From Bacillota bacterium (GTDB lineage: Bacteria; Bacillota; Sulfobacillia; JAJZYS01; JAILZS01): a stretch of DNA of 64,000 nucleotides. The notes beneath the pieces were generated by a model that was given only the letters and a program-made list of their open reading frames with translations, searched no databases and had not been told where the DNA came from. Location of the stretch: contig JAILZS010000003.1 in assembly GCA_023512375.1 (NCBI GenBank), positions 27,260 to 91,259 on the forward strand. The letters run 5' to 3'. This document shows positions 1-64,000 of this stretch, one piece after another. Made by a program: the position numbers and the translations under genes. How positions within the stretch are numbered: the first letter of the stretch is position 1; every line of letters starts with the position of its first letter.

Positions 1-1479
1 ATCGTGAAGGTGCCGGTCGTACCGGGCATCGGCACCATCGCCGTGGGCATCGCCAAGGCGGGGGCGGACATCATCACCCTCTCGGGCTTCGACGGCGGAA
101 CCGGTGCCTGCCGCCGCCACAGCGCGCGCCACGTCGGGCTGCCGGCCGAGGTGGGCCTGCTCGAGGCCCACGGCGCCCTGGTGGAGGCCGGCCTGAGGGG
201 CGATGTGGAGCTGTGGTGCGACGGCGGCATGAAGACCGCGCTCGACGTGGTGAAGTGCATGCTCCTCGGGGCCAACCGGGTGGCGTTCGGCACCCTGGCC
301 ATGGTTTCCGTGGGGTGCACGATCTGCCGCGCCTGTCAGACCGACACATGCCACGTCGGCATCACCACCCAGGTGGAGAGCGAGGAGGAGGCACGGGCCA
401 AGGGCTTCAAGCGCTTCGTGCCGCGCGACCCGGAGGAGGCGGCCGAGTCGCTGGCGCGCGTGCTCACCGCCATCGGCGAGGGCGTGGCGCGCCACGCGGC
501 CGCCCTCGGCTACGCGAGCGCGCAGGAGCTGGTGGGCAGGGCAGAACACCTCGTGCAGGCGCGCGGACGCGATCGCCTCGACCTAAGCCCCCTCCTGGTG
601 TCACGCCCCCTCCCGCCACCCAGCGCCCAGCCCCACCGACCCACTCGCCCCCCTGTCGAGGTGCACGAGGAGGTGCGCGTCGGTGTTGCGGCGGCAGGAG
701 AGGACAGCGTGCGCATGTTCGGCACCGCACTGGCGGGGGAGCTCGTGCGCCGGGCGATGTTCGGGGACGAAGGCCGGCGCGTGCGGGTGCACGCCACGGG
801 TGTGGTGGGGCAAGGCCTAGCCGTCTTCCACACCCAGCACCTGAACACGGTGGTGCTGGGCGGAGCCCAGGACGGCGTGGCCAAGGGCGCGCTGGGCGGG
901 CGCGTGGCCGTCCTGAAGGCGGTCGGGCCGGACGGGGTGTGGCGCGACGGCAGCGTGGGCAAGAGCTTTGCCTACGGCGCGCAGGGAGGCCGCCTCTTCG
1001 TCCAGGGCGACGCCGACAGCCGGGCGGCGGTGCGCCTGTCGGGCGGTAGCGTGGTGTTCGGCGCCCGCCCCCGCGGCCCCCTGGACGGGACCGCCCAACG
1101 CGCCAACCTCAAGGGCTTCGCCTTCGAATACATGACCGGGGGCGTGGCCGTCTGCCTCGGCGACCCGGGCCCGTGGATGGCGGCCGGAATGACCGGAGGC
1201 GTGGTGTATGTCCACCTCTGGCCGGAGCTCGGCCTGGATCTCGAGGCGCTGCGCCGGCGCCTGGCGCGGGGGGCCACGTGCACCGCGGACGACGCCTTGG
1301 AGGAAACGGATCGGGCCCGCATCGCCGACCTGTTGTACGAGTACGCCGACCTCCTGGAGGAGAGCGGCCAGGGCGAGGAGGCGTTGTGGGTGCGCTCGCT
1401 CCTGCCGCCCGCCCCCGGCGCCTTCGCCCGCATCCGGCCGCGGGGCGCCCAGGTGAACCAGGAGGTGTCCACCGAGTAG
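1..1479 (+). CDS. gltB: glutamate synthase large subunit, C-terminal part (FMN-binding end plus GXGXG domain); 5' end lies outside the window
   Basis: In-frame from window start. Motifs typical of the GltB FMN/Fe-S region and C-terminal GXGXG domain (GTIAVGIAKAGADII, CRACQTDTCHVGITTQ, GQGLAVFH...GGRVAVLKAVG). Stop at 1477-1479. Confidence 0.8.
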   Translation: MVKVPVVPGIGTIAVGIAKAGADIITLSGFDGGTGACRRHSARHVGLPAEVGLLEAHGALVEAGLRGDVELWCDGGMKTALDVVKCMLLGANRVAFGTLAMVSVGCTICRACQTDTCHVGITTQVESEEEARAKGFKRFVPRDPEEAAESLARVLTAIGEGVARHAAALGYASAQELVGRAEHLVQARGRDRLDLSPLLVSRPLPPPSAQPHRPTRPPVEVHEEVRVGVAAAGEDSVRMFGTALAGELVRRAMFGDEGRRVRVHATGVVGQGLAVFHTQHLNTVVLGGAQDGVAKGALGGRVAVLKAVGPDGVWRDGSVGKSFAYGAQGGRLFVQGDADSRAAVRLSGGSVVFGARPRGPLDGTAQRANLKGFAFEYMTGGVAVCLGDPGPWMAAGMTGGVVYVHLWPELGLDLEALRRRLARGATCTADDALEETDRARIADLLYEYADLLEESGQGEEALWVRSLLPPAPGAFARIRPRGAQVNQEVSTE

Positions 1480-1548
1480 GACGCGTCTCGCGCACCCGCT
1501 CGGGGCCGGCGCCCGCACGGCGGGAGCCGGCCCCGGTCTGCTTCGACG

Positions 1549-2880
1549 TCACGCACGGGGGCGCCAGTCCCAGGTCGCCTCGAGCCAGGGGGCGAGGTCT
1601 TCCTCCCCCTCGAGGGCGAACGTGAGTTCCCAGAGACGGTCGGCGTGGGCCCGAGGGATCGTCGGCAGCACGAGCTGCTCGAACTTGTGCCGAAGGTCCT
1701 CGCGCGTCATGGGGCGCTCGAGGCTGCCACGGGCGTGGGACACGCGCCGGATCACTCGCCTTGCGCCCGCCTCCACCTCGACCTCCGCCGCGTCCCGCCC
1801 CATGGTCTCGTCCCCCACGATCTCCGCCCGCGCCCACAGGGCGCGGATGAGCGGGTCGGTGACGCGCGCGTCGCTGAACTGCTCCGGACCGGCGGTGCCG
1901 TCCACCAAGCCCACGGCCAGGGCGTGGGCAGCGCTGAACTTCCCCTCAAGGCCGCGGGTCGGTGCGGCGATAGCGGTGAAGTCCAGCACCAGGGGGTGGA
2001 CCCGGGCGGTGATCCGCGTCACCTCCTCCGGCCGCACACCCTCCTCCCGGATGCCGGCGGCCGCCTCGATCAGCGGGTGGAGGACGATGCCGCAGGCGTA
2101 CGGCTTAAACGTGTTGTCGGCCACGTGCCAACGCTCCCCCAGCGCGGCCGTGAGTACCTCCTCGTCCAGGCCGGCGGAGACCGCCCGCCCCAGGGCCCTC
2201 AGGCAGGAGAGATCGGCGGTGACGCCCTGCCCGGCGGCCGAGGCGGCGGCCCAGCCCAGGGCGCCGGCCCGCCCGACCTGGTAGGCCTTGGCGTGGGAGC
2301 CGAAGCTCGCCCTGAGCCCCGTGGGGGCGGCGGCGGCGAGACCGACGGCATGCGCCAGACGCTCCCTGTCCAAGCCCATGACCTTGCCCGCGGCCGCCGC
2401 TGCCGCCACCGGACCGACCACCGCCGTGTAGTGCCAGCCCCGGTCGGTGCCCGTCAGGTCGAGGGCGAGGCCGAGGCGGATCGCCACCTCCTCCCCCACA
2501 AGGCAGGCCTCCAGGAAACTCGCCGGGCGGGCACGCGAGGCCTCCGCCGCCGCCAAGGCAGCGGGAATCACCGGGGCGCTGGGGTGGACGACGGTGGCGA
2601 GGTGGGTGTCGTCGAAATCCTGCAGGTGCGCGAGGCTGGCGTTGCCCCAGACGGCCGCCATGGCGCCGGCCCGACGTCCCACCCCCACCAGGCACAGGTG
2701 GCCCGACCCCAAGGCCAGTGCACCCTGGATCAGGGGGCCGGCCTCGGGGTCGAGGGCCCCTCCCATGGTGGCCGCCAACCAGTTGGCCACCGAAAGCGTC
2801 AACCGCTCCCGCACCGGAGCGGGGGCGGCGGACCACGTGGATTCCTCGATGAAGGCGACGAAGTCCTCTAGCCTCGACAT
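1549..2880 (-). CDS. MmgE/PrpD family protein (2-methylcitrate dehydratase / cis-aconitate decarboxylase superfamily), paralog 1
   Basis: 443-aa ORF with PrpD-like architecture. Start chosen at ATG 2880 (MSRLEDF...), preceded by a GGGGGGAG RBS. The longer ORF start at 2898 is less likely. Confidence 0.75.
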   Translation of the reverse strand: MSRLEDFVAFIEESTWSAAPAPVRERLTLSVANWLAATMGGALDPEAGPLIQGALALGSGHLCLVGVGRRAGAMAAVWGNASLAHLQDFDDTHLATVVHPSAPVIPAALAAAEASRARPASFLEACLVGEEVAIRLGLALDLTGTDRGWHYTAVVGPVAAAAAAGKVMGLDRERLAHAVGLAAAAPTGLRASFGSHAKAYQVGRAGALGWAAASAAGQGVTADLSCLRALGRAVSAGLDEEVLTAALGERWHVADNTFKPYACGIVLHPLIEAAAGIREEGVRPEEVTRITARVHPLVLDFTAIAAPTRGLEGKFSAAHALAVGLVDGTAGPEQFSDARVTDPLIRALWARAEIVGDETMGRDAAEVEVEAGARRVIRRVSHARGSLERPMTREDLRHKFEQLVLPTIPRAHADRLWELTFALEGEEDLAPWLEATWDWRPRA

Positions 2881-2923
2881 CGTTCTCCCCCCCGACACGA
2901 TGGTTCTCCGCGCGCCGGCGTCG

Positions 2924-3865
2924 CTACGGCCCGGGCGCGTCCGAGACGGAGTCCGGCCAGGGAACGAGGGACGAGTCCTCCGCCAGGCTCGCCGCCCAGC
3001 GCGACAGGAGCGAAAGCACGCGGTCGGCGGGCCACGCGGCGTCGGGGCGCACCTCGAACGTCACGAGGACCTCGTGGGCGAGCTGGCGCGTCCAGGCGAC
3101 CGCGCGCGCGATCTGTTCCCGCGTCCCCATCGCACCGGCGGTCCCGGGCACGGGGTGACGGTCTTCCAGCACGCCGGACGCTCCCTTCCAGCCGGCGCCG
3201 ATCTGCACCACCCGGACGAACGACGAGAGGTCCTGCAGATTCGGCGGCAGATCCCCGCCCGCCAGCAAGTGGTGGGCGACATCGAACATGATCCCGACGC
3301 GGCCGCCGCTCTCCCGTGAGAGAGCGACAGCGGTGGCGGCGTCGGGGATGAGCGAATCGGCGATCGAGCATGGCGGAAACGGCTCCACCACGACCTCGGG
3401 TCCCCTGGCCGTGCGCAAGAACGCGTCCAGCTCTTCCGCCAGGATCTTGAGTTGGGCCGCGGCGCCCACCCCCTCCTCCCGCCGCCCTCCCCAGACGGCG
3501 ACGTAGCGGGCGCCGAGCCGAGCGGCGACGTCCCAGGCGCGTGACAACGCCGCCCGCGCCGCCCTCCGGCGTTCCTCCGAGGGGCTGGACAGGCTCAGGC
3601 CGCGCTCGATGAACGCCGTCTGCGTGCCCACGACGAGGGCCTGCTGCGCCCCCTCCAGCTCCCTCCAGTCGGTGTCCCATCGCAGCGGCACCTCGTATAC
3701 CCGGAACTCGGGGTGGCCGTCCATGAGGGTGCGCAGCCGTCCGATGGCCTCCCGGGCGGGCGCCCGCAGGAGCACCTCGTACAGCATGTAGGTGGCGAGA
3801 CCCACCGGGTGAGGGAAGGCGCCTCCGCCCGCCCCCTCCTGCCCGTGCCGCGCCGTTTCCACCAC
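2924..3865 (-). CDS. sugar phosphate isomerase/epimerase (xylose isomerase-like TIM barrel) family protein
   Basis: 313-aa ORF. GTG start with a GGAGGG RBS 8 nt upstream. Sits between the two PrpD paralogs with a 17-nt gap to the upstream stop. Family call rests on overall sequence character (hydrophobic barrel strands, conserved acidic and His residues). Confidence 0.6.
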   Translation of the reverse strand: MVETARHGQEGAGGGAFPHPVGLATYMLYEVLLRAPAREAIGRLRTLMDGHPEFRVYEVPLRWDTDWRELEGAQQALVVGTQTAFIERGLSLSSPSEERRRAARAALSRAWDVAARLGARYVAVWGGRREEGVGAAAQLKILAEELDAFLRTARGPEVVVEPFPPCSIADSLIPDAATAVALSRESGGRVGIMFDVAHHLLAGGDLPPNLQDLSSFVRVVQIGAGWKGASGVLEDRHPVPGTAGAMGTREQIARAVAWTRQLAHEVLVTFEVRPDAAWPADRVLSLLSRWAASLAEDSSLVPWPDSVSDAPGP

Positions 3866-3881
3866 GCCGCCGTCGCCCTCC

Positions 3882-5279
3882 TCACCGGCTCCGCCCTTCC
3901 GACAGTCCCGAGCGCAATAGCCGTCCCAGCGCCCGCACGCTTCGTTGGCGCTCGAGACGCATCACCCACGCCTCCACCTCCGCCAGGACCGACTCGGGCA
4001 GGCGGCGGCCCGCCGCGGCGCGCCACTTGGCCCGTACGTCGGCTTCCTGCCAGGGACGGTCGGGGCTCCCGCTGGGGGCCGGCACGTCGGCGGTGTATCG
4101 GCTGCCGTCGCGGGCGACGCACGTCACGCGGCCAGCGAACCGCGCCGGGTACCCCATCCCCTCCTCCGGCCGGTAGGTCACGCGGGCGGCGAAGGCGAGG
4201 ACCTCGGGCCGGATCCCCTGCGGGCGGAAGGTGTCGACGTCCACCGCACCGTCCAGCCACATCGAAGCCACGGCGTACGGCAGGCTGAACCTCGCATCCA
4301 CCGCCGAGGCCGGCCGCAGCTTCCTTTCCCACGGCTCGCAGATGACCGGCACGACCTCGGCGGGCACGGTGCACTCCACGCGCTCGACGTCCGCTGCCGC
4401 GACGCCCCCGTCCCGGAGCTCGGCGCAGGCGTCCAAGAAGGCGTGGATGTAGTGGCAGCACGGGTACGCCTTGTACGAGAGCTCGCGCGCGTGCCATACG
4501 GTGCCGAGGTCGTCGAACACGCGCCGATCCGGTTCCGCCCCGGCGGCGTGCGTGCGGTACAGGCCAAAGCGTCCCTCCAGCGCTGTCGCAGGCCCACGCA
4601 CGCCTTCCCGTGCGAGGTGGGCCGCCACCAATCCCATGTGGGCGGCCCAGCCTGGGTAGACCACCTTTACGTCGGAACCGTCGCCCAGGAACTCGAATAC
4701 GCCTCCCGCCAGGCTGGCGCCGATGCCCACCGCCGCGGCGAGGCGGTCGCGATCCAGGCCGAGGAGCCATCCGGCCACCAGGGCGGCGGCGGCGGGACCG
4801 CAGGCAGCGGTGGTCTGGAACCCCTGGCGCTGAAACGCCCCCGGGGCCGCGAGCCCCAGCCGGATGAGGACCTCCCATCCCAGGACGATGGCGTCCGAAC
4901 AGGCGGAGCCCGATGCGCCGGCCAGCTCCGCGGCAGCCAGGGCGGCGGGCACCACGACCGAGCTCGCATGTACCACCGAGCCGATGTGTGTGTCGTCGTA
5001 TTCCAAGGCGTGGATGAGGGCGCCGTTGGCGAGAGCGGCGGACGGGGCCGGCAGGCGCTCGGCCGCCCCCAGGGCGGTGGCCTCCGACCGCGTCCCCAAG
5101 GCGCGCACCGCCGCCAATACGCTCTGCCCTTCCGGCAGGGAGGAGGCCGCGATCCCCACGCCCAGGGCGTCGAGCAGGTGCAGCGCCGCGATGCGCCGGA
5201 CGTCCGGCGGGATGGCACCGCCCGCCCAGGCCATCGCCACGTCCACCAGTCCGTCCACAATGGTCGCCCTCGCCGCCAT
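3882..5279 (-). CDS. MmgE/PrpD family protein, paralog 2
   Basis: 465-aa ORF with a PrpD-like N-terminus (MAARATIVDGLVDVAMAWAG...) and full length typical of the family. Confidence 0.8.
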   Translation of the reverse strand: MAARATIVDGLVDVAMAWAGGAIPPDVRRIAALHLLDALGVGIAASSLPEGQSVLAAVRALGTRSEATALGAAERLPAPSAALANGALIHALEYDDTHIGSVVHASSVVVPAALAAAELAGASGSACSDAIVLGWEVLIRLGLAAPGAFQRQGFQTTAACGPAAAALVAGWLLGLDRDRLAAAVGIGASLAGGVFEFLGDGSDVKVVYPGWAAHMGLVAAHLAREGVRGPATALEGRFGLYRTHAAGAEPDRRVFDDLGTVWHARELSYKAYPCCHYIHAFLDACAELRDGGVAAADVERVECTVPAEVVPVICEPWERKLRPASAVDARFSLPYAVASMWLDGAVDVDTFRPQGIRPEVLAFAARVTYRPEEGMGYPARFAGRVTCVARDGSRYTADVPAPSGSPDRPWQEADVRAKWRAAAGRRLPESVLAEVEAWVMRLERQRSVRALGRLLRSGLSEGRSR

Positions 5280-5316
5280 CCGGCATCCCCCCCTCCGGCT
5301 CCCGCCGCGGCGGGCT

Positions 5317-6132
5317 CTACTCGCCCGTCTTTCCCTGGGGTCGGTAGCCGATGGCGCGGCTGAACGCCTGCGCCTCGGTAATCAGCAGGGGCGCGAGCTC
5401 GCGGATGAGCCGGTCGTACGGTACGATCGCCCCGTTTGTCGACATGTTCATGGCCGCCACCACGCGGCCGTGCTCGTCGCGCACAGGGGCGGCGATGGAT
5501 CGGATTCCGAACTCCAGTTCGTCCTCGCACACGGCCACCCCGAGCTTGTGGGCGGCGCGGATGTCCTCGAACAGCTGCACCTCGTTCACGCGCGTGTTGG
5601 GCGTGAAGCGGGGCCAGGGTGGCGGGCCGAAGATCTCCACCAGGTCCTCGGGCCTCGCGTCCCAGAGCGTGGCCTTTCCCAGCGCGGTGGCGTAAGCCGG
5701 CAGCCGCGAGCCCACCTGTAGGCGGGTCTCCAACAGGCGCGGCGTAGCCGACACCCGGGCCACGTAGACGACCTCCGGCCCGTCGCGCACCGCGAGGTTG
5801 ACCGTCTCCCCCGTGCGCCGGCTCAAGCGGGTGAGGAAGGGCTCAGCCATGTCCGGAAACCGCAGGGTCGCCAGATAGGCGCTGCCCAGCTCCAGAACGA
5901 ACAGGCCCAGGTGGTAGCGCCCGGCCTCGTCGACCTCGACGAAGCCGTACTTCACAAGCGTGCGCAAAAGGCGCAGCGTATGGGGCTTGCTCCATCCGAG
6001 CAGGCCGGCCACCTCGGACAGGGTGAGCCGCTGCCGGTCCCCGGTGAACGCCCTGAGGATCTGCAGACCCTTGCCCAGCGCCTGGACCTCGTCGGCCCGC
6101 TCGCGTCGCCGCTCTTGCACCTTCATGTTCAT
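5317..6132 (-). CDS. IclR family transcriptional regulator
   Basis: N-terminal HTH (LQILRAFTGDRQRLTLSEVAGLLGWSKPHTLRLLRTLVKYGFVE) plus a C-terminal IclR effector domain. Start taken at ATG 6132 (MNMKVQ...). The upstream part of the long ORF is low complexity. Confidence 0.85.
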   Translation of the reverse strand: MNMKVQERRRERADEVQALGKGLQILRAFTGDRQRLTLSEVAGLLGWSKPHTLRLLRTLVKYGFVEVDEAGRYHLGLFVLELGSAYLATLRFPDMAEPFLTRLSRRTGETVNLAVRDGPEVVYVARVSATPRLLETRLQVGSRLPAYATALGKATLWDARPEDLVEIFGPPPWPRFTPNTRVNEVQLFEDIRAAHKLGVAVCEDELEFGIRSIAAPVRDEHGRVVAAMNMSTNGAIVPYDRLIRELAPLLITEAQAFSRAIGYRPQGKTGE

Positions 6133-6218
6133 GACCCGCGCCCTCTCCCCACGTCCCGGCCTGGGCGTCCGACGGTGAGTGCCCGCATCGGGAGCCGGCG
6201 TCGCCCTTGTCCGAATTC

Positions 6219-6249
6219 TTGCGCTCGACCTACACACTAGACTATAATG
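6219..6249 (+). promoter_or_regulatory. putative sigma-A type promoter (TTGCGC-19 nt-TATAAT) in the divergent iclR/ABC-transporter intergenic region
   Basis: Perfect TATAAT hexamer at 6244-6249 in a locally AT-rich island (6230-6310) within an otherwise 72% GC sequence. Direct GCGTT repeats at 6277-6305 may be an IclR operator. Confidence 0.35.
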
Positions 6250-6436
6250 CACCAGATACACAACAGCGTTACGTATGGCGAAACTTGCGTTCCTCATATA
6301 GAAATCACCGGTGATCGACAGTGGCTCTCCCGGGTCCGGGCGAGCGGGACAAGCCTCCGAAAGGGGGTGAAAGGGAGCCGCCAAGCGCTCAGTGTGCTGT
6401 TTCCCATGTGACGTCTGGCAAAGGTGGTGGGGATTC

Positions 6437-7699
6437 ATGGGCGACGCCTTCCGCACGCCGAGGCGACACGGGATCGGATTCGGTCTCGCCGCGGCCCTCA
6501 CTCTCAGCCTCTTCGCCCTCCCGGCGACGGCGCTGGCCACCGTCCACACGCACCGGGCAGCGACGCAGGTGGTGACGATCGGCCTCATCGAGCCGACCAC
6601 CGGGGCGGGCGCCGTGCTCGGGGAACAGATCATCGACGGAGCCGACCTGGCCGTGGCCGACCTCAACCGCGAGGCGGCCGCCGAGCACAAGCCGTTCCGC
6701 TTCAAGACCGTGGTCGAGAACTCCCAGTGCGATCCTCAGGACGCCAACACCGCGACCCTCGCGGCCATCCAGCAGGCGCACGTCAACGCCATGGTGGGCG
6801 AGGTGTGCAGCGACGCGACCCTCGTCGTCCGCAGCCTGGCCGGCCAGTACAAGGTGCCGGTCGTCGTGCCCGACTCCTCCGCACACGCCATCACGGCGCA
6901 GGGAAACCCGTACACCTTCCGGATCATCCCGGACGAGGTCCTGCAGCACGAGATCCTCGCCGTCGTAGCCAAGAACTTCCTGCACTTTCACCACGTCGTG
7001 GCCGTCCACGAGCAGACGGCGTCGGGCGACGGCGCCGCGAACTCCTTCGTCTGGGCCATGCAGAGGATCGGCGACCCCGTCGTGGCCGACATCGCCGTGA
7101 GCGACACCGCTCCCAACTACGCATCCACCATCGCATACATCAAGAGCCTGCATCCGGACGCAATCGACGTCACCATGCTCATCAACCCTGCGGTCCGCTT
7201 CATCCAGCAGCTCTACCAGTCCGGGGTGCGCGTCCCGATCCTGGACTCGATCTGGTTCCCGCAGCCCGAATACGCCAAGCTGCTCGGCCCGGCAGCGATC
7301 GGAACGGTGTCCGAGTCCTTCTTCCAGGCGGGCTACAACAAGGCGTTCGGCGCGGCGGCCTTCACGAGCGAGTTCGAGGCGCGCTACCACACCGCCCCGG
7401 ACTATCAGAACGCCGAGGGCTACGCGTCGGCCAAGCTCATCGGCGACACCGTACTGCGCATCGGCAAGACGTCCCCCGTCGACATCGCCGCCGGTCTGCG
7501 TCAGACGCGTGACTACCCCTCCGTGATCGGCATGATCACCTTCAACTCCCAGGGGCAGGCGGAGTTCACGCCTACCTCGATGATCCTCGTGAAGAACCTG
7601 CCGGGGCTGAAGCTCGCCATCCTCAACACGGAACCGGGCTTCAAGCTCGGGCTCTGGATGGAGGCGTTCCGGGGGGCCACCTGCTCGCCCAACTGCTGA
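6437..7699 (+). CDS. ABC transporter substrate-binding protein, branched-chain amino acid (LivK/Peripla_BP_6) family
   Basis: ATG at 6437 follows a GGTGGTGGGG RBS. Signal-peptide-like N-terminus (GFGLAAALTLSLFALPATALA). Overall fold signatures match the Liv-type family. Confidence 0.85.
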   Translation: MGDAFRTPRRHGIGFGLAAALTLSLFALPATALATVHTHRAATQVVTIGLIEPTTGAGAVLGEQIIDGADLAVADLNREAAAEHKPFRFKTVVENSQCDPQDANTATLAAIQQAHVNAMVGEVCSDATLVVRSLAGQYKVPVVVPDSSAHAITAQGNPYTFRIIPDEVLQHEILAVVAKNFLHFHHVVAVHEQTASGDGAANSFVWAMQRIGDPVVADIAVSDTAPNYASTIAYIKSLHPDAIDVTMLINPAVRFIQQLYQSGVRVPILDSIWFPQPEYAKLLGPAAIGTVSESFFQAGYNKAFGAAAFTSEFEARYHTAPDYQNAEGYASAKLIGDTVLRIGKTSPVDIAAGLRQTRDYPSVIGMITFNSQGQAEFTPTSMILVKNLPGLKLAILNTEPGFKLGLWMEAFRGATCSPNC

Positions 7700-7803
7700 C
7701 CTGAACTCCGGCGCGCACAGGGGGGAACGGGGGAGCACGGCCGTCCACCCCCCTTTGCGTCTGTCCGGGCGCGATCGATCGCCTGCGGAGGGGGGTTACG
7801 CTC

Positions 7804-8514
7804 GTGCGCGTGGTCGTCACGGGAGCGAGCGGCGGCATCGGTTCGGCCCTCGTCGAGCGCCTGTTGACCGACGGGCATCGGGTGGCTGCCATCGACGTGC
7901 GCGCCGCCGTATCTGACCGGGATGCACCCGGGCTGAGCACCTACCGCTGCGACCTCGCGTCGTACGAGCAGACGGAGGAGGCGGTACGCCGCTTCGTGGC
8001 CGATGCGGGGGGCGTGGAGGCACTCGTCAACGTCGCCGGCACCAACCTCCTCCGCCCGTTCACGGAGCTGTCCCCCGACGACTGGGCCTATGTCCTCCGC
8101 ACCAACCTCTTCACCCTCTTCAACGCCTGCCGGGCGACGGTGCCGCATATGATCGAAGCCGCCCAAGGCGGTGCGATCGTCAACTTCTCCTCCACGTTCG
8201 CCTTTCGTGGCCAGCGCCACGTAGTGCCCTACGCCGCCAGCAAAGCCGGAGTTGTCGGGTTCACGCGCGCGCTTGCGGCCGAGCTCGCACCGCACGCCAT
8301 CCGTGTGAACGCGGTGGCGCCCGCGGCCACCTTGACGGCGCGGGTGGCCGCGATGCCCGAGGAATTCCTTGCCGAGCAGCTGGCGCACATCCCCCTCGGC
8401 CGCTTCACCCGGGTCGAGGATGTCGTCAACGCGGTGTGCTTCCTGATCTCCTCCGATGCCTCGGACATCACGGGGCAAACCCTGTCCGTCAGCGGCGGGG
8501 ACGTCATGCTATAA
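7804..8514 (+). CDS. SDR family NAD(P)-dependent oxidoreductase
   Basis: TGASGGIGSAL Rossmann motif, NVAG, and the YAASKAG catalytic Tyr/Lys motif. GTG start. Confidence 0.85.
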   Translation: MRVVVTGASGGIGSALVERLLTDGHRVAAIDVRAAVSDRDAPGLSTYRCDLASYEQTEEAVRRFVADAGGVEALVNVAGTNLLRPFTELSPDDWAYVLRTNLFTLFNACRATVPHMIEAAQGGAIVNFSSTFAFRGQRHVVPYAASKAGVVGFTRALAAELAPHAIRVNAVAPAATLTARVAAMPEEFLAEQLAHIPLGRFTRVEDVVNAVCFLISSDASDITGQTLSVSGGDVML

Positions 8515-8527
8515 GGCGGGGGTTGAA

Positions 8528-9403
8528 GTGCTCGCGTTTCTCAGTTCTCTGTTCATTAACGGGCTCGTCACCGGCAGCATGTTCATGCTTGTAGCGCTTG
8601 GCGTAACCCTTTTCTACGGCGTCTTGCGCATCATCAACCTCGCTCACGGCGACGTGTTCATGGTGGGAGCCTACATGGCGTTCTATGCTGGCACCTACCT
8701 GCACCTTCCCTACTGGGCTGTCGTGATCGTCACCATGATGGGCTGCGCCGTCCTCTACCCCATCTTGGATCTGCTCGTATTCCGTCGCCTGCGCGGCTCG
8801 GAGCTGGGCCCGCTCATCACGTCGGTGGGACTGTCCATGGCCCTCGAAAGCCTTGTGCAGGGCATCTTCACGGCCAATGCGCAGGCCGTGCCCTCTCCCT
8901 ACCTCAACAATCTCGTCAACATCGGTACGGTGTCGGTACCTCTCCAGAGCCTGCTCATGATCCCGCTCACGCTGGTGGTTGTGGCCGCCCTGTACGTCTT
9001 CCTCCGGCGAACCCGCACCGGCCTCATGGTGCGCGCCGTCGCGATGGAGCCGAGGGTGAGCCAGCTCATGGGGGTGCGGCCCGAGTACGTGTACGGCGTG
9101 GTCTTCGTGCTCGCCGGCCTGCTCGTCGGGCTAGCGGCCGCAACCATGGCGCCGGAGCTGTACGTCACGCCGACGATGGGGGTCGAACTCACGGTGGACG
9201 CGTACATCGTCGTGGTCATCGGCGGCTTCGGCAACGTCGAGGGAGCGATCGTGGCGGCGTTCATCCTCGGCCTCATCAACAGCTTCGTCTCCGGTCTGGG
9301 GCTCGCCGACTGGGCCACGACGATCGCCCTCGCCCTCCTGGTGGGCTTCATGATGGTGAGACCTTCCGGTCTCGTGGCGGAGCGCCTGGGGGTGCGACAG
9401 TGA
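8528..9403 (+). CDS. branched-chain amino acid ABC transporter permease (LivH-like)
   Basis: Polytopic membrane protein of the LivH type. GTG start just after the SDR stop. The ORF frame upstream overlaps the SDR gene and is not coding. Confidence 0.8.
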   Translation: MLAFLSSLFINGLVTGSMFMLVALGVTLFYGVLRIINLAHGDVFMVGAYMAFYAGTYLHLPYWAVVIVTMMGCAVLYPILDLLVFRRLRGSELGPLITSVGLSMALESLVQGIFTANAQAVPSPYLNNLVNIGTVSVPLQSLLMIPLTLVVVAALYVFLRRTRTGLMVRAVAMEPRVSQLMGVRPEYVYGVVFVLAGLLVGLAAATMAPELYVTPTMGVELTVDAYIVVVIGGFGNVEGAIVAAFILGLINSFVSGLGLADWATTIALALLVGFMMVRPSGLVAERLGVRQ

Positions 9404-10401
9404 ACGGGTCGCGCCGCTTCCTCGCGTCTTTCCTGCCCGCGGCCGCCCTTTGCGCCGTCGTCGCCTTGGCTGCCCTCCTGTTCGCCGACGCGTATCTCGC
9501 CCAGGTGGCTTTCCTCACCGGGATCACCGTCATCCTCGTACTGGGGGAGAGCTTCGCCGTGGGCAACATGGGCCAGCTGCTCATGTGCCAGGCCGGCTTC
9601 TACGGAATCGGCGCCTACGTGTCGGCCCTCCTCGAGATGCATGGCATGCCCCCCTATCTGGCGCCGGCCGTGGGCATCACCTGCGGTGCGGTCTCCGGCC
9701 TCGTGGTGGGGCTGGCCGCCACGCGCATCCGCGGCCACTACCTGGCGATCGTCACGCTCGCGATCGGGGTCATCGTGGAGGAGTTGCTCAACAACCTGCA
9801 GGGCATCACCAACGGCCCCATCGGCCTCGTCGGCGTGCCGACGTTCTTCGGACCTCTCAACGCGGGCAACCAGGCCGACTACATCGTGGTCGTGTGGGGG
9901 GCGGTGATCGTCGTGCTCGGCTGTCTCGCCCTTCTGCGGGAGAGCCGGTTCGGCTGGTTCCTACGCGCCATCCGCGACTCCGAGGCCGCCGCCGAGAGCA
10001 TCGGCTTGCGCATCGGGACGTACCAGGTGGCCACGGTGACGGTGGCGGCGGCGGTCGCCGGTCTGGCGGGTGCGCTGTACACGAACTATGCGGGTCTATT
10101 GGTCCCCGACCTGTTCAGCTACGGCTTGTCCGCGCAGATTTTGGCCACCGCCGTCCTGGGCGGGATCAACAGCTTCGGCGGCGCCGTTGTCTCGAGCCTC
10201 GTCTTCAACGGCGTACCGCAGATGGCCCAGGTGACGGCCTTCTACCAGTACCTGATCTTCGGCGTGGTGCTGATCGTCATGATGCAGTTCGCCCCCAGGG
10301 GGTTGTCGCAGATCGGGGTGTACGCCGTCTCCCTGGCCCGCCGCCGCCTCCTCGGTTGGGGTGCGGGCCAACCCAACGCGGCGACGGTGAGGCGGCCGTG
10401 A
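9400..10401 (+). CDS. branched-chain amino acid ABC transporter permease (LivM-like)
   Basis: 333-aa polytopic permease. Start overlaps the LivH stop by 4 nt. Confidence 0.8.
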   Translation: MNGSRRFLASFLPAAALCAVVALAALLFADAYLAQVAFLTGITVILVLGESFAVGNMGQLLMCQAGFYGIGAYVSALLEMHGMPPYLAPAVGITCGAVSGLVVGLAATRIRGHYLAIVTLAIGVIVEELLNNLQGITNGPIGLVGVPTFFGPLNAGNQADYIVVVWGAVIVVLGCLALLRESRFGWFLRAIRDSEAAAESIGLRIGTYQVATVTVAAAVAGLAGALYTNYAGLLVPDLFSYGLSAQILATAVLGGINSFGGAVVSSLVFNGVPQMAQVTAFYQYLIFGVVLIVMMQFAPRGLSQIGVYAVSLARRRLLGWGAGQPNAATVRRP

Positions 10402-11117
10402 GCACCGGCGCGGTGGCCCTCGGGGCAGAGCGCGTATCGCGCGAGTTCGGCGGCGTCCAAGCCCTCAAGGACGTCTCGTTCGCCGTGGGAGAGGCGGAGA
10501 TCGTCGGCCTCATCGGGCCCAACGGCGCCGGCAAGACCACTGTGCTCAACGCCATCACCGGCGTCGACACCGCCTTTTCTGGCCGCATCACCTTTCGCGG
10601 TCAGGACGTCAGCCGCGTGCCCGCGCCCGTCCGGGCCCGGCTCGGCATGGCCCGCACGTTCCAGCGCGCCTCGCTCTTCCCGTCCATGTCCTGCTTCGAG
10701 AACGTGGCGGTGGCCGCGCTGGCCGCCGGCCTGTCCCAAACCGAGGCCCGGCGGCGGGCGGAGGAGGCGGTGGAGCGGGTAGGAGCGGGCGCGGTGGCCC
10801 AACGCCTAGCCGCCGAGGTGCCCCTGGGCACGCAGCGGCTGGTGGAGATCGCGCGCGCCATCGTGCGCCGGCCTACCCTCATGGTCCTGGACGAGCCGCT
10901 GAGCGGCCTGGAGGAGGCTGAGGTGGAGCGCGTCTGCCGGGTGATCCAGGAGCTCAACGCCGCGGGTCTCGCCTTTCTCTGGGTGGAGCACAACACCCGC
11001 GCGGTGCTCGCCATCTCCCATCGGGTCATCGTCCTGGACCTCGGGCGCAAGATCTTCGACGGCGGGGTGGACCAGGTCGGCGAGGCGAAGGAGGTGCTCG
11101 ATGCCTACCTCGGCTGA
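10398..11117 (+). CDS. ABC transporter ATP-binding protein (LivG-like)
   Basis: Walker A GPNGAGKTT, ABC signature LSGLEEAEV region, Walker B MVLDEP. GTG start overlaps the LivM stop. The real gene is the C-terminal 239 aa of a 555-aa six-frame ORF. Confidence 0.85.
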   Translation: MSTGAVALGAERVSREFGGVQALKDVSFAVGEAEIVGLIGPNGAGKTTVLNAITGVDTAFSGRITFRGQDVSRVPAPVRARLGMARTFQRASLFPSMSCFENVAVAALAAGLSQTEARRRAEEAVERVGAGAVAQRLAAEVPLGTQRLVEIARAIVRRPTLMVLDEPLSGLEEAEVERVCRVIQELNAAGLAFLWVEHNTRAVLAISHRVIVLDLGRKIFDGGVDQVGEAKEVLDAYLG

Positions 11118-11829
11118 AGCGCCGGCGGCGCTGCGGGTATGCGACCTCACCGCCGGCTACGGGGCGGGTACCGTGGTCAAGGGTGTCTCCCTCGAGGTAC
11201 GCCCAGGCGAACGCCTGTGCATCATCGGCCCCAACGGCGCGGGCAAGAGCACCCTGCTCCGCGTCCTGAGCGGCCTTCGCCCGCCCGTCTCCGGCACCGT
11301 CTCCCTCCTGGGCGAAGACGTCACGCACGCCCCGCCGGACCTGCGGCTGCGCCGGGGCCTGGTGCTGGTGCCCGAGGGGCGGGGCATCTTCTACGGCCTC
11401 ACGGTGGACGAGAACCTGACCATGGGCTCGGTAGCCTTTCCTCGCACCCAAGAGCTCGAAAACCGGGAGCGGGTGCTCGCCGTCTTCCCCGTCCTCCGCC
11501 AGTTCCGCAACCGCCTGGCCGGACTGCTCAGCGGCGGCCAGCAGCAGATGCTGGCCATCGCCCGCGGCCTCATGGCGGGACCCCGGGTGCTCATGCTCGA
11601 CGAGCCCTCGCTCGGCCTGTCGCCCCAGGCCATCCGAGAGCTGGTGGCCTCGCTCGAGGCCTGGTGCGCGGCGTACGGCACCGCGGTCCTGCTGGTGGAG
11701 CAGAACTCGTCCGTAGCGCTGCGCTTTGCGCAGCGGGCGTACGTGATGGCGCGGGGGGAGTTCGTATACGCGGGGGACACGGCGGCGATGGCGGCGGACG
11801 GGTCCCTCCTCAAGTACTACCTGCAGTAG
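11101..11829 (+). CDS. ABC transporter ATP-binding protein (LivF-like)
   Basis: Walker A GPNGAGKST, LSGGQQQML signature, Walker B LMLDEPS. Confidence 0.85.
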   Translation: MPTSAEAPAALRVCDLTAGYGAGTVVKGVSLEVRPGERLCIIGPNGAGKSTLLRVLSGLRPPVSGTVSLLGEDVTHAPPDLRLRRGLVLVPEGRGIFYGLTVDENLTMGSVAFPRTQELENRERVLAVFPVLRQFRNRLAGLLSGGQQQMLAIARGLMAGPRVLMLDEPSLGLSPQAIRELVASLEAWCAAYGTAVLLVEQNSSVALRFAQRAYVMARGEFVYAGDTAAMAADGSLLKYYLQ

Positions 11830-11838
11830 GGAAGGGAG

Positions 11839-12771
11839 GTGGAGGAGATGGGCCCTGCCGAGCCCCTCGCGGTGGTCGGCCTGGGCAGCATGGGGCTGGC
11901 CACGGCGGAGCACCTTCGAGACCTGGGGCACCCGGTGTACGGTTACGACCCGAGCGCAGCGGCGTGCGAGCGCGCAGCCCAGGCCGGGGTGGTCGTGCTT
12001 GCCGATCCGGCCGAGGTGGGGCGCGCCGCGGCGGTGGTCTACCTGGCCGTGCCAGACGGCGAGGCGGTATTCGCCGCCGTGGACGGATTGGCGCGCGCCG
12101 GGCGGCGGCCCCTCGCCATCCTCGACATGTCGACCCTCTCGCCCGGGGCAGCGCGGGCCGCACGGGACCGCGCCCGCGCCCTGGGCTGCCGCTACGTCGA
12201 GGTGCCGGTGGCCCGTGCAGTGCGGGCCGCCCGCACCGGCAACCTGCTGGCGATGGTGGCCTGCCCCGAGGAGGAGCTGGGCGAGGTGCGGCCGTGGGTG
12301 GAGCGCATCGCCAGCGACGTCGTCTGGGCCGGGCCCCCCGGCAGCGGCCAGGCCCTGAAGGCGATCCACAACCTCAAGATCCTGGGCGAGGTGGCGCTCA
12401 TCGCGGAGAGCGTGGCGCTCGCACGCGCGCACGGCGTGCCCGAGGCCAGCCTGGAGCGGGTGCTGCGCACCGGCTCCAGCCAGAGCTTCATGGTCGACTA
12501 CCAGCTCGGCCGCATGCTCGGCGGCGACTACGCGCCCGGGTTCCGCATCGTCCTGGCCGAGAAGGACTTGGCCATCGCCCTGTCCATGGCCGATGAAGTC
12601 GGCCTCCACCTGGAGGTGACGGAGGCGGCGCTGGCCAGCTACGCGCGCGCAGAGCGGAGCGGCTGGGGACAGATGGACACGGCCGCCCTGCTGTCCTACC
12701 TGACCCGCGCCGCGCCCTCGGACACTGGTGCCCAGAGCCCCCCCAGCACGCAGAGCCCAAGGAAAGGATGA
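11839..12771 (+). CDS. NAD(P)-dependent oxidoreductase, 3-hydroxyisobutyrate dehydrogenase / 6-phosphogluconate dehydrogenase NAD-binding family
   Basis: N-terminal GLGSMG dinucleotide-binding motif and the HIBADH-like central and C-terminal regions. Confidence 0.8.
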   Translation: MEEMGPAEPLAVVGLGSMGLATAEHLRDLGHPVYGYDPSAAACERAAQAGVVVLADPAEVGRAAAVVYLAVPDGEAVFAAVDGLARAGRRPLAILDMSTLSPGAARAARDRARALGCRYVEVPVARAVRAARTGNLLAMVACPEEELGEVRPWVERIASDVVWAGPPGSGQALKAIHNLKILGEVALIAESVALARAHGVPEASLERVLRTGSSQSFMVDYQLGRMLGGDYAPGFRIVLAEKDLAIALSMADEVGLHLEVTEAALASYARAERSGWGQMDTAALLSYLTRAAPSDTGAQSPPSTQSPRKG

Positions 12772-13703
12772 CACGAGCGGTGTTCGAACGCGCCATCGAC
12801 GTCCACACGCACCCGTTCACCGACGAGACACGGATGGGCCACGGCCCGTCATACACGGAGGCGCACGAGTACTTCGGCTCCAGCAGCGAGTCCGCGCACG
12901 CCTCGGGCGGACACCGGGCGAAGTCGATCGACGAGAGCTACGCGGAACTGAAGGAAGGGGGCGTGGTGCGCCGCGCCGTGGTGGTGAACATGAACGCCTG
13001 CACCACCTACGGACGGGCCCTGGCGAACGACTACATCGCCCGCTACGTGCGCGAGCACCCCGACCTGTACATCGGTTTCGGCAGCGTCGACCCCAACATG
13101 CCGCGGCGTAGGGCGGTGGACGAGGTACGGCGTTGCAAGGAGGAGCTGGGGCTCACCGGCCTCAAGTTCCATCCCGCCTATCAGGAGTTCTTCCCCAACG
13201 ACCACGAGAAGGCCTACCCCATCTACGAGGAATGCGTCCGCCTCGGCATGCCGGTGCTATTCCACACCGGGACGACGCGTATGACGCGTTGCAACATCCG
13301 CTCCTGCAAGCCGGAGTACCTGGACGAGGTGGCCACCGATTTCCCCGAGCTGCGGATCATCATGAGCCACTTCGGCTGGCCGTGGACAGAAGAGAGCCTG
13401 GCCGTGCTTTGGCGCCACGAGCACGTGTACATGGACTTGTCGGGCTGGATGCCCAAGTACATCTACGGGGCGCAACCGATCGTCTTCCAGTACATGAACA
13501 CCGTGCTGCAGGACAAGTTCGTTTTCGGCTCCGACTACCCGGCGATCACCCCGCAGAACTGGCTGCGCCAGTTTCGAACCTATGCCGAAGAGGGGTTCGA
13601 GTGGGGGGGAAGCCACCACGTCCTTAGCGCCCAGACCGTAGAAAAATTCCTGTGGCTCAACCCGATCCGCGCCCTCGGGCTGGATCCGGCCGCACTGGAT
13701 TAG
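12768..13703 (+). CDS. amidohydrolase-2 (ACMSD/LigW-type metal-dependent hydrolase/decarboxylase) family protein
   Basis: IDVHTHPF metal-binding start motif, later His and Asp ligands (LFHTG, FGSDYP). ATGA overlap with the upstream stop. Confidence 0.8.
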   Translation: MTRAVFERAIDVHTHPFTDETRMGHGPSYTEAHEYFGSSSESAHASGGHRAKSIDESYAELKEGGVVRRAVVVNMNACTTYGRALANDYIARYVREHPDLYIGFGSVDPNMPRRRAVDEVRRCKEELGLTGLKFHPAYQEFFPNDHEKAYPIYEECVRLGMPVLFHTGTTRMTRCNIRSCKPEYLDEVATDFPELRIIMSHFGWPWTEESLAVLWRHEHVYMDLSGWMPKYIYGAQPIVFQYMNTVLQDKFVFGSDYPAITPQNWLRQFRTYAEEGFEWGGSHHVLSAQTVEKFLWLNPIRALGLDPAALD

Positions 13704-13717
13704 GGGTGCGGCACGGC

Positions 13718-14629
13718 ATGCGCTTCCTTTCCTTGCCTGAGATGGTGTCCCGGTACGTCCACTCCGGCGCCACCCTGTACATCGGCGGCTTCGCGTTCGA
13801 CGACCCGCTGGCGGTAGCGCACGAGATCGTCCGCCAGGGCATTCGCGACCTCACCGTGATCAAGAGCAGCGGCGGCATCGTGGTCGATCTCTTGATCGGA
13901 GCGGGGGCCATCCGCCGCCTCCTTGTCAGCCACCTGTGGAACTCGGTGGGCCCGACGCCGGCGCACGCCTTTCGCCGCGCCGTGGAGCGCGGCCAGCCGC
14001 CGATCGAGCTGGAGGAGCTCAGCTACGGGGCCTTCACGTGCGGCCTACTGGCCGGCGGCATGGGGCTGCCGTTCATGCCCACCACGCCGCTCATGGGCAC
14101 GGGCACCTTCGGCGAGCGCACGTTCCTGCCCGACAAACTGGCGACGGTGCGGTCGCCGTTCGACCCTGCGTCGGAGGTCGTGGTGGTGAAGGCCATCGCC
14201 CCGCCGCTCGGCATCTTCCACGTGGCGCGCGTGGACCGCGAGGGCACGGCCCAAATCCTCGGCCCCGTGGCCGAGACGCGCCTGGCGATGGCCGCCTGCC
14301 AGCGCGTGCTGCTCATCGCGGAGGAGGTGGTCGACACGGCCGCAATCCGCTCCCGGCCGGAGTGCACGGTCGCCTTCGGCGCCCAGGTAGAGGCGGTGGC
14401 GGTCGTGCCCTTCGGCGCCTTCCCCACCGACTGCCACGGTTACTACCGGCGTGACCTCGCCTATCACCTGGAGTACGCCCAGGCCACCGCCAGCCCGGAG
14501 GGATTCGAGGCGTACGTGGCGCGCGAGGTGCGGGGGGTGGCCGACCACGGCGAGTTCCTGGCCCGCCTGGGAGCGGAGCGCCTGGCGGGGTTGGCAACCC
14601 GGCAGGAGCGGTGGTGGTCGGTGGCATGA
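13718..14629 (+). CDS. CoA-transferase subunit A (class I, 3-oxoadipate/glutaconate CoA-transferase alpha-like)
   Basis: ATG 13718 (MRFLSLPEM...). Typical subunit-A N-terminus: GATLYIGGFAFDDPLAVAHEIVRQGIRDLTVI. Confidence 0.8.
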   Translation: MRFLSLPEMVSRYVHSGATLYIGGFAFDDPLAVAHEIVRQGIRDLTVIKSSGGIVVDLLIGAGAIRRLLVSHLWNSVGPTPAHAFRRAVERGQPPIELEELSYGAFTCGLLAGGMGLPFMPTTPLMGTGTFGERTFLPDKLATVRSPFDPASEVVVVKAIAPPLGIFHVARVDREGTAQILGPVAETRLAMAACQRVLLIAEEVVDTAAIRSRPECTVAFGAQVEAVAVVPFGAFPTDCHGYYRRDLAYHLEYAQATASPEGFEAYVAREVRGVADHGEFLARLGAERLAGLATRQERWWSVA

Positions 14630-15411
14630 GCTTCGCGCGCATGCTCCTCCGGGCGGCGGCCGAGATCCCCGAAGGCGGCGTGGTGTTCGTGGGCTTCCAC
14701 TGGCCGATGCTCGTGGCGCGGGTGGCACGCCGGGTGTACGGACGGCGCTTCCTCGAGGTGTACGAGAACGGCGTGGTCGTCGACCGCCTGAGCGAGGAGG
14801 TCCCCACCTCCCCGTGCGACTTCCGGTTCATGGACTCCGCCGTCGCCGCCCTGGGCAGCATGGAGGCCCTGTACCTGGTGCTCGGCCGCGGCCGCTGCGA
14901 CCTGGCCATCCTCGACGCGCCCATCGTCGACCGCCACGGCAACGTGGACAGCACCTGCGTGGGCCCCTACCGGCATCCCAGGGTGCGCCTAGCGGGCTCG
15001 GGCGGAGCGGCCGAGCTGGGCGCCTTCGGCCGCACGCTACTCGTGACCTCGAACCGCGAGGCCCGTTCCTACCCGGCCCAGGTGCCCTTCGTCACCACCC
15101 CGGGTCTCGTCGTCGGCGGGGCCGCGCGCGAGGAGTTGGGGTACCCGTCCGGCACCGGCCCGGTCGGGCTGGTCACACCGCTCGGCATGCTGCGGCCGGA
15201 CGCGGGCCGGCGCGAACTCCTCCTCGTCGAACGCTTCGCCGGCGTCTCCCCCGACGAGGTCGCCGCCACCTTCGGTTGGCCGGCAGTCGGGCGGTGGGAC
15301 GACGTGGCGGTGTGGCCGGAGCCCGACGCCGAGGCGCTGGCCCTCGTCGACGACGAGCTGGCCCGGGCGCGCAGCAACTTCTACCGCTTGCCGGAGGAGG
15401 TGGTGGGATGA
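14626..15411 (+). CDS. CoA-transferase subunit B (class I)
   Basis: ATGA overlap with subunit A. Subunit-B like N-terminus (MLLRAAAEIPEGGVVFVGF...). Confidence 0.8.
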   Translation: MSFARMLLRAAAEIPEGGVVFVGFHWPMLVARVARRVYGRRFLEVYENGVVVDRLSEEVPTSPCDFRFMDSAVAALGSMEALYLVLGRGRCDLAILDAPIVDRHGNVDSTCVGPYRHPRVRLAGSGGAAELGAFGRTLLVTSNREARSYPAQVPFVTTPGLVVGGAAREELGYPSGTGPVGLVTPLGMLRPDAGRRELLLVERFAGVSPDEVAATFGWPAVGRWDDVAVWPEPDAEALALVDDELARARSNFYRLPEEVVG

Positions 15412-16583
15412 CTCCCCTTCCCCTTGCGGGCGTGCGCGTCCTCGACCTCTCCCGCGTGCTCGCGGGCCCGTTCAGCACGATGATGCTCGGCGACCTGGGC
15501 GCGGACGTCGTCAAAGTGGAGCTTCCGGGCCGAGGTGACGATCTGCGGGCCTGGGGCCCGCCGTTCCTCGCCAGCGGCGAGAGCACCTACTTCTTGGCCG
15601 TCAACCGCAACAAGCGCTCCCTCGCCCTGGACCTGCGGGTGCCCGCCGACGGGGAGCGGTTCCGCGCCCTCCTTGCGCGCGCCGACGTCCTGGTGGAGAA
15701 CTTCCGCGCCGGGTACCTCGAACGACTGGGCTACACGGATGCCGCCTTCGAAGCGATCAACCCGCACCTGGTGCGCTGCACGATCCACGCCTTCTCCAGC
15801 CCGGCGATGCAGGGCGTGCCAGGCTACGACCTCATCCTCCAGGCGATGAGCGGCGTGATGGACGTCACCGGCCCGGTGGAGGGCCCACCCTCCAAGGTCG
15901 GGTTCGCGGCGGTGGACGTGCTCACCGGGCTGTACGCCGCTCTCGCCGTCGCCGCCGCCCTGGCGCGACCCGAGCCACGCCGCTACCTGAGGCTGGATCT
16001 GGCCATGCTCGACTGCGCCGCAGCGTCGATGGTGAACTGGGCCAGCGGCTACCTCCTGGCCGGCGCCCGCCCTGAGCGCCTGGGCAACGCGCACCCCAAC
16101 GTGGCGCCATACGACGTGTTTGCCGCCCAGGACGGCCACGTCGCTATCGCCTGCGGCAACCAGAGCCAGTGGGAGGCACTGTGCCGGGTGCTGGACCGAC
16201 CCGAGTTCCTGACGCGCCCTGAGTGGGCGACGAACGCCGGTCGGGTGCGCGACCGCGCGAACCTGAACGCCGCCCTTGGAGAGGTGATCGCACAGGAGGC
16301 GGCCGACGCATGGGTGGAGCGCCTCAACGCCGGCGGCATCCCCTGCCAGCGCGTCTCCGACCTGCCGAGCGTGATCGAGCGCGGCGTCCTGGACCCGTCG
16401 GCGGTGGTCGGTCCCCCGCCCGGGCAGGAGGCCTCCGGCCTGAGGTGGATCTCCAATCCCATCCGCCTCAACGACGAGCGCCTGGCGGTACGCACCGTGG
16501 TGCGCGCGGTCGGGGAGCACGGCCGGGAGGTCCTGCGCGACTGGCTGGGAGAGGAAGGGGGAACGACGGGCGATGGACCTTGA
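15408..16583 (+). CDS. CaiB/BaiF family CoA-transferase (class III), copy 1
   Basis: GVRVLDLSRVLAGPFSTMMLGDLGADVVKVE N-terminal signature of family III CoA-transferases. ATG 15408 overlaps the upstream stop. The real gene is the C-terminal 391 aa of a 710-aa six-frame ORF. Confidence 0.85.
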   Translation: MTPLPLAGVRVLDLSRVLAGPFSTMMLGDLGADVVKVELPGRGDDLRAWGPPFLASGESTYFLAVNRNKRSLALDLRVPADGERFRALLARADVLVENFRAGYLERLGYTDAAFEAINPHLVRCTIHAFSSPAMQGVPGYDLILQAMSGVMDVTGPVEGPPSKVGFAAVDVLTGLYAALAVAAALARPEPRRYLRLDLAMLDCAAASMVNWASGYLLAGARPERLGNAHPNVAPYDVFAAQDGHVAIACGNQSQWEALCRVLDRPEFLTRPEWATNAGRVRDRANLNAALGEVIAQEAADAWVERLNAGGIPCQRVSDLPSVIERGVLDPSAVVGPPPGQEASGLRWISNPIRLNDERLAVRTVVRAVGEHGREVLRDWLGEEGGTTGDGP

Positions 16584-17358
16584 ACTCGACGGCAAGATCG
16601 CGCTCGTGGCGGGGGGAGGGCGCGGAATTGGGCGCGCCGTGGCGCTGTCCCTGCTTGCCGAGGGGGCGAGGGTGACCGCGGCGTCGCGGTCGCAGGCGCC
16701 CCTCGCCGAACTCGAGGCGGCGGCGGGCAGCGCCGCCGGCCGGCTCGCCACCCTGGCTCTCGACCTCACCGAGCCCGGGGCGGCCGAGCGCGCGGTGGAG
16801 GAGACTGCGCGCCGCTGGGGCGGGGTGGATGCGGTCGTGAGCACCGTGGGAAGCGCCCCCCCGGGCCGCATCGACCAGTTGGACGACGCGGCCTGGGAGC
16901 TCTCTTTCCGGACGAAGCTCATGACGTTCGTCCGCCTGGCCCGGGCGGCCATCCCCCTCATGGAGGGGCGGGGCGGTGGTGTCCTTTGCGTGGTGGGCGG
17001 CACCGCCGGGCAGCAGCCCGACCCCTGGTTGGTGGCGGGAGGGGCGGTGAACGCCGCCGTACACAACGCGGTGAAGGGCATGGCGGCGCCGCTGGCCGCC
17101 AGGGGGATCCGCGTCCTGGCGGTCTCTCCGGCGCCCACCCAGACCGACCGGTGGCAGGGGCTGAAGGCCGGGGCGGCGCGGGCGCTGGGCCTTGCCGCCG
17201 ACGAGGCCGAGGCCGCCCTCACGGCAACGCTGCCGCTGGGCCGCCCCGCCCGGCCCGAAGAGGTCGCCTCCGTGGTCACGTTCCTCGTCTCGCCCAAGGC
17301 GTCGTACGTCACGGGCGCGAGCGTACTCGTGGACGGCGGGCAGGTACGCGGCCTCTAA
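16573..17358 (+). CDS. SDR family oxidoreductase
   Basis: GKIALVAGGGRGIGRAV cofactor motif, plus catalytic Tyr/Lys region. Confidence 0.8.
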   Translation: MDLELDGKIALVAGGGRGIGRAVALSLLAEGARVTAASRSQAPLAELEAAAGSAAGRLATLALDLTEPGAAERAVEETARRWGGVDAVVSTVGSAPPGRIDQLDDAAWELSFRTKLMTFVRLARAAIPLMEGRGGGVLCVVGGTAGQQPDPWLVAGGAVNAAVHNAVKGMAAPLAARGIRVLAVSPAPTQTDRWQGLKAGAARALGLAADEAEAALTATLPLGRPARPEEVASVVTFLVSPKASYVTGASVLVDGGQVRGL

Positions 17359-17382
17359 CCGTCCCCTCGATGAGCGAAAGGA

Positions 17383-17739
17383 GTGGGAGACATGGCAATG
17401 CCGACGGTCGTCCGGGGCGCCGAACGCACGGATGCACCCGTGCCGTGGGGAACGGAGCGGCACTACCTCGACATCGGCGCCGGCCCGAGCGCGGTCCGCC
17501 TCACCACGTCGACCTTCCCGCCGGGGCTCACCCATGCGTGGCACGAGCACCCCGACGAATGGGAGGTGATCTTCGTCCTGGACGGCACCTGCCGGCACGA
17601 GTCCGAGGCAGGGACCTTCGACCTCGTCCCCGGCGACGCGGTGTGGATCCCGGCGGCCACACGCCACCGCACCACCAACCCATCGCCCGACCGGACGATG
17701 ACCTGCCTGGTCCTCAAGGGCCCGGGGGGAGGGGCGTGA
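17383..17739 (+). CDS. cupin domain protein (possible small metal-dependent dioxygenase/isomerase)
   Basis: Cupin motif 1 HAWHEHPDEWEVIFVLDG and motif 2 GDAVWIPAATRH with conserved His/Glu metal ligands. Confidence 0.6.
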   Translation: MGDMAMPTVVRGAERTDAPVPWGTERHYLDIGAGPSAVRLTTSTFPPGLTHAWHEHPDEWEVIFVLDGTCRHESEAGTFDLVPGDAVWIPAATRHRTTNPSPDRTMTCLVLKGPGGGA

Positions 17740-18512
17740 ACGCTTTGCAGGTCCGAACGCAGCTGGCGCACTCGGACGCGGACCGGATCGAGGTGCGCGG
17801 GCACGACCTCAACGACCTCATCGGCCGGGTCTCCCTCACCGACATGCTGTTCCTGGAGGTGCAGGGCCGCCTTCCCGCCCCCTCCGAACGCCGTCTGGCC
17901 GACGCCGCTTTGGTCACCCTCGTAGAGCACGGCTTCACCCCCAGCGCCATCGCCGCCCGCATGACCCACCTCGGCAGCCCGGACTTTCTGCAGGGTGCCG
18001 TCGCCGCCGGCCTCTTGGGCCTGGGGTCGACGTTCGTGGGCTCGATCGAGGGCGCCGCCCGCATGCTGCAGGAGGCGGTGGCGGCCGCCGGTGCGGACAT
18101 GCGCCCGGCAGACGTCGCCGACGCCGTGGTGGCCGCCTACCGGCGGGACGGGCGGGCGATCCCGGGCCTTGGCCATCACCTGCACAAGCGGGCCGACCCG
18201 CGTGTCGCCCGCCTCTATGAGATCGCCCAGGAAGAAGGTCGAGTCGGGCCTCACCTCGCGGTGCTTGGCGAGCTCGAGGCCGCATTCGAGCGCCAGAGCG
18301 GCAAGTTCCTGCCCGTCAACGCCACGGGCGCCATCGGCGCCGTCGCCTCGGACCTTGGCTTCGACTGGCGGGTGTGCCGGGCGTTTGGCATCGTAGCGCG
18401 CTGCGTCGGCCTCGTCGGCCATGTGTGGGAGGAGATGCGCCAGCCCGTGGCGCGGGCCATCTGGCACGAGGTGGAGCGGGCCGCCGGCCCGCCCGCGCCC
18501 GGCCAGGCGTAG
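17736..18512 (+). CDS. citrate synthase-like short protein (citryl-CoA lyase-like)
   Basis: About 258 aa, corresponding to the C-terminal catalytic part of citrate synthase, including the GLGHHLHKRADPR motif (citrate synthase GHRVYK..DPR with catalytic His). The size matches stand-alone citryl-CoA lyases. GTG start overlaps the cupin stop. Confidence 0.65.
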   Translation: MNALQVRTQLAHSDADRIEVRGHDLNDLIGRVSLTDMLFLEVQGRLPAPSERRLADAALVTLVEHGFTPSAIAARMTHLGSPDFLQGAVAAGLLGLGSTFVGSIEGAARMLQEAVAAAGADMRPADVADAVVAAYRRDGRAIPGLGHHLHKRADPRVARLYEIAQEEGRVGPHLAVLGELEAAFERQSGKFLPVNATGAIGAVASDLGFDWRVCRAFGIVARCVGLVGHVWEEMRQPVARAIWHEVERAAGPPAPGQA

Positions 18513-18555
18513 CGGCCGCGTGGCGCCGGTAACGACGACAGGAGGTGGGGCTTTC

Positions 18556-19029
18556 TTGTCGACGGGCCCGTACTTCGAGGACTTCGCTCCCGGTCAGGTG
18601 TTCCGCCACTGGCCGGGGCGGACGATCACAGAGGCGGACGACACCTTCTTCTGCATGATGACCATGAACCACAACCCTCTGCACTTTGACGCGCACTACG
18701 CGGCCAAGCGCCAACACGGACAGCGGGTGGTGGTCGGCACGCTGGTGTTCAGCTTGGCCGTGGGGATGAGCGTGCGCGACATCAGCCTCAACGCCGTCGC
18801 GAACCTCGACTACGAGGAGGTCCGGCACGTCGCACCCGTGTTCCACGGCGACACCATCTACGCACAGAGCGAGATCCTCGAGGTGCGTCCGTCGCAGTCC
18901 AAGCCGGACCGCGGCATCGTGCACCTGAGAACGACGGCGACCAATCAGGACGGGCAGGTGGTCCTCACCTTCCGCCGCCACGTCATGATCCCGCGCCGGC
19001 CACCCGAACGCGATAGGGGGAACGCCTGA
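18556..19029 (+). CDS. MaoC-like (R)-specific enoyl-CoA hydratase/dehydratase (hot-dog fold)
   Basis: TTG start after an AGGAGG RBS. Hot-dog hydratase motifs (FDAHYAAK, HGDTIYAQSEILEVR). Confidence 0.8.
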   Translation: MSTGPYFEDFAPGQVFRHWPGRTITEADDTFFCMMTMNHNPLHFDAHYAAKRQHGQRVVVGTLVFSLAVGMSVRDISLNAVANLDYEEVRHVAPVFHGDTIYAQSEILEVRPSQSKPDRGIVHLRTTATNQDGQVVLTFRRHVMIPRRPPERDRGNA

Positions 19030-19694
19030 TGCTCGTGGATCTCAGCATGCCCCTCGGTCCCCGCGTCACCCCGGTGAGCGGGCACCCGCCCTTCTCCTCC
19101 CGGCCGATCACCACCCTGGAGAAGGACGGCCGAGCCAACAGCCACGTGTCGTTCAGCATCCACACCGCCACCCATGTGGATGCGCCCTCCCACTTCGTTC
19201 CCGGGGGCCTGACCATCGACCAGGTGCCCCTCCGCCGGTTCACCGGTGAAGCCTATGTCGTCCACCTGGCGCCGCCGCCGGCCGCCCGCCAGGCCATCGA
19301 CCTCGACCTCCTGCGGCGTTCGGGCCTGCCCGACGCGGCCGTCCTTCGGGACCGGATCCTCGTCCTGCACAGCGGCTGGACCGACGCCCACGGCCACAGC
19401 CCCGATCTGTACACCCACAACCCGTACCTGGCGGAGGAGAGCGCACGCTGGATCGTCGACGCCGGCGTGGCCATGCTGGGGGTGGACTTCGGGGTGGACG
19501 GCGGGTTCGCCGACACGCCGGTGTACACGATCCACCCCATCCTCCTCGGGGCAGGCATCCCCATCCTCGAAAACCTGGTAGGCCTCCATCGCCTGCGCCG
19601 CTCACCCTTCACCCTCACGGCCTTCCCCGTCTGCCTCGAGGGCGAGAACGGCGGCCCCGCCCGGGCGGTCGCCGTCGTGGACGAGGAGGGGTGA
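19029..19694 (+). CDS. cyclase family protein (kynurenine formamidase-like metal hydrolase)
   Basis: HTATHVDAPSHF motif characteristic of the putative-cyclase/KynB family. TGATG overlap with the upstream stop. Confidence 0.75.
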   Translation: MLVDLSMPLGPRVTPVSGHPPFSSRPITTLEKDGRANSHVSFSIHTATHVDAPSHFVPGGLTIDQVPLRRFTGEAYVVHLAPPPAARQAIDLDLLRRSGLPDAAVLRDRILVLHSGWTDAHGHSPDLYTHNPYLAEESARWIVDAGVAMLGVDFGVDGGFADTPVYTIHPILLGAGIPILENLVGLHRLRRSPFTLTAFPVCLEGENGGPARAVAVVDEEG

Positions 19695-19703
19695 GGCAAG
19701 GCC

Positions 19704-20411
19704 ATGGCCCGCGATGTCGAGGTCCTGCGCGATCTAAGCGAGCAGGCGGATCCCCGGCACACCGCCTTCCTCGTGGTCGACGTCACGAACGACTTCTGCC
19801 ACCCCGAGGGCCGCGCCGTGCGAGGGGGACGCCGCTCGCTGGAGCCCATCGAGCGCATCCTGCCGCCCATCCGAGCGGTGGCGGCGGCGGCGCGACGGGT
19901 GGGCGTCCCCGTCGTCTACGTCCTGCACACCACCCTGCCGGACGGCCGGAGCCACAGCGGCCCCTGGCTGGCGGCGCGCGAGCGTGCGCCCCACTCCGAC
20001 GTCACGGTGGGACTCGACGGCACCTGGGGGCAGCGCGTCCTGGACGCCGTCGCCCCCCAGCCGGGCGACCTCGAGGTGCACAAGTTCCGCTACAGCGCCT
20101 TCACCGGCACCCGCCTCGACCCCATGCTACGGGCGCGCGGCATCAAGACCGTACTGGTGAGCGGCGCCTCCACGAACGTATGCGTCTACGCCACCGCCTC
20201 TGCCGCCCTGGAGCTCGAGTACTACCCGGTGATCGTGGAGGACGCGGTGGCCTCCTGGAACATGGACCTGCACGAGGCGGCCCTCCGCACCTTCCGCGCC
20301 CGCTACGGCCTCACATGCCAAAGCGCGGACCTTCTCGCCCTGTGGCAGGCGGCGGACGAGGGGTCGGCGGGGTCCGGGTCCCAGGCGCCGTCGGGGACGG
20401 TGGCGGGCTGA
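19704..20411 (+). CDS. isochorismatase-family cysteine hydrolase
   Basis: AFLVVDVTNDFCHPEG (VDxQNDF-type) motif and a catalytic Cys region (TNVCV). Confidence 0.8.
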   Translation: MARDVEVLRDLSEQADPRHTAFLVVDVTNDFCHPEGRAVRGGRRSLEPIERILPPIRAVAAAARRVGVPVVYVLHTTLPDGRSHSGPWLAARERAPHSDVTVGLDGTWGQRVLDAVAPQPGDLEVHKFRYSAFTGTRLDPMLRARGIKTVLVSGASTNVCVYATASAALELEYYPVIVEDAVASWNMDLHEAALRTFRARYGLTCQSADLLALWQAADEGSAGSGSQAPSGTVAG

Positions 20412-21565
20412 TGGCCACGGCCGACGACCCGGCGACGGAGGAGATCCGCCGGGCCATCCGCGATCTGTGCCGCCGCTTCCCCGACGCCTACTGGCGAGAG
20501 ATGGACGCCGCCCGCAGCTACCCCGAGGCCTTCATCGCCGCCCTCACCGAGGGCGGTTGGCTCGCGGCCCTCATCCCCGAGGAGTACGGCGGCGCCGGCC
20601 TGGGTGTGCGGCAGGCGGCGGCGATCCTGGAGGAAATCCACCGCTCCGGCGGCAACGCCGCCGCCGCCCACGCCCAGATGTATACGATGGGCACGCTCCT
20701 GCGGCACGGATCCGAAGAGCAGAAGCGGCGCTACCTCCCCGACATCGCCTCCGGCCGCCTTCGGCTGCAGGCGTTCGGCGTGACCGAGCCGAACGCCGGA
20801 TCGGACACCACCCGCATCGCCACCACGGCCGTGCGCGACGGCGCCCACTACGTGATCAACGGCCAGAAGATCTTCACGTCGCGCTTCGACCACTCGGACC
20901 TGGAACTGCTCCTCGCGCGCACCACGCCGTATGACCAAGTGAGCGACAAGACGCAGGGGCTGAGCGTCTTCCTCGTGGATCTCACCACCCCCGGCATCGA
21001 GGCCCATCCCATCCCCACGATGATGAACCACGACACCTTCGCCGTGTTCTTCAACGACGTCCGGGTGCCGGCGGAGAACCTCATCGGGGAGGAGGGCAAG
21101 GGATTCCGCTACATCCTCGACGGGATGAACGTGGAACGCATCCTCATCGCCTCGGAGTGCATCGGCGACGGCCGCTACTTCGTCGAGCGCGCCAGCCGCT
21201 ACGCGAGCGAACGTGTGGTCTTCGACCGCCCCATCGGCCAGAACCAGGGCGTCCAGTTCCCCATCGCCCACGCCTACGCGGCGGTCGAGGCAGCCGCCCT
21301 CATGCGCGACCGCGCCGCCGAGCTGTTCGACCGCGGTGAGCGGTGCGGGGCGGAGGCCAACATGGCCAAGCTCCTTGCCTCCGAGGCGTCGTGGCAGGCC
21401 GCCAACGCCGCCATCCAGACCTTCGGCGGCTACGGCTTCGCCACGGAGTACGACATCGAGCGCAAGTTCCGCGAGACCCGGCTCTACCAGGTGGCGCCGG
21501 TGGCGAACAACCTCGTCCTGGCCTACCTCGGCCACCACGTCCTTGGCATGCCGAGGAGCTACTAG
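20411..21565 (+). CDS. acyl-CoA dehydrogenase
   Basis: ACAD N-terminal, middle (GVTEPNAGSD) and C-terminal (IQTFGGYGFATEYDIERKFRETRLYQV) domains. The real gene is the C-terminal 384 aa of a 624-aa six-frame ORF. Confidence 0.85.
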   Translation: MATADDPATEEIRRAIRDLCRRFPDAYWREMDAARSYPEAFIAALTEGGWLAALIPEEYGGAGLGVRQAAAILEEIHRSGGNAAAAHAQMYTMGTLLRHGSEEQKRRYLPDIASGRLRLQAFGVTEPNAGSDTTRIATTAVRDGAHYVINGQKIFTSRFDHSDLELLLARTTPYDQVSDKTQGLSVFLVDLTTPGIEAHPIPTMMNHDTFAVFFNDVRVPAENLIGEEGKGFRYILDGMNVERILIASECIGDGRYFVERASRYASERVVFDRPIGQNQGVQFPIAHAYAAVEAAALMRDRAAELFDRGERCGAEANMAKLLASEASWQAANAAIQTFGGYGFATEYDIERKFRETRLYQVAPVANNLVLAYLGHHVLGMPRSY

Positions 21566-21606
21566 GCCGAAGCGCGCGCGGACGCAGCGGGAAAGGGGCA
21601 AGGTCC

Positions 21607-22467
21607 ATGTCGGAACGGTACCGCACCTGGCTGTTCGCCCCAGCGGACCGCCCGGATCGGTGTCGCAAGGCCCTGGCCAGCGCGGCCGACCAGGTGATCT
21701 GGGACCTGGAGGACGCGGTGGCCCCCGGCCGGGCCGCCGAAGCGCGCACGGCGCTGGCCGAACTCCTGGCGGACCCGGGTACCCTGGGCGGGCGCCGGCC
21801 GTGGGTGCGGATCCATTCGCCCCTGACGGACGACGGCAGGCGCGATCTGGAGGAGCTGGCACCCTACGCGGCAACGCCGGCCCGCTGGGTGGTGCCGAAG
21901 GCGGACGGCGCATCGGTGGCCGCGCTCGAGGAGGCGGCCCGCCGCGCCCCGCGGCCGGGGGAGTGGCTGTTCGTCGTGGAGTCGGCGCGCGGCCTCTGGG
22001 ACCTCGCCGACCCCGGACAGGCCGGACGTTGGCACCGACTGGGCCCGGTCCGTCTCGCGTTGGGAGCCATGGACCTCCGCCTCGACCTCGGGATGACGCC
22101 CGACCCCGAGGAGCTCGACATCCTCTGGGCGCGCACGGCGCTCGTCTGGCTCAGCCGGGTGCACGGCCTACCGCCTCCCGTCGACACCCCCTGCCCCGTC
22201 TTGCGCGGCCCCGAGGTCGCCGCCTCGGCCCGCCGCGCCCACGCCCTAGGGTTCGCCGGCAAGCTCGTCATCCACCCCGCCCAGGTGGAGGTCGTGCACG
22301 CCGCCTTTGCCCCCTCGCCGGAGGAAGAGGCGTGGGCGCGCGCGGTCGTGGCGGCGGCGGAGCGAAGCGGCGGTAGCGCCGTGCAGGCAGCCGGGGAGAT
22401 GGTCGACCGGCCGGTGCTGGAACGGGCGCGCGCCATCCTCGACCGGACGGGGGAAGGCCCGACCTGA
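21607..22467 (+). CDS. HpcH/HpaI aldolase / citrate lyase beta-subunit-like (CitE-like) acyl-CoA lyase
   Basis: CitE/malyl-CoA lyase-like organisation (RTWLFAPADRPDRCRKA..., VVPKADG, catalytic D/E motif FVVESARG). Confidence 0.8.
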   Translation: MSERYRTWLFAPADRPDRCRKALASAADQVIWDLEDAVAPGRAAEARTALAELLADPGTLGGRRPWVRIHSPLTDDGRRDLEELAPYAATPARWVVPKADGASVAALEEAARRAPRPGEWLFVVESARGLWDLADPGQAGRWHRLGPVRLALGAMDLRLDLGMTPDPEELDILWARTALVWLSRVHGLPPPVDTPCPVLRGPEVAASARRAHALGFAGKLVIHPAQVEVVHAAFAPSPEEEAWARAVVAAAERSGGSAVQAAGEMVDRPVLERARAILDRTGEGPT

Positions 22468-22521
22468 TATCCGTCCCGGCGTCGCCCGGACGCCACCACC
22501 GCGGAAGAAAGGGGAGGGTTC

Positions 22522-23715
22522 GTGATGGGCGGGGCGCGTCGACCCCTCGACGGCGTCACGGTCGTGGCCCTGGAGCAGGCTGTGGCCGCGCCGTTCGCCA
22601 CGCGCCAGCTGGCGGACCTGGGGGCGCGGGTGGTGAAGGTGGAGCGGCCGGACGGCGGCGACTTCGCCCGCCGCTACGACGAGACGGTGCAGGGGCTCGC
22701 CAGCTACTTCGTGTGGCTCAACCGTTCGAAGGAGAGCCTCACGCTCGACCTCAAGCATCCCGAGGCCGCCCTCTTGCTGGAGCGCCTCTTTGCCCGGGCG
22801 GACGTCGTCGTCCACAACCTCTCGCCCGGCGCGGCGCGCCGCCTGAACCTGGAGGCGGCCGCGCTGCGGGCGCGGTGGCCGCGCCTGGTGGTGTGTACGA
22901 TCTCCGGCTACGGCAGCGGCGGCCCGAGCTCCGACCGCAAGGCCTACGACCTCCTCATCCAGGCGGAGACGGGGCTCCTCTCCCTCACCGGCACCCCCCA
23001 GACGCCGGTCAAGGTCGGCATCTCGGTCGCCGACATCGCCGCCGGCATGTACGCCTTCAGCGGCATCCTGGCAGCCCTCCTGGAGCGCGAGCGGACCGGG
23101 GAGGGGGCCTCCCTGGAGGTCTCCATGCTGGAGGCGCTGGGGGAATGGGTGAGCCACGCGGCGTACTACGCCGTCTACAGCGGCGCCGATCCGGAGCGCA
23201 CCGGCGCCCACCACGCCTCCATCGCCCCCTACGGGCCGTTCCGGGTGGGCGACGGGAACGCCGTCTACCTCGCCGTGCAGAACGAGCGCGAGTGGGTGCG
23301 CCTGTGCACCGAAGTGCTGGGCCGGCCCGAGCTGGCGGAGGACGAGCGCTTCCGCACCAACCCGCGCCGCGCCGCCCACCGCGACGAGCTGGCGGCCCTC
23401 ATCGAGGAGTCGTTCGCAGCCTGCTCGCTGGAGGAGGTCCAGCGCCGCCTGGACCAGGCCACCATCGCGTACTCGCGCATGAACACCGTGCGGGCGTTCT
23501 GGGAGCATCCGCAGCTGTCGGCCCGCGGCCGCTGGCGCGAGGTGGCCTCGCCGGCCGGTCCGGTGCGCGCGCCCCTCCCCCCGCTGGGATGGGGGGACTG
23601 GGAGCCGCGCATGGGCCCCGTGCCCGCCCTGGGAGAGCACACCGACGCCATCCTGGCGGAGCTGGGGTTGGCACCGGACGAGATCCGCCGCCTACGGGCG
23701 GCCGGGGCCGTGTAA
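22522..23715 (+). CDS. CaiB/BaiF family CoA-transferase (class III), copy 2
   Basis: GVTVVALEQAVAAPFATRQLADLGARVVKVERP family-III signature. Confidence 0.85.
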   Translation: MMGGARRPLDGVTVVALEQAVAAPFATRQLADLGARVVKVERPDGGDFARRYDETVQGLASYFVWLNRSKESLTLDLKHPEAALLLERLFARADVVVHNLSPGAARRLNLEAAALRARWPRLVVCTISGYGSGGPSSDRKAYDLLIQAETGLLSLTGTPQTPVKVGISVADIAAGMYAFSGILAALLERERTGEGASLEVSMLEALGEWVSHAAYYAVYSGADPERTGAHHASIAPYGPFRVGDGNAVYLAVQNEREWVRLCTEVLGRPELAEDERFRTNPRRAAHRDELAALIEESFAACSLEEVQRRLDQATIAYSRMNTVRAFWEHPQLSARGRWREVASPAGPVRAPLPPLGWGDWEPRMGPVPALGEHTDAILAELGLAPDEIRRLRAAGAV

Positions 23716-23781
23716 CGATCTCCCTCTCGCGCATCGGGATCGGGGCTGGGAGCGAGGGTCCTCGCACCACCGCGACCGCGT

Positions 23782-24603
23782 TCAAGCGCCGATCCCAAGC
23801 GGCTCCAGCGTCCGCACCCGCCCCTCGACGCGCGCCACCCGGTCGTATCCGGCCTCCTCCAGGAGGGCGACCGCCCGGTCGAAGGCGTAGCCGGCGTACT
23901 GCGGCTCGTGCGCGTCCGAGGCGACGGTGGCCGGCACTCCGCGCCGCCGCGCCAGGGCGAGGATCTCGGGCGCCGGGTAGAGGATGCCGACCGGACGGCG
24001 AAGGCCGTTCGTGTTCACCTCGATCGCCATGTCCGCCGCCGCCAGGGCGTCCACGAGGGGAGCGAAGAGGGCCCTCAGGTCCTTGCCGTAGAAGTGGCCC
24101 CACAGCTTGGGCAGGTCGGGATGGGTGAAGACGTCGAACAGGCCGCTTCGACAGGCGGCGACGGCCGTCTCGACGTACCGCTCCCACACCGCGTCCACGT
24201 CCCGCCCCTGCCAGTCGTCGGGCGAGTTGTCGATGGCGAAGTCCCCCAGCCAATGCACGCTGCCGAGCACGAAGTCCCACGGGTAGAGGGACAGAAGGCG
24301 CGCGATCCCCTCCTCCTTGCCCGGCACGTAGTCCACCTCCAGGCCCGCGACGATGGGGTAGCCGGCCGAGCGCGCCCTGTCCAGGAACTCCAGGTAAGGC
24401 CCCAGGTCGTAGCGGCAACGCGCCTCCGACCACGCCCCGGGGAGCAGGCCGCGCGCCTCGTGGAAACGGTAGGCGTGCTCCACCACCCCCAGGGTGTCCA
24501 CGCCCGCCCGCCGCGCCTGGGCGACGTAGGCGTCCAGCCATTCGAGGGGGTAGTTGTCGGGCCCGTACGGTCCCTTCTCGAGGTGGACGTGGTGGTCAAC
24601 CAC
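23782..24603 (-). CDS. PHP-family histidinol-phosphatase-like phosphoesterase (possible phosphoserine phosphatase role in this operon)
   Basis: MVDHHVHLE PHP motif I and later His/Asp metal ligands (EHAY, SDAHEP). Start overlaps the serA stop by 8 nt. Confidence 0.7.
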   Translation of the reverse strand: MVDHHVHLEKGPYGPDNYPLEWLDAYVAQARRAGVDTLGVVEHAYRFHEARGLLPGAWSEARCRYDLGPYLEFLDRARSAGYPIVAGLEVDYVPGKEEGIARLLSLYPWDFVLGSVHWLGDFAIDNSPDDWQGRDVDAVWERYVETAVAACRSGLFDVFTHPDLPKLWGHFYGKDLRALFAPLVDALAAADMAIEVNTNGLRRPVGILYPAPEILALARRRGVPATVASDAHEPQYAGYAFDRAVALLEEAGYDRVARVEGRVRTLEPLGIGA

Positions 24604-26191
24604 GGGCCGGCGCCTCCGCCGTCCCGGCGGCCCCGAGCTCCACCGCCACCGCCTGGGACACCTCCGGCAGGGCCCCCAGGCGGTCGAGCACCCCGTCGGG
24701 CACCGGCCCGTCCAACACCAGCGCCATCACCGCCTCGCCTCCCGGCCGGTCCCGCCCCAGCTCGAGGGCGGCGATGTTCACGCCCGCGTCGCCCAGAAGC
24801 GTGCCCACGTGACCCACCACGCCCGGCCGGTCGCGGTGGCGAGTGATCACCAGGGCAGGGCCCAGCGGAAGGTCGAAGCGCGCCCCCAGCACGGCGCGCA
24901 ACCGGGGCGGCCCGCCCTCCCCGGCCGCCACCTCCACCGCCGGCGTCCCCTCGAACTGCACCGCCAGGAGGCGTCCCCCGCCGCCATCGTCCTCCTGGCC
25001 GCTCACCAGCGCGAGGCCGCGGTCGTGGGCCCGGGCCAGGGCGTTCACCGGATTCACCCCGTCCTCCCCGGACACGCGCAGAAGGCCCGCCATGGCGGCG
25101 CGGGCCGCAAGCGGCAGGGCCTCGGAAGGAAACGCCCCCCGAGCCAGCACACGGAGGGTGGAGGCGGGAGGCCCCAGGGCGGCCAGGATCCGGCCCGCCG
25201 CCTCCCCCGCCGCCAGCACCTCGGCGGCGCGCACCACCTCGGGCGGGGGGTAGGGCAGGTTGACCGGATCCTCCGGCGCCTCGCCCCGAAGCACGCGCAA
25301 CACGTCCTCGGCCACGCGCACGCCGATGCGCTCCTGCGCCTCCAGGGTGGAGCCCCCGAGGTGGCAGGTGACAAGCGTGTCCTCGCGACCGAGCAGGGCG
25401 AGATCGCGCGGCGGCGGCTCCGAACTGAAGACGTCGAAGGCCGCACCGGCCAGATGGCCCGCGGCCAGAAGCTCGGCCACCGCCTCCTCGTCCACCAAGC
25501 CGCCGCGGGCCACGTTGAGCACGTACGCGCCCCTCGGCAGGCGGGAGAGCTCCGCCCTGCCCAAGCGCGGCCCCGTCTTGGGGGTATGGATGGTGAGCAC
25601 GTCGCTCCGCACGAGGAGGTCGGCGAGGGTATTGGCCCGCTCGGCGCCGTAGGCGCGGAACACCTCGTCGCTCACGTAGGGGTCGTACGCCGTCACCGCC
25701 ATGCCGAAGGCGCGCCCGAACCGCGCCACCTCCCGCCCCACGCGGCCGATGCCGATGATGCCCAGGCGGCGCCCCCGCATCTCGGCGCCGAAGAAGGCGG
25801 CGCGGTCCCACCCCCCCTCCCGCACATGCCTGTCGGCACGGCGCATGTGCCGGGCCAGGGCGAGGAGCATCCCCCACGTGTGCTCGGCCGCCGCCACCGC
25901 GTTGGCGCCGGGGGTGTTGAGCACGAGGACGCCTCGCCGCGTCGCCGCCTCCACGTCGATGTTGTCCACGCCGGTGCCCGCCCGCGCCGCCACCTTCAGG
26001 CGCGGCGCCCCCTCCAGGTCGGCCGCGGTGACGCGGTGGGCGCTGCGTACGATGACGGCATCGAATTCGCCCAGCCGCCGCCGGTACTCCGCCGGATCCA
26101 TGAGGTCATGCGCCTCCACCTCGGCCTCACGCCGTAGGCGCCGAAGCGCCTCCTCCCCCAGCACCTCGGTCACCAGCACCCGCGGTCTCAC
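24596..26191 (-). CDS. serA: D-3-phosphoglycerate dehydrogenase with C-terminal ACT domain
   Basis: 2-hydroxyacid dehydrogenase NAD motif (GIIGIGRVGREVA) and catalytic R/E/H, with a C-terminal ACT-like segment. GTG 26191 overlaps the upstream gene stop (GTGA). Confidence 0.8.
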   Translation of the reverse strand: MRPRVLVTEVLGEEALRRLRREAEVEAHDLMDPAEYRRRLGEFDAVIVRSAHRVTAADLEGAPRLKVAARAGTGVDNIDVEAATRRGVLVLNTPGANAVAAAEHTWGMLLALARHMRRADRHVREGGWDRAAFFGAEMRGRRLGIIGIGRVGREVARFGRAFGMAVTAYDPYVSDEVFRAYGAERANTLADLLVRSDVLTIHTPKTGPRLGRAELSRLPRGAYVLNVARGGLVDEEAVAELLAAGHLAGAAFDVFSSEPPPRDLALLGREDTLVTCHLGGSTLEAQERIGVRVAEDVLRVLRGEAPEDPVNLPYPPPEVVRAAEVLAAGEAAGRILAALGPPASTLRVLARGAFPSEALPLAARAAMAGLLRVSGEDGVNPVNALARAHDRGLALVSGQEDDGGGGRLLAVQFEGTPAVEVAAGEGGPPRLRAVLGARFDLPLGPALVITRHRDRPGVVGHVGTLLGDAGVNIAALELGRDRPGGEAVMALVLDGPVPDGVLDRLGALPEVSQAVAVELGAAGTAEAPARG

Positions 26192-27381
26192 GTCCGCACG
26201 CCCTCCTTCCGATATCCCTCGACCTCCCAACCGTCCGCTCCGCCGCCGCGCCAGGCCCGCACCGCCGCCGCCGTTCCGGTGCCGTCGGCCGGCTCCCCCC
26301 GCACCTCGGCCAGGGCCGCCTCGAGGGCGGCGACCGCGGCCACCGCATCCAGGGGGCCCACCGCCCCCACGTGCCCGACGCGCACCGCCACCTCCCTCAG
26401 GGGCCCCATGCCGCCGGCGAACGCAGCCCCCAGGCGTCCTGCCGCGGCCCTCAGAGCTGCGGGTGCCACGCCCTCGGGCAAGGTGAGGGCCGTCACCGTG
26501 GGCGAAGCCACCTCCTCCCGCGCCAGGGGCCGAAGGCCGATCGCTCGCGCCCCCTCCCGCACCATGCGGGCCACCAGGCGATGGCGGCGCTCGCGCCCCT
26601 CCGCCCCCTCCCCCTCAAGGCGGGCCAGGGAGCGCTCCAGCGCATACCACAGGCCCACCGGGGCGGTGTAGGGAAGGTCTCCCTTCAGGTACGGACGCAG
26701 GTCGAAGTAGGCGCGGCGGCGCCCGGACCCCTCGACCGCCCGGCGCGCCCGTTCGCCCACGGCCACCAGCGCCAGGCCGGGCGGCAGGGCGAAGGCCTTC
26801 TGCGACCCGGCCACGACCAGGTCCACGCCCCATGCGTCCATGGGCAGGGCCACGGCGGGGAAGCCGCTCACCGCGTCCACCGCCACGAGGGTGCCGGGGG
26901 CGTGGGCGCGCACCGCCGCCGCCAACGCCTCGACGTCCTGCAGCACGCCGGTCGACGTCTCGTTCTGCGTGAGCAGCACGCCGGCGTAGGGTTGGTCGAC
27001 CAGCCGCTCGGCTACTGCATCCGGCGACGCCGCCTCCCCCCACGCCACCTCCAGGCGGTCGACGACCAGGCCGAGACCTGCGGCCATGTCCGCCCAGCGG
27101 GCGCCGAAGGCCCCGGCCACGACCGCGAGCACGCGCTCGCCCGGGCAGAACAGGTTGACCAGCGCCGCCTCCAGGCCTCCCGTTCCGGAGGCGGGGAGGA
27201 CGGCCACGTCCCCGGCGGTGCCGAACAGGCGAGCCAGCCGGGGCAGGAGCTCGGCCATCAGAGCGCCGAAGGCGCTCCCCCGATGGTCGACCATGGGCAG
27301 GGCCTGGGCCAGGGCGACGTCGGCAGGTACGGGCGTCGGCCCGGGCAGAAACAGGTGGGCCGGTGCGGCCTCTGGGCGCAT
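26188..27381 (-). CDS. class V aminotransferase (serine-pyruvate / phosphoserine aminotransferase, AGXT-like)
   Basis: PLP fold with the SQKA(F) Lys motif (GSQKAFALPPG). ATG 27381 preceded by a GGGGGGAAGAG RBS. Immediately downstream of the T-box leader. Confidence 0.8.
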   Translation of the reverse strand: MRPEAAPAHLFLPGPTPVPADVALAQALPMVDHRGSAFGALMAELLPRLARLFGTAGDVAVLPASGTGGLEAALVNLFCPGERVLAVVAGAFGARWADMAAGLGLVVDRLEVAWGEAASPDAVAERLVDQPYAGVLLTQNETSTGVLQDVEALAAAVRAHAPGTLVAVDAVSGFPAVALPMDAWGVDLVVAGSQKAFALPPGLALVAVGERARRAVEGSGRRRAYFDLRPYLKGDLPYTAPVGLWYALERSLARLEGEGAEGRERRHRLVARMVREGARAIGLRPLAREEVASPTVTALTLPEGVAPAALRAAAGRLGAAFAGGMGPLREVAVRVGHVGAVGPLDAVAAVAALEAALAEVRGEPADGTGTAAAVRAWRGGGADGWEVEGYRKEGVRT

Positions 27382-27404
27382 CGCGCTCTTCCCCCCATCG
27401 TCGT

Positions 27405-27700
27405 CGAATGAACAGACGACCGCCGTCCCTCAAGGGACGGCGGTTTGCCGCGGTGCCACCCTCGTTGGCGCCATGCGCCCACTCGGACGCCGTTCACGGG
27501 GCGTCGGCCGGCCGCGTTGTCCGCGGCACCTCCCCGGTGGACCCCGGACGCTCCGGCCGGCCGACTCGCACCCGCTCGGCTCGCTGCACGGCCTCGGCGC
27601 CGGTGCCGGTTCCTCGGCACGATTGGCGACGTTGGTTGTCGCCCATCGTGCACGATGGGGGACCGGGCCGTCAATCCCCCCCGCCCTCTTGCGGGCGTCG
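27405..27700 (-). promoter_or_regulatory. T-box riboswitch leader upstream of the aminotransferase-serA-PHP operon
   Basis: Minus-strand sequence AGGGTGGCACCGCGG (plus coordinates 27448-27462) matches the conserved T-box motif AGGGUGGNACCGCG. It sits about 70 nt upstream of the ATG and immediately 5' of a terminator whose 5' arm can alternatively pair with the motif to form the canonical antiterminator. The roughly 290-nt untranslated leader is consistent with T-box length. Confidence 0.6.
27420..27443 (-). terminator. T-box leader intrinsic terminator hairpin (CCGCCGTCCC-TTGA-GGGACGGCGG)
   Basis: Perfect 10-bp GC-rich stem followed on the minus strand by the U-containing tract GTCGTCTGTTCATTC. 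Alternative pairing of its 5' arm with the T-box sequence is shown in findings. Confidence 0.55.
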
Positions 27701-28348
27701 GGGCCGCCCGGAGGGATGCTTCGGTGGGCACGGGCCCCGCCCGCCGCCCCCTTGCGGCCCCAGCGCGCGGCGGTGCGCGTCCACCTCCCGCCACACGAGC
27801 TCCGCCACCCACGCGTCGTCCAGGTAGCCGACCGGGAAGCGGTCGTCCGGGATGGCGTCCACGCTCAGGACGAAGTACAGGAGGGCCGCCGCCACCCGCC
27901 GCCGGAGGGCTTGGGGCAGGTCGTCGCCCCCCTGGGCGTACAGCTCGAAGAGGGCGTCCAGCCGGGCCAGGGCGGGTCCGGCCATACCGCTCTGAGCCAG
28001 AAGAGCCCGCTTGGGCCCATAGCCCGCCCGCACCAGCCCCTCCACCTCCGCCCCTCCCGCCAGGGCGGCCAGTTGCTCCAGGGTCGCCCGTACGTGGCCG
28101 GGGCCGATCCCCTCGGGAACGCCCCACGCCGGCTCCTCGTCTGCCGCCCCGGCGCGGGCGAGCGCCACCAGGCGGTCGGGGTCCAACCCCAGGTGGGGGG
28201 CGAGGAGGCGCAGAAGTCGCGGCGTGGGGGCGGCGCGCCCCGCCATGAGACGCGACAGGGTGGTATGGTGCACCCCCGCCCTGGCGCCCAGGGCGCGCAG
28301 GCTCCAGCCCCCCGCGGCGATGCGCGCCGCCAGCTCCCGCCGCACGAG
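27671..28348 (-). CDS. HTH (XRE-like) transcriptional regulator fused to a DUF1232 (YkvA-like) domain
   Basis: HTH segment WSLRALGARAGVHHTTLSRLMAG. C-terminal YFVLSVDAIPDDRFPVGYLDDAWV matches the DUF1232 signature. Start is uncertain; the N-terminal 45 aa of the ORF are low complexity. Confidence 0.5.
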   Translation of the reverse strand, partial: LVRRELAARIAAGGWSLRALGARAGVHHTTLSRLMAGRAAPTPRLLRLLAPHLGLDPDRLVALARAGAADEEPAWGVPEGIGPGHVRATLEQLAALAGGAEVEGLVRAGYGPKRALLAQSGMAGPALARLDALFELYAQGGDDLPQALRRRVAAALLYFVLSVDAIPDDRFPVGYLDDAWVAELVWREVDAHRRALGPQGGGGRGPCPPKHPSGRPRRPQEGGGD

Positions 28349-28542
28349 GGTCGCACCCGCGTCCGCCTCCCCCGACGTCTCCCCCACCTCCCGACGGCTC
28401 CAGGGCCGCCCGGACAGTGTACGGCAGCGGCGGGGCGACGGTGTGCGCCCGTCCCCGCGTAGGCCGGACGGGCCGGTGCGCACCGCGGTGAGCCCTGCAC
28501 CAGCCCGCCGGCGCCGTCATAGCAGAGGACGGTGGTCCACGG

Positions 28543-29844
28543 GTGCGAGGACGGGGCGGTGAGGGCGTGGGCAAGGCGGGGGCGGCGCTCGACGGGACGG
28601 GGCCGGTGCGGCGCCGCCCCTTGCCCGCGCCCCGGCGCGCCCTCGCCCTGGCCGCCGTCTTCGCCGCCGTGGGACCCGGCGTCCTGGCCATGGCGGGCGA
28701 CAACGACGCGGGGGGACTGTTGGCCTACAGCGCCACCGGCGCCCGCTTCGGCACGCGCTTTTTCCTGCCCGCCCTGGTGCTCCTGGGGCTCGTCACCCTG
28801 GTGGTGCAGGACATGGCCACGCGCCTGGCGATCGGCACGGGGGAGGGCCTGCCGGAGTTGGTCGGGCGCCTGGGCGGGCGGGCGTGGGCCCGCGTGCTGG
28901 CGGCCGATCTCGCCCTGGTCAACACCGCCACTCTGGTGGCCGAGCTCACCGGCATGGCGGTCGGCCTCGCCCACTTCGGCCTCCCCCTGCCGCTCGGCAT
29001 CCTCGCCTCCCTGACCGCCGTCACCGCCACCCTCGCCCTCGGCAGCTACCGCAGCGCCGAGCGCATCGGCCTGAGCCTGGTAGCCATCAACCTGCTCTTC
29101 CTGCCCCTCGCGCTCACCCACCTACCGCCCTCCGGTGCCCTGCTCCCCTGGCCCGCCGCCCGCACCCTCGCCCGCCCTGGCTTCGCCTTGTTCGCCGTGG
29201 GCCTGGCCGGCAACGCCATCGCCCCCTGGATGCCCTTCTTCCAGATGGACGCCGTGCACGCCCACGGCTGGACGGCGCCCTCCGACCTGAAGCGGGCGCG
29301 CGTCGACCTCGCCCTGGGCACGGCCGTGCAGGTGTTGGTGGCGGCCGCCGTGCTGGCCCTGTCGGCGCGTGCGCCCTGGCGAGGGCCCTTCGCCCCCGGC
29401 CCGTGGCTCGCGCGCCTGGGGAGCTCCACCTCCCCCTGGGTGTCCGATCTCTTCGCCGCCGGCCTGTTCGACGCCGGGTTCGTCGCCTGCCTGGCCGTCT
29501 CCTACACGTCCGCCTGGACGGTCCTGCGCACCTGGGGAGGCGTCGGCGGAGCGGGCGCCGTCCCCGGCCGCTCGCGCGCGGCGTTCGCCCTGTTCGCCCT
29601 GGGGCTCGCCGTGGCGGGCCTGCTCGTCGCCCTGCCCGGGGCCCCCCTGGGCCTGTACGCGGTGGCCACCCAGGCCCTGTCCGCCGTCCTCATGCCACCG
29701 GTGCTGGCCGTGCTATGGTTTCTCGCCCGCCGCCGGCGGCTCGTCGGCGCCCTGGCCAACGGCCGCGGCCACGACCTCGTCGCCGCCCTCGCCCTCGTCC
29801 TGTTCGTGGCCGCCAGCGGCGCCCTCCTGTGGGGGGGATCGTGA
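28543..29844 (+). CDS. NRAMP family divalent metal (Mn2+/Fe2+) transporter
   Basis: Nramp signature GPGVLAMAGDNDAGG (variant of the GPGxL...DPGN motif) and about 11 predicted TM segments. The true start may be internal, for example GTG 28606. Confidence 0.7.
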   Translation: MRGRGGEGVGKAGAALDGTGPVRRRPLPAPRRALALAAVFAAVGPGVLAMAGDNDAGGLLAYSATGARFGTRFFLPALVLLGLVTLVVQDMATRLAIGTGEGLPELVGRLGGRAWARVLAADLALVNTATLVAELTGMAVGLAHFGLPLPLGILASLTAVTATLALGSYRSAERIGLSLVAINLLFLPLALTHLPPSGALLPWPAARTLARPGFALFAVGLAGNAIAPWMPFFQMDAVHAHGWTAPSDLKRARVDLALGTAVQVLVAAAVLALSARAPWRGPFAPGPWLARLGSSTSPWVSDLFAAGLFDAGFVACLAVSYTSAWTVLRTWGGVGGAGAVPGRSRAAFALFALGLAVAGLLVALPGAPLGLYAVATQALSAVLMPPVLAVLWFLARRRRLVGALANGRGHDLVAALALVLFVAASGALLWGGS

Positions 29845-29846
29845 TG

Positions 29847-29954
29847 CGCCGGCCCACGCGTCGCCTCGTGGCAGCGGCGCTGGTGGTGGTCTGGATCGGC
29901 GCCTGCCTGGCGCTGTTCGGCTACCGCCTGGTGACGTCCTGGTTGGGCGGGTAG
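29847..29954 (+). CDS. small hydrophobic protein (36 aa, single TM) translationally coupled to the NRAMP gene
   Basis: ATG overlaps the NRAMP stop (GTGATG). MRRPTRRLVAAALVVVWIGACLALFGYRLVTSWLGG has a charged N-terminus followed by a TM helix. Confidence 0.3.
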   Translation, partial: RRPTRRLVAAALVVVWIGACLALFGYRLVTSWLGG

Positions 29955-29986
29955 GCGCGACAAGGCCGCGATGGCCACGCCCGCGC

Positions 29987-30015
29987 TTGAGGCGCCTGGG
30001 GCGGGCTGGTACAGT
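29987..30015 (+). promoter_or_regulatory. putative sigma-A promoter TTGAGG-17 nt-TACAGT upstream of the gntR-family gene
   Basis: Near-consensus -35 and -10 hexamers with a 17-nt spacer, about 30 nt upstream of the GntR start codon. Confidence 0.4.
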
Positions 30016-30045
30016 CGAGGAAAGGTCGAATCCGAGGGGCGGAGC

Positions 30046-30825
30046 ATGCAGGGGGAGACGAACGACCGCCTGGCGGCGCTGTTCCGGACGGTGCCGGCCG
30101 GGCGAGGGTCGAACGCCATCGCCCGCCGCATCGAGCGCGCCATCCTGAACGGCGATCTCGCCGTGGGCGAGCGCCTGCCCAACGAGCGCGACCTGGGGCG
30201 CCTGTTCGGGGTCAGCCGCGCCACCCTGCGCGAGGCCCTGCGCATCCTCGAGGCCGACGGCCTCCTCGAGGTTCGCCGCGGCGTCACGGGCGGGGCGTTC
30301 GTATCCGTGCCGCGTACGGAGAGGGCGGCGAGCGCGCTCGCCGCCCTCATCCGCTTCCGCCAGGCCACCCCCGCCCATTTCTCCGAGTTCCGCCTCGCCT
30401 TCGAGGCGGAGAACGCCCGCCTGGCCGCGGCGAGAGCCACCCCGGAGCAGGTGGCCGCGATCGTGGAGGCGGCCGCCGCCGCAGCGGCCTGCGCCCATCC
30501 CGACGCGGCGTGGGAGGAGTTCATGGACCGGGACATCGACTTTCACGAGCGCGTGGCCGAGGCGACCGCCAACCCGATCCGGGTGGCGGTCATGCTGGGC
30601 GTACACGGCGCCTTCCGCCAGTCGTCGCGCGCCGTCGGCCGCCTCGACACGCCCGCATGGCGGCGCGAGCAGGCGGCCCAGCTGGAGGAGGTGGCGCGCG
30701 CCATCCGCCTGCGCCGGCCGCGCGCCGCCCAGCGCCACATGCAGCGCCACATCCTGAGCAACACGGCGGTGGCCGAGGCCATCTGGGCCCGGCCCTCGCC
30801 GGACGGCGAGGGCGGACAGGCATGA
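30046..30825 (+). CDS. GntR family (FadR/FCD subfamily) transcriptional regulator
   Basis: wHTH segment RLPNERDLGRLFGVSRATLREALRILEADGLLEVRRGVTGGAFV plus an all-helical FCD-like C-terminal domain. ATG 30046 (MQGE...). Confidence 0.8.
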   Translation: MQGETNDRLAALFRTVPAGRGSNAIARRIERAILNGDLAVGERLPNERDLGRLFGVSRATLREALRILEADGLLEVRRGVTGGAFVSVPRTERAASALAALIRFRQATPAHFSEFRLAFEAENARLAAARATPEQVAAIVEAAAAAAACAHPDAAWEEFMDRDIDFHERVAEATANPIRVAVMLGVHGAFRQSSRAVGRLDTPAWRREQAAQLEEVARAIRLRRPRAAQRHMQRHILSNTAVAEAIWARPSPDGEGGQA

Positions 30826-31385
30826 GGGAAGGGGAAGCCGCGGTGTACGCCGCCCCCGCCGCGGACGGCGCCGACCGGGCGTGGCTCGCGCAGCTGTGGC
30901 GCGACGGCTGGGGCGGAGACCCCATGTACAGCGGCGGGCGGGTCCACCACCTGGCGCGCTTGGAGGCCTTCATCGCCTGGGAGGCGGGGCGGCGCGTGGG
31001 CGCCGCCACGTACGCCCCGCCCGAGGACGGCGTGGCCGAGCTGGTCAGCCTCGACGCCCTCGTGCCGGGGCGGGGTGTGGGCAGCCTCCTCCTCCAGGCG
31101 GTGAGCGACGCCGTGCGCGCCCGCGGCGGCCGCGCCCTCAAGGTGGTGACCACGAACGACAACCTCGACGCCCTCGGCTTCTATCAGCGGCGCGGCTTCC
31201 GCCTCATGGCCCTCAGGCCCGGGGCCGTGGACGTTGCCCGCCGCCACAAGCCGACCATCCCCCTCGTGGGCCGGCACGGCATCCCCGTGCGCGACGAGCT
31301 CGTGCTCATCGCCGAGCTGGCGGGTGAGGAGCCGTCGTCGTTCCCGGACAGCGGGGGCGACGACGGTGCGGCTCCCGGATCTTAG
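30822..31385 (+). CDS. GNAT family N-acetyltransferase
   Basis: ATGA overlap with the gntR stop. Acetyl-CoA binding region (LVPGRGVGSLLLQAV...ARGGRALKVVTTNDN...FYQRRGF). Confidence 0.65.
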   Translation: MREGEAAVYAAPAADGADRAWLAQLWRDGWGGDPMYSGGRVHHLARLEAFIAWEAGRRVGAATYAPPEDGVAELVSLDALVPGRGVGSLLLQAVSDAVRARGGRALKVVTTNDNLDALGFYQRRGFRLMALRPGAVDVARRHKPTIPLVGRHGIPVRDELVLIAELAGEEPSSFPDSGGDDGAAPGS

Positions 31386-32260
31386 GCGGTGGGGGCCAGG
31401 CTGGCAAGGTCGGCGAGGACGGCGTCGATGCGCCGGCGGTCCGCTTCCTCCAAGGGGAGGCGGGGCGGACGCGTGTCGCCCACGGGGCGGCCCACCGCCG
31501 CCAGCCCGTACTTGATCGCCTGCACGAGGCGGGGCGTGGTGTCGTAGCGCAGGAGTGGAAGCATGCGCCGGTACAGAGCCCAGGCGCGCTCGTAGTCGCG
31601 TGTCCGCGCCGCCTCGTACAGGGCGACCGACGCCGCGGGTACGATGTTCGCCATGCCCGCGATCCAGCCCACGGCGCCGGCGAACATGCTTTCCAGCACC
31701 AGGTCGTCGGCGCCGGCCAGGACGCTCGCGCGGCAGGTCTGGATGAGCTCGGTCACGCGCCGCACGTCGCCGGAGAACTCCTTGACGGCGGCGATGCGCG
31801 CCACCCCCTCGAGCTCGCGCACGCGCTCGGCCGTGACGTCGGTCGACGTGTCGAAGGGGTTGTTGTAGATCACGATCGGCAGCCCCACGGCGTCGATGGC
31901 CCGGTAGTGCGCGACTACCTCCGCCCAGGTGGGCCGGTACTGGATGGGAGGCAGGGCCATGACGGCCTGGGCGCCGTGGTCGCGCGCGTGCTCGGCCCAG
32001 CGCACCACCTGGGCGGTGGTGGTCGCGGCCACCCCCACGACCACGGGGACGCGGCCCTTGGCCTCGGCCAGCACCGCCTCCACCACCGCGGCCCGCTCCC
32101 CGTCCGACAGCGAAGCGTACTCGCCGCATGTGCCGGCCGGCACCAGGCCGTGCACGCCCTCCCGGATGAGCCAGTCCACGTGGGCCCTCAAGGAGTCCAC
32201 GTCCACCTCGCCCGACTTGGCAAAGGGCGTCACCACGGCCACGTACACGCCTTCGAACAT
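31382..32260 (-). CDS. dihydrodipicolinate synthase (DapA/NAL) family lyase; candidate 1-pyrroline-4-hydroxy-2-carboxylate deaminase
   Basis: DapA-family N-terminus (GVYVAVVTPF...GVHGLVPAGTCGEYASLS) and Schiff-base Lys region (AAVKEFSGD). Adjacent to hydroxyproline and peptide genes. Confidence 0.75.
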   Translation of the reverse strand: MFEGVYVAVVTPFAKSGEVDVDSLRAHVDWLIREGVHGLVPAGTCGEYASLSDGERAAVVEAVLAEAKGRVPVVVGVAATTTAQVVRWAEHARDHGAQAVMALPPIQYRPTWAEVVAHYRAIDAVGLPIVIYNNPFDTSTDVTAERVRELEGVARIAAVKEFSGDVRRVTELIQTCRASVLAGADDLVLESMFAGAVGWIAGMANIVPAASVALYEAARTRDYERAWALYRRMLPLLRYDTTPRLVQAIKYGLAAVGRPVGDTRPPRLPLEEADRRRIDAVLADLASLAPTA

Positions 32261-32297
32261 CTCGTCTGCCCCCTTCGTCGCTCGCCTCTCCCGTCCC

Positions 32298-33389
32298 CTA
32301 GACCGTGCGCCAGGCCTTGGGGACGACGGTGAGGCGCTCGCTCCCGTCCTCCGTCACCACGAGCGTATCCTCGACCCGTGCCCCGCCCACGCCCGGCAGG
32401 TAGATGCCCGGCTCCACGGTGATCGTCATGCCCGGGCGAAGGACGTCGTCCTTGCCCTCCTCCGGCTCGCGGGCGGCAAAGGGGCGCTCGTGGATGTCGA
32501 GCCCCACCCCGTGGCCCGCCCCGTGCCCGAAGCGGTCGCCGTACCCGGCCGCCTCGATGATCCGCCGACACGCGCGGTCGACCTCGCTCGCCCGCACGCC
32601 GGGTCGCACGCTGGCGATGCCGGCGGCCTGCGCCTCGTGCACGAGATCGAAGATCTCCCGCAGGCGGGCAGGCACCTGCCCCACGCCGAAGGTCACCGTC
32701 TCGTCCGAGCGGTAGCCGTCGCTCAGGCCGCCGAAGTCCACCGTCACCATGTCGCCCGGGCCGATCACGCGCTCTCCCGGTCGGGCGTGGGGGAGCGAGC
32801 CGCGCTCCCCGGAGGCGACGATGGTGTCGAACCCGGGTGCGTCGAGGCCCAGCTCGCGCATGCGGTGCTCCAGCGCGACGGCCAGGGCCCGCTCCGTCCG
32901 ACCCGGCGCGGTGGGCAGAAGCTCCTCCAGGGCCTGGCCGGCCAGGTGGGCGGCCCGCCGGATGGCGGCGATCTCCCCGGCGTCCTTCACGAGGCGCAGC
33001 TCCTGCATGAGCTCCTGCGCCCCCACCCATTCCACCTGGGGCATGTGCTCCCGCCACTGCCGGAACATGGCCACCGGCAGGCGCTCGTCCTCGAAGCCGG
33101 CGCGGCGGATGCCGGCGTTGGCCACGACGTCCGCCAGGGTGGACAGGTAGGGCCGGCCGTGCTGCACCACCTCGTACCCGTCCGCCCCGGCCCCGGCCGC
33201 CTCCACGTACCGGAAGTCGGTGAGGAGCCACGCCCCGTCGGCCGACACCACCAAATACGACGAGGAGCCGGAGAATCCGGTGAGATAGCGCACCTGCGCG
33301 TTGCTCATGTGCTCGGGCGCGGCCAACACCAGGCCGTCCAGCCCCCGCTCCCGCATCGCCTCGCGCAGGCGCCTCAGGCGCTCTCGCAT
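32298..33389 (-). CDS. M24 family Xaa-Pro aminopeptidase / prolidase
   Basis: Creatinase-like N-domain plus pita-bread catalytic domain with metal ligands (DFGG...D, HGAGHGVG, E...E). Start at ATG 33389 (MRERLRRLRE...). Confidence 0.8.
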   Translation of the reverse strand: MRERLRRLREAMRERGLDGLVLAAPEHMSNAQVRYLTGFSGSSSYLVVSADGAWLLTDFRYVEAAGAGADGYEVVQHGRPYLSTLADVVANAGIRRAGFEDERLPVAMFRQWREHMPQVEWVGAQELMQELRLVKDAGEIAAIRRAAHLAGQALEELLPTAPGRTERALAVALEHRMRELGLDAPGFDTIVASGERGSLPHARPGERVIGPGDMVTVDFGGLSDGYRSDETVTFGVGQVPARLREIFDLVHEAQAAGIASVRPGVRASEVDRACRRIIEAAGYGDRFGHGAGHGVGLDIHERPFAAREPEEGKDDVLRPGMTITVEPGIYLPGVGGARVEDTLVVTEDGSERLTVVPKAWRTV

Positions 33390-33505
33390 GTCGATCGTCC
33401 CTTCCTTGCGCTCGCGTGGTCGCCCGCTCTCCAGGCGCCGTGGCACGGGCGCCGCCGCCCTCCGGGGGGGCGGCGCGCCCGCGCACGGCTAGCGGCCCGT
33501 ACCGT

Positions 33506-35251
33506 CTACCTGCACACGTAGATGTACTGGAACTGCACAGCCTTGATGGGGTGCAGGTACAAGTTGATGTCGCTCGGGCCGACGTTGTTCGTGATGAGCA
33601 TCTCCTGGGTCCCGAAGTACATGAACAGCCACGGTGCGTCGTGCTCCACGATCGCCTGCGCCTCGTCATACAGCTTGTAGCGCAGGGCGTCCTGCGAAGG
33701 CGGCAGGGAGTCCGCCTCGGCCACCAAGCGGTCCACCGTGGGATTGTTGTAGTTCGCCTCGTTGGAGCTCGCGAACACGTCGTGCTTGGGATCGTTCGGC
33801 GGCCCCTTGGCCACCAGGAGGTTGGCGAAGAAGTCGGACGGGTCAGGGTAGTCCTGCACCCAGCCGGCGTCACCGGCGTCGTAGGACGTCTGTGGCCCGC
33901 CCGTGGCCGGCGGGGAACCGTTCGTCCAATACACCGAGGTCGACACCGGCACGATCTGGATGTTCACGCCGATCTTGCGCCAAGCCTGCTGCAGGTAGGT
34001 GGCGATGGCCTCGTCCGTCTGGTCGTTGGGGATGTAATACTTGAAGCTCAGGCTCTTGTGGGCATACCCGGCCTTGGCCATCAGCGCCCGTGCCTTGGCC
34101 AGGTTGTAGGGGTACGGCTCTTGGCTGTTCACCCACCCGGGCATGCCGGGCGGCAGGACGCCGTCGTTGGGAAGGTAGCCGTGGCCGTTCACGGCCACCT
34201 TGATGAGGATCCGCTTGTCCACCGCGTAGTTGAGGGCTTGGCGAAGATACAGGTTGTTGAAAGGGGGCTCCGCCGTGTTGAAGTATCCGTATACCACCCA
34301 GTTGTACGGCTGCTGGTGGAACTCCACCGCCGTCTGCGGGTTCGACATGGCCTGAAGATACTGCGACGGTGTCGGCCCCCAGATGAGGTTCACCTGACCG
34401 CGCGTGAACTGCTCGAACTCGGTGGTCGGGTTTACGTTCACAGGGAAAACGATCTTATCGAGGTAGGGCTTTGGCCCCCAGTAGAGAGGATTGCGCACCA
34501 ACACGAGCTGCTTGTTGTGCTGCCAGGACAACAGCTTGAACGGTCCCGAACCGACGGCATGGTTCTCATAGGCATCATTCGCGTCAGTGGGCCCGTACTG
34601 CTTGATCACCTTCGGGTCGGCCACGCCTGTCACCATGAGTGCCATGTCGTTCAAGAAGAACGCCGCCGGCTTCACCAGGGTGATGCTGAGGACGTGGGGG
34701 CCCAGAACCTTTACGCCGCTCAGGGGGATGGGGTCGGTGTTCCACGCGGTGTAGGCGCGACTGGTCTTGGGCTCCTTCTGCAGAGCCGAGAACCCCTCCA
34801 CGTCGCCCAGGGTGAACGCCGCATAGGGCGAGTTGGCGCCCGGCTGGGAGACGCGCGCAAGGTTGAAGGCCACATCCGCCGCAGTCACCGGGTCCCCGTT
34901 GGAGAAGCGGGCATTTCGTAGATAGAACGTGTACGTGCGGCCGCCGTTCGTGATGGTCCAGCGGGTGGCCAAGCCGGGACCGATGGCGGAACTGTCCTTG
35001 TTGTATTCGACCAGCGTGTCGTAGATCGACTGCATGGCCATGAGCGACTGGCCGTCGTCCCAGTACACGGGGTCGAGGGTGGCGAAGTCGTTGGGCCACG
35101 CCATGGTGATCGTACCGCCGTACGTCGGCGTCGAGCAGAACGGTTGGCCGGCGGCCAGGGCGGGCGCGGTCGCCAGCGGCGCGCCCGCGCCGACGGCCAG
35201 GACGGAAGCCGCCGCAGCCGCCGCGCCGACCGCCCCCCATCGCCTGCCCAT
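33506..35251 (-). CDS. ABC transporter substrate-binding protein, family 5 (DppA/OppA peptide-binding type)
   Basis: Signal peptide MGRRWGAVGAAAAAASVLAVGAGAPLA followed by a family-5 SBP. Start at ATG 35251. Confidence 0.8.
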   Translation of the reverse strand: MGRRWGAVGAAAAAASVLAVGAGAPLATAPALAAGQPFCSTPTYGGTITMAWPNDFATLDPVYWDDGQSLMAMQSIYDTLVEYNKDSSAIGPGLATRWTITNGGRTYTFYLRNARFSNGDPVTAADVAFNLARVSQPGANSPYAAFTLGDVEGFSALQKEPKTSRAYTAWNTDPIPLSGVKVLGPHVLSITLVKPAAFFLNDMALMVTGVADPKVIKQYGPTDANDAYENHAVGSGPFKLLSWQHNKQLVLVRNPLYWGPKPYLDKIVFPVNVNPTTEFEQFTRGQVNLIWGPTPSQYLQAMSNPQTAVEFHQQPYNWVVYGYFNTAEPPFNNLYLRQALNYAVDKRILIKVAVNGHGYLPNDGVLPPGMPGWVNSQEPYPYNLAKARALMAKAGYAHKSLSFKYYIPNDQTDEAIATYLQQAWRKIGVNIQIVPVSTSVYWTNGSPPATGGPQTSYDAGDAGWVQDYPDPSDFFANLLVAKGPPNDPKHDVFASSNEANYNNPTVDRLVAEADSLPPSQDALRYKLYDEAQAIVEHDAPWLFMYFGTQEMLITNNVGPSDINLYLHPIKAVQFQYIYVCR

Positions 35252-35354
35252 GTTCAGCAAAACGGACACCGTCGAACCCTCCCTTGGTGTGCAGGCGCGT
35301 GGCCTGCACCGCGCTGGTCGTCGGGGTCGCGCGCCGCTCCCACCCCCTTTGCGA

Positions 35355-36287
35355 TCACGAGTACGTGATGCGGGGATCGAGAAGGGCATAGACCACGTCC
35401 ACCACCAGGTTCATGACCACGATGGCCGCCGAGGCGAACAGCACGACCCCCAGGATGGTCGGGACGTCGATCACCCGGATGGCGCTCGACGTCATGGCCC
35501 CCAGCCCGGGCCAGTCGAAGATCGTCTCCACCACCAATAGGCCCCCGAGGAGGTAGGCGAAGTCGAGCCCGAGGTAAGTGACCAGGGGGATGAGCGCGTT
35601 GCGCATCATGTGCCGCCACGTGACGCCCGCCTCCGACAAGCCCTTGGCGCGCGCCGTGCGCACGTAGTCCTCGCCCGCGATCTCGATCAGGCTCTGGCGC
35701 ACCAGGCGAGCGTCGTAGGCCGCGCTCGTGAGCGCGTACGAGAGGGCCGGAAGGACCACGTACCGGATGTCGGGGAAGGGCGCGGACCCGCCGAGGGGAA
35801 ACCACCCAAGGCGGTAGGCGAAGATGTACAGGAAGATGGAACCGACCGCAAATGTGGGCACCGAGACGCTGACGAGGGAAAGAACGACGAACGCCGTATC
35901 CGCCCACGTCCCCGCGCGGCGAGCGAAGAACACACCGAGCGGTACACCGATCGCCACCTCGAGGACGATGGCGGCCACCCCGAGATAGATGGAATGGGGC
36001 ACCGCCTGGGCCAACATCTGGGCCACGGGGAGGTGGAATTGGTAAGAGTAGCCGAGATCCAGGTGGGCGAGCTGACCCAGGTAAAGGCCAAATTGGGCCA
36101 CAATGGGTAGGTTGAGCCCGTAATTTCGTGTGATTTCCGCGATAGTGACCGGGCTTGCGTGATTCGTCCCGGCGATGACCTTCGCATAGTTAATCGGCAA
36201 TGCGTGCAGGATTAGGAAATTGACAAAGATGATGGCGAACATGGTGACAACGAGCATCGCCAGCCGACGCACGAGGTAGCTAGCCAC
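35355..36287 (-). CDS. ABC transporter permease (DppB/OppB-like)
   Basis: N-terminal YLVRRLAMLVV motif and EAA-loop region. GTG 36287 overlaps the upstream permease stop. Confidence 0.8.
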   Translation of the reverse strand: MASYLVRRLAMLVVTMFAIIFVNFLILHALPINYAKVIAGTNHASPVTIAEITRNYGLNLPIVAQFGLYLGQLAHLDLGYSYQFHLPVAQMLAQAVPHSIYLGVAAIVLEVAIGVPLGVFFARRAGTWADTAFVVLSLVSVSVPTFAVGSIFLYIFAYRLGWFPLGGSAPFPDIRYVVLPALSYALTSAAYDARLVRQSLIEIAGEDYVRTARAKGLSEAGVTWRHMMRNALIPLVTYLGLDFAYLLGGLLVVETIFDWPGLGAMTSSAIRVIDVPTILGVVLFASAAIVVMNLVVDVVYALLDPRITYS

Positions 36288-37212
36288 GGCGGACCACCGC
36301 CCCTCGCGTGTTGAGCGTGGCGTTGAGCGCCTCGAGCAGAAGGTTGAACCCGACTGTGGCAAGGCAGATAGCGATCGTGGGGAAGATCACCAACCAGGGA
36401 GCGATGTTCAGGTACGAGAGCCCTTCGGCGATCATCTTCCCCCAGCTCGGGATGGGCGTCGGCACACCGATGCCCAGGAAACTGAGCGTGCTCTCGTAGA
36501 TGATGTTGACCGGGATGGACATACCGGCCACGACGACGATCGGGGCGATGGCGTTGGGCACCAGGTGGCGCCAGATGATGCGCGAGGGGCGGGCGCCCAG
36601 GGAGCGGGCCACCTCCACGAAGGGCTGTTCGCGCAGGCTGAGCACCTGGCCGCGCGTGAAGCGGGCGTTCGTCGGCCAGCCCAGTAGGCCGATGGTCAGG
36701 TAGATGACCGGCACGCTGGGAGAGAGCACGGAGGCCACCAGGATGAGGAAGAACAGGGCCGGGAAGGCGAACATGACGTCCGTCACCCGCATGATGAGGC
36801 TGTCCACCCAGCCCCCGAAGTAGCCTGCGGCGACGCCCAGGGTGATTCCGATGGCGGCGCTGATGGCGCTGCCCAGCACGCCCACCTGGAGCGAGACGCG
36901 CGCGGCCCAGATGAGGCGGCTGAACTCGTCCCGCCCCAATTGGTCGGTGCCGAGGAAGAAGCCGTGGAGCGACCACTGGGGCGGAAGCGGCGCGTCGGTG
37001 GCGGACAGGCCCGTGATCGGATACATCTCCCAATACGGGTGGGTCATGAGGGCGGGAGCGAACACCGCCGCCGCCACCATGAGGCCCACGATGACCAGGC
37101 CTGGCGGCGCGAGGGGATGGGAGAGGAAGCGGCGCCACAGGGAGGGGCGAAGACCTTCGCGGGCCTCCACCTCCGTCGCCACGCCCGGCTCCGGGCGGAC
37201 GGCTGCGCTCAT
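36280..37212 (-). CDS. ABC transporter permease (DppC/OppC-like)
   Basis: N-terminal [11 protein letters not shown] motif typical of DppC. ATG 37212 abuts the S9 peptidase stop. Confidence 0.8.
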
Positions 37213-39149
37213 GTTGTGGCGCCCCCGCGCAGGTGGCGGTCGAACCAAGCGAGGATGCGGCGGTGGGCATCCACCATCGTGCCCAGGCGTCCGGCGCGTA
37301 GGAAGCTATGGTGTTCACCCGGGTAACGCACGAACTCCACCGTCTTTCCCTGCCAGCGAAGGCCGACGAACAAGATTTCGGCCTCGATCAGGGGGCAGGT
37401 CATGTCCTCCTCGCCGTGAAGGATGAGGAGCGGCGCCTCCATGTCCGGCAGGTACCTGGCCGGCGAGTGGTCGCGATAGTAGTCCGGGATCTCCCACGGA
37501 CGGCCGCCCATGTCGGTGGCGATCGACTCCCAGTGGTCGATGCCGTAGGCAGAGGTGAAGAGGCTGGCCACCGTGGAGATCGTCACCCCGGCCCGCACCT
37601 TCCCCGCATACCGCCCAAGCATCCAGTTGGTCATGAACCCGCCGTAGCTGATGCCGTAGACGCCAACGGCATCGGGGCGCGCCCATCCCTGCCGGCACAG
37701 GTGGTCGATGAGGCGCGCCCCGTCCTCCCCCTCCTTGGGTCCCCAATCGGCATGCACGAGGTCGGCGAAGGCCTGGCCGTAACCGGCGCTGCCGCGATAG
37801 TTGAGGTTGGCGACCAGGTAGCCCGCACCCGCCAACATCTGGTCGAGGGGGTTGAAGTACGGTCCGAAGGCGCCATGCGGGCCGCCATGGAACTGGACCA
37901 AGGCCGGCCCCCCACCCCGGGGCGGCTCATGGCGCGGGCGCCACAGCACCGCCTCCACCGGGCCGTGCGGGCTGTCGAGCACGATCGTCTCGGGCGGACG
38001 CGCCAGGGAGCGGCCCGACAGCCATGGGTTGAGGTCGGTGATCGCCCGCACTCCGCCGTCGGGTAGGCTGAGGAGCGCCACTTCCGGCGGTCGGTCCGGC
38101 CCGTAGACGAGGGCGGCTCCTCGATTCCGCGATGCGTCCAGGCTCGGCCAGCCGACATGGCGCGCGACCGGCCGGGTGCCCGATCCGTCGCACGCCGTCG
38201 CCTCCAGGACCCGCACACCCCGGTCGTTGGCCAGCCACAGGACGCTCTGCCCGTCCGCCGCATAGGCGGGCGGGCCGCCGCCCACGATGGGCGGCTCGTA
38301 CACGTCCGCCGCCCCCCGGTCCAGGGAGTGGCTCAGGCACCGGGCGGGGGCCGAACCATCGGCTGGCGCCTCGAACAGGTGGTAGTCGGACGTGGTCCCC
38401 GTCCACGGCCGGTGGTTGTGGAGGAAGGCCACCCGGGTTCCGTCCGGTGACCAGGCGGGGTAGAGGGCGACGCCGTCGGAAGCGGTGAGGCGCGTCCAGC
38501 GGTCGAGGGGGATGTCGACGACGTAGACGTCCCACACCCACTCCAGGTCCCAGTCGGTCCGCCGCGTGGTGACCAGGGCGAGCCGGCGCCCGTCCGGCGC
38601 CCAGGCAGGCGAAAAGTGATGGAACTCGGCGTCGCCGAGGGCGCGGGCAGTGCCGTCGGACGCGTCGACCACCACCACCCGCCAGCGCCTGTCGCCGATG
38701 AACGCCCGGCCGTTCACGTTGTAACGCAGCCGGCGTACCACCCGCGGGGCGAGGGGGTCGGGGGCAGGATCGAGCACCTCCAAGGCGATGTGCCGACCGT
38801 CGGGCGACCACACCGGCTGGCGCGGTTCGCCCGCAAAGTCTGCCAAGCGCAACGCCTCGCCGCCTCGCATGTCGAGGACGTAGAGCCCGAAGGCGCCCCC
38901 GCGCCGGGAAACGAAGGCGACCCGCACCCCATCGGGCGACCAGGCAGGGTCCTCGCTCGCCCCGTCGTGGGTGAGCCATCGGCCCTCGCCCGAGGCCGAC
39001 ACCCAAACCAAATCGGTGGCGCGCTCGCCCCCGTCGAAGTGGGTGAGGGTGTAGACGGCGGCGTCTCCCTGGGGGCGCAGGGCGGGCCGCCCCGCGCCTG
39101 CGAGGCGTGCGAGGTCCTCGGGGCGAAGCGGCTCGGGTATGGCGGACAC
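37209..39149 (-). CDS. S9 family peptidase (prolyl oligopeptidase / acylaminoacyl-peptidase type; beta-propeller plus alpha/beta hydrolase)
   Basis: Repeated WSPDG propeller motifs, GxSxGG nucleophile elbow (GISYGGFM), and a C-terminal Asp/His catalytic region. Confidence 0.8.
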   Translation of the reverse strand: MSAIPEPLRPEDLARLAGAGRPALRPQGDAAVYTLTHFDGGERATDLVWVSASGEGRWLTHDGASEDPAWSPDGVRVAFVSRRGGAFGLYVLDMRGGEALRLADFAGEPRQPVWSPDGRHIALEVLDPAPDPLAPRVVRRLRYNVNGRAFIGDRRWRVVVVDASDGTARALGDAEFHHFSPAWAPDGRRLALVTTRRTDWDLEWVWDVYVVDIPLDRWTRLTASDGVALYPAWSPDGTRVAFLHNHRPWTGTTSDYHLFEAPADGSAPARCLSHSLDRGAADVYEPPIVGGGPPAYAADGQSVLWLANDRGVRVLEATACDGSGTRPVARHVGWPSLDASRNRGAALVYGPDRPPEVALLSLPDGGVRAITDLNPWLSGRSLARPPETIVLDSPHGPVEAVLWRPRHEPPRGGGPALVQFHGGPHGAFGPYFNPLDQMLAGAGYLVANLNYRGSAGYGQAFADLVHADWGPKEGEDGARLIDHLCRQGWARPDAVGVYGISYGGFMTNWMLGRYAGKVRAGVTISTVASLFTSAYGIDHWESIATDMGGRPWEIPDYYRDHSPARYLPDMEAPLLILHGEEDMTCPLIEAEILFVGLRWQGKTVEFVRYPGEHHSFLRAGRLGTMVDAHRRILAWFDRHLRGGATT

Positions 39150-39302
39150 AGCTCTCCCCCCCGGTGGGCTGACGGGCGCGGCAGTCTTGTCGCCAGCGGA
39201 GCAAATTGTTAGACCTTATACCGTTAGGACCAACGTAGAGGCGGGCCGCCCCTCCTGTCAAGGGCGTCTCGACGCGGGTGGTGCGGGAGGTACGCGACTG
39301 CG

Positions 39303-41246
39303 GTGGAACCGGTGACCGGACGGCAAGTGCGCCTCGCCGCAGGCTTTTGGCAGACGTGGCTCGACCGCCTGCGGCGGGACATCCTCCCCCACCAGTGGCG
39401 AGCGCTACAGGACGCCGTACCCGGCGCGCCCCCCAGCTATGCCTTGCGCAACCTGCGCCTGGCCGCCTGCGGTGAAGGGGGAGAGCCGCGTGGTCGGCCG
39501 TTTCAGGACAGCGACGTGGCCAAGTGGCTGGAAGCGGCATCCTACGTCCTCCAGCGCGAAGAGGCACCCGACCTGGCGGCGCACGCGGCGGAGGTAGTGG
39601 ATCTGGCGGCTCGCGCCCAGTGGCCGGACGGCTACCTGAATTCCCGTTTCACCCTCGACCGCTCCCGTCCGCGCTGGCGCAACGTGCGCGACGACCACGA
39701 GCTGTACGTGGCGGGTCATTGGCTCGAGGGGCTCGTCGCCTACCACCGCGCCACCGGCGACGCCCGAGCCCTTGACGTAGCGGTGCGTTTGGGCGACCAC
39801 CTCGACCGCACCTTCGGGCCAGGCCCCGGCAAGATCCGCGGCTATCCCGGCCATCCCGAGGTCGAGATCGCCCTGGTCAAGCTGTGGCGGGCGACCGGCG
39901 AGGGGCGCTACCTCGACCTGGCGCGGTTCTTCGTCTACGAGCGCGGGCGGCAGCCCGCCTTCTTCGCCCTCGAGGCGCAGAGCCGAGGGGACGAACGGCC
40001 CTACGACCCGCGCTACTTTCTCAGCCACCGCCCGCTCCTCGAACAGGAACACGCCACCGGTCACGCCGTACGGGCCATGTATCTCTACGCCGGTGCGGCG
40101 GACGTGGCCGCGACCGGACCCGACCCCGCGCTGGTGGAGCGGCTGCGAGCGCTGTGGCGGGACGTGACCGAGCGCCAGATGTACCTCACCGGCGGCGTCG
40201 GCCAGGAAGGTCACCGGGAGGCGTTCACCGTTCCCTACGACCTGCCCGGTGACCGCGCCTACGCCGAGACCTGCGCCGCCGTGGGGCTCGTGCTCTGGGC
40301 CCAGCGCATGCTCCGCCTCGAGGCCGATGGGCGCTACGCGGACACGGCCGAGCGAGCGTTGTACAACGGTGCCCTGGCCGGCGTGTCGGCCGACGGCCGG
40401 GCCTACTTCTACGTGAACCCCCTTGAGGTGTGGCCGGCGGCCGCCGTCGCCCGCCACGACCTCGCCGACGTGAGCCTGACTCGCCAGCCCTGGTTCGAGT
40501 GCGCCTGCTGCCCGCCCAACCTGGCCCGCCTCATCGCCTCCGTGCCCGACCTCCTGTACGGCGTCGAGCAGGATGGGGCGACATTGTTCGTGCACCACTA
40601 CGCCGCCTCCGAGGCAGACGTAGAGCTCGCCCCCGCGGGCCGGGTTCGGGTGCGTCAGGAAGGCGATTACCCGTGGTCGGGTAGCATCGCCCTCTCCCTC
40701 TCCCCAGATCGGCCCGGGGAATGGACGCTTGCCCTGCGCCTACCGGGATGGGCGCGCTCCGCCACCGTGGCGGTGAACGGCGTCACAGTGGCGGCGCCGC
40801 TCCCCGTACAAACCGGGTACGTCACCCTGAAGCGGCTATGGCGGCCCGGCGACCAAGTCACACTCGCCCTCCCGATGCCCGTGGAGCGGGTCCGCGCCCA
40901 CCCCTCGGCGCGCGACCTGGCCGGCCGCGTGGCCCTCATGCGCGGGCCCCTCGTGTACGCCTTCGAAGAGGCGGACAACGGCCCCGACCTGGGCGCCCTC
41001 GCGCTGGGCGACGTCGAAGCCTGGCAGGCTTGGCGCGAACCCGCCCTGGCGGGAGGCGCCGTCTGCCTGTCGGGTCGCGGATGGCGGCGCCTGCCGCCCC
41101 CCGAAGGCGCCTTGTACGCCCGCGACCCCATCCCGGCGGCAAGCGTCTCGCTCACAGCCGTTCCGTACTGGGCATGGGGCAACCGCGCCCCCGGCGAGAT
41201 GCGCGTCTGGCTGGTCGACGCCGACCCCTTGGGGCCTTCGACCTAG
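39303..41246 (+). CDS. glycoside hydrolase family 127 (DUF1680) beta-L-arabinofuranosidase-like protein
   Basis: 647 aa. Conserved Glu and Cys-rich zinc/catalytic motif FECACCPPN, as in HypBA1-type GH127 enzymes. GTG start. Confidence 0.75.
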   Translation: MEPVTGRQVRLAAGFWQTWLDRLRRDILPHQWRALQDAVPGAPPSYALRNLRLAACGEGGEPRGRPFQDSDVAKWLEAASYVLQREEAPDLAAHAAEVVDLAARAQWPDGYLNSRFTLDRSRPRWRNVRDDHELYVAGHWLEGLVAYHRATGDARALDVAVRLGDHLDRTFGPGPGKIRGYPGHPEVEIALVKLWRATGEGRYLDLARFFVYERGRQPAFFALEAQSRGDERPYDPRYFLSHRPLLEQEHATGHAVRAMYLYAGAADVAATGPDPALVERLRALWRDVTERQMYLTGGVGQEGHREAFTVPYDLPGDRAYAETCAAVGLVLWAQRMLRLEADGRYADTAERALYNGALAGVSADGRAYFYVNPLEVWPAAAVARHDLADVSLTRQPWFECACCPPNLARLIASVPDLLYGVEQDGATLFVHHYAASEADVELAPAGRVRVRQEGDYPWSGSIALSLSPDRPGEWTLALRLPGWARSATVAVNGVTVAAPLPVQTGYVTLKRLWRPGDQVTLALPMPVERVRAHPSARDLAGRVALMRGPLVYAFEEADNGPDLGALALGDVEAWQAWREPALAGGAVCLSGRGWRRLPPPEGALYARDPIPAASVSLTAVPYWAWGNRAPGEMRVWLVDADPLGPST

Positions 41247-41305
41247 TCATGGCAACAGGAGTCGGCGCTGCGGGCGAGGAACCGCCGACGCGAGGGGGTG
41301 GACGG

Positions 41306-42472
41306 ATGGCGAGCCGCGTCGTGGTGGTGGGGGGCGGTGTGATCGGCGCCGCCTGCACCTACTTCCTCACCGCCGCGGGAGCCGAGGTGACGCTCGTGGA
41401 GGCGCAGGTGGTGGGTGGGGGCACCTCCTCCCGCTGCGACGGCAACGTTCTGGCCATCGACAAGAGCCCGGGCTTCGACAGCCAGCTGGGCCTGCGAAGT
41501 CAAAAGCTCCTGGCCGAGCTCGCCCATGTCCTGGGCGACTTCGAGTACAGGAGCCCGGGAAGCTACCTCGTGTGCGACAACGACGACGAGGTGGAGCCCG
41601 CGCATACGTGGACCGAGGCGCTTCGGGAGTCGGGCCTGCCGGTCGAGTTCCTGGAGCGCGAGGAGGTGCACCGGCGCCTCCCCGACCTGGCGGCGGACGT
41701 GCCCGCCGGCCTGTACTGCGCCTCCGACGCCACCCTCAACCCCCTCCTCTACGTCCAGGGCCTGGTGGCCTGGGCACGGGAGCGGGGGGCTTCGGTGCGC
41801 GATCGAAGCCCGGTCGCCGCTCTGGACGCCAGTGACGGGAGGGTGCGGGGGGTGGTCCTGGCCTCGGGCGAACACCTCGCCGCCGACGCCACGGTGGTGG
41901 CCGCCGGCATCGCCACGCCCGCCCTGGTCGCCCCGCTGGGGATCGAGCTCCCCATCCGCCCCCGCAAGGGGCACCTGATCGTGTCGGCGCGGGGGCGGCG
42001 CTTCGGCGACGCCAAGGTGATGGAGTTCGGCTACCTCATGAGCAAGTTCGGACTCGAGCGCCGCGTCCCGCCCGACGTCGAGCGCTACGGCGTAGCGCTG
42101 GTGTACGAGCCGACGCGGGCGGGCAACTTCCTCCTGGGTTCGAGCCGCGAGTTCGTGGGCGAGGACACGGAGAGCGACCCGGAGGTGGTGCGCACCATCG
42201 CCCGCCGCGCCCTGCGCTTCTACCCGGGCATGCGCGCCGCCACTGTCGTGCGCACCTACGCCGGGCTCAGGCCGTGGACGCCCGACCACCTTCCGGTGGT
42301 GTCGGCGGCGGAGGGCGTGCCCGGCCTGTTCGTGGCAGCGGGACACGAGGGGGACGGCATCAGCCTGGCAGCGGTGACGGGGGAGATCGTGCGCGACCTC
42401 GTCCTGGGGCGCGAGACCGCCCTCGACGTCGCCCCGTTGCGCCTGGGCCGGTTCGGCCTCGGCGCCGCCTGA
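41306..42472 (+). CDS. FAD-dependent oxidoreductase (DAO family; D-hydroxyproline dehydrogenase / opine oxidase beta-subunit-like)
   Basis: VVVVGGGVIGAACTYFL dinucleotide-binding motif and DAO-fold C-terminus (GLRPWTPDHLPVV...GHEGDGI). The real gene is the C-terminal 388 aa of a 583-aa six-frame ORF. Confidence 0.8.
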   Translation: MASRVVVVGGGVIGAACTYFLTAAGAEVTLVEAQVVGGGTSSRCDGNVLAIDKSPGFDSQLGLRSQKLLAELAHVLGDFEYRSPGSYLVCDNDDEVEPAHTWTEALRESGLPVEFLEREEVHRRLPDLAADVPAGLYCASDATLNPLLYVQGLVAWARERGASVRDRSPVAALDASDGRVRGVVLASGEHLAADATVVAAGIATPALVAPLGIELPIRPRKGHLIVSARGRRFGDAKVMEFGYLMSKFGLERRVPPDVERYGVALVYEPTRAGNFLLGSSREFVGEDTESDPEVVRTIARRALRFYPGMRAATVVRTYAGLRPWTPDHLPVVSAAEGVPGLFVAAGHEGDGISLAAVTGEIVRDLVLGRETALDVAPLRLGRFGLGAA

Positions 42473-42499
42473 GGACCGCACGGAAAGGAGCGAACCCGC

Positions 42500-42790
42500 A
42501 TGACCGAGCGAGCCCCTTCGGGCCCCGAGACGACCGTGGTGTGCCGATGCGAAGGCGTCACCCTGGAAGAGCTGGCGCAGGCTTCGTCGCGCTACCGCGT
42601 CGCCTCCCTGCGCCAGCTCAAACTGGTGAGCCGGGCGGGCATGGGGATCTGCCAGGCCCGCGTGTGCGCGCCCGCCCTGGAGGCGCTGGCGCGCGGCTGG
42701 GGACTGGCCGCCGGAAGCGGCGAGCTCCGCACGCGGCCGCCCATCCGGCCGGTGGACCTGGCCACCCTGGCGGGAGGGGAAGAGGGGTGA
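42500..42790 (+). CDS. (2Fe-2S)-binding protein, BFD-like domain (small subunit of heteromeric opine/D-Hyp dehydrogenase)
   Basis: C-R-C-E...C-Q-A-R-V-C four-Cys pattern typical of BFD-like [2Fe-2S] domains. Confidence 0.6.
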   Translation: MTERAPSGPETTVVCRCEGVTLEELAQASSRYRVASLRQLKLVSRAGMGICQARVCAPALEALARGWGLAAGSGELRTRPPIRPVDLATLAGGEEG

Positions 42791-43131
42791 GCCGCATCGT
42801 CCACCCCCCGTCGTACCCGGCCGCTGCCCGCCCGCCCCGCGGCCGGACGGTGCGGTTCTGGTTCGACGACCGAGCGTACGAGGGGGTGGAGGGGGAGCCG
42901 CTCGCGGCCGCCCTGTGGGCGGCGGGGGTGCGCGACCTGGGCCGCACGGAGGCCACGGGGGCGCCGCGCGGTCTGTACTGCGCCATCGGCCACTGCTTCG
43001 AGTGCCGCGTGCGCGTGGGCGACCGGCCGGATCGACGCGCCTGCCTGGAGCCGGTGCGTGAGGGACTGCGCGCCTACCGCCAGGCCCCTCCCCCTCCCCT
43101 CGCCTCCGGCGACAGGGGGGCACCGGCGTGA
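42787..43131 (+). CDS. (2Fe-2S)-binding protein (HcnA / sarcosine-oxidase-alpha N-terminal-like)
   Basis: GLYCAIGHCFECRVRVG...RACLEPV cysteine cluster. GTG overlaps the upstream stop. Confidence 0.55.
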   Translation: MSRIVHPPSYPAAARPPRGRTVRFWFDDRAYEGVEGEPLAAALWAAGVRDLGRTEATGAPRGLYCAIGHCFECRVRVGDRPDRRACLEPVREGLRAYRQAPPPPLASGDRGAPA

Positions 43132-44366
43132 GCGCGGGCGGGGAGGGCGTCCTCGACCTGGCGGTGGTCGGTGCCGGGCCCGCCGGGCTGGCGGCGGCCG
43201 CCGCAGCGGGCGAGCGCGGCCTGGTCACGGCGGTGTTCGACGAATCCCCGGTGGCGGGAGGCCGCCTCCTAGGACAGCTCCATCCCGTCCCAGGCGGGTG
43301 GTGGGTGGGCCGGGCCGAGGCCGCGCGCCTCGTGGCCGCCGTCGAGGACCGGCCCACGGTGTCGTTGCGCCTGGGGGCAGGCGTCTATGCGGCGGCGCGG
43401 GAGGAGGGCGGCTTTCGCCTCCATGCCTCCGTCTCCCCCACCCCGGTGCGGGCGCGCTCGCTTCTCGTGGCCACCGGGGCGACGGAGCTCCCGGTGCCGC
43501 TTCCGGGCTGGAACCTGCCGGGCGTGATCACCGCGGGGGCGGCGCAGACCCTGGCCAACGTGTGGGGCGTGGAGGTGGGTAGGCGCTCTTTCGTGGTGGG
43601 CCTGAGCCCTCTCGCCTTCGCCGTCGCCCTGGAGCTGAGCGCCGCCGGCGTTCCCCCCGCCGCCATCGCCCCCCCCGCTCCGGGACCGGCCCTCGCCCAC
43701 CTCGGCCCCCCCGCGGCGCAGTGGCGAGAGGCCCTACGTCTTGCCCGCCTCGGGCCGGTCTGGGCGCGGCCAGGGGCCGCCCTCCTGGCCTCCCCCGCCC
43801 TGCGCCGTGCCCTCCTTCCCCGGCTGCCGCGCTCCGGCCTCCCCCTGCTGGGCAGCCGCCTGCGCCTCAACGTGGCGGTGGAGGCGGTCGTGGGGCGGGA
43901 GAGCGCCGAAGGGGTGCGCCTCAGGCGCCTGGACGGGGACGGACGGCCGGTGGGACCGGCTTGGCACGAGGCGGCCGACGCCGTCCTGTTGGCCGGCGGC
44001 CTTCGCCCCGTGCCCGACCTGTTGCGCGCGCTGGGCGCCCGCATGGCCACGGTGGAGGAATTGGGGGGCGAGGTGCCGGTCGTCGACCCCGACGGGGCGA
44101 CAACGGTACCGGGGCTGTATGCGGCGGGCAACGCCCTGGGCGTGGAGGGTGCGGCGGTGGCCATGGCGCAGGGTCGGCGCGCCGCCCTCGCCGTGGCTGC
44201 CCGGCTCGGGCGGGCGGACGGGCGAGCGCAGGCCGAGGCGCGGGCGGCGGTGGAACGCGCTCGGGCCGACGCTCCCTTCGCCTTCCACGCCGGCGTGGCC
44301 GAGGGCCATCGGCGCATCGCCGCCCTATGGCAGGAAGGGGGAGGGGGTGACGGGCGTGCGGTTTGA
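43128..44366 (+). CDS. FAD/NAD(P)-binding oxidoreductase (HcnB / opine oxidase alpha-subunit-like)
   Basis: LAVVGAGPAGLAAA and later GAG Rossmann motifs. GTG start overlaps the upstream stop. Confidence 0.65.
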   Translation: MSAGGEGVLDLAVVGAGPAGLAAAAAAGERGLVTAVFDESPVAGGRLLGQLHPVPGGWWVGRAEAARLVAAVEDRPTVSLRLGAGVYAAAREEGGFRLHASVSPTPVRARSLLVATGATELPVPLPGWNLPGVITAGAAQTLANVWGVEVGRRSFVVGLSPLAFAVALELSAAGVPPAAIAPPAPGPALAHLGPPAAQWREALRLARLGPVWARPGAALLASPALRRALLPRLPRSGLPLLGSRLRLNVAVEAVVGRESAEGVRLRRLDGDGRPVGPAWHEAADAVLLAGGLRPVPDLLRALGARMATVEELGGEVPVVDPDGATTVPGLYAAGNALGVEGAAVAMAQGRRAALAVAARLGRADGRAQAEARAAVERARADAPFAFHAGVAEGHRRIAALWQEGGGGDGRAV

Positions 44367-45366
44367 ACGCGTCCTGCGTACGATCGAGACCCACACGGGA
44401 GGCAACCCCACGCGCACCATCGTCTCGGGCATGCCGCGTATCCCGGGCGCCACCATGATGGAGAAGATGGAGTACGTGCGCACCCACCTCGACGGCCTGC
44501 GCCGCCTGCTCATGTTCGAACCCCGCGGGCACGGCGTCATGTCGGGCTGCATCCTCACCGAGCCGGTGACGCCTGGCGCCGACCTAGGCGTCGTCTACAT
44601 CGAGGTGGGCGGCTACCTGCCCATGTGTGGGCACGACACGATCGGCCTCGTCACCGCGCTGGTGGAGAGCGGCCAGGTGGAGGCGGCCGACGGCGCGGCG
44701 GAGGTGGTGCTCGACACCCCCTCGGGCGTGGTGCGCGCCCGCGCCCGGGTGGAGGGCGGGCGCTGCCTCGAGGTGGCGTTCGACAACGTGCCGTCCTTCC
44801 TCTACCGGCGAGACCTCCGGGTGGAGGTGCCCGGCGGCGTGGGCGAGGTGGCGCTCGACGTGGCGTGGGGGGGGAACTTCTACGGCCTGGTGCGGGCGGA
44901 GGACGTGGGGGTGCGCCTCGACCCCGGCGGGGCGCGAAAGGCCATCCGTCTGGCGCGGGCCATCCGCGCCGCCGTAGACCTCAACCACGCCGTCGTCCAC
45001 CCCCTCTTCCCCAACGTGCGCGGGCTCACGCACGTGGAGTTCTACGGCCCCCCGGACCGTCCGGACGCGGACGTGAAGAACATGGTCATCGTCCCCCCGG
45101 GGGGCGTGGACCGCTCGCCCTGCGGGACGGGGACGTGCGCCAAGGCGGCCGTCCTGCACGCGCGGGGGGAGCTCCCGGTGGGGGCGTCGTTCGTGCACGA
45201 GAGCGTGACCGGCGCCACCTTCCGCGCCACGGTCCTGGGGGAGGAACGGGTGGGCGACCTTCCCGCCGTGCGCGTGCGCATCGCCGGCTCGGCCCACGTG
45301 TACGGCGAGTCGACCTTTGTCCTCGAGGAGGACGACGAGCTACCGGCCGGGTTCTTCGTGCCCTAG
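44356..45366 (+). CDS. 4-hydroxyproline 2-epimerase (proline racemase family, two-Cys type)
   Basis: Both catalytic Cys motifs present (YLPMCGHDT and DRSPCGTGT). N-terminus VRFERVLRTIETHTGGNPTR typical of the family. Confidence 0.8.
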   Translation: MRFERVLRTIETHTGGNPTRTIVSGMPRIPGATMMEKMEYVRTHLDGLRRLLMFEPRGHGVMSGCILTEPVTPGADLGVVYIEVGGYLPMCGHDTIGLVTALVESGQVEAADGAAEVVLDTPSGVVRARARVEGGRCLEVAFDNVPSFLYRRDLRVEVPGGVGEVALDVAWGGNFYGLVRAEDVGVRLDPGGARKAIRLARAIRAAVDLNHAVVHPLFPNVRGLTHVEFYGPPDRPDADVKNMVIVPPGGVDRSPCGTGTCAKAAVLHARGELPVGASFVHESVTGATFRATVLGEERVGDLPAVRVRIAGSAHVYGESTFVLEEDDELPAGFFVP

Positions 45367-45379
45367 AGGAGGTGGCGGG

Positions 45380-46327
45380 ATGTGGACGGACAGCGCGGTG
45401 GAGGCCGTCGACCTGCACGTGGCGGGCGTGCCCGTGCGGGTGGTGGCGAACGACCGCCTAGGATGGTCGGCGGACGCCGGTCCCGACACGTGGCTGGCCC
45501 GCCTTCGCGCCGACGACGGCGGCGCGCGCCTGCGCCTCTCCCACGAACCGTGGGGGTTCGAGGGCATGCAGGGGGTCTGGCTCATGCCCGCCCATCGGCC
45601 CGGGAGCGCCGGTTCCGCCGTGTTCTGGGACGCCGACGGCTACGCCCCCTGGTGTGGGCGCGGCCTGGCCGCCTTGGCCGCCTTCCTGGTGCGCACGGGG
45701 CGGGCGCCGGCGGGGGAGGTGGCCGTGGACACCGCCCTGGGGACGGTGCGCCTGGAGGTGGAGGATAGCGGCGACGCCCCCGCCGTGCGCGTCGCCCCCC
45801 CGCCGGCGCGCGCCGTCGCGCGCGGCCTCCGCCTGGAAGGGCAAGGGTTCACCGTCGACCTGGCGGTGTGCGGCGGAAAGGCCTATGCCTTTCTCCCCTC
45901 CCCCGTCCCGATCGACCTGGAGGGGGCGCATGTCCTGGCCCTGCGGGAACGCGCGGCCTCCTTGCTCGAACCGGTGGCGCCGCTGGCCGGCCGCGCCGGC
46001 GACCTGGCCGCCCTGGTGTTCGCGGCCGCACCGGAGGGGGACCGCGTGCACCGCCTCTGCCCGGTGGGGGCGACGGGCCGCTTGCACCGCGCCCCCGGCG
46101 TCCGCCTGCTGGCCGCCTACGCCGCCCTCCGGCGAGGGGACGGAGAGGCGCTCCCCCTGGCCGCGGCCGGCCTTTCCGGCGTCCAGACCACGGTGGAGGG
46201 GGCGGACGACGGGCCGCGACCCGACGGCCAGGTGCGCGTCACCGTCGCCCTGCGGCCGCACGTCGTCGCCTTCCGCCGCTTCTACCACGACCCGTACGAC
46301 CCGGTGGCGCCGTTCCTCGTGCCGTAG
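45380..46327 (+). CDS. proline racemase-like protein, degenerate paralog (second catalytic Cys/Thr not evident)
   Basis: First Cys motif conserved (YAPWCGRG). The position equivalent to the second catalytic Cys reads AAAGLSGVQTT. 316 aa. Confidence 0.55.
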   Translation: MWTDSAVEAVDLHVAGVPVRVVANDRLGWSADAGPDTWLARLRADDGGARLRLSHEPWGFEGMQGVWLMPAHRPGSAGSAVFWDADGYAPWCGRGLAALAAFLVRTGRAPAGEVAVDTALGTVRLEVEDSGDAPAVRVAPPPARAVARGLRLEGQGFTVDLAVCGGKAYAFLPSPVPIDLEGAHVLALRERAASLLEPVAPLAGRAGDLAALVFAAAPEGDRVHRLCPVGATGRLHRAPGVRLLAAYAALRRGDGEALPLAAAGLSGVQTTVEGADDGPRPDGQVRVTVALRPHVVAFRRFYHDPYDPVAPFLVP

Positions 46328-46466
46328 CCGGACGGCAGGCCCGTCCAGGCGGGGCATTCCCGCTGGCGAGGGGCGGGCGGCGCGGAGAACACGGCGGTGT
46401 CGGCCCGGCCCGCCGCCCTTCCCGGACACAGGACGGCAGCCGCCCGGCGCCGCTCCGTCGAGCGTC

Positions 46467-47318
46467 CTACAGCTGCAGAAGGGGAGCGAACCCCAGGGCG
46501 AAGGAGCCCGTACCGCCGCCGAAGAAGGCGACGTTAGGCCGGTCGGCGTACGACTCGACCACGCTCCCGGGGTGGCGCCGGAGCACTCCCTCCCGAAGGG
46601 CGGCTTCGGCCGCCTCGGCGCCCACGTGGGTGATCACCGCCCGCACCGGGACGCCGGCGGGCACGTCGTGCGCCATTCCCTCGAGCATGCCCTCCACCGC
46701 CCGCTCCAGAGAAGGCGCCGTGGCAAAGGCGCGGAACTCGTCGTCCCCCACGCGCTGCACGTTGTACTGGTCGGCCATGCCCTCCGCCCGGCCGCGCAGG
46801 CGGCCGATGTCCTCCAGCACACCGAAGGAGGGGCCGGCGATGTACGTCGCCGAGTGGCGGACGCTCTCCCCCAGCGCGGCCATGAGCTCTGCCCGCCCCA
46901 CCCCGCGGCGTGCGTGCTCCGCCGCCTCCAGCACCAGGGCGGCCTCCCCCAGGTGCACCTGGTGGCTGTCGAACACCTCCACCTGGCCGGGCTCGAACAG
47001 GTCGGCGGCGGTGATGGCGAAGGTCCAGGTGCTGGAGATCTTGCGCGGCATGGTGATGCACAGAACCTCGGGGGCGCGGGCGAGCGACCGCTCGTACGCT
47101 TGGGCGAAGTCGTCGGCGTTCACACCCGCGCTCGAGGCGCGCTGGGTGCGGCGGTCGACGCGGGCGATGAAGGCGGGCGCGTCCATGTCGAGCTCGATGA
47201 GGTGCGGCTCGCCGTCGATGACATACGTCACGCGCCCGATCTCGATCGCCAGATCGCGCGCCCGCTCCGGCGCGATGTCGATGGTGGAGTCGGTCACCAC
47301 GGCCACCCTGCGGCTCAC
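46467..47318 (-). CDS. DegV family fatty-acid-binding protein (FakB-like)
   Basis: DegV fold start (VAVVTDSTIDI...) and about 283 aa length. Confidence 0.8.
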   Translation of the reverse strand: MSRRVAVVTDSTIDIAPERARDLAIEIGRVTYVIDGEPHLIELDMDAPAFIARVDRRTQRASSAGVNADDFAQAYERSLARAPEVLCITMPRKISSTWTFAITAADLFEPGQVEVFDSHQVHLGEAALVLEAAEHARRGVGRAELMAALGESVRHSATYIAGPSFGVLEDIGRLRGRAEGMADQYNVQRVGDDEFRAFATAPSLERAVEGMLEGMAHDVPAGVPVRAVITHVGAEAAEAALREGVLRRHPGSVVESYADRPNVAFFGGGTGSFALGFAPLLQL

Positions 47319-47357
47319 GTCCCTACCTCCTCCTCCTCAGCCCGCGTCCCGACGCCC

Positions 47358-48311
47358 TCATGCCCCCGGGCCGGAGCCATCCTTCTCGTGCAGGGCCAGG
47401 ATCTCGGCGTCCAGGTTGGCGATGCTCACGCCCTCCGGCCGGCCGAAGGCGCGCGCCGCCCGCAGCACGGCCTCGGCGTCGGGGGCGTGGATGTGGACCT
47501 TGAGGAGGGCGTCGTCCCCCACCACCACCAGAGAGTCGCCCAGCGGCCTGAGCGCCGCTCGCAGGGCCTGGGGGTCCAGCCCCTCGCCTTCGAGCACGAA
47601 CTGCACCTCGAAGCCGTAGACCACCCCCTCGGCCGCCTGCTCCTCGGCTGCGCGCACCGCGGCGGACGCCCGCTGCTCCGAGCTGACGGGGGCGACGCGC
47701 CCCTCGGCCACCTCCGCCATGGCGTCCAAGACGTGGAACAGGCCCAGCCCGGCCGAGTCGACCACCCCCGCCTGGGCCAGCTGGGGCAGAAGGCGGGTGG
47801 TGTCGGCCACGGCCTCCCCCGCCTCCCGCGCCGCCGCGCGCAGGACGGCTGCCACGTTGCCGTCGGCGGCCGCCGCCCGCGCCCCTTCCGCCGCCCGACG
47901 CGCCACGGTGAGGATCGTCCCCTCCACCGGGTTGTCGACCGCGCCGTACGCCGCCTCCGCCGCCGCCGCCAGGGCGGTGGCCAACGACGCGCCGTCCGGC
48001 GGCTGGGGCGCCCCGCTCAGGGCGCGCGCCAGACCGCGCAGGTACTGGGAGAAGATGACCCCGGAGTTGCCGCGCGCCCCTAGGATGGTGGCGCGGGAGA
48101 TGGCCATCAGGGCCTGGCCGGCACTCTCGTTCCCGCTCAGGGCGGATGCGGCCCGCGCCGACGCCTCCAAGGTGAGCGCGAGGTTGGTGCCCGTGTCCGC
48201 GTCCGGGATGGGGAACACGTTGAGGGCGTTGATCTCCTCCCGCCGCTCCTGGATGCGGGCGTGGGCCGCCCGCACCATGGCGCGCGCGGTGTCGGCGGTC
48301 AGCGACGTCAC
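47358..48311 (-). CDS. DAK2 domain protein (fatty acid kinase FakA N-terminal/middle region-like; YloV-like)
   Basis: Dak2 motifs (DADTGTNLALTLEA, GARGNSGVI). At 317 aa it lacks the C-terminal DegV-like domain of full-length FakA. Confidence 0.7.
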   Translation of the reverse strand: MTSLTADTARAMVRAAHARIQERREEINALNVFPIPDADTGTNLALTLEASARAASALSGNESAGQALMAISRATILGARGNSGVIFSQYLRGLARALSGAPQPPDGASLATALAAAAEAAYGAVDNPVEGTILTVARRAAEGARAAAADGNVAAVLRAAAREAGEAVADTTRLLPQLAQAGVVDSAGLGLFHVLDAMAEVAEGRVAPVSSEQRASAAVRAAEEQAAEGVVYGFEVQFVLEGEGLDPQALRAALRPLGDSLVVVGDDALLKVHIHAPDAEAVLRAARAFGRPEGVSIANLDAEILALHEKDGSGPGA

Positions 48312-49315
48312 GCCAGGGTCGCTCCTTTCGTGCCTTCAGGTTCGAGCGCCCGCCTCAGGGCGGGAGCGAGGCCGGCGCGCACCGCCCCCTCGGTGCGCAG
48401 GAGGGTGGCGGCGATGGCGTCGGCCCCGGAACGGCCGTGGCCCGGCACGAACACCCCGTCGACGCCCAAAAAGGCCACCGGGGCGCCGGTCTGGGTGGCG
48501 TCGCCCAGGGCGGCCACGCCGGACAGGACCTCCTCCCGCCCCGGCAACGAGGGCGGCAGGAGGGCCCGGAGCTGCCCCACCACGTGCTCCCCCAAGCCCT
48601 CGATGGCCTTGAGGACGCAGTTGCCGGTGAAGCCGTCGGTCACCACCACGTCCGCCGGGCGGCGAACGAGGTCGTTGCCCTCGCAGTTGCCGACGAAGCG
48701 GAGACCGCTTTGCCGCAGGAGATCGTGAGCCGCCCGGGCCAGGCGGTTTCCCTTGCCGCTCTCCGCCCCGTTCGACAAAAGCGCCACCGTGGGCTCGCGG
48801 ACGCCGAACTGGACGCGTGCGTACGCCGCGCCCAGGCGCGCGAACTGGACGATCTCCTCCGGGCCCGGGTCGGGGTTGGGTCCGGCGTCGAGGAACACCA
48901 TGTCGGGCGCGAAGGCGAAGGTCACGGCCGCCGCAGGGCGGACGACGCCCGGCAATAGGCCCATCTCCCACACGGCCGCCACCAGGCAGGCGCCCGTGTG
49001 GCCCATGCTCACCGCCGCCTCCGCCTCGCCCGTCGCCGCCAGGCGGGCCGCCGTCTGCACGCTGGAGTCCGGGTGGGCCCGCATCCACGTGGCCGGGTGG
49101 CCGCCCTCTGGCACGCCGGGGCCGCTCGGGAACACCGTCAGGCCCGGCACGGGTCCGCCGGCGGCGTCCAGGGCCTCCTCCACCACCGGCGCGGGCCCCA
49201 CCAGGATCACCTCGAGCGCCCCCGTGCGCCGGAGGAGGGCGGTGCGCGCCGCGCCCACCGGCGCCGCCGGCGCCAGGTCACCCCCCATGGCGTCCAGGGC
49301 GATGCGAACCGGCAC
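48308..49315 (-). CDS. plsX: phosphate acyltransferase PlsX
   Basis: VPVRIALDAMGGDLAP N-terminus and DGFTGN motif. GTG 49315 with a GGGGGACGGGGGG RBS. The long ORF upstream of it is low complexity. Confidence 0.85.
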   Translation of the reverse strand: MPVRIALDAMGGDLAPAAPVGAARTALLRRTGALEVILVGPAPVVEEALDAAGGPVPGLTVFPSGPGVPEGGHPATWMRAHPDSSVQTAARLAATGEAEAAVSMGHTGACLVAAVWEMGLLPGVVRPAAAVTFAFAPDMVFLDAGPNPDPGPEEIVQFARLGAAYARVQFGVREPTVALLSNGAESGKGNRLARAAHDLLRQSGLRFVGNCEGNDLVRRPADVVVTDGFTGNCVLKAIEGLGEHVVGQLRALLPPSLPGREEVLSGVAALGDATQTGAPVAFLGVDGVFVPGHGRSGADAIAATLLRTEGAVRAGLAPALRRALEPEGTKGATLA

Positions 49316-49421
49316 CCCCCTACCCCCCGTCCCCCGGGTCGGTCCCGCCTGAGCACAGGCGCTGCAATTCGCCAGAATGCGCGCCCCTCCTGCGCCGGTG
49401 GCGGCAGCCCATGGCCGCCGC

Positions 49422-49775
49422 CTACGCCGGGCCCTCCTCTCCCGCCAGATAGCGCCGCACCCATCCCCGCACCCAGGCGTCGTCGCCGAAGGCGGAGCGG
49501 GCACGCCGGTCGCGCGCCAGAAGGTCGACCACCGCCAGGCGGTCCTCCCCTTCGTCCGCCCGCTCCTGCACCACGGCCACCACGCCGGCGTCGTTGGCCA
49601 CCAGCACCGCATCCGCCCACAGGCCCCGCGGCGGGTCGAGGTCGTCCTCCACCGCCCGCACCGTGCACACGGCCACGTTCACGCTCGGGCGGGTGAGGGA
49701 GAAGCTGGCCCGCCCGAGAAGCCGCAGGCGCAGCGCCGCCTCATCGCCCCGCGCCGCCGCCTCATCGCCGGCCAC
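49422..49775 (-). CDS. hypothetical protein (117 aa), function unknown
   Basis: Only sizeable minus-strand ORF filling the 465-nt gap between sufB and plsX. Weak resemblance to a hot-dog/FapR C-terminal region but too short for FapR. Could be a GC-frame artefact. Confidence 0.25.
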   Translation of the reverse strand: MAGDEAAARGDEAALRLRLLGRASFSLTRPSVNVAVCTVRAVEDDLDPPRGLWADAVLVANDAGVVAVVQERADEGEDRLAVVDLLARDRRARSAFGDDAWVRGWVRRYLAGEEGPA

Positions 49776-49779
49776 GGCC

Positions 49780-51183
49780 CTAGCCCACGCCCCCGTCCAT
49801 CTCCCACCGGATGAGCCGGTTCATCTCCAGCGCGTACTCCATCGGCAGCTCCTTCGTGAACGGCTCGATGAACCCCATGACCACGAGCTCCGCCGCCTGC
49901 GCCTGGGTGAGGCCTCGGCTCATGAGATAGAAGAGCTGCTCCTCCGACACCTTGGACACGGTGGCCTCGTGCTCGAGGGTGATGTCGTCGTTCATCACGC
50001 GGTTGTCCGGGATCGTCTCCGACACCGACTCGGCGTCGAACAACAGGGCGTCGCAGCGCACGCTCGACTTCGATCCGCGGGCGTTCGTGCTGAACTGGGT
50101 GAGTCCCCGGTAAGTGGTCTTGCCGCCGTCGTGGCTGATCGACTTCGACAGGATGGTGGACTCCGTCTCGGGCGCGGCGTGGATCACCTTGCCGCCGGCG
50201 TCCTGGTGCTGCCCCTTGCCGGCCACGGCGATGGAGAGGATGTTCGCCCGCGCCCCCCGACCCAGGAGGTAGACGGAGGGGTACTTCATGGTAAGCTTGG
50301 ACCCCATGTTGCCGTCCACCCACTCGACCGTCGCGCCCTCATAGGCGAATGCGCGCTTCGTGACCAGGTTGTAGATGTTGGGAGCCCAGTTTTGGAGCGT
50401 GGTGTACCGGATCTTGGCGCCCTTCATGGCGATGAGTTCCACCACAGCGGCGTGGAGCGAGTCCGTTGTGTAGATTGGGGCCGTGCAGCCCTCGACGTAG
50501 TGTACGGAGGAACCCTCGTCGGCGATGATGAGGGTGCGCTCGAACTGGCCCATGTTCTCGGTGTTGATGCGGAAGTACGCCTGCAAGGGGATGTCCACGT
50601 GCACACCCGGCGGCACGTAGATGAACGACCCTCCGCTCCACACGGCGCTGTTCAGGGCGGCGAACTTGTTGTCCGCCGGCGGCACGACCGTGCCGAAGAA
50701 ACGGCGCACGATGTCCGGGTGCTCGCGTAGGCCCGAGTCCATGTCGCTGAACAGGACGCCCTGCGCCGCCAGGCGCTCCTGCATGTGGTGGTAGACCACC
50801 TCGGACTCGTACTGCGCGCTCACGCCCGCCAGAAACTTGCGCTCCGCCTCCGGGATGCCCAAGCGCTCGAACGTGTTCTTGATCGTGTCGGGCACCTCGT
50901 CCCACGTGCGGCCGGGCCGTTCGCTCGGCTTCACGTAGTACACGATGCGCCCGAAGTCGAGGCCGGACAGGTCCCCGCCCCACGTGGGCATGGGCTTCTG
51001 CTCGAAGATCTCCAGCGCCCTCAGGCGGAACTCCAGCATCCAGGCGGGCTCGCCCTTCATGCGCGAGATCTCCTCCACCACCGCCCGGCTCAGGCCACGC
51101 CCCGACCGGAAGACCGCCATGTCGGGGTCGCGGAACCCGTACGCGTACTCGCCCGTCAGGGGCGGCCGCATGGCGCTCGCCAT
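49780..51183 (-). CDS. sufB: Fe-S cluster assembly protein SufB
   Basis: Full-length SufB (467 aa) with conserved C-terminal beta-helix region. Confidence 0.9.
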
Positions 51184-51187
51184 CGCC

Positions 51188-51616
51188 TCATCCCTCCTCC
51201 TTGCCCGTGCCCGCCTCCGCCCCTGCGCCGACGCCCGCCCCGGCCCGCGCCCTCGCCCCCACCTGCAACGTCTTCAAGGCCAGGAGAGCGCACTTGCGGC
51301 GCGCCGGCGTGAGGGAGGGGAGGCCGATCTCCGCCAGCATCTCCTCGTCCCCCATGGCCGCAAGCTCGGCCAGAGTACGTCCCGGCGCCAGGTCGGTGAG
51401 GATGGAGGCGGCGGCCATGCTCACGGCGCAACCGCGCCCCTCGAACCGCGCCTGGGTCACGCGCTCCCCCTCAAGCTTGAGGTCGATCGTCACCTCGTCG
51501 CCGCACAGGGGGTTCTGGCCCTCCTGGCGCACGTCCGGCGCCGCCATGAGGCCGTAGTTGTGCGGGTGCCGGTACAGCTCCACCAGGTACTCCCGGTACA
51601 GGTCGTCGGCCGCCAC
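51188..51616 (-). CDS. sufU: SUF system NifU-family Fe-S scaffold SufU
   Basis: NPLCGD...GCAVS Cys/Asp ligand motifs. 142 aa. Confidence 0.85.
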
Positions 51617-51619
51617 CGC

Positions 51620-52891
51620 CTACGCCCCCCCGAAGACGTCCTGGGCGCGGCGCACGGCCGCCACCAGGCGCTCAAGGTCCTGGTCGCGATTGTAGACGTA
51701 CACGCTCGCCCGTGCCATGGCCGCCACCCCGTACCGTTCCATGAGGGGCTGGGCGCAGTGGTGGCCGGCCCGGATGGCCACCCCCTGCCCGTCCAGGATG
51801 GTGGCCAGGTCGTGGGGATGCACCCCGGCCACGTTGAACGCCACCACGGCCGTGCGCGCCGCCCCCGGGGGCGGGCCGTACACCGTCACCCGGGGTAGCT
51901 CGGCCAGGCGCTCGGCGGCGTGCATGGCGAGCGTCCGGCTGTGCTCCGCCACCGCCCTCAGGTCAAGGGCGGTCAGATACTCCACCGCCGCCCCCAGGCC
52001 GATGGCCTCGGCGATGGCGGGCGTCCCCGCCTCGAACTTGTGCGGCAGCTCCGCCCACGTCGCCCGCCTCAGGTGCACCGTCCCCACCATGTCGCCGCCG
52101 GTGAGGAAGGGGGGCATCGCCTCCAACAGCTCGCGCCGTCCCCACAGCACGCCGATGCCGGTGGGCCCGAGCATCTTGTGACCGGAGAAGGCCAGGAAGT
52201 CGGCCCCCAGGGCGCGCGGCCGCACGGGCATGTGGGGCACGCTCTGGGCGGCGTCCACCACCACCACCGCCCCCGCCCGGTGCGCCCGTTCGGCCACGTA
52301 GGCGACGGGGTTCTCGACCCCGAGCACGTTGGAGACGTGGCTCAGGGCCACGATGCGCACGCCCCGGGCCAGCACCGCGTCCAGCTCGCTCAGGTCGAGC
52401 TCGCCCCGGTCGGTGACCGGCAGGACCTCCAGGCGAGCGCCGCGCCGCTCGCACAGGCGCTGCCACGGAAGGAGGTTGGAGTGGTGCTCGCTCTCCGTCA
52501 CCAGGACCGCGTCGTTCGGCCCCACGTGCCCCTCGCCGTAGGCGTAGGCCACGAGGTTGAGGCCCTCCGTGGCGTTGCGGGTGTAGATCACTTCGCTCCG
52601 GTCGACGTCCAACAGGGCGGCGATGCGGTCGCGCGCCCCCTCGTACAGGGCGGTCGCCTCCTCCGCGGCGGCGTACACGCCGCGGTGGATATTCGCGTTG
52701 GTCCGCCGGTAGTAGGCGTCCACCGCCCGGATGACCGACCGTGGCCGCTGGGAGGTGGCCGCGCTGTCGAGGTACGTGTAGGGGTGGCCGTGCACGCGCC
52801 GGTGCAGGGCGGGGAAGTCGGCCCGCAGGCGCTCGGGGTCGAGGGCGCGGGGGGCGGGGGCGTCTTGCGCCGGCAAACGCGTGGCGCTCAT
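51620..52891 (-). CDS. sufS: cysteine desulfurase SufS
   Basis: Class V (group II) aminotransferase with SGHK PLP-Lys and HHCAQP active-site Cys motifs. ATG 52891 overlaps the sufD stop (ATGA). It is the C-terminal 423 aa of an 829-aa six-frame ORF. Confidence 0.85.
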   Translation of the reverse strand: MSATRLPAQDAPAPRALDPERLRADFPALHRRVHGHPYTYLDSAATSQRPRSVIRAVDAYYRRTNANIHRGVYAAAEEATALYEGARDRIAALLDVDRSEVIYTRNATEGLNLVAYAYGEGHVGPNDAVLVTESEHHSNLLPWQRLCERRGARLEVLPVTDRGELDLSELDAVLARGVRIVALSHVSNVLGVENPVAYVAERAHRAGAVVVVDAAQSVPHMPVRPRALGADFLAFSGHKMLGPTGIGVLWGRRELLEAMPPFLTGGDMVGTVHLRRATWAELPHKFEAGTPAIAEAIGLGAAVEYLTALDLRAVAEHSRTLAMHAAERLAELPRVTVYGPPPGAARTAVVAFNVAGVHPHDLATILDGQGVAIRAGHHCAQPLMERYGVAAMARASVYVYNRDQDLERLVAAVRRAQDVFGGA

Positions 52892-54186
52892 GCCGTCTCC
52901 CCCCCTGTCGCCCGCACGCGGCGCAGGATGGAGGCGCGCTGCGCCTCGCGCACGGCGCTGTCCGGGATGCGCTCCAACGTGGGCTCGAAGTAGCCGAGGA
53001 CGAGCATCTCCCGCCCCTCGGCCGGATCGATGCCGCGCGCCGCCAGGTAATACAGCTGCTCGGGGTCGACGCGGCCGATCGTCGCCCCGTGCCCCACGCG
53101 CACGTCGTCGCCCTCGATGAGGAGGGCGGGGATGGAGTCGGCGTGGGCGTGGGGGCTGAGGAAGAGGAGGTGGTCGCCCAGGTGGGAGACCGTGCCCCGC
53201 GCCCTGGCCTCGGTGCGGATGATGCCGTCGAACACCGACGCCGAGCGGTCGAAGACGGCGCCCCGGAACTGCACGTCCGCCTCGGTGGCCGGGGCCCGGT
53301 GCCAGGTATCCGACACGAGGGCGTGCTGCTCCCGCCCGCCCGACAGGTAGACGCCCGTGGCGTCCAGGCGGGCGCCGGGGGCCACAAGCTCGGTGTCCCA
53401 GGCAAGGGCGAGGAAGCCACCGCCGAACACGCCCGTCGTCCACTCCAGGCGGCTGTCGCGCCCCAGCCGGGCCCGCCGGCGCACCACGGCCTTGGCGAGC
53501 GGGCCCATCTCGGTGACGTCGACGTAGCGGAGGCGGGCGCCCTCCCCCACCACCACCTCGCTCACGCCGTCGACCAAAGCGCGCGCACCGCCGCCCGAGG
53601 CGTCCACGCACTCCTCCAGCACCGTCGCCTCCGCCCCCTCCTCCAGCACGACCGCAAGGCGCGGCAGGGCGGCCGCGCCGTCCGTGCGCACGACATGGCG
53701 CAGGCGCAGCGTGCCCACGCGCGCTCCCCGGGCCACCCGCACCAAGGCCCCGCCCGTCATGGCGGCCAGGTTGAGGGCCTCCAGCTTGCCGGCCTCGGGA
53801 CCCACGACGGCGCCCAGGACGTCGGCGGCGGCCGTCGGCAGGAGGTCGGGACCCCCGGGACCGAGGGGGATCACCTCCACCCCGGGGGGCAGCCCGGCCG
53901 CCGGGCGCGCAAGGCGTCCGTCCACCAGGAGGACGTGCGCCTCCTGCCCGGAAGCCTCGGGAAACGGCGCCGGCGGCGCCGCCACCGGGGCGAACGCCTC
54001 CAGCCGAAGCGGTTCCGGCTGTAGGCTCCATCCCCGCCCCCGCCGCCAGGTGGGCATGGGCAGCGTCTCGAAGGCGGCGCGGGCGCGCTCGCGCCGCTCC
54101 CGCCACCACGGCGTGCCCTCCTGCCCGCCCCCGGCGTAGGCGGCCGGCCAGGTGGTGTCGGCGCGCGCGGCCTCAGACGGCGGCAT
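52888..54186 (-). CDS. sufD: Fe-S cluster assembly protein SufD
   Basis: SufD beta-helix domain. Start chosen at ATG 54186 (MPPSEAARADTTWP...), overlapping the sufC 3' end by 11 nt. Confidence 0.75.
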   Translation of the reverse strand: MPPSEAARADTTWPAAYAGGGQEGTPWWRERRERARAAFETLPMPTWRRGRGWSLQPEPLRLEAFAPVAAPPAPFPEASGQEAHVLLVDGRLARPAAGLPPGVEVIPLGPGGPDLLPTAAADVLGAVVGPEAGKLEALNLAAMTGGALVRVARGARVGTLRLRHVVRTDGAAALPRLAVVLEEGAEATVLEECVDASGGGARALVDGVSEVVVGEGARLRYVDVTEMGPLAKAVVRRRARLGRDSRLEWTTGVFGGGFLALAWDTELVAPGARLDATGVYLSGGREQHALVSDTWHRAPATEADVQFRGAVFDRSASVFDGIIRTEARARGTVSHLGDHLLFLSPHAHADSIPALLIEGDDVRVGHGATIGRVDPEQLYYLAARGIDPAEGREMLVLGYFEPTLERIPDSAVREAQRASILRRVRATGGETA

Positions 54187-54946
54187 CTTCGGTCTCCCGC
54201 TTGAGCCAGTCGTAGCCCTGCGCCTCCAGCTCCTGCGCCAGCTCCTGGCCGCCCGAACGCACGATGCGCCCACCCACCATGACGTGCACGCGGTCGGGGC
54301 GCACGTACGTGAGGATGCGCTGGTAGTGGGTGATGATGAGGAAGCCGATGTCCGGCCCGCGCAACGCCTCGACGCCGGAGGCCACCGTCCGCACGGCATC
54401 GATGTCGAGGCCCGAGTCGGGCTCGTCCAGGATGGCCAGCGACGGCCGGAGCATGGCCAGCTGCAGCATCTCCAGCCGCTTCTTCTCGCCCCCGGAGAAG
54501 CCGTCGTTCAGGTAGCGGCCGGCGAAGGCGGCGTCCAAGTCCAGGCGTGCCATCTGGGCGCGAAGCTCGCGCATGAACTCCCCCAGAGGGACGCCGCGGT
54601 CCTCCGGGTCGCGCCGCGTGCGGCGGGCGTTCACCGCGGTGCGGATGAAGTTGGCCACGCTCACGCCGGACACGGCGATCGGGTACTGGAAGGCCAAGAA
54701 GAGGCCGGCGAGGGCGCGCTCGTGCGTGGGCAGGGAGAGGATGCTGCGCCCGTCCAGGCGCACGTCGCCCCCCGTCACCTGGTAGGCCGGATGGCCCATG
54801 ATCACGTTGGAGAGCGTGCTCTTGCCGCTTCCGTTCGGTCCCATGAGGGCGTGCACCTCGCCCGAGCGCACTGTCAGGTCGACCCCCCGCAGGATGGGCG
54901 TCTCCCCCGCCTGGGCGCTCAGGTTCTCGATCTCCAGGATGGCCAT
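54173..54946 (-). CDS. sufC: Fe-S cluster assembly ATPase SufC
   Basis: Walker A GPNGSGKST, ABC signature FSGGEKKR, Walker B ILDEPDSGLD. GAGGAGGA RBS. Confidence 0.9.
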   Translation of the reverse strand: MAILEIENLSAQAGETPILRGVDLTVRSGEVHALMGPNGSGKSTLSNVIMGHPAYQVTGGDVRLDGRSILSLPTHERALAGLFLAFQYPIAVSGVSVANFIRTAVNARRTRRDPEDRGVPLGEFMRELRAQMARLDLDAAFAGRYLNDGFSGGEKKRLEMLQLAMLRPSLAILDEPDSGLDIDAVRTVASGVEALRGPDIGFLIITHYQRILTYVRPDRVHVMVGGRIVRSGGQELAQELEAQGYDWLKRETEDAAV

Positions 54947-54959
54947 GTCGTCCTCCTCG

Positions 54960-55406
54960 CTAGCGCGCCATCCGCGCCCCCGCCTCGCCCAGCGCCGGCG
55001 GGATGAGTTCGTCCAGGGTGGTGGTCTCCAACACGGTGAGGATGCTGTCGCGGATGCGGCGCCACAGGACCTGGCTCGTGCACGAGCCCTCCAGCTCGCA
55101 CAGGACGCGCCCGGCCCGCTCCCCCACCGCGCACAGCATGGGGGCGATGCCGCCCTCGAGGCCCAGCACCACCTCCGACATGCGCACCTCGGAGGGGGGA
55201 CGGGCGAGCTCGAACCCGCCCTTCTTGCCCTGACGGCTCACCACCAGGCCCGCGCGGCGAAGCGTCCCCATGATCTGCTCCAGGTAGGGGAGGGGCATGC
55301 GCTCGGCGCGCGCGATCTCCGACAGCGGCACCGGACCCTGCCCGTAGCGGCGGCCGAGGCTCACGAGAACGCGCACGCCGTACTCGCTCTTCGACGAGAA
55401 CCGCAC
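54960..55406 (-). CDS. Rrf2 family transcriptional regulator (IscR/SufR-like) heading the suf operon
   Basis: Rrf2 N-terminus VRFSSKSEYGVRVLVSLG, wHTH, and a Cys cluster (MLCAVGERAGRVLCELEGSC) consistent with Fe-S sensing. GTG start at 55406. It is only the C-terminal part of a 562-aa six-frame ORF. Confidence 0.75.
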   Translation of the reverse strand: MRFSSKSEYGVRVLVSLGRRYGQGPVPLSEIARAERMPLPYLEQIMGTLRRAGLVVSRQGKKGGFELARPPSEVRMSEVVLGLEGGIAPMLCAVGERAGRVLCELEGSCTSQVLWRRIRDSILTVLETTTLDELIPPALGEAGARMAR

Positions 55407-55522
55407 CCCACCGCCCCCCGTCCCCAACTTTGACTGCGACGGTGAACTATGACTCAGCGGATCATGTTTCATCCTACGAAGGGGCGCGCGCCCTGTCAAC
55501 GCAAGCGCGCGCCTCTCCGAGG
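55407..55522 (-). promoter_or_regulatory. candidate promoter/operator of the rrf2-suf operon containing repeated TGACT elements
   Basis: Plus-strand 55421-55460 reads tccccaactTTGACTgcgacggtgaactaTGACTCAgcgg. The repeated TGACT spaced about 20 nt apart lies immediately upstream of the Rrf2 start. Confidence 0.3.
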
Positions 55523-56248
55523 TCAGGGCAGCAAGCGGTAGACCGCCGTCACCTGGGCGGAGACGGACACGCCCTGGGGCGGCACGAGAACCGGCGCCGA
55601 CACCGCGGCGGCATGCATGAGGGCGTACGGCACCGGCGGCGACCCACCCCCTTCCGCCACCGACACGAGCGGTCCCAAGCGGTCGCCCGCCTGCGCTGCC
55701 AGCGCCTCCGCCCGGCGATGCGCGTCGGCCAGGGCGGCCGCGTCGGCCCTCGCCGCCAACGCCCCCGGGTGGGCGAGGCCGAAGGAGACGTCCTGTACCT
55801 GGTTGGCGCCGGCGCGCACGGCGGCATCGATGAGCTCGCCCGCAGCCGCCAGACGCGACGTGGTCACGACCACCAGGTCGCTCACCGTGTAACCGGTGAT
55901 CCGGGGGGACCCGGAGGGAGGGGACGTCTCGTCCGGCTGGATGGCGTAGCCCTGGGTGGCGATGTCCGCCGCCTTCGCCCCCGCCCCCTCCAGGGCCGCC
56001 ACGACGGCGGCCATGCGGCGCGCCTCGACGTCCATGGCGGCGCCGGCGGTGGAAGCGGTGACCTGGGTACCGAGGGTGATCTGGACCTGGTCCGGGGGCA
56101 TCGACAAGGCGGCGCTGCCCGTCACCGTGACGGTGCCCAGCGTCGGCGGCCCCGCCGCCCCGCTCGGCGAGCGGGCGGCCAGGACGAGGGCGGCGGCGGT
56201 CAGGGCCACGGCCCCGCCCAGGAAGAGGGGGATCCTCCTCGCGCGCAT
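55523..56248 (-). CDS. SIMPL domain (DUF541) protein, secreted/periplasmic
   Basis: N-terminal signal/TM followed by a SIMPL-type domain (ITGYTVSDLVVVTT...VSVSAQVTAVYRL). Confidence 0.7.
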   Translation of the reverse strand: MRARRIPLFLGGAVALTAAALVLAARSPSGAAGPPTLGTVTVTGSAALSMPPDQVQITLGTQVTASTAGAAMDVEARRMAAVVAALEGAGAKAADIATQGYAIQPDETSPPSGSPRITGYTVSDLVVVTTSRLAAAGELIDAAVRAGANQVQDVSFGLAHPGALAARADAAALADAHRRAEALAAQAGDRLGPLVSVAEGGGSPPVPYALMHAAAVSAPVLVPPQGVSVSAQVTAVYRLLP

Positions 56249-56316
56249 CTCCTCTCAACTCCTTCACTCGACTCGGACTGGGTCGTTCGGCCTGGCCCCC
56301 CGCCCACCCGGCGCAC

Positions 56317-56862
56317 CTATCCCGAGGGCGAGGCAGGGGATCGCGGCACGAGCCGCCACAGGCGGGGCGCACCCCCGGCGGGCGCCGCCAAGAGGGCCCT
56401 CTCCCGCCCCCGCCCGTACACGGCGAGGGGGCGCAGGCCGGAGCCGAGCGCCGCCCGCAAGGCGAGGCGCGGGTGGCCGGCGAGCCGCCGCCAACCGCGG
56501 CCGGAGGCGAGGGGGGCGCCCAAGCGGTAGAGCTGGCCCCGCCACTCGATGTCCTGCGCCGCGGCCGGCTGCACCGCGCCGGCGTATGCTCTCGGGCCGG
56601 CGGCGGGGGTAGAGAGCGCGGGCCGGTGGACGCTGGCGGCGGGCGCAAAGGCTACCCGCGCCCGGCCGACCAGAAGCCCCGCCGCCGCCGCAGCCACCGC
56701 CCCGCCCACCGCCGCCCGCCACCGCCCTGCCCGCAGGCGGGCGGCGCGGGCCGCCACGCCCTCCCAGTCAAGCGGCGGCGGTTCGACGCCGGCGAAGAAG
56801 GCGTCCACGGCCCGGGCGGCCAGCTCTTCGTCCGACGGCGCGGCGTCACGCGGCGGCCTCAT
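56317..56862 (-). CDS. putative anti-sigma factor (single-pass membrane protein) coupled to the ECF sigma gene
   Basis: Start overlaps the sigma stop. Short cytoplasmic N-domain then TM segment AAVGGAVAAAAAGLLVG. Confidence 0.45.
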   Translation of the reverse strand: MRPPRDAAPSDEELAARAVDAFFAGVEPPPLDWEGVAARAARLRAGRWRAAVGGAVAAAAAGLLVGRARVAFAPAASVHRPALSTPAAGPRAYAGAVQPAAAQDIEWRGQLYRLGAPLASGRGWRRLAGHPRLALRAALGSGLRPLAVYGRGRERALLAAPAGGAPRLWRLVPRSPASPSG

Positions 56863-57446
56863 GCCCAGTCACCTCCGTCGGGGGAGAGGGCGGAGGACGG
56901 CGGTGCCTGCGGGCGGACGTTCTCCTCCCCAGGGGCGGACGGCTCCGCCGCCAGCGCCTGCCGAAGGCACTCCCGCGCCCGCATGAGGCGGAAGCGCACC
57001 GTCGCCGGCCTGAGCCCAAGGACGCGCCCGATCTCGGCGCTGGTAAGGCCGGCGTGATAGTGCAGGACGAGCGGCAGGCGCAACGAGGGGTCGAGCTCTG
57101 CCATCGCCCGGCGCAGGTCCACCTGTCCCGCCACGTCGGACTCGGCTGCCTCTACCTCCTCCGCCGCCTCCACCGCGCGCCGGCGCGAGGTCCGGCGCAT
57201 CTCCTGGATGGCGGCGTTCACCGCCAGGCGGTACAGCCAGGTGCGGAAGGCGTCGGGACGGCGCAGGCCGCCGATGCCGACCACAAGGCGCGCGCATGCC
57301 TCCTGCGCCGCGTCCTCCGCCGCCGCCCGGTCCCGCACGACGCTCCAGGCGGCGCGGTAGGCGTAGGGCCACGCCGCCCCCACCAGGCGGCGCAGCGCCG
57401 CCCCGTCGCCCGCGCGCGCCGCCCGCACGTCGCCCTCGTCCACCTC
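56859..57446 (-). CDS. ECF-type RNA polymerase sigma-70 family factor
   Basis: Region 2 (AQEACARLVVGIGGLRRPDAFRTWLYRLAVNAAI) and region 4 HTH (LTSAEIGRVLGLRPATVRFRLMRARECL). Start placed at GTG 57446. Confidence 0.75.
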   Translation of the reverse strand, partial: EVDEGDVRAARAGDGAALRRLVGAAWPYAYRAAWSVVRDRAAAEDAAQEACARLVVGIGGLRRPDAFRTWLYRLAVNAAIQEMRRTSRRRAVEAAEEVEAAESDVAGQVDLRRAMAELDPSLRLPLVLHYHAGLTSAEIGRVLGLRPATVRFRLMRARECLRQALAAEPSAPGEENVRPQAPPSSALSPDGGDWA

Positions 57447-57524
57447 CACTCCCCCGTCCTCCCCCCTCCCGATGGACGCGCGGCGCAGGCAATGTGTTGG
57501 CGGCAAGGACGTCCTCGTCGGCCC

Positions 57525-57866
57525 CTACGGCGATCCCGAGCCCTCGCCCGACCCCTGCGCCGCCTGCAAGAGGGCCTGCACCCGCTGCCGGAAGGCGGGA
57601 CGGCGCAGATACCGCGCCACGAGGGCGAGAAGGACGCGCTCCGCCAAGCCCCCCTCGCCCGGCCCCTCGGGATCGAACAGGTCGCCCGCCACGTCGGCGA
57701 CGACCTCCGCGAGCAGCGCCTCCCCCGCCTCGGAGCGCAGAAAGGCGCGGACCCAGCCCTCCAGGAGCGGCTCGCCGTGGCGCAGGATGCGGCGGGCCAA
57801 CGCGGCCTCGAGGCGCCGGCCCACACCGCCGCCGAGCCCTCCCGTCCCGCCTCCGTCGCGCGCCAT
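57525..57866 (-). CDS. hypothetical protein (113 aa)
   Basis: ORF only, no recognisable motif. Could be a GC-frame artefact. Confidence 0.2.
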   Translation of the reverse strand: MARDGGGTGGLGGGVGRRLEAALARRILRHGEPLLEGWVRAFLRSEAGEALLAEVVADVAGDLFDPEGPGEGGLAERVLLALVARYLRRPAFRQRVQALLQAAQGSGEGSGSP

Positions 57867-58129
57867 GCCCTACCGGTGCGGGGCGCACGGCGCGCGGCGA
57901 GGGCATTCGTCGCCCATGCACCGCCCTCCCCTGCGCCAGGATCCCGCCGCAGATCGCCCGCGCCGCCCTCCCCGGGCGCCTGCGCCAGCGCCGTCGCTTC
58001 CCCGCAGTTCCGCGCCAAGCATAACACCGTGCCGCAGTCCCCCGCCCGCCCCCTGGCGGCGGCCGCCGCATCGCCCCGGCGTCCCTCGACGTTCGGGCCC
58101 TTCTCCCCTACACTCGCCTCGACCGGACG

Positions 58130-59074
58130 GTGCGAGAGGGGTTGGGTCCGACGGGCGATCCCTTGCGATATGTGGGCGGCCGCATCGACGTTCCGGGGGT
58201 GCGGGTGGGAACGTGGACCGATGCCGACGCCCGTACGGGTGTCACCGTGCTGCTCCTGCCCGAAGGCACGCGGGGAGCCGTGGACGTCGCCGGGGGCGGA
58301 CCGGCCACGCGGGAGACCGATGCCCTGCGGCCCGACAACCTGGTGCCGGGACCCCACGCCCTGGTCCTCACCGGCGGCAGCGCCCTCGGCCTGGCAGCCG
58401 CGGACGGGGTGGTGCGCCTCTTGCGGGAGCGCGGCGTAGGGGTGGCGGTCGGCGGTGTGCGCGTTCCCGTCGTCGCGGCGGCGGCCATCTTCGACCTTGC
58501 CGTGGGCGCCCCGCGCTCCCCGGGGCCGGACGAAGGGGCGGCGGCCGCGGCCGCCGCCGTGGAGCACGACGTGCCCGAGGGACAGGCGGGGGCAGGCACC
58601 GGGGCCACCGTGGGTAAGCTCTTCCCCCCGCCCCATGCTCCCGGCGGGCAAGGGGCGGTGACGCTTATCACCCCCGACGGCCTGCGGGTGGCCGCCTTGG
58701 CGGTGGTGAACGCGGTGGGCGTCGTCCTGGACGAGGTCGGACGGCCCCTGGCAGGTGGGCGGTCGGCGGACGGTACACCCCTGGACCCGCTCGCACCCCT
58801 GGCCGCCGACGCCCGCGCCCTGGGCGGCGGCCACACGACGCTGGCGGCCGTGGTCACCGACGCGAGCCTCGACAAGGCCGCTCTGGCGCGGGTGGCCCGC
58901 ATGGCGCAGGCAGGGATGGCGCGGGCCATCGAACCCGTGCACACGCTGTGGGACGGCGACGCCGTCTTCGCCCTGGCCACCGGCGCGGGCAAAAGCGCCG
59001 ATCCAAGCCGCGTGGGGGCGCTCGCGGCCCGCGCCCTCACCCTCGCCATCCGGCGGGCCGTCCTGTCCGCCTGA
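58130..59074 (+). CDS. P1/S58 family peptidase (DmpA / L-aminopeptidase D-Ala-esterase-amidase type)
   Basis: DmpA-like N-terminus (IDVPGVRVGTWTD), self-processing Gly-Ser/Thr-type site region (GAGTGATVGK) and conserved C-terminal core. Confidence 0.7.
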   Translation: MREGLGPTGDPLRYVGGRIDVPGVRVGTWTDADARTGVTVLLLPEGTRGAVDVAGGGPATRETDALRPDNLVPGPHALVLTGGSALGLAAADGVVRLLRERGVGVAVGGVRVPVVAAAAIFDLAVGAPRSPGPDEGAAAAAAAVEHDVPEGQAGAGTGATVGKLFPPPHAPGGQGAVTLITPDGLRVAALAVVNAVGVVLDEVGRPLAGGRSADGTPLDPLAPLAADARALGGGHTTLAAVVTDASLDKAALARVARMAQAGMARAIEPVHTLWDGDAVFALATGAGKSADPSRVGALAARALTLAIRRAVLSA

Positions 59075-59376
59075 CAGGCATACGACCGCGCCCAACTCCC
59101 CCAGGCGTCCACCCGGAGGGCAGGGAGGAGAGGGCAGGGGACACGCGGTCGGGTACGTTCCGGCGAGGCACCCGGCTGCCGGGCGGAGAGGTCGCTCGGA
59201 TCGTACCCTCGGCTCGGGGCTCGGCCCGAGCGATGCGCTCTTGCACCGCCGGTCTCAGCCTTGGGAGGCAAGGCGACCATGCCGATATGGGCGAAGCGCT
59301 ACGGGCAGCGGTCGACAGCCAGCGGGGGCGTGCCGTCCTCCATCAGGCGGATCGCCCCCGCGGGCCCAGCGATCGA

Positions 59377-60183
59377 TCACGAAGGGCGCACGATGAGCCG
59401 GCCGTACATGCCCGCTCGGGCGTGGCCCGGATATGTGCACAGGTAGGTGTACGTGCCGGCCGCCTGGGCAACAAACGCGGTCGCCGCGCTGGGCGATGCG
59501 CTCGTTGTCGCGGGCGGCATGAGGGGCGTTGCGGCGCCCGGAAAGGCCAGCGGCGCCTGCATCATGGCCATGTACGAAAACGGCGGCCCGGCCGGCGTGA
59601 CGACCAGATTGTGGTACATGCCCGTGTCCGCGTTGACGAGCGTCAGGTGGACCGCGGCTCCCACCGGCACGACGACCGTCGGGTTCACGAGGCCGGCGAT
59701 CCGAAACGTCTCGTCCCGCTGCCCGGACGGGCTGGCGACGACGACGAGGGTCACGGCCCGGCTGGCGAACACGACGCGGTTGGCGCTGGGGTCTACGGTC
59801 GCGCCGCTCGGGGCCGAGTCGCCGAGGGCGGCCACGCGCGCCGCGGGCACGGATCGCTCGGAGTAGGCGTAGGCGCCGTAGGCGCCCATCATGCCGTATC
59901 CGTATCCATTCCCATATCCGCCCATCTTCCCCGGTCCTGGCCCCGGCCCGGATCCGTATCCCCATCCGTAGCCGCCGCGCGCGCCGCCGACCGGCGCAGA
60001 GGCGCCCGCGCGCGTCGCCGCCCCCGGCCGCCAGAAAGGACACCACCGGGTCCAACTTGCCGCGGGGCCACCCGTCCCGGCCGCCGCTTGCATCGCCCCG
60101 GCGGCGCCGATGACGGCCGCTATGCCGAACGCTGCCACGCCGACCACTTTCCACCCGCCCATCTTCCAGGTCACGCCATCCAC
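59377..60183 (-). CDS. cupredoxin-like type-1 copper protein with N-terminal membrane anchor and Gly/Tyr-rich linker
   Basis: C-terminal CTYPGHARAGMYG (Cys...His...Met type-1 copper ligands, with an upstream His in MYHNLVV). N-terminal TM. Low-complexity GGYGWGYGSGPGPGPGKMGGYGNGYGYGMMGAYGAYAY segment. Confidence 0.65.
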   Translation of the reverse strand: MDGVTWKMGGWKVVGVAAFGIAAVIGAAGAMQAAAGTGGPAASWTRWCPFWRPGAATRAGASAPVGGARGGYGWGYGSGPGPGPGKMGGYGNGYGYGMMGAYGAYAYSERSVPAARVAALGDSAPSGATVDPSANRVVFASRAVTLVVVASPSGQRDETFRIAGLVNPTVVVPVGAAVHLTLVNADTGMYHNLVVTPAGPPFSYMAMMQAPLAFPGAATPLMPPATTSASPSAATAFVAQAAGTYTYLCTYPGHARAGMYGRLIVRPS

Positions 60184-60231
60184 CCTCTCCCCATCGACCG
60201 ATCCGATCTGGGGCCGCGCCCTCCCTGCCCG

Positions 60232-60474
60232 TCAACGCGGCCGCTCGGTCAGGTCGGCGCGCATCTTGAGGAACTCGTCACGCGTGAGCTCGCCCTTGGC
60301 GTACCGTCGCTCGAGGAGCGTGAGCGCATCGCCGTCGTCCCGCGCCCGACCCGGCGGCGACGCCCACCACAAGCGAAGCAGATAGGCCACAGCAACCAGC
60401 ACCGCCAGCCAGAACAAGAACATGCCGATCGGACCGACCCAGCCCCACGGTCCCCCGAAGTACCCCCACATCAT
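60232..60474 (-). CDS. SHOCT domain membrane protein
   Basis: Two-TM N-terminus then LLERRYAKGELTRDEFLKMRADL, matching the SHOCT (short C-terminal) domain signature. Confidence 0.65.
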   Translation of the reverse strand: MMWGYFGGPWGWVGPIGMFLFWLAVLVAVAYLLRLWWASPPGRARDDGDALTLLERRYAKGELTRDEFLKMRADLTERPR

Positions 60475-60684
60475 CCGGCATCCTCCCCTTCGCGCCCAAG
60501 TGTACGCGGCCGGCCTCCGGCGACGGTTCAGCCCCTCTCAGGGTGGGCGCACGCCTGGCTCAAGACTCCGTTCAGTCCGCCCGCGTGCGCGCCGCGATGC
60601 GCTCGCGGCGTGGCTGCGGGCGTCCGTGGCACGGAACGATGCGGGCTCCGGCCCGCACCGACGAGTCGAGCGCGTTGGGACCGG

Positions 60685-60885
60685 CTAGGGTGCCGCGATG
60701 ACGACACCCACCACCAACACCAGCAAGCCGGCGGTCCAGCGAAGCGGCTGGCGAGCGCGTGCGAAGGCATGCCCGACGGCCTGAAGAACGCGCCGGTGCG
60801 TAGCGGTCAGGCCTACGCCCAAGACCGGGGTGAGATAGAACAAGTTGTACAGGAGCAGCGCTCCGACGGCCTCCGGCCGCGGCAA
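60685..60885 (-). CDS. small hydrophobic ORF (66 aa), possibly the 3' remnant of a gene interrupted by the IS607-family insertion
   Basis: TTG start. The in-frame stop upstream (TAA 60907-60909) coincides with the inferred IS left boundary. Confidence 0.25.
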   Translation of the reverse strand: MPRPEAVGALLLYNLFYLTPVLGVGLTATHRRVLQAVGHAFARARQPLRWTAGLLVLVVGVVIAAP

Positions 60886-60953
60886 GGGCGCGATCGCGGC
60901 GAGGACTTACACTTTGACTGGACTTAGTAGGCTAAATCTCGTACCATGGTCTC

Positions 60954-61586
60954 ATGGATGATTTTGTCAGCATCGCGGAGGCGCGGCGGCGTCTTGGGGT
61001 GTCATCCCGCACGTTGCGGCGGTGGGATGCGCAAGGCGTCCTCCAGACCATTCGTAGCCCGGGCGGGCGCCGGATGTTCAGCTTGGAGTCGATCAGCCGC
61101 CTGGCTGGAGAGCGAAGCGGCCAAAACCGGGCCGTCATCTATGCTCGGGTGTCGTCCATCAAGCAGAAGCGAGACGGCAACCTGGACCGGCAAAGAGAAC
61201 GCCTTCTGAACGCAGCCAAGGAACGAGGCTATCGCATTGTCGAGGTGATCGCGGAACAAGCGTCGGGCATCAATGAGAAACGGCGCGGACTGCGCCGCAT
61301 CTTCCGTTTGGCGGAAGACAGCAAGATCGACATCGTGCTGATCGAGTTCCGTGATCGTTTGGCTCGGTTTGGATACAGCTACATCGAAACGTATCTTTCC
61401 GCCCGTAAGGTTCGCGTCGTGTGCCTCGACGATGCTCCACCAGCTTCTACAGAAAGCGAGCTTACGCGCGACCTTATCACCATCATTACGGTGTTCTCTG
61501 CACGGCTCTACGGACAGCGCAGTCGCGGCTTTCGCAAGAAAGTGACCGATGTGATCCATGAGCACCACGCGGCGATCAGAGGGTAG
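60954..61586 (+). CDS. tnpA: IS607-family transposase TnpA (serine recombinase with N-terminal MerR-like HTH)
   Basis: N-terminal MerR-type HTH (VSIAEARRRLGVSSRTLRRWDAQGVL) and resolvase catalytic domain with the Ser nucleophile region (AVIYARVSSIKQK). Confidence 0.85.
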   Translation: MDDFVSIAEARRRLGVSSRTLRRWDAQGVLQTIRSPGGRRMFSLESISRLAGERSGQNRAVIYARVSSIKQKRDGNLDRQRERLLNAAKERGYRIVEVIAEQASGINEKRRGLRRIFRLAEDSKIDIVLIEFRDRLARFGYSYIETYLSARKVRVVCLDDAPPASTESELTRDLITIITVFSARLYGQRSRGFRKKVTDVIHEHHAAIRG

Positions 61587-61590
61587 ATGC

Positions 61591-63171
61591 ATGGGGCAGG
61601 TCCAAGCTGTACGCACCATGATCCTTCCCTTGTGGGGGCCGAACGGCGTCAAGAACGAGGCGCTTGAACGAACTCAGGCTCTGTTCGAGAAGATCGTCGC
61701 GTTCTACATCCCCGTCCTCAGGCAGGAGGGAGGCCTATGGGCCAAGGTTCCCAAGCGAGACAAGGAGACGCGAGCGATCCTCTTCGACCCCGAAACCGGC
61801 GAGATCAAGATGCGCGCCCCCACCGCCGACGACGTGCTGACGAGGGCAGAAGCCATCACGGTGAAGACCAAGGCCCACCCGGACCCGCCCTACGATCTTT
61901 CGGCGGTGCCCGGGGCGGCTAAGGCTCCCGTCGTGTTCCGGCGGGCCGCGATCAAGCGCGCCATCGGGCTTGTGCAGGCGTATCGCTCGAACCTTGCCCG
62001 CTGGGAGCGCCGGGGGCGAAGGGGCCGGATGCCTGGGATGCCAACGGTGGAGCGATTCCCCGTCACGATCTACCAAGGCCTGGGCTTCATCGTGCGGGGG
62101 CCTCTGCGTTCCTTCCTGAAGGTGAAGCTGTGGAACGGGGCCAAGTGGGACTGGTTTGAGATCCCGGTGCGCATTCCCGAACGCGCCGCTACGCTCCTGG
62201 CGGCGTCAGAGGCCACCCGCGCAAGGATGGAGGCGGTGCTGAGCGCGGCCCGTGCCCTCGAACGGGAGGGGCGCACAGAGAAAGCCCAGGCGGTGCGCGA
62301 AGAGCTCAAGCCGCTGCCATGGGAGATCGCCCAGGCGTCGGCCACGCTCTACCGGCACGCTGACGGATGGGCTGTGCACGTGCCGTTCGTGCGCACAGTG
62401 CCAGTGCAAAAGGCGGAGAATCAACGCGAGGCCAACCCGGGGCTGGCGATCACAACCGTGGATCTGGGAGAGAACAATCTCGCTGCTGCGGCTTCCTGGA
62501 AGGGGCGCAAGGTCACAGGCACGCTCTTCGTTCCCGGTAGGGAGCACGAGGCGCGGCGCATGCGGCGGCTTTCAGCGATCCGGCGTCGGCAGACGGCGTC
62601 CGGCAAGCCGATCAAGGGCGTGCGGTCGAACAAACGGCGCTGGGTCAGGTTGGCCCAAGCCGAAGAGGACACCGCCCGCAAGACCGCACGCGCCATCGTA
62701 GACTTCGCCAAGGCACATGGCTCCAAGGTGATCGTCTTCGAGGCGCTGAACCGGATGCCTGGCACCCGGCGCATGGGGTGGACAAGGCGCCAGAACCTGC
62801 GCCGGTCCTGGTGGATCCGAGGGAAGATCCTGGAGTTCGTCCGGGAGATGGCCCTTTGGGAGGGCATCTTGGTCGTGCGGCGCGATCCGGCGTTCACGTC
62901 CAAGGCGTGCCCGCGCTGTGGCACATACGGGGAGAGGTTCTCCCAGCGTGCGCATGGGCGGGGGCCACGCCACACCTTCCACTGCCCTGCGTGCGGCTGG
63001 GAAGGGAACGCCGACCTTGTGGGCGCACTCAACCTGAAGAAGAAGTGGGATCGGACATTCCCACCGCTTGGGCCGCTCATGGCCGCGGCCAAGGAAGCGA
63101 GGAAGACCCAAACCGCTCCCGCCGGATTGGGGGATAAGGGAGCGGTGGGATGTGCGGCTAACGCCGGCTGA
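61591..63171 (+). CDS. tnpB: TnpB (OrfB) RNA-guided endonuclease-like protein, IS605/IS607 family
   Basis: RuvC-like split motifs (TVDLGENNLAAAA; VIVFEALN; the C-terminal D/E region) and a CPRCG...CPACG zinc finger. ATG 61591 directly follows the tnpA stop. Confidence 0.85.
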   Translation: MGQVQAVRTMILPLWGPNGVKNEALERTQALFEKIVAFYIPVLRQEGGLWAKVPKRDKETRAILFDPETGEIKMRAPTADDVLTRAEAITVKTKAHPDPPYDLSAVPGAAKAPVVFRRAAIKRAIGLVQAYRSNLARWERRGRRGRMPGMPTVERFPVTIYQGLGFIVRGPLRSFLKVKLWNGAKWDWFEIPVRIPERAATLLAASEATRARMEAVLSAARALEREGRTEKAQAVREELKPLPWEIAQASATLYRHADGWAVHVPFVRTVPVQKAENQREANPGLAITTVDLGENNLAAAASWKGRKVTGTLFVPGREHEARRMRRLSAIRRRQTASGKPIKGVRSNKRRWVRLAQAEEDTARKTARAIVDFAKAHGSKVIVFEALNRMPGTRRMGWTRRQNLRRSWWIRGKILEFVREMALWEGILVVRRDPAFTSKACPRCGTYGERFSQRAHGRGPRHTFHCPACGWEGNADLVGALNLKKKWDRTFPPLGPLMAAAKEARKTQTAPAGLGDKGAVGCAANAG

Positions 63172-63671
63172 ACCTGCGGCGGATGCCGTGCGTCCCCTGG
63201 GCGACGTGGTTCGCCCTCGTCGAGGCCGACACGGGGAAGCAGAGGCTTGTTCCTCCAACCTGTGCCGGCGTAACCCAGGCTCCATCCCAAGGGCGGCTGG
63301 CAGACGTCGCCCGCTTGGGAACAACCCAGGCAGCAGGGGCCCGGGGCTCACAGAAGGAAAGCCGAGGGGGCATGTCCAATCATGTCCAACAAATCGGCTG
63401 CTGTTTCATACCACAAGGGCGGTGGCAGCGGCTAGGAGGGCGGCGAAATTGTGGCTGTGGGCGGGCACCCGAGCGGGCAAGGCGGCACCTCCAGGGTCGG
63501 CGCGAGCCGGCTGACCGGCGCCGGGCGGGTCGGTCGCCGCTGCGGTCGGTCCAGCACCATGCGAGCACGACCGGCCCACAGCCTCCAGTGTCCTGCGTTC
63601 GTCGTACGGTTCCCAAGGGTCTGGACTGCCAAGGGATCGTTCGTCCTAAGTCAACATAATATACATTATCG
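63100..63671 (+). ncRNA. probable TnpB-associated omega-RNA (right-end element RNA) region
   Basis: By established knowledge, TnpB omega-RNAs derive from the 3' end of tnpB and the IS right end. This segment is non-coding after 63171, has extensive stem potential (for example cccaagggcgg...ccgcttggg), and carries four copies of a CAAGGG-containing motif (63287, 63411, 63613, 63630). Exact ends unknown. Confidence 0.3.
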
Positions 63672-63785
63672 GACATAGGGAGGACGAGCTCCGCCACGGT
63701 TGGGTGCGCAGTCCCCCGCAAACGGTCGACAGCCGGCCTGCGGTCCACGTCGCCGGCCCTCCGCTTCGCCCTTCTGGTCGGCGTC

Positions 63786-64000
63786 ATGAGCTTCTTCGCG
63801 CACTTCACGCACGAAGGCTCACGCAGCATCGTCGGGCAGTACCTGGCGCTGCTCGGCCTGGGGGCGTTCGGCATCGCCGCGGTCGGCGGGCCCGGCGAGC
63901 TCGCCGGCTACGGTCTGCGCCAGGTTTCCTGCCGCCTGTTGGCCCGTCGCCGCGGCGCGGGTCGTGCGGAAACGCTCGTTCAGGCGACGCGCAACCCGCC
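63786..64000 (+). CDS. MFS transporter, N-terminal part (3' end outside the window; start uncertain)
   Basis: Frame reads ...LRFALLVGVMSFFAHFTHEGSRSIVGQYLALLGLGAFGIAAVGG..., the characteristic TM1 region of MFS transporters, and stays open to the window end. First ATG at 63786. The true start is probably a non-ATG codon upstream (about 63720). Confidence 0.5.
   Translation, partial: MSFFAHFTHEGSRSIVGQYLALLGLGAFGIAAVGGPGELAGYGLRQVSCRLLARRRGAGRAETLVQATRNP

Follow-up and report, generated by a model that had tools for sequence, protein, structure and literature searches.

We analysed a window of 64,000 nucleotides from an uncultured high-GC bacterium, in which positions 6437-23715 form an uninterrupted plus-strand array of 20 intact genes (g1 to g20). 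A GC3 frame plot showed continuous plus-strand coding from ~6400 to 23715, flanked on either side by minus-strand genes. The features of the array and of the region upstream of it are as follows.

1549..3060, minus strand: MmgE/PrpD family protein 2 (Pfam MmgE_PrpD_N and _C), in the upstream divergent operon
2924..3961, minus strand: xylose-isomerase-like TIM barrel (Pfam AP_endonuc_2)
3882..5279, minus strand: MmgE/PrpD family protein 1 (Pfam)
5317..6132, minus strand: IclR-family regulator, PcaR/PcaU/PobR-like, divergent from g1 (Pfam HTH_IclR and IclR_C)
6133..6436, no strand: divergent intergenic region of lower GC, presumed promoter/operator, with a 12-bp palindrome, ATCACCGGTGAT, read from the sequence at 6304-6315
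6437..7699, plus strand: g1, Liv/HAAT-type substrate-binding protein (Peripla_BP_6, 4e-40)
7804..8514, plus strand: g2, SDR dehydrogenase A (adh_short)
8456..11829, plus strand: g3 to g6, LivH-, LivM-, LivG- and LivF-type permeases and ATPases (BPD_transp_2 twice, ABC_tran twice)
11848..12771, plus strand: g7, beta-hydroxyacid dehydrogenase, HIBADH family (NAD_binding_2 and NAD_binding_11)
12768..13703, plus strand: g8, Amidohydrolase_2 (AH2) metal hydrolase or decarboxylase, core (Amidohydro_2, PF04909, 2e-45)
13718..15411, plus strand: g9 and g10, class I CoA-transferase alpha and beta, GctAB/actinobacterial-PcaIJ type, core (CoA_trans twice; PDB 1poi)
15408..16583, plus strand: g11, class III (CaiB) CoA-transferase, core type (CoA_transf_3, 4e-106)
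16573..17358, plus strand: g12, SDR dehydrogenase B, extended core (adh_short)
17392..17739, plus strand: g13, 115-aa monocupin (Cupin_2) with a 3His-1Glu motif read from the sequence
17736..18512, plus strand: g14, short citrate-synthase-fold protein (Citrate_synt), "citryl-CoA lyase" subfamily NF004868
18556..19029, plus strand: g15, MaoC (R)-hydratase, Ich/mesaconyl-CoA-hydratase-like (MC_hydratase and MaoC)
19029..19694, plus strand: g16, cyclase-family (kynurenine-formamidase-like) metal hydrolase (Cyclase, PF04199)
19704..20411, plus strand: g17, isochorismatase-family cysteine hydrolase (Isochorismatase, PF00857)
20411..21565, plus strand: g18, acyl-CoA dehydrogenase (ACAD domains) of an orthogroup linked to methylsuccinyl-CoA-type clusters
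21607..22467, plus strand: g19, CitE-type acyl-CoA lyase, Ccl-like (HpcH_HpaI/C-C_Bond_Lyase)
22525..23715, plus strand: g20, class III (CaiB) CoA-transferase, Ict-like type (CoA_transf_3, 1e-111)

Each ORF of the array gave a full-length Pfam match, in the order listed, except g14, where Citrate_synt covers the C-terminal half only. The matches uphold every family assignment made when the DNA was first read without database searches (the sequence-only reading). The co-directional run described there is also seen in the frame plot and the ORFs, but its count of nineteen genes falls one short of its own list of 20 items; its gene order is broadly right, except for the two CaiB genes, of which one comes after the class I transferase and the other closes the array. 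The tiny gaps and overlapping ATGA, GTGA and TGATG stop/start junctions that it reported were found: no intergenic gap exceeds 104 bp, and 11 of the 19 junctions overlap. Terminator-like and promoter-like sites were not above shuffled expectation, and the stretch from LivG to ACAD has the same gene order in two independent Logan contigs (L001 and L002). The tight one-strand packing and translational coupling were counted in favor of a single operon.

The divergent IclR regulator, which probably controls the array, matched TIGR02431 with 208 bits, under the 284.75 cutoff; its resemblance to PcaR and PcaU was counted in favor of a beta-ketoadipate-like role for part of the array (g8 to g12, below). 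The intergenic region is a presumed promoter/operator; no match to the sigma-70 consensus was found between 6133 and 6436. MmgE/PrpD protein 1 is 36-39% identical to the PrpD proteins encoded near g18-type ACADs in L092, L095 and L097, which are themselves 36-40% identical to one another; protein 2, which matches the true PrpD model very weakly, is 32-34% identical to those near ACAD in other loci. The AP_endonuc_2 protein gave only weak NCBIfam matches (hydroxypyruvate isomerase and similar).

Comparison with other genomes resolves the array into modules that are found apart elsewhere: an importer with dehydrogenases (module 1, g1 to g7), a rare core (module 2, g8 to g12), and an ACAD-CaiB-MaoC-CitE set (module 3, g15 and g18 to g20), in which g13, g14, g16 and g17 are embedded. 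The g18 orthogroup shows 58-77% mutual identity, against 30-35% for other ACADs, and its members adjoin CaiB, MaoC, CitE or PrpD in L092, L093, Thermus, Deinococcus, Sphingobium, Ralstonia and Cupriavidus. In Thermus thermophilus, the ACAD-CaiB-MaoC operon, accompanied by genes for CitE, a class I fumarase and a TRAP transporter, is 66, 64 and 48% identical to g18, g20 and g15, respectively; the corresponding figures for the Deinococcus set, with PrpD close by, are 69, 55 and 50%. The order is ACAD (68%)-PrpD-CitE (50%)-MaoC (51%) in L092 and ACAD (66%)-CitE-MaoC in L093, and in C. metallidurans a 63% identical ACAD is followed directly by PrpD. For g20, identity to the ACAD-adjoining CaiB is 63-64% in Thermus, 59% in Ralstonia, 55% in Deinococcus and 48% in Sphingobium, and g15 is 48-51% identical to MaoC of ACAD-CaiB-MaoC clusters. 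The best PDB matches were beta-methylmalyl-CoA dehydratase for g15 (8hgn, 2.5e-40) and the "acyl-CoA lyase beta chain" for g19 (8khl/9nzb, 4e-40), the latter followed by Rv2498c, CLYBL and RipC. Against the RipB_Ich and RipC_Ccl models, g15 and g19 scored 160 bits (cutoff 340) and 140 bits (cutoff 375), and no array protein reached the NCBIfam equivalog cutoff for Ich, Ccl or any CoA-transferase. The gene content of the orthologue clusters, ACAD-CaiB-MaoC(-CitE)(-PrpD) in Thermus, Deinococcus, Ralstonia and Cupriavidus, fits the published methylsuccinate/itaconate pathway (PMC12290011); the CaiB, ACAD, MaoC and CitE genes do follow the C5-dicarboxylate logic recognized in the sequence-only reading.

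In module 1, the PDB relatives of g1 are generic LIV-type binders only; g3 to g6 gave UrtB/UrtE and LivM/LivG as top NCBIfam matches, all under cutoff, and g7 matched the tartronate-semialdehyde reductase, HIBADH and L-threonate dehydrogenase models about equally, again under cutoff. L090 has 14 of the 20 genes in common with the array, including homologues of g1 (35%), g7 (36%) and, adjoining the transporter, g2 (45%).

The four-gene core of module 2 is conserved in 8 loci; a small number of Actinobacteria and Betaproteobacteria have it. In these 8 loci the g8 orthologue (57-64%) lies directly upstream of GctA. The top PDB match of g8 is the uncharacterized BB4693 (3irs), the match to LigW being weak; g8 carries the HxH...D residues, and its sequence places it nearer the decarboxylase-type AH2 enzymes than LigI. 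It is not homologous to PcaD, nor to MmlL, which has an MBL fold. The CoA-transferase g9/g10 matches glutaconate CoA-transferase (PDB 1poi; chain A 8e-38, chain B 2e-28) and keeps the catalytic Glu, with YENG aligned to VESG. Orthologues above 50% identity are rare; the Streptomyces rimosus pca cluster and the pcaQ/pobA neighborhood on S. meliloti pSymB each encode a CoA-transferase homologue with 36-38% identity. CaiB proteins encoded after GctB in other loci are 41-48% identical to g11, which is 34% identical to g20, and g12 homologues (35-40%) adjoin the core in L090 and L016.

Genes for a thiolase and an acetyl-CoA hydrolase/transferase lie directly upstream of the GctAB orthologue in Polymorphospora (L007); in Amycolatopsis (L009) they are downstream of the core, separated from it by a few genes. 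The thiolase is MmlC-like and the transferase MmlK-like; in L007 they share 65 and 53% identity with their counterparts in an mml-type cluster on a P. luteola plasmid, a cluster that directly adjoins a g18-type ACAD (62%) and CitE. The endpoint of the mml pathway is methylsuccinyl-CoA (PMC6449761). The core transferase type and the nearby thiolase thus point to a beta-ketoadipate-like step at g9/g10, which the sequence-only reading lacked. Thiolase, MmlK-like and lactone-isomerase genes were found nowhere across the 64-kb window. The g18 orthogroup (62-64%) also adjoins the core in L090 and L016; an ACAD type that adjoins both kinds of module argues for a functional link between modules 2 and 3.

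Degradation of glutarate, glutaconate or a lysine-derived C5 acid, with GctAB and the CaiBs as glutarate/glutaconate CoA-transferases and g18 as glutaryl-CoA dehydrogenase, seems very improbable. It would suit the top PDB match of g9/g10, the top NCBIfam match of both CaiBs (succinate-glutarate CoA-transferase) and the presence of the non-decarboxylating glutaryl-CoA dehydrogenase model among the g18 matches. The NCBIfam scores for the CaiBs and g18 are far under the family cutoffs, however, a crotonase or 3-hydroxybutyryl-CoA dehydrogenase set is absent, and the MaoC/CitE/PrpD contexts of the g18 orthogroup suit branched C5 acids.

Our preferred explanation leaves four intact genes, g13, g14, g16 and g17, unexplained. 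Although g14 exceeds the NF004868 cutoff (320 bits against 193), Thr197 replaces the catalytic Asp (NATG against NVDG in Hydrogenobacter CCL, 6hxp alignment), and Thr is shared there by 119 of 120 aligned sequences. The missing Asp makes the name "citryl-CoA lyase" doubtful, and the earlier claim of two C-C lyase types is not established. The HTATHVDAPSH motif of g16 is intact, and its PDB matches include kynurenine formamidase (2e-15) and isatin hydrolase. The Asp26/Lys127/Cys160 triad of g17 is likewise intact; RutB, N-carbamoylsarcosine amidase and the biuret/triuret hydrolases match it at ~1e-20.

In a model along the lines of the sequence-only reading, the array would be a single pathway dedicated to an acid with an N-heterocycle or an amide, imide or lactam group: AH2, the cyclase-type and cysteine hydrolases and the cupin would open, deformylate and deamidate it, giving a branched dicarboxylate for CoA activation, desaturation, hydration and cleavage. 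We regard this as rather unlikely; it overlaps partly with our preferred explanation. The metal-binding and Asp-Lys-Cys motifs are kept, g16 and g17 are coupled between MaoC and ACAD (gaps of -1, 9 and -1), and the permease and ATPase subunits score highest against urea-type Urt models. Other versions of the core also have amide-type hydrolases nearby. L008 has isochorismatase, formamidase FmdA, cyclase and Amidohydro_1 genes, L089 and L009 have Amidohydro_1 and Amdase/Asp-Glu-racemase-like genes, and L090 has an isochorismatase-like gene (42% identical to g17) that adjoins ACAD beside the core. The maleamate pathway, with PicC (an AH2 decarboxylase), a deformylase, maleamate amidohydrolase and maleate isomerase, offers a precedent. 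On the other hand, the cluster has no ring hydroxylase, recognized ring-cleavage dioxygenase or maleate isomerase; g8 has no good match among characterized AH2 decarboxylases; and the Betaproteobacteria versions of the core have TctC receptors only and no amidases. Moreover, g17 is closer to RutB and the biuret hydrolases than to the "putative isochorismatase" 3ot4/3uao (2e-13), which we take to be NicF. No pathway in which the CaiB, ACAD, MaoC and CitE genes are combined with the hydrolases, cupin and citrate-synthase-like protein was found in the literature searched, in line with the earlier view that these lie outside described pathways of that kind. The suggestion that the pathway as a whole is uncharacterized is partly supported: the methylsuccinate/itaconate-type part is of a characterized kind.

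The description of a single supra-operon, too, stands for the unbroken array but is qualified by its mosaic nature. In the contig of a relative (L091, ~92% nucleotide identity), the equivalent of window positions 1522-1740 is joined straight to that of 17257-32455, so that the left 15.5 kb is missing and g13 to g20 are intact (91-98% amino-acid identity) without g1 to g12. The two halves can therefore exist apart, although the junction lies 228 bp from the end of a metagenomic contig and could be chimeric. Two or three functionally independent operons that are merely neighbors in a catabolic island, a methylsuccinate/itaconate-type g13 to g20 and an unrelated transporter-plus-CoA-transferase g1 to g12, would explain this contig and the finding of each module alone elsewhere. 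We consider such an island unlikely, given that the g12-g13 gap is 33 bp with no terminator-like site, that L090 and L016 have a g18-type ACAD next to the core, L090 also the isochorismatase-like gene, and that cupin, cyclase and citrate-synthase-like genes are found beside it in L008.

On our reading, three evolutionary modules have been assembled into one array and most likely act in series. The case for this explanation as a whole, including a single co-directional catabolic operon or supra-operon, seems to us evenly balanced. Against it count the lack of thiolase, MmlK-like and lactone-isomerase genes in the window, the sequence relationships of g8, the NCBIfam equivalog cutoffs that were not reached, the four unexplained genes and the L091 contig. 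What was observed is which genes are present, that catalytic motifs are intact, and how orthologues and gene order are distributed; all substrates and reactions proposed here are inferred. The importer (g1, g3 to g6) and NAD(P) dehydrogenases (g2, g7) would take up and preoxidize an organic acid. The core (g8, g9/g10, g11, g12) would resemble a (modified) beta-ketoadipate pathway in its lower part: g8, as hydrolase or decarboxylase, would give a (3-oxo/branched) dicarboxylate, which, after CoA activation, would be shortened to a substituted succinyl-CoA, e.g., methylsuccinyl-CoA, a shortening that would need a thiolase encoded outside the window. The methylsuccinyl-CoA-dehydrogenase-type g18, with g15 and g19, would then proceed via mesaconyl- and citramalyl-type CoA esters to acetyl-CoA and pyruvate or a 2-oxoacid, while g20 would activate free C5 diacids. 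As accessory proteins, g13, g14, g16 and g17 may act on an N-bearing precursor, by deformylation or deamidation, or perform novel chemistry. The array joins an importer and a rare, uncharacterized CoA-transferase/hydrolase gene set to a recognizable methylsuccinate/itaconate-type module, a useful rather than an extraordinary lead.

A G+C content of ~72% makes raw ORF lists for the window noisy. In a frame plot of third-position GC, plus-strand coding is continuous from ~6400 to 23715, with minus-strand genes on either side. With gene starts picked adjoining Shine-Dalgarno-like sequences, this run holds 20 genes, each with a full-length Pfam match; intergenic gaps reach at most 104 bp, and genes overlap at 11 of the 19 junctions. 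The order from LivG to the acyl-CoA dehydrogenase (ACAD) is reproduced in two independent Logan contigs, whose automatic gene calls agree with those made here. The frame plot, the Pfam matches, and the Logan contigs thus bear out the co-directional array proposed by the sequence-only reading, and the Pfam matches its family assignments; the ATGA, GTGA, and TGATG junctions it described are present in the sequence, and its plus-strand run stands, with 20 genes in place of nineteen. The array and its immediate neighbors are as follows.

1549 to 5279, minus strand: beyond the regulator, an MmgE/PrpD protein, then a xylose-isomerase-like TIM barrel, then a second MmgE/PrpD protein.
5317 to 6132, minus strand: IclR regulator, divergent upstream of the array, for which the best model is the PcaR/PcaU/PobR subfamily.
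6437 to 23715, plus strand: the array, consisting of a substrate-binding protein (g1), SDR (g2), LivHMGF (g3 to g6), HIBADH-like protein (g7), Amidohydrolase_2 (AH2) protein (g8), GctAB-type class I CoA-transferase (g9/g10), CaiB (g11), SDR (g12), cupin (g13), short citrate synthase-like protein (g14), MaoC (g15), cyclase-type protein (g16), isochorismatase-like protein (g17), ACAD (g18), CitE (g19), and a second CaiB (g20).

The called start of g3 overlaps the end of g2 by 59 bp (8456-8514), and the true start may lie further downstream. In a scan of the array, terminator-like and promoter-like sites did not exceed the shuffled expectation, and Rfam, tRNA, and promoter/terminator scans yielded nothing useful. 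A perfect 12-bp palindrome, ATCACCGGTGAT (6304-6315), a candidate operator, lies where the IclR gene and g1 diverge, in DNA of lower GC; a repeat scan of this intergenic region found no repeats. Downstream of the array, PHP-domain, serA-like, and aminotransferase genes look unrelated to it, and the remaining window carries peptide transport, peptidase, GH127, SUF, and FakA/DegV genes and a TnpB-like ORF. The latter (61558-63171, 537 aa), in the lower-GC tail of the window, has a Cas12f1-like TNB (TnpB-type) domain and probably belongs to an IS200/IS605-type element. The 96-nt "tRNA-???" that ARAGORN reported at 41400-41495, its two-base anticodon undetermined, is probably a false positive, since Rfam finds nothing there at the gathering threshold.

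No array enzyme reached an NCBIfam equivalog cutoff, and the only model passed was the subfamily NF004868, "citryl-CoA lyase." For g15, the top NCBIfam match was NF038241 RipB_Ich (160 bits; cutoff, 340) and the best PDB match was beta-methylmalyl-CoA dehydratase; for g19, the corresponding matches were NF038242 RipC_Ccl (140 bits; cutoff, 375) and 8khl/9nzb, "acyl-CoA lyase beta chain" (4e-40). The CoA_transf_3 protein g20 is 48 to 63% identical to CaiB proteins that adjoin g18-type ACADs. An identity matrix separated this g20 type of CaiB from the g11 type as two distinct orthogroups, and placed the g18-type ACADs in a single orthogroup with 58 to 77% mutual identity, versus 30 to 35% to other ACADs.

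The closest homologues of g19 are found in operons with the order ACAD-PrpD-CitE-MaoC (locus L092; ACAD 68% identical to g18) and ACAD-CitE-MaoC (locus L093; 66%). A search of plasmids and chromids identified g18 homologues of 58 to 69% identity across phyla: on Thermus thermophilus pAA2-2c, as ACAD (66%)-CaiB (64% to g20)-MaoC (48%) beside CitE, class I fumarase, and TRAP genes; in Deinococcus, as PrpD...ACAD (69%)-CaiB (55%)-MaoC (50%); in Ralstonia, as a set of CaiB (59%), CitE, a hotdog protein, and ACAD (64%); and in Cupriavidus metallidurans, as ACAD (63%)-PrpD-hotdog. The g18 orthogroup adjoins C5-dicarboxylate genes in many genomes.

These arrangements can be compared with the characterized methylsuccinate/itaconate cluster, PA0878-0883 of Pseudomonas aeruginosa and E6A55_22580-22600 of Cupriavidus necator, which encodes Ict (CaiB), Ich (MaoC-type), Ccl (CitE), Mcd (ACAD), and Msi (MmgE/PrpD) (PMC12290011). 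Gonner et al. assigned the ACAD as (RS)-methylsuccinyl-C4-CoA dehydrogenase, with the PrpD protein as methylsuccinate isomerase, the isomerase gene always lying beside the dehydrogenase gene (PMC12290011). That adjacency holds for the g18 orthologues in L092 and C. metallidurans, and in gene content the g18-orthogroup clusters match the methylsuccinate/itaconate cluster. All five of its protein families are present in the window, and in NCBIfam and the PDB g15 and g19 have their best relatives among the Ich, Ccl, and mesaconyl-CoA hydratase types. However, g15 and g19 miss the equivalog cutoffs by a factor of at least 2; the PrpD genes of the window lie 15 kb away on the other strand, the neighbors of g18 being the isochorismatase-like gene and CitE rather than PrpD; a cyclase-type protein and a cysteine hydrolase are encoded between the hydratase and the ACAD; and the set is joined to 12 more genes and an ABC importer.

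The two halves of the array can be separated. A JGI contig (3300054730, locus L091) from a relative with ~92% nucleotide identity corresponds at positions 1-228 to window 1522-1740 and at 227-15417 to window 17257-32455. It lacks the 15.5 kb at 1741-17256, and this direct join therefore removes most of the second PrpD gene (PrpD2), the TIM barrel, PrpD1, the IclR regulator, and g1 to g12, while g13 to g20 are retained at 91 to 98% protein identity. Falling within PrpD2 on one side and the SDR g12 on the other, 228 bp short of the end of the contig and without microhomology, the junction reflects either a recent deletion or a chimeric assembly; whichever its origin, the right half (g13 to g20) can be separated from the left.

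The left half contains a rarer unit, the AH2-GctAB-CaiB genes g8 to g11 followed by the SDR g12. Orthologues of g9 above 50% identity number at least ~19 among the candidates scored from a 5.8-billion-protein database, and at least eight in the best loci of a set of 185,579 species genomes; those eight, among the best loci listed, belong to Amycolatopsis pithecellobii, Polymorphospora, one unclassified MAG, and five Betaproteobacteria MAGs. Eight loci share the conserved order Amidohydro_2-GctA-GctB-CaiB, with identities of 57 to 64%, 51 to 59%, 43 to 51%, and 40 to 48%, respectively, and a g12-like SDR adjoins the core in a JGI metagenome contig (L090) and a Betaproteobacteria MAG (L016). The L090 contig has 14 of the 20 array genes: isochorismatase-like, ACAD (64%), core, SDR, substrate-binding protein, LivHMGF, HIBADH-like, and a second SDR. 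In both L090 and L016 the core adjoins the g18 orthogroup. A search for the same gene order in other genomes, proposed with the original reading, thus recovered most of the array in one contig, and it also found the core and the right-half modules apart from each other elsewhere.

The surroundings of the core vary. In locus L008 it is accompanied by cupin, isochorismatase-like, cyclase, luciferase-like, and citrate synthase-like genes. Locus L089 and the Amycolatopsis locus L009 also carry PrpD, Amidohydro_1, and Amdase/Asp-Glu-racemase-like genes, the last of these occurring only in other core-bearing loci and not in the window; L089 has a Liv-type transporter, and L009 has a transporter of the MFS type along with thiolase and acetyl-CoA hydrolase/transferase genes. 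TctC/Bug receptors surround the core in the Betaproteobacteria MAGs, five of them in L016 (genes at 2309-6077, 11002-12198, and 13793-14779). A CobW-type GTPase, possibly a metallochaperone, is encoded 3' of the core in two of these MAGs (L012, 13237-14223; L016, 12320-13366).

The CoA-transferase subunits g9 and g10 match CoA_trans and are closest in the PDB to glutaconate CoA-transferase of Acidaminococcus fermentans (1poi; 8e-38 and 2e-28), the best structural-sequence match, with matching subunit sizes. The active-site Glu of the beta subunit is kept in g10, where YENG aligns with VESG of GctB. Since this catalytic residue is kept and both subunits match GctAB far better than the nontransferases IpdAB and AibAB, a nontransferase role of the IpdAB or AibAB kind was dropped as the leading idea. 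The context differs from that of glutamate fermentation, being an aerobic-type ACAD pathway; Pfam detected neither 2-hydroxyglutaryl-CoA dehydratase nor glutaconyl-CoA decarboxylase in the array and its flanks. Among more distant homologues, g9 is 36 to 38% identical to the CoA-transferase from the pca cluster of Streptomyces rimosus, which has a B subunit annotated as 3-oxoadipate-succinyl-CoA transferase, and to a protein encoded on Sinorhizobium meliloti pSymB, close to pcaQ and pobA; when plasmids were searched with g8 and g9, only homologues of ≤39% identity appeared. The structure nearest to g8 is the uncharacterized AH2 protein BB4693, which does not appear by name in the searched literature, and PicC-like decarboxylase and LigI-like lactonase were set aside as identities for g8, there being no specific match.

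A connection between the core and the ACAD module comes from the neighborhoods of their orthologues. On a Pseudomonas luteola plasmid (L103; NZ_CP044084.1, 417000-436000), genes for a g18-type ACAD (62%) and a CitE stand immediately beside an mml-type cluster of thiolase, metallo-beta-lactamase (MBL) hydrolase, LysR, 3-oxoacid CoA-transferase A and B, MFS, muconolactone isomerase, and acetyl-CoA hydrolase/transferase genes. In the mml (modified 3-oxoadipate) pathway, a hydrolase, a CoA-transferase, and a thiolase take 4-methyl-3-oxoadipate enol-lactone to methylsuccinyl-CoA and acetyl-CoA (PMC6449761), and the plasmid layout suggests a physical link between a methylsuccinyl-CoA-producing pathway and its degradation pathway. 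Immediately upstream of the Polymorphospora GctAB orthologue is a pair with 65% and 53% identity to the thiolase and the acetyl-CoA hydrolase/transferase of P. luteola, respectively, and the same pair lies a few genes downstream of the Amycolatopsis core; a thiolase is near the GctAB orthologues in L007 (Polymorphospora)/L013 and in L009. From the mml neighborhood and the shared pair, the GctAB orthogroup appears to fill the PcaIJ/MmlFG position of a beta-ketoadipate-like lower pathway, the product of which would be the substrate for the g18-type ACAD.

Set against the beta-ketoadipate (PcaIJ, PcaF, PcaR) and mml (MmlL, MmlFG, MmlC, MmlK) systems, the array would likewise have a hydrolase act before a class I CoA-transferase of two subunits whose substrate is a dicarboxylate. 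The features in common are the catalytic Glu of such a transferase, recognizable in the g9/g10 sequences, and the proximity, in Polymorphospora and Amycolatopsis, of g9/g10 orthologues to a thiolase like MmlC and a transferase like MmlK. The IclR regulator, putatively PcaR-like, scores below the TIGR02431 cutoff (208 bits; cutoff, 284.75); a PcaR-like regulator would fit the beta-ketoadipate-like reading of GctAB. The array hydrolase, however, is of the AH2 family and is not homologous to PcaD (alpha/beta) or MmlL (MBL); the transferase is GctAB-type, with only 36 to 38% identity to that of the S. rimosus pca cluster; and the window lacks thiolase, muconolactone isomerase, and catechol-cleavage genes, tblastn finding no thiolase anywhere in the 64 kb. 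Homology of the core to the mml pathway was dropped in favor of analogy, MmlL being an MBL-fold protein and MmlFG classical 3-oxoacid transferases (pHG1, P. luteola plasmid).

The sequence-only reading had also counted two types of C-C lyase in the array, which is not established. The g14 protein (17736-18512) has the short citrate synthase fold and aligns with Hydrogenobacter citryl-CoA lyase (6hxp, 5e-43), sharing the fold and both His residues of this enzyme and of the ATP-citrate lyase CCL module. H65 and H147, presumably the active-site His residues by analogy with citrate synthase, are invariant in the aligned homologues. In contrast, Thr197 of g14 (NATG) aligns with the Asp of NVDG in citryl-CoA lyase, Thermus citrate synthase, and Chlorobium ACL, an Asp that we take to be catalytic (pig citrate synthase D375, human ACLY D1026); of 120 aligned sequences (homologues P0002-P0120 and g14), 119 have Thr here. 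Two further differences from citryl-CoA lyase are the absence of a citryl-CoA synthetase partner for g14 and the heterogeneous genomic contexts of its homologues. Because Thr replaces the catalytic Asp, the name is doubtful for NF004868, and the annotation is probably wrong across thousands of proteins. As a synteny anchor g14 was dropped: its homologues of 51 to 58% identity (one in a Chloroflexota MAG, others in Verminephrobacter and a further MAG) have gene neighborhoods unrelated to one another, which makes its synteny uninformative.

The remaining hydrolases bear on the earlier idea of a nitrogen-containing substrate, which we keep alive. The g16 protein resembles kynurenine formamidase and isatin hydrolase, and g17 resembles RutB and the biuret/triuret cysteine hydrolases; the catalytic motifs of g8, g16, and g17 are intact, and the 3His-1Glu motif of the cupin g13 is kept. 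Amide-type hydrolases recur around the core in other loci, and the maleamate pathway (PicC/D/E/F/G, NicX/D/F/E) offers a precedent, since it also combines an AH2 protein, a formamide-type hydrolase, and an isochorismatase-family amidase, releasing a C4 diacid. Yet the array is CoA-dependent and has no alpha/beta deformylase, its sequence relation to the maleamate enzymes is at the superfamily level only, and it lacks any ring hydroxylase and any known ring-cleaving enzyme; neither 2,5-dihydroxypyridine dioxygenase nor maleate isomerase has a family member in the window. An itatartarate/2-hydroxyparaconate route, comprising an AH2 lactonase, a lyase yielding hydroxypyruvate, a TIM-barrel isomerase, and a HIBADH-type reductase, was not adopted because its basis was solely weak, nonspecific NCBIfam matches.

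We propose a route in which g1 to g7 would import an acid and preoxidize it, and the AH2 protein g8 would hydrolyze or decarboxylate it. GctAB and/or the CaiB g11 would attach CoA, and the SDR g12 would act on the thioester; a thiolase encoded elsewhere would then shorten the product to a substituted succinyl-CoA. Oxidation by g18, hydration by g15, and cleavage by g19 would give acetyl-CoA and pyruvate or another 2-oxoacid, with g20 activating free C5 diacids and the upstream PrpD proteins as candidate isomerases or dehydratases. The proposed route leaves g13, g14, g16, and g17 outside.

We conclude that the array is real and represents, in part, a known kind of pathway. The claim of an uncharacterized pathway thus does not hold for the whole array; it survives for the four-gene core and its accessory enzymes, a gene combination for which no description was found in the searched literature. 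In soil bacteria it is common to find large catabolic operons whose substrates are unknown, and the array pathway calls for new enzymology at none of its steps. More tentatively, and with some doubt on our part, the core together with g13, g14, g16, and g17 could form an undescribed CoA-dependent route from an amide-, lactam-, or lactone-bearing branched acid to methylsuccinyl-type CoA esters, in which NF004868 would perform a chemistry other than citryl-CoA cleavage. The core is directly testable because it is also present in the cultured Amycolatopsis pithecellobii RM579. A large subfamily annotated as citryl-CoA lyase without the catalytic Asp is flagged as probably misnamed. The array would connect methylsuccinate/itaconate degradation with lower pathways of the modified beta-ketoadipate type, both of them parts of soil carbon metabolism described only recently, via a rare, uncharacterized four-gene core.

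Follow-up and report, generated by a model that had tools for sequence, protein, structure and literature searches.

A divergent, GC-rich T-box leader that most likely senses serine tRNA upstream of a serine-biosynthesis operon in Bacillota

Results

The operon and its leader

The window, that is, the whole 64 kb stretch of DNA that we analyzed, has a base composition of 72% G+C. On its minus strand, it carries a three-gene operon for serine synthesis, which is preceded by a structured leader. The features of the locus are listed below; coordinates are those of the window.

27669..27674, minus strand: -35 box of the leader promoter, TTGACG
27645..27650, minus strand: -10 box, CACGAT, 18 nt after the -35 box (lineage consensus cAaGAT)
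27617..27419, minus strand: complete T-box leader, from Stem I to the terminator
27529..27617, minus strand: Stem I, from the covariance model (CM) alignment, the column map, and pair counts on eight leaders
Base of Stem I: pairs CC/GG and K-turn GAGGAA/GGA; P1, CCGG/CCGG
Between P1 and P2 of Stem I: specifier loop, with CA on the 5' side and GGUCCA on the 3' side
27539..27541, minus strand: specifier codon UCC (Ser); the next base, A at 27538, is a conserved purine
Upper part of Stem I: P2; P3; AG bulge UGCAGCGA; P4, GCCGA/UCGGC; distal loop GCGGGUGCGAG
27511..27527, minus strand: Stem II, reduced to a 6-bp hairpin, GCCGCG-GACAA-CGCGGC (CM alignment with deletions)
27487..27510, minus strand: Stem IIA/B pseudoknot with an F-box-like CCGUGA; IIA, CGG/CCG; IIB, ACGCC/GGCGU
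27467..27479, minus strand: Stem III, GGCGC-AUG-GCGCC, also present in the single-sequence minimum free energy (MFE) structure
27449..27462, minus strand: T-box sequence AGGGUGGCACCGCG, 14 nt
27433..27462, minus strand: antiterminator; A1, AGGG/CCCU; 7-nt bulge, UGGCACC; A2, GCGGC/GCCGU
27419..27444, minus strand: terminator hairpin ACCGCCGUCCC-UUGA-GGGACGGCGGU, whose 5' arm also serves as the antiterminator 3' strand
27405..27418, minus strand: weak U-rich tail CGUCUGUUCAUUCG after the hairpin
27388..27396, minus strand: Shine-Dalgarno (SD) sequence GGGGGGAAG, outside the terminator hairpin
26188..27381, minus strand: class V (AGXT/SGAT-like) aminotransferase, 397 aa (Pfam Aminotran_5)
24596..26191, minus strand: serA, D-3-phosphoglycerate dehydrogenase with an ACT domain (TIGR01327, 462.8 bits, cut-off 454)
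23782..24603, minus strand: HisJ-like phosphatase of the PHP family (273 aa), whose gene shares 8 nt with the end of serA

The best PDB matches of the aminotransferase were serine-glyoxylate and serine-pyruvate aminotransferases. SerC models gave it only 20-28 bits, so it was not placed in the SerC family of phosphoserine aminotransferases. In 48 of 80 genome loci from different phyla, serA directly follows the homologous aminotransferase gene, and from this adjacency we infer that the protein is a phosphoserine aminotransferase. No relevant paper on AGXT-type phosphoserine aminotransferases surfaced in our literature search. The GTG start codon of serA overlaps the aminotransferase stop codon (GTGA). 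The third gene encodes a protein of the PHP/HisJ family, not a HAD-type SerB phosphoserine phosphatase; it matched PRK07328 at 209.9 bits (cut-off 202), the metal-ligand motifs are present, and its best solved homolog was the histidinol phosphatase of T. thermophilus (PDB 2yxo, E = 8.7e-39). Outside the window's lineage, this gene was not found linked to serA. The sequence-only reading had described the same three downstream genes, and their identities stand; its further claim, that the aminotransferase and the PHP protein replace SerC and SerB, is a suggestion drawn from gene linkage.

Identification of the leader as a T-box

The Rfam T-box model RF00230 aligned with the leader over model positions 1-219 (27623..27430) at 31.8 bits. 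The E-value was 2.2e-5 in a 501-nt search and 0.0029 when the whole 64 kb window was searched against all 4227 Rfam families, and this was the sole match with E < 0.1 in the window. At the gathering threshold, the search of the whole window gave zero matches; the T-box was found by its E-value instead. The curated gathering score of RF00230 is 93 bits, and thus the leader scores one third of the cut-off. A score below the threshold had been named in advance as evidence against a T-box, and taken literally the result falls on that side; the low score is nevertheless outweighed by the E-value, by the alignment over the full length of the model, and by homologous operons whose leaders score 93.5 and 103.3 bits (see below). 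The T-box motifs lie on the minus strand at the places where the sequence-only reading had put them, and the leader contains, in order, Stem I (with K-turn, specifier loop, AG bulge, and distal loop), Stem II, the IIA/B pseudoknot, Stem III, and the T-box.

The T-box sequence by itself was not decisive. The 15-mer AGGGTGGCACCGCGG (27462..27448) occurs as a single exact copy in the window, and it is not significant alone, because with up to two mismatches there were 2 matches against 1.38 expected. Single-sequence MFE folding of this GC-rich RNA, either of the leader or of Stem I, did not recover the canonical Stem I; the MFE structure of the leader has a z-score of -3.45, but its Stem I is non-canonical. 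Only comparative analysis was informative about Stem I.

Conservation in related leaders

We compared a lineage set of eight leaders (the window and seven related leaders, representing seven distinct loci, with two nearly identical sequences), in which the close relatives were obtained from contigs encoding relatives of the aminotransferase. The aminotransferases of the related leaders are 61-66% identical to that of the window, and all seven leaders keep the element with its hairpin and its specifier. In the canonical structure, 94.7% of cells were paired in the eight leaders, compared with 38-53% in slid controls. Seven compensatory pairs, with both sides changed, were counted, a number reached by only 6 of 500 shuffles; the covariation statistics are modest, because there are only eight related sequences, two of them nearly identical.

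Within Stem I, pairs altered on both sides were seen in P2 (four), P3 (one), and P4 (one). The K-turn is present as a GA motif (CC-GAGGAA-CCGG ... CCGG-GGA-GG, 27617..27606 and 27537..27529), and its flanking pairs are all invariant in the eight leaders. The AG bulge UGCAGCGA (consensus AGAGA) and the distal loop GCGGGUGCGAG, which has GGUG..A, align with conserved residues of the model; these motifs, which form the tRNA-elbow platform, are kept in the eight leaders. Downstream, 97.9% of cells were paired in Stem II and 100% in both IIB and Stem III (the loop of Stem III varies from 3 to 10 nt), and IIB shows a compensatory change from A-U to G-C between the window and L081 on the one hand and the other six leaders on the other. 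Every pair of the antiterminator is invariant. Upstream, the -35 box TTGACG is invariant in 8/8 leaders although the spacers differ, and its match was too weak for the consensus promoter scanner. The -10 box keeps A at position 2 and AT at positions 5-6, at a spacing of 17-18 nt, in the eight leaders, and this conservation suggests a role as a promoter element.

The T-box occurs only with the serA-linked copy of the aminotransferase gene; the unlinked paralogs (L084-L091) are without it. Directly downstream of the aminotransferase gene with the T-box, serA was found wherever the contig extends that far (the contig of L089 ends before). When genome contigs were searched with an aminotransferase profile, the best among the matches listed were 35-49% identical, and none was from the window's lineage. 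A metagenome scan with the pattern CCACCGGGGAGGNGCCGCGGA gave 12 matches, all of them chance matches without T-box leader features, in mostly GC-rich, coding-like sequence.

The conservation bears on whether the element could be a decayed T-box relic, or a chance resemblance in GC-rich sequence, with a hairpin unrelated to tRNA sensing. Such an origin would be in keeping with the low Rfam score, with a 15-mer no rarer than chance, and with the many ways in which GC-rich sequence folds well, but we consider it extremely improbable in view of the window-wide E-value over a full-length alignment, the retention of all T-box elements over eight leaders at the above protein identities, the invariant loop motifs alongside compensatory helix changes, the conserved promoter, and the restriction of the element to the serA-linked gene copy. 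We conclude that the leader is a genuine T-box, divergent in sequence and GC-rich.

The specifier and the T-box bulge

The sequence-only reading had proposed looking for Stem I and a serine specifier, and both are present. The CM alignment places UCC, a serine codon, at the codon position; the specifier stretch GUCCACCGG is invariant in 8/8 leaders, and UCC and the following A are constant while the neighboring P2 helix varies at 4/5 pairs. This codon agrees with the function of the downstream operon, which contains serA. An S-turn (AGUA/GAA) was not found in the specifier loop, which aligns with the CM only if 4 nt are deleted; with no more than 2-3 nt on its 5' side, the loop cannot form the canonical S-turn of the model T-boxes.

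At the variable base of the T-box, the window and L081 have C, and the remaining six leaders have U. The UGGC of the window would pair with the GCCA-3' end of tRNA-Ser, its C facing G73; the tRNA-Ser genes of L002, a Bacillota metagenome-assembled genome (MAG), and of L012, from Moorellales, carry G73. In the UGGU of the relatives, U opposite G73 would make a G-U wobble. The host's own tRNA-Ser genes lie outside the window. An ARAGORN call, 'tRNA-???' at 41400-41495, was rejected as an effector tRNA gene; it is coding-like sequence with no Rfam tRNA match.

If the codon were read in a different frame, as GUC (Val), CCA (Pro), or GGU (Gly), this would be a T-box for a non-serine tRNA. Two facts could be read in that sense: UGGU, present in 6/8 leaders, would be the Watson-Crick match for a tRNA with A73, and in L001 and L012, both from Moorellales, GGC occupies the canonical position of the specifier. 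The canonical rule (three nucleotides before the purine that abuts P1), however, gives UCC in 8/8 leaders and in L002; AGC, found in the Sporolactobacillus leaders, is another serine codon; and G73 pairs with C or, as a wobble, with U. The operon makes serine, and the leaders of L001, L002, and L012 precede aminotransferase-serA-serS genes. A non-serine specificity is thus, in our judgment, very improbable.

RNAalifold proposed that the specifier region GGUCCACC pairs, over a long range, with GGUGG.ACC of the T-box. This proposal was rejected as a structural feature: the pairing is absent in L002, and there is no covariation for it, because every position is invariant. The two regions are complementary because UCC-A resembles the NCCA end.

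Antiterminator, terminator, and tail

The antiterminator drawn in the sequence-only reading was correct in A1 (AGGG/CCCU), and needed revision in its 4-nt UGGC bulge and its A2 helix (ACCGCGG/CCGCCGU); the canonical form has the 7-nt bulge UGGCACC and A2 GCGGC/GCCGU. The competing perfect 10-bp terminator hairpin was found as had been described, and reaches 11 bp when the closing A-U is counted; as DNA, it reads (A)CCGCCGTCCC-TTGA-GGGACGGCGG(T). Only two other perfect hairpins with a short loop and 10 bp or more occur in the window. The terminator and antiterminator are mutually exclusive, with GCCGUCCCU as the common strand. Instability of the terminator in its context would have spoken against the T-box; it is stable, at -23.1 kcal/mol against -10.5 kcal/mol for the antiterminator, a difference of 12.6 kcal/mol. 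Among the lineage leaders, the terminator form was 93.8% paired, and the hairpin of the relatives is kept and longer (17-19 bp, about -40 kcal/mol, with one compensatory pair).

The tail UCGUCUGUU is poor in U, yet it has 4 U in its first 9 nt, compared with 13.8% T genome-wide. Of the 7 leaders scored, 6 have 4 U within the 9 nt that follow the hairpin, and L082 has only 2 U there; L107 has AUUUUUAUU a few nucleotides past the hairpin. There is no proper U-tract, and a consensus terminator scan missed the leader hairpin and its tail. Canonical hairpin-plus-U-tract terminators were not enriched in the window (9 against about 12.5 expected, 60 kb scanned). Because the U-tract is weak, the termination step is one that we infer, and we regard termination as a plausible read-out.

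T-boxes that act on translation are known in high-GC lineages. It could be asked whether this serine T-box works without intrinsic termination, the hairpin acting on translation initiation (as in the actinobacterial ileS T-boxes) or on mRNA stability, or termination needing a helper such as NusG or Rho. The lack of a canonical U-tract, the near absence of U in the case of L082, and the lack of any enrichment of canonical terminators in this 72% G+C window would suit such a read-out. The SD sequence (27396..27388), on the other hand, starts at least 22 nt downstream of the hairpin; its sequestration by the hairpin was rejected, since the SD lies outside the terminator hairpin in 8/8 leaders. 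The U content after the hairpin in most leaders, with AUUUUUAUU in L107, and the sharing of a strand between hairpin and antiterminator, exactly as in terminating T-boxes, also point to termination. We regard a read-out other than intrinsic termination as unlikely.

Discussion

Comparison with known systems

T-box control of serA and serC has already been published, including an experiment in Paenibacillus, and the leader described here belongs to a well-known class of regulators, with precedents for its context in other Firmicutes. The statement in the sequence-only reading that T-boxes on serine-biosynthesis operons are uncommon was therefore too strong: antitermination by a serA T-box, induced by serine starvation, was demonstrated in Paenibacillus polymyxa WLY78, and several Bacilli and Clostridia have predicted serine T-boxes before serA or serC (PMC8002221). 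The P. polymyxa element resembles that of the window in lying before a serine-biosynthesis gene, in the competition between terminator and antiterminator, and in the order of its parts (Stem I, Stems II/III, a 14-nt T-box, and the terminator). It differs in its specifier (AGC; UCC in the window), in its terminator, for which a run of seven U was shown to be required whereas the tail in the window is U-poor, and in its target, since serA is the only gene under its control, serC being located elsewhere and not regulated (PMC8002221), whereas the target in the window is a three-gene operon. The host also differs, being an AT-rich Bacillales genome compared with 72% G+C in the window.

The predictions of Gutierrez-Preciado et al. 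2009, to the extent that they are relayed in PMC8002221, include Ser(UCC) T-boxes on serA of Clostridium acetobutylicum and C. tetani and on serC of C. thermocellum and Desulfitobacterium hafniense. As relayed there, these clostridial-type elements share with the window UCC and biosynthetic targets in the serine pathway, but the targets are the canonical serA and serC, whereas the window has an AGXT-like class V aminotransferase and a PHP phosphatase. In Wels 2008, serA is not mentioned.

Further counterparts were found before the homologous aminotransferase gene in other Bacillota, where T-boxes scored 103.3, 93.5, 89.3, 60, and 52.4 bits; the leaders of L036 and L001 are above the Rfam cut-off. 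In Sporolactobacillus (L036 and L044), Moorellales (L001 and L012), and the Bacillota MAG (L002), the T-box likewise precedes the aminotransferase (40-47% identity) and then serA. In these five loci, the third gene is serS or absent, while it is the PHP gene in the window, and the terminators have clear U-tracts, unlike that of the window. Their specifiers are AGC in Sporolactobacillus, UCC in L002, as in the window, and GGC in L001 and L012. L002 has an extra T-box/terminator module.

The actinobacterial ileS T-boxes are reportedly translational, and structures from Mycobacterium are said to have been described in 2019. Like the leader in the window, they occur in a high-GC host, bear little resemblance to the Firmicute consensus, and lack a canonical U-tract terminator. 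They have, however, an ultrashort Stem I and a hairpin that hides the SD, whereas the window has a full-length Stem I with a distal platform and an SD outside the hairpin.

Proposed mechanism

The most likely mechanism is tRNA-Ser-dependent transcription antitermination. Transcription would begin at the conserved promoter TTGACG-N18-CACGAT, and Stem I would display UCC, followed by A, in its small specifier loop, while the platform formed by the AG bulge and the distal loop would dock the elbow of tRNA-Ser (anticodon GGA). When the tRNA is uncharged, its GCCA-3' end may pair with UGGC in the 7-nt T-box bulge and stabilize the weak antiterminator (-10.5 kcal/mol), and the polymerase would then read into the three translationally coupled genes. 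With a charged tRNA, ACCGCCGUCCC/GGGACGGCGGU, the more stable hairpin (-23 kcal/mol), would form by taking the 3' strand of the antiterminator, and transcription would be halted at the U-containing tail. The net outcome would be more serine synthesis under serine starvation. Very probably, the leader at the 5' end of the operon of aminotransferase, serA, and PHP genes is a T-box riboswitch specific for Ser, and it most likely senses uncharged serine tRNA, turning on the three-gene serine-synthesis operon.

The PHP protein as a candidate phosphatase

The PHP protein is a candidate phosphoserine phosphatase, judging from its gene linkage, and this is the sole mildly novel lead from the locus. 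We know of no phosphoserine phosphatase described in the PHP superfamily, and no description of one surfaced in our full-text literature searches, nor in the one HolPase paper examined. Tentatively, and with somewhat less than even confidence, we suggest that the HisJ-like protein may be the missing phosphatase of the serine pathway, acting either on phosphoserine or on 3-phosphohydroxypyruvate; in the latter case, it would feed a hydroxypyruvate-type (SGAT-like) aminotransferase, and the serine pathway would be re-ordered.

Conclusions

These findings leave the understanding of how T-boxes work unchanged. The trimmed specifier loop without an S-turn and the minimal Stem II make the leader a small natural variant that can be compared with structural models. 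GC-rich Bacillota carry functional-looking T-boxes that lie far under the curated Rfam threshold (31.8 against 93 bits); the threshold misses them, and therefore T-box regulons are under-called in such genomes. Through the tRNA-Ser specifier, two non-canonical enzymes receive an independent label of function that is based on their regulon, namely, the AGXT-like aminotransferase, which is widely paired with serA across phyla, and the lineage-specific PHP/HisJ-like phosphatase; the latter is thereby nominated for the often-missing SerB function. If this reading of the PHP protein is true, the T-box regulon is what reveals the missing phosphatase in this high-GC lineage of Bacillota.

Leader and operon

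We inspected the region 27200..27900 on the minus strand, where the sequence-only reading had placed a T-box sequence, the downstream CAAA-CCGCCGT-CCCT and a perfect 10-bp terminator hairpin. All were present as described, and the hairpin has 11 bp if the closing A-U pair is counted.

Features of the leader and the operon
27671-28483, minus: HTH_3 + DUF1232 gene, directly upstream of the leader, its stop abutting the -35 box
27462..27448, minus: T-box sequence AGGGTGGCACCGCGG, then CAAA-CCGCCGT-CCCT
27444..27419, minus: perfect hairpin CCGCCGTCCC-TTGA-GGGACGGCGG
27381..26188, minus: class V aminotransferase, AGXT/SGAT type (Pfam Aminotran_5)
26191..24596, minus: serA with ACT domain (TIGR01327, 462.8 bits; cut-off 454)
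24603..23782, minus: PHP-family HisJ-like phosphatase (PRK07328, 209.9 bits; cut-off 202)

The profiles agree with the gene content first read (class V aminotransferase, serA, PHP). SerC models gave the aminotransferase only 20-28 bits; among solved structures, serine-glyoxylate and serine-pyruvate aminotransferases match it best. The PHP protein, whose metal-ligand motifs appear intact, has the Thermus thermophilus histidinol phosphatase 2yxo as its best solved homologue (E = 8.7e-39). The GTG start of serA overlaps the aminotransferase stop (GTGA), and the last 8 nt of serA are shared with the beginning of the PHP gene; the three genes look like one translationally coupled operon. No terminator was evident between the HTH_3/DUF1232 gene and the leader; this gene is syntenic in the related loci L081, L082/L083 and L089. 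Aminotransferase homologues with a named source belong to Bacillota, Thermaerobacter and Sulfobacillus MAGs, and a related contig contains a spore-germination gene; a GC-rich member of the Bacillota is the probable host.

The exact 15-mer AGGGTGGCACCGCGG occurs once in the window. With up to two mismatches, there were two matches against 1.38 expected in the window, no rarer than chance; thus, the motif by itself is no proof of a T-box. The 64 kb contain three perfect hairpins with a short loop and 10 bp or more, including that at 27444..27419, and dinucleotide shuffles yielded a similar number. The longest in the window is a perfect 12-bp palindromic hairpin, GAGGGCGGCGAG-CGCG-CTCGCCGCCCTC, at 30321-30348. 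The case for a T-box depends on the complete architecture and on the comparison with related leaders.

Covariance-model match

At gathering thresholds, Rfam gave no match in the window. Searched by E-value, the T-box model (RF00230) matched the minus strand at 27623..27430 over its full length (model positions 1-219). E was 2.2e-5 in a 501-nt search and 0.0029 when the whole window was compared with all 4227 families (the sole match below E = 0.1), but the score was 31.8 bits against a gathering score of 93. Along the alignment, the conserved T-box landmarks follow one another in order: K-turn, AG bulge AGCGA, distal loop containing GGUG..A, short Stem II, IIA/B pseudoknot with CCGUGA, Stem III, and finally the T-box with the antiterminator. 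Stem I was thus located, and its specifier position reads UCC (Ser), then A.

The canonical AGUA/GAA S-turn is absent from the specifier loop, which has no space for it because its 5' side is CA only. Stem II is reduced to a simple hairpin of 6 bp, and a clean U-tract after the terminator hairpin is absent. These three departures, together with base composition (the window is 72% G+C), account for the low bit score. Rfam under-detects GC-rich T-boxes.

Related leaders

By tracing close aminotransferase homologues to their contigs (loci numbered L), we obtained seven more leaders from the window's lineage: L081, L082 (= L083), L089, L092, L105, L106, and L107. The aminotransferase of L081 is 92% identical to that in the window and those of the other lineage relatives 61-66% (full-length alignment). 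The promoter TTGACG-N17/18-cAaGAT and the complete T-box layout are conserved in all lineage leaders. serA follows the T-box-headed aminotransferase in every lineage contig that continues, and no T-box motif was found at paralogous aminotransferase copies without serA (L084-L088, L090/91).

Directly past the predicted transcription start, at 27644..27618 (minus), lies a small hairpin, GGCGAC-AACCAAC-GUCGCC, which may be a 5'-end stabiliser. The motifs CGACAACC and AAUCG(U/C)(A)G near it are common to most relatives (L089, L105, L106) with different spacing.

T-boxes also head the homologous aminotransferase-serA operon in other Bacillota. Two exceed the Rfam cut-off, and these leaders bridge the score gap between it and the window leader.

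RF00230 scores of the leaders
L036, Sporolactobacillus: 103.3 bits
L001, Moorellaceae: 93.5 bits
L012, Moorellales: 89.3 bits
L002, Bacillota MAG: 60 bits
L092, window lineage: 52.4 bits
L082 and L089, window lineage (partial matches): 35.8 bits
Window and L081, window lineage: 31.8 bits

The third gene is serS in L001, L002, and L012; in L002 and L012 it is followed by a gene for tRNA-Ser(UGA) whose discriminator is G. L002 contains another T-box sequence (TGGCACCGCG at 4372) in the segment 4330-4470, downstream of the full T-box (4092-4304) and ahead of the aminotransferase, which starts at 4501. This copy is equipped with a separate antiterminator/terminator and with a U6 tail, and is preceded just by a Stem III-like hairpin without Stem I; the segment may represent a tandem T-box module or a partial one.

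Covariation

We imposed the canonical T-box structure (antiterminator form with the IIB pseudoknot) on the alignment of the eight lineage leaders, the window included. Standard pairs filled 94.7% of cells, against 38-53% when the 3' partners were slid by 1-3 columns. Both sides changed at seven pairs, a number reached in 6 of 500 shuffles; none of 500 shuffles reached the observed covariation score. Compensatory changes were found in P2 beside the specifier loop (4/5 pairs), in P3 and P4, and in IIB (A-U in the window and L081, G-C in the other leaders). The terminator form was 93.8% paired, with one additional compensatory pair. Loop motifs, including GUCCACCGG (specifier UCC and the following A), were invariant. 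Because the alignment holds only eight sequences, of which one pair is almost identical, this covariation counts as supportive, not overwhelming; the strongest helices (P1, Stem II, A1/A2) are invariant and thus uninformative either way.

Single-sequence MFE folding did not recover Stem I in the GC-rich leader. RNAalifold preferred a long-range pairing of the specifier region GGUCCACC (27543..27536, minus) with the complementary T-box GGUGG(C)ACC (27461..27453, minus). This pairing is absent in L002 and shows no covariation, since every position is invariant; the complementarity probably arises because UCC-A resembles an NCCA end.

tRNA specificity

All eight lineage leaders and L002 have UCC as the codon at the canonical position, and both Sporolactobacillus leaders have AGC. 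The variable T-box base in the window is C, which pairs with G73, observed in tRNA-Ser of L002 and L012; six relatives have U, which would give a G-U wobble. To our knowledge, G73 is universal in bacterial tRNA-Ser. Codon, variable base and serine-making genes are three independent lines that agree on a predicted tRNA-Ser specificity.

In the case of the Moorellales leaders (L001:133-380 and L012:4181-4423), the specifier position reads GGC (Gly), with no Ser codon; their T-boxes have UGGC and UGGU, and they precede an aminotransferase-serA-serS operon despite GGC. An ARAGORN 'tRNA-???' with a two-base anticodon at 41400-41495 (+) is a probable false positive, having no Rfam tRNA match and resembling GC-rich coding DNA.

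Switch and read-out

The antiterminator (A1 AGGG/CCCU, 7-nt bulge UGGCACC, A2 GCGGC/GCCGU; -10.5 kcal/mol) shares its 3' strand with the terminator hairpin (-23.1 kcal/mol), in line with the competition first proposed. Because the terminator outweighs the antiterminator, the default state would be 'off'; uncharged tRNA-Ser would stabilise the antiterminator and switch the leader from this state, as in classic T-box logic. The relatives' terminators are 17-19 bp (about -40 kcal/mol).

The weak point of a termination read-out is the tail, UCGUCUGUUCAUUCG, which has no canonical U-tract; a consensus terminator scan did not detect the window hairpin with it. Canonical hairpin-plus-U-tract terminators are also not enriched (9 against ~12.5 expected in shuffles; 60 kb scanned, 1-60000), and sub-optimal sites, or non-canonical or factor-dependent termination, may be the general rule in this organism. 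Both observations favor the main rival, a translational, stability-based or factor-assisted read-out of the T-box. However, the first 9 nt of the tail contain 4 U, above the 13.8% T genome-wide (binomial estimate p ~0.03 per leader), with the same enrichment in 6/7 leaders scored (L106 left out), and in L107 the hairpin is followed within a few nt by AUUUUUAUU. The Shine-Dalgarno sequence lies within the terminator hairpin in none of the eight leaders, which counts against the actinobacterial-type translational mode. Given a T-box, we consider transcription attenuation the probable read-out.

Serine T-boxes and candidate enzymes

serS is the usual target of serine T-boxes. The claim that T-boxes on serine-biosynthesis operons are uncommon holds only in this relative sense, because serA and serC cases have already been reported (PMC8002221). 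Antitermination by the Paenibacillus polymyxa serA T-box was shown by mutagenesis and reporter fusions; it reads Ser(AGC), whereas the window leader has UCC. Among the predictions cited there from Gutierrez-Preciado et al. 2009, serA T-boxes of B. clausii and B. halodurans read Ser(AGC), and those on serA of C. acetobutylicum and C. tetani and on serC of C. thermocellum and D. hafniense read Ser(UCC), as in the window. The reading of a T-box on a serine-biosynthesis operon is confirmed as an observation and supported as an interpretation: the leader is a sequence-divergent T-box in an already known regulon type.

Among the matches listed, serA lies directly 3' of the aminotransferase in 48 of 80 genome loci, spanning Chloroflexota, Actinomycetota, Nitrospirota, Bacteroidota and other phyla; T-boxes among these 80 are confined to the Bacillota subset. 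AGXT-like phosphoserine aminotransferases occur in Methanococcales (MJ0959) and Synechocystis (sll1559); our literature search on this type found no relevant paper. The gene linkage suggests that the AGXT-like class V enzyme is widely paired with SerA as a phosphoserine aminotransferase outside the SerC family.

The PHP gene comes after serA in lineage contigs long enough to show it (window, L081, L082/L083, L092, and L106), and beside serA in 0/80 loci from other phyla among the matches listed. A full-text literature search, and a HolPase paper, gave no PHP-family phosphoserine phosphatase. The overlap in specificity has a precedent, since the HAD enzyme YsaA of B. subtilis hydrolyses both phosphoserine and histidinol phosphate (PMC8002221). 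The T-box regulon thus nominates the PHP phosphatase as a candidate non-canonical phosphoserine phosphatase for the missing step of the serine pathway, a candidate worth carrying forward.
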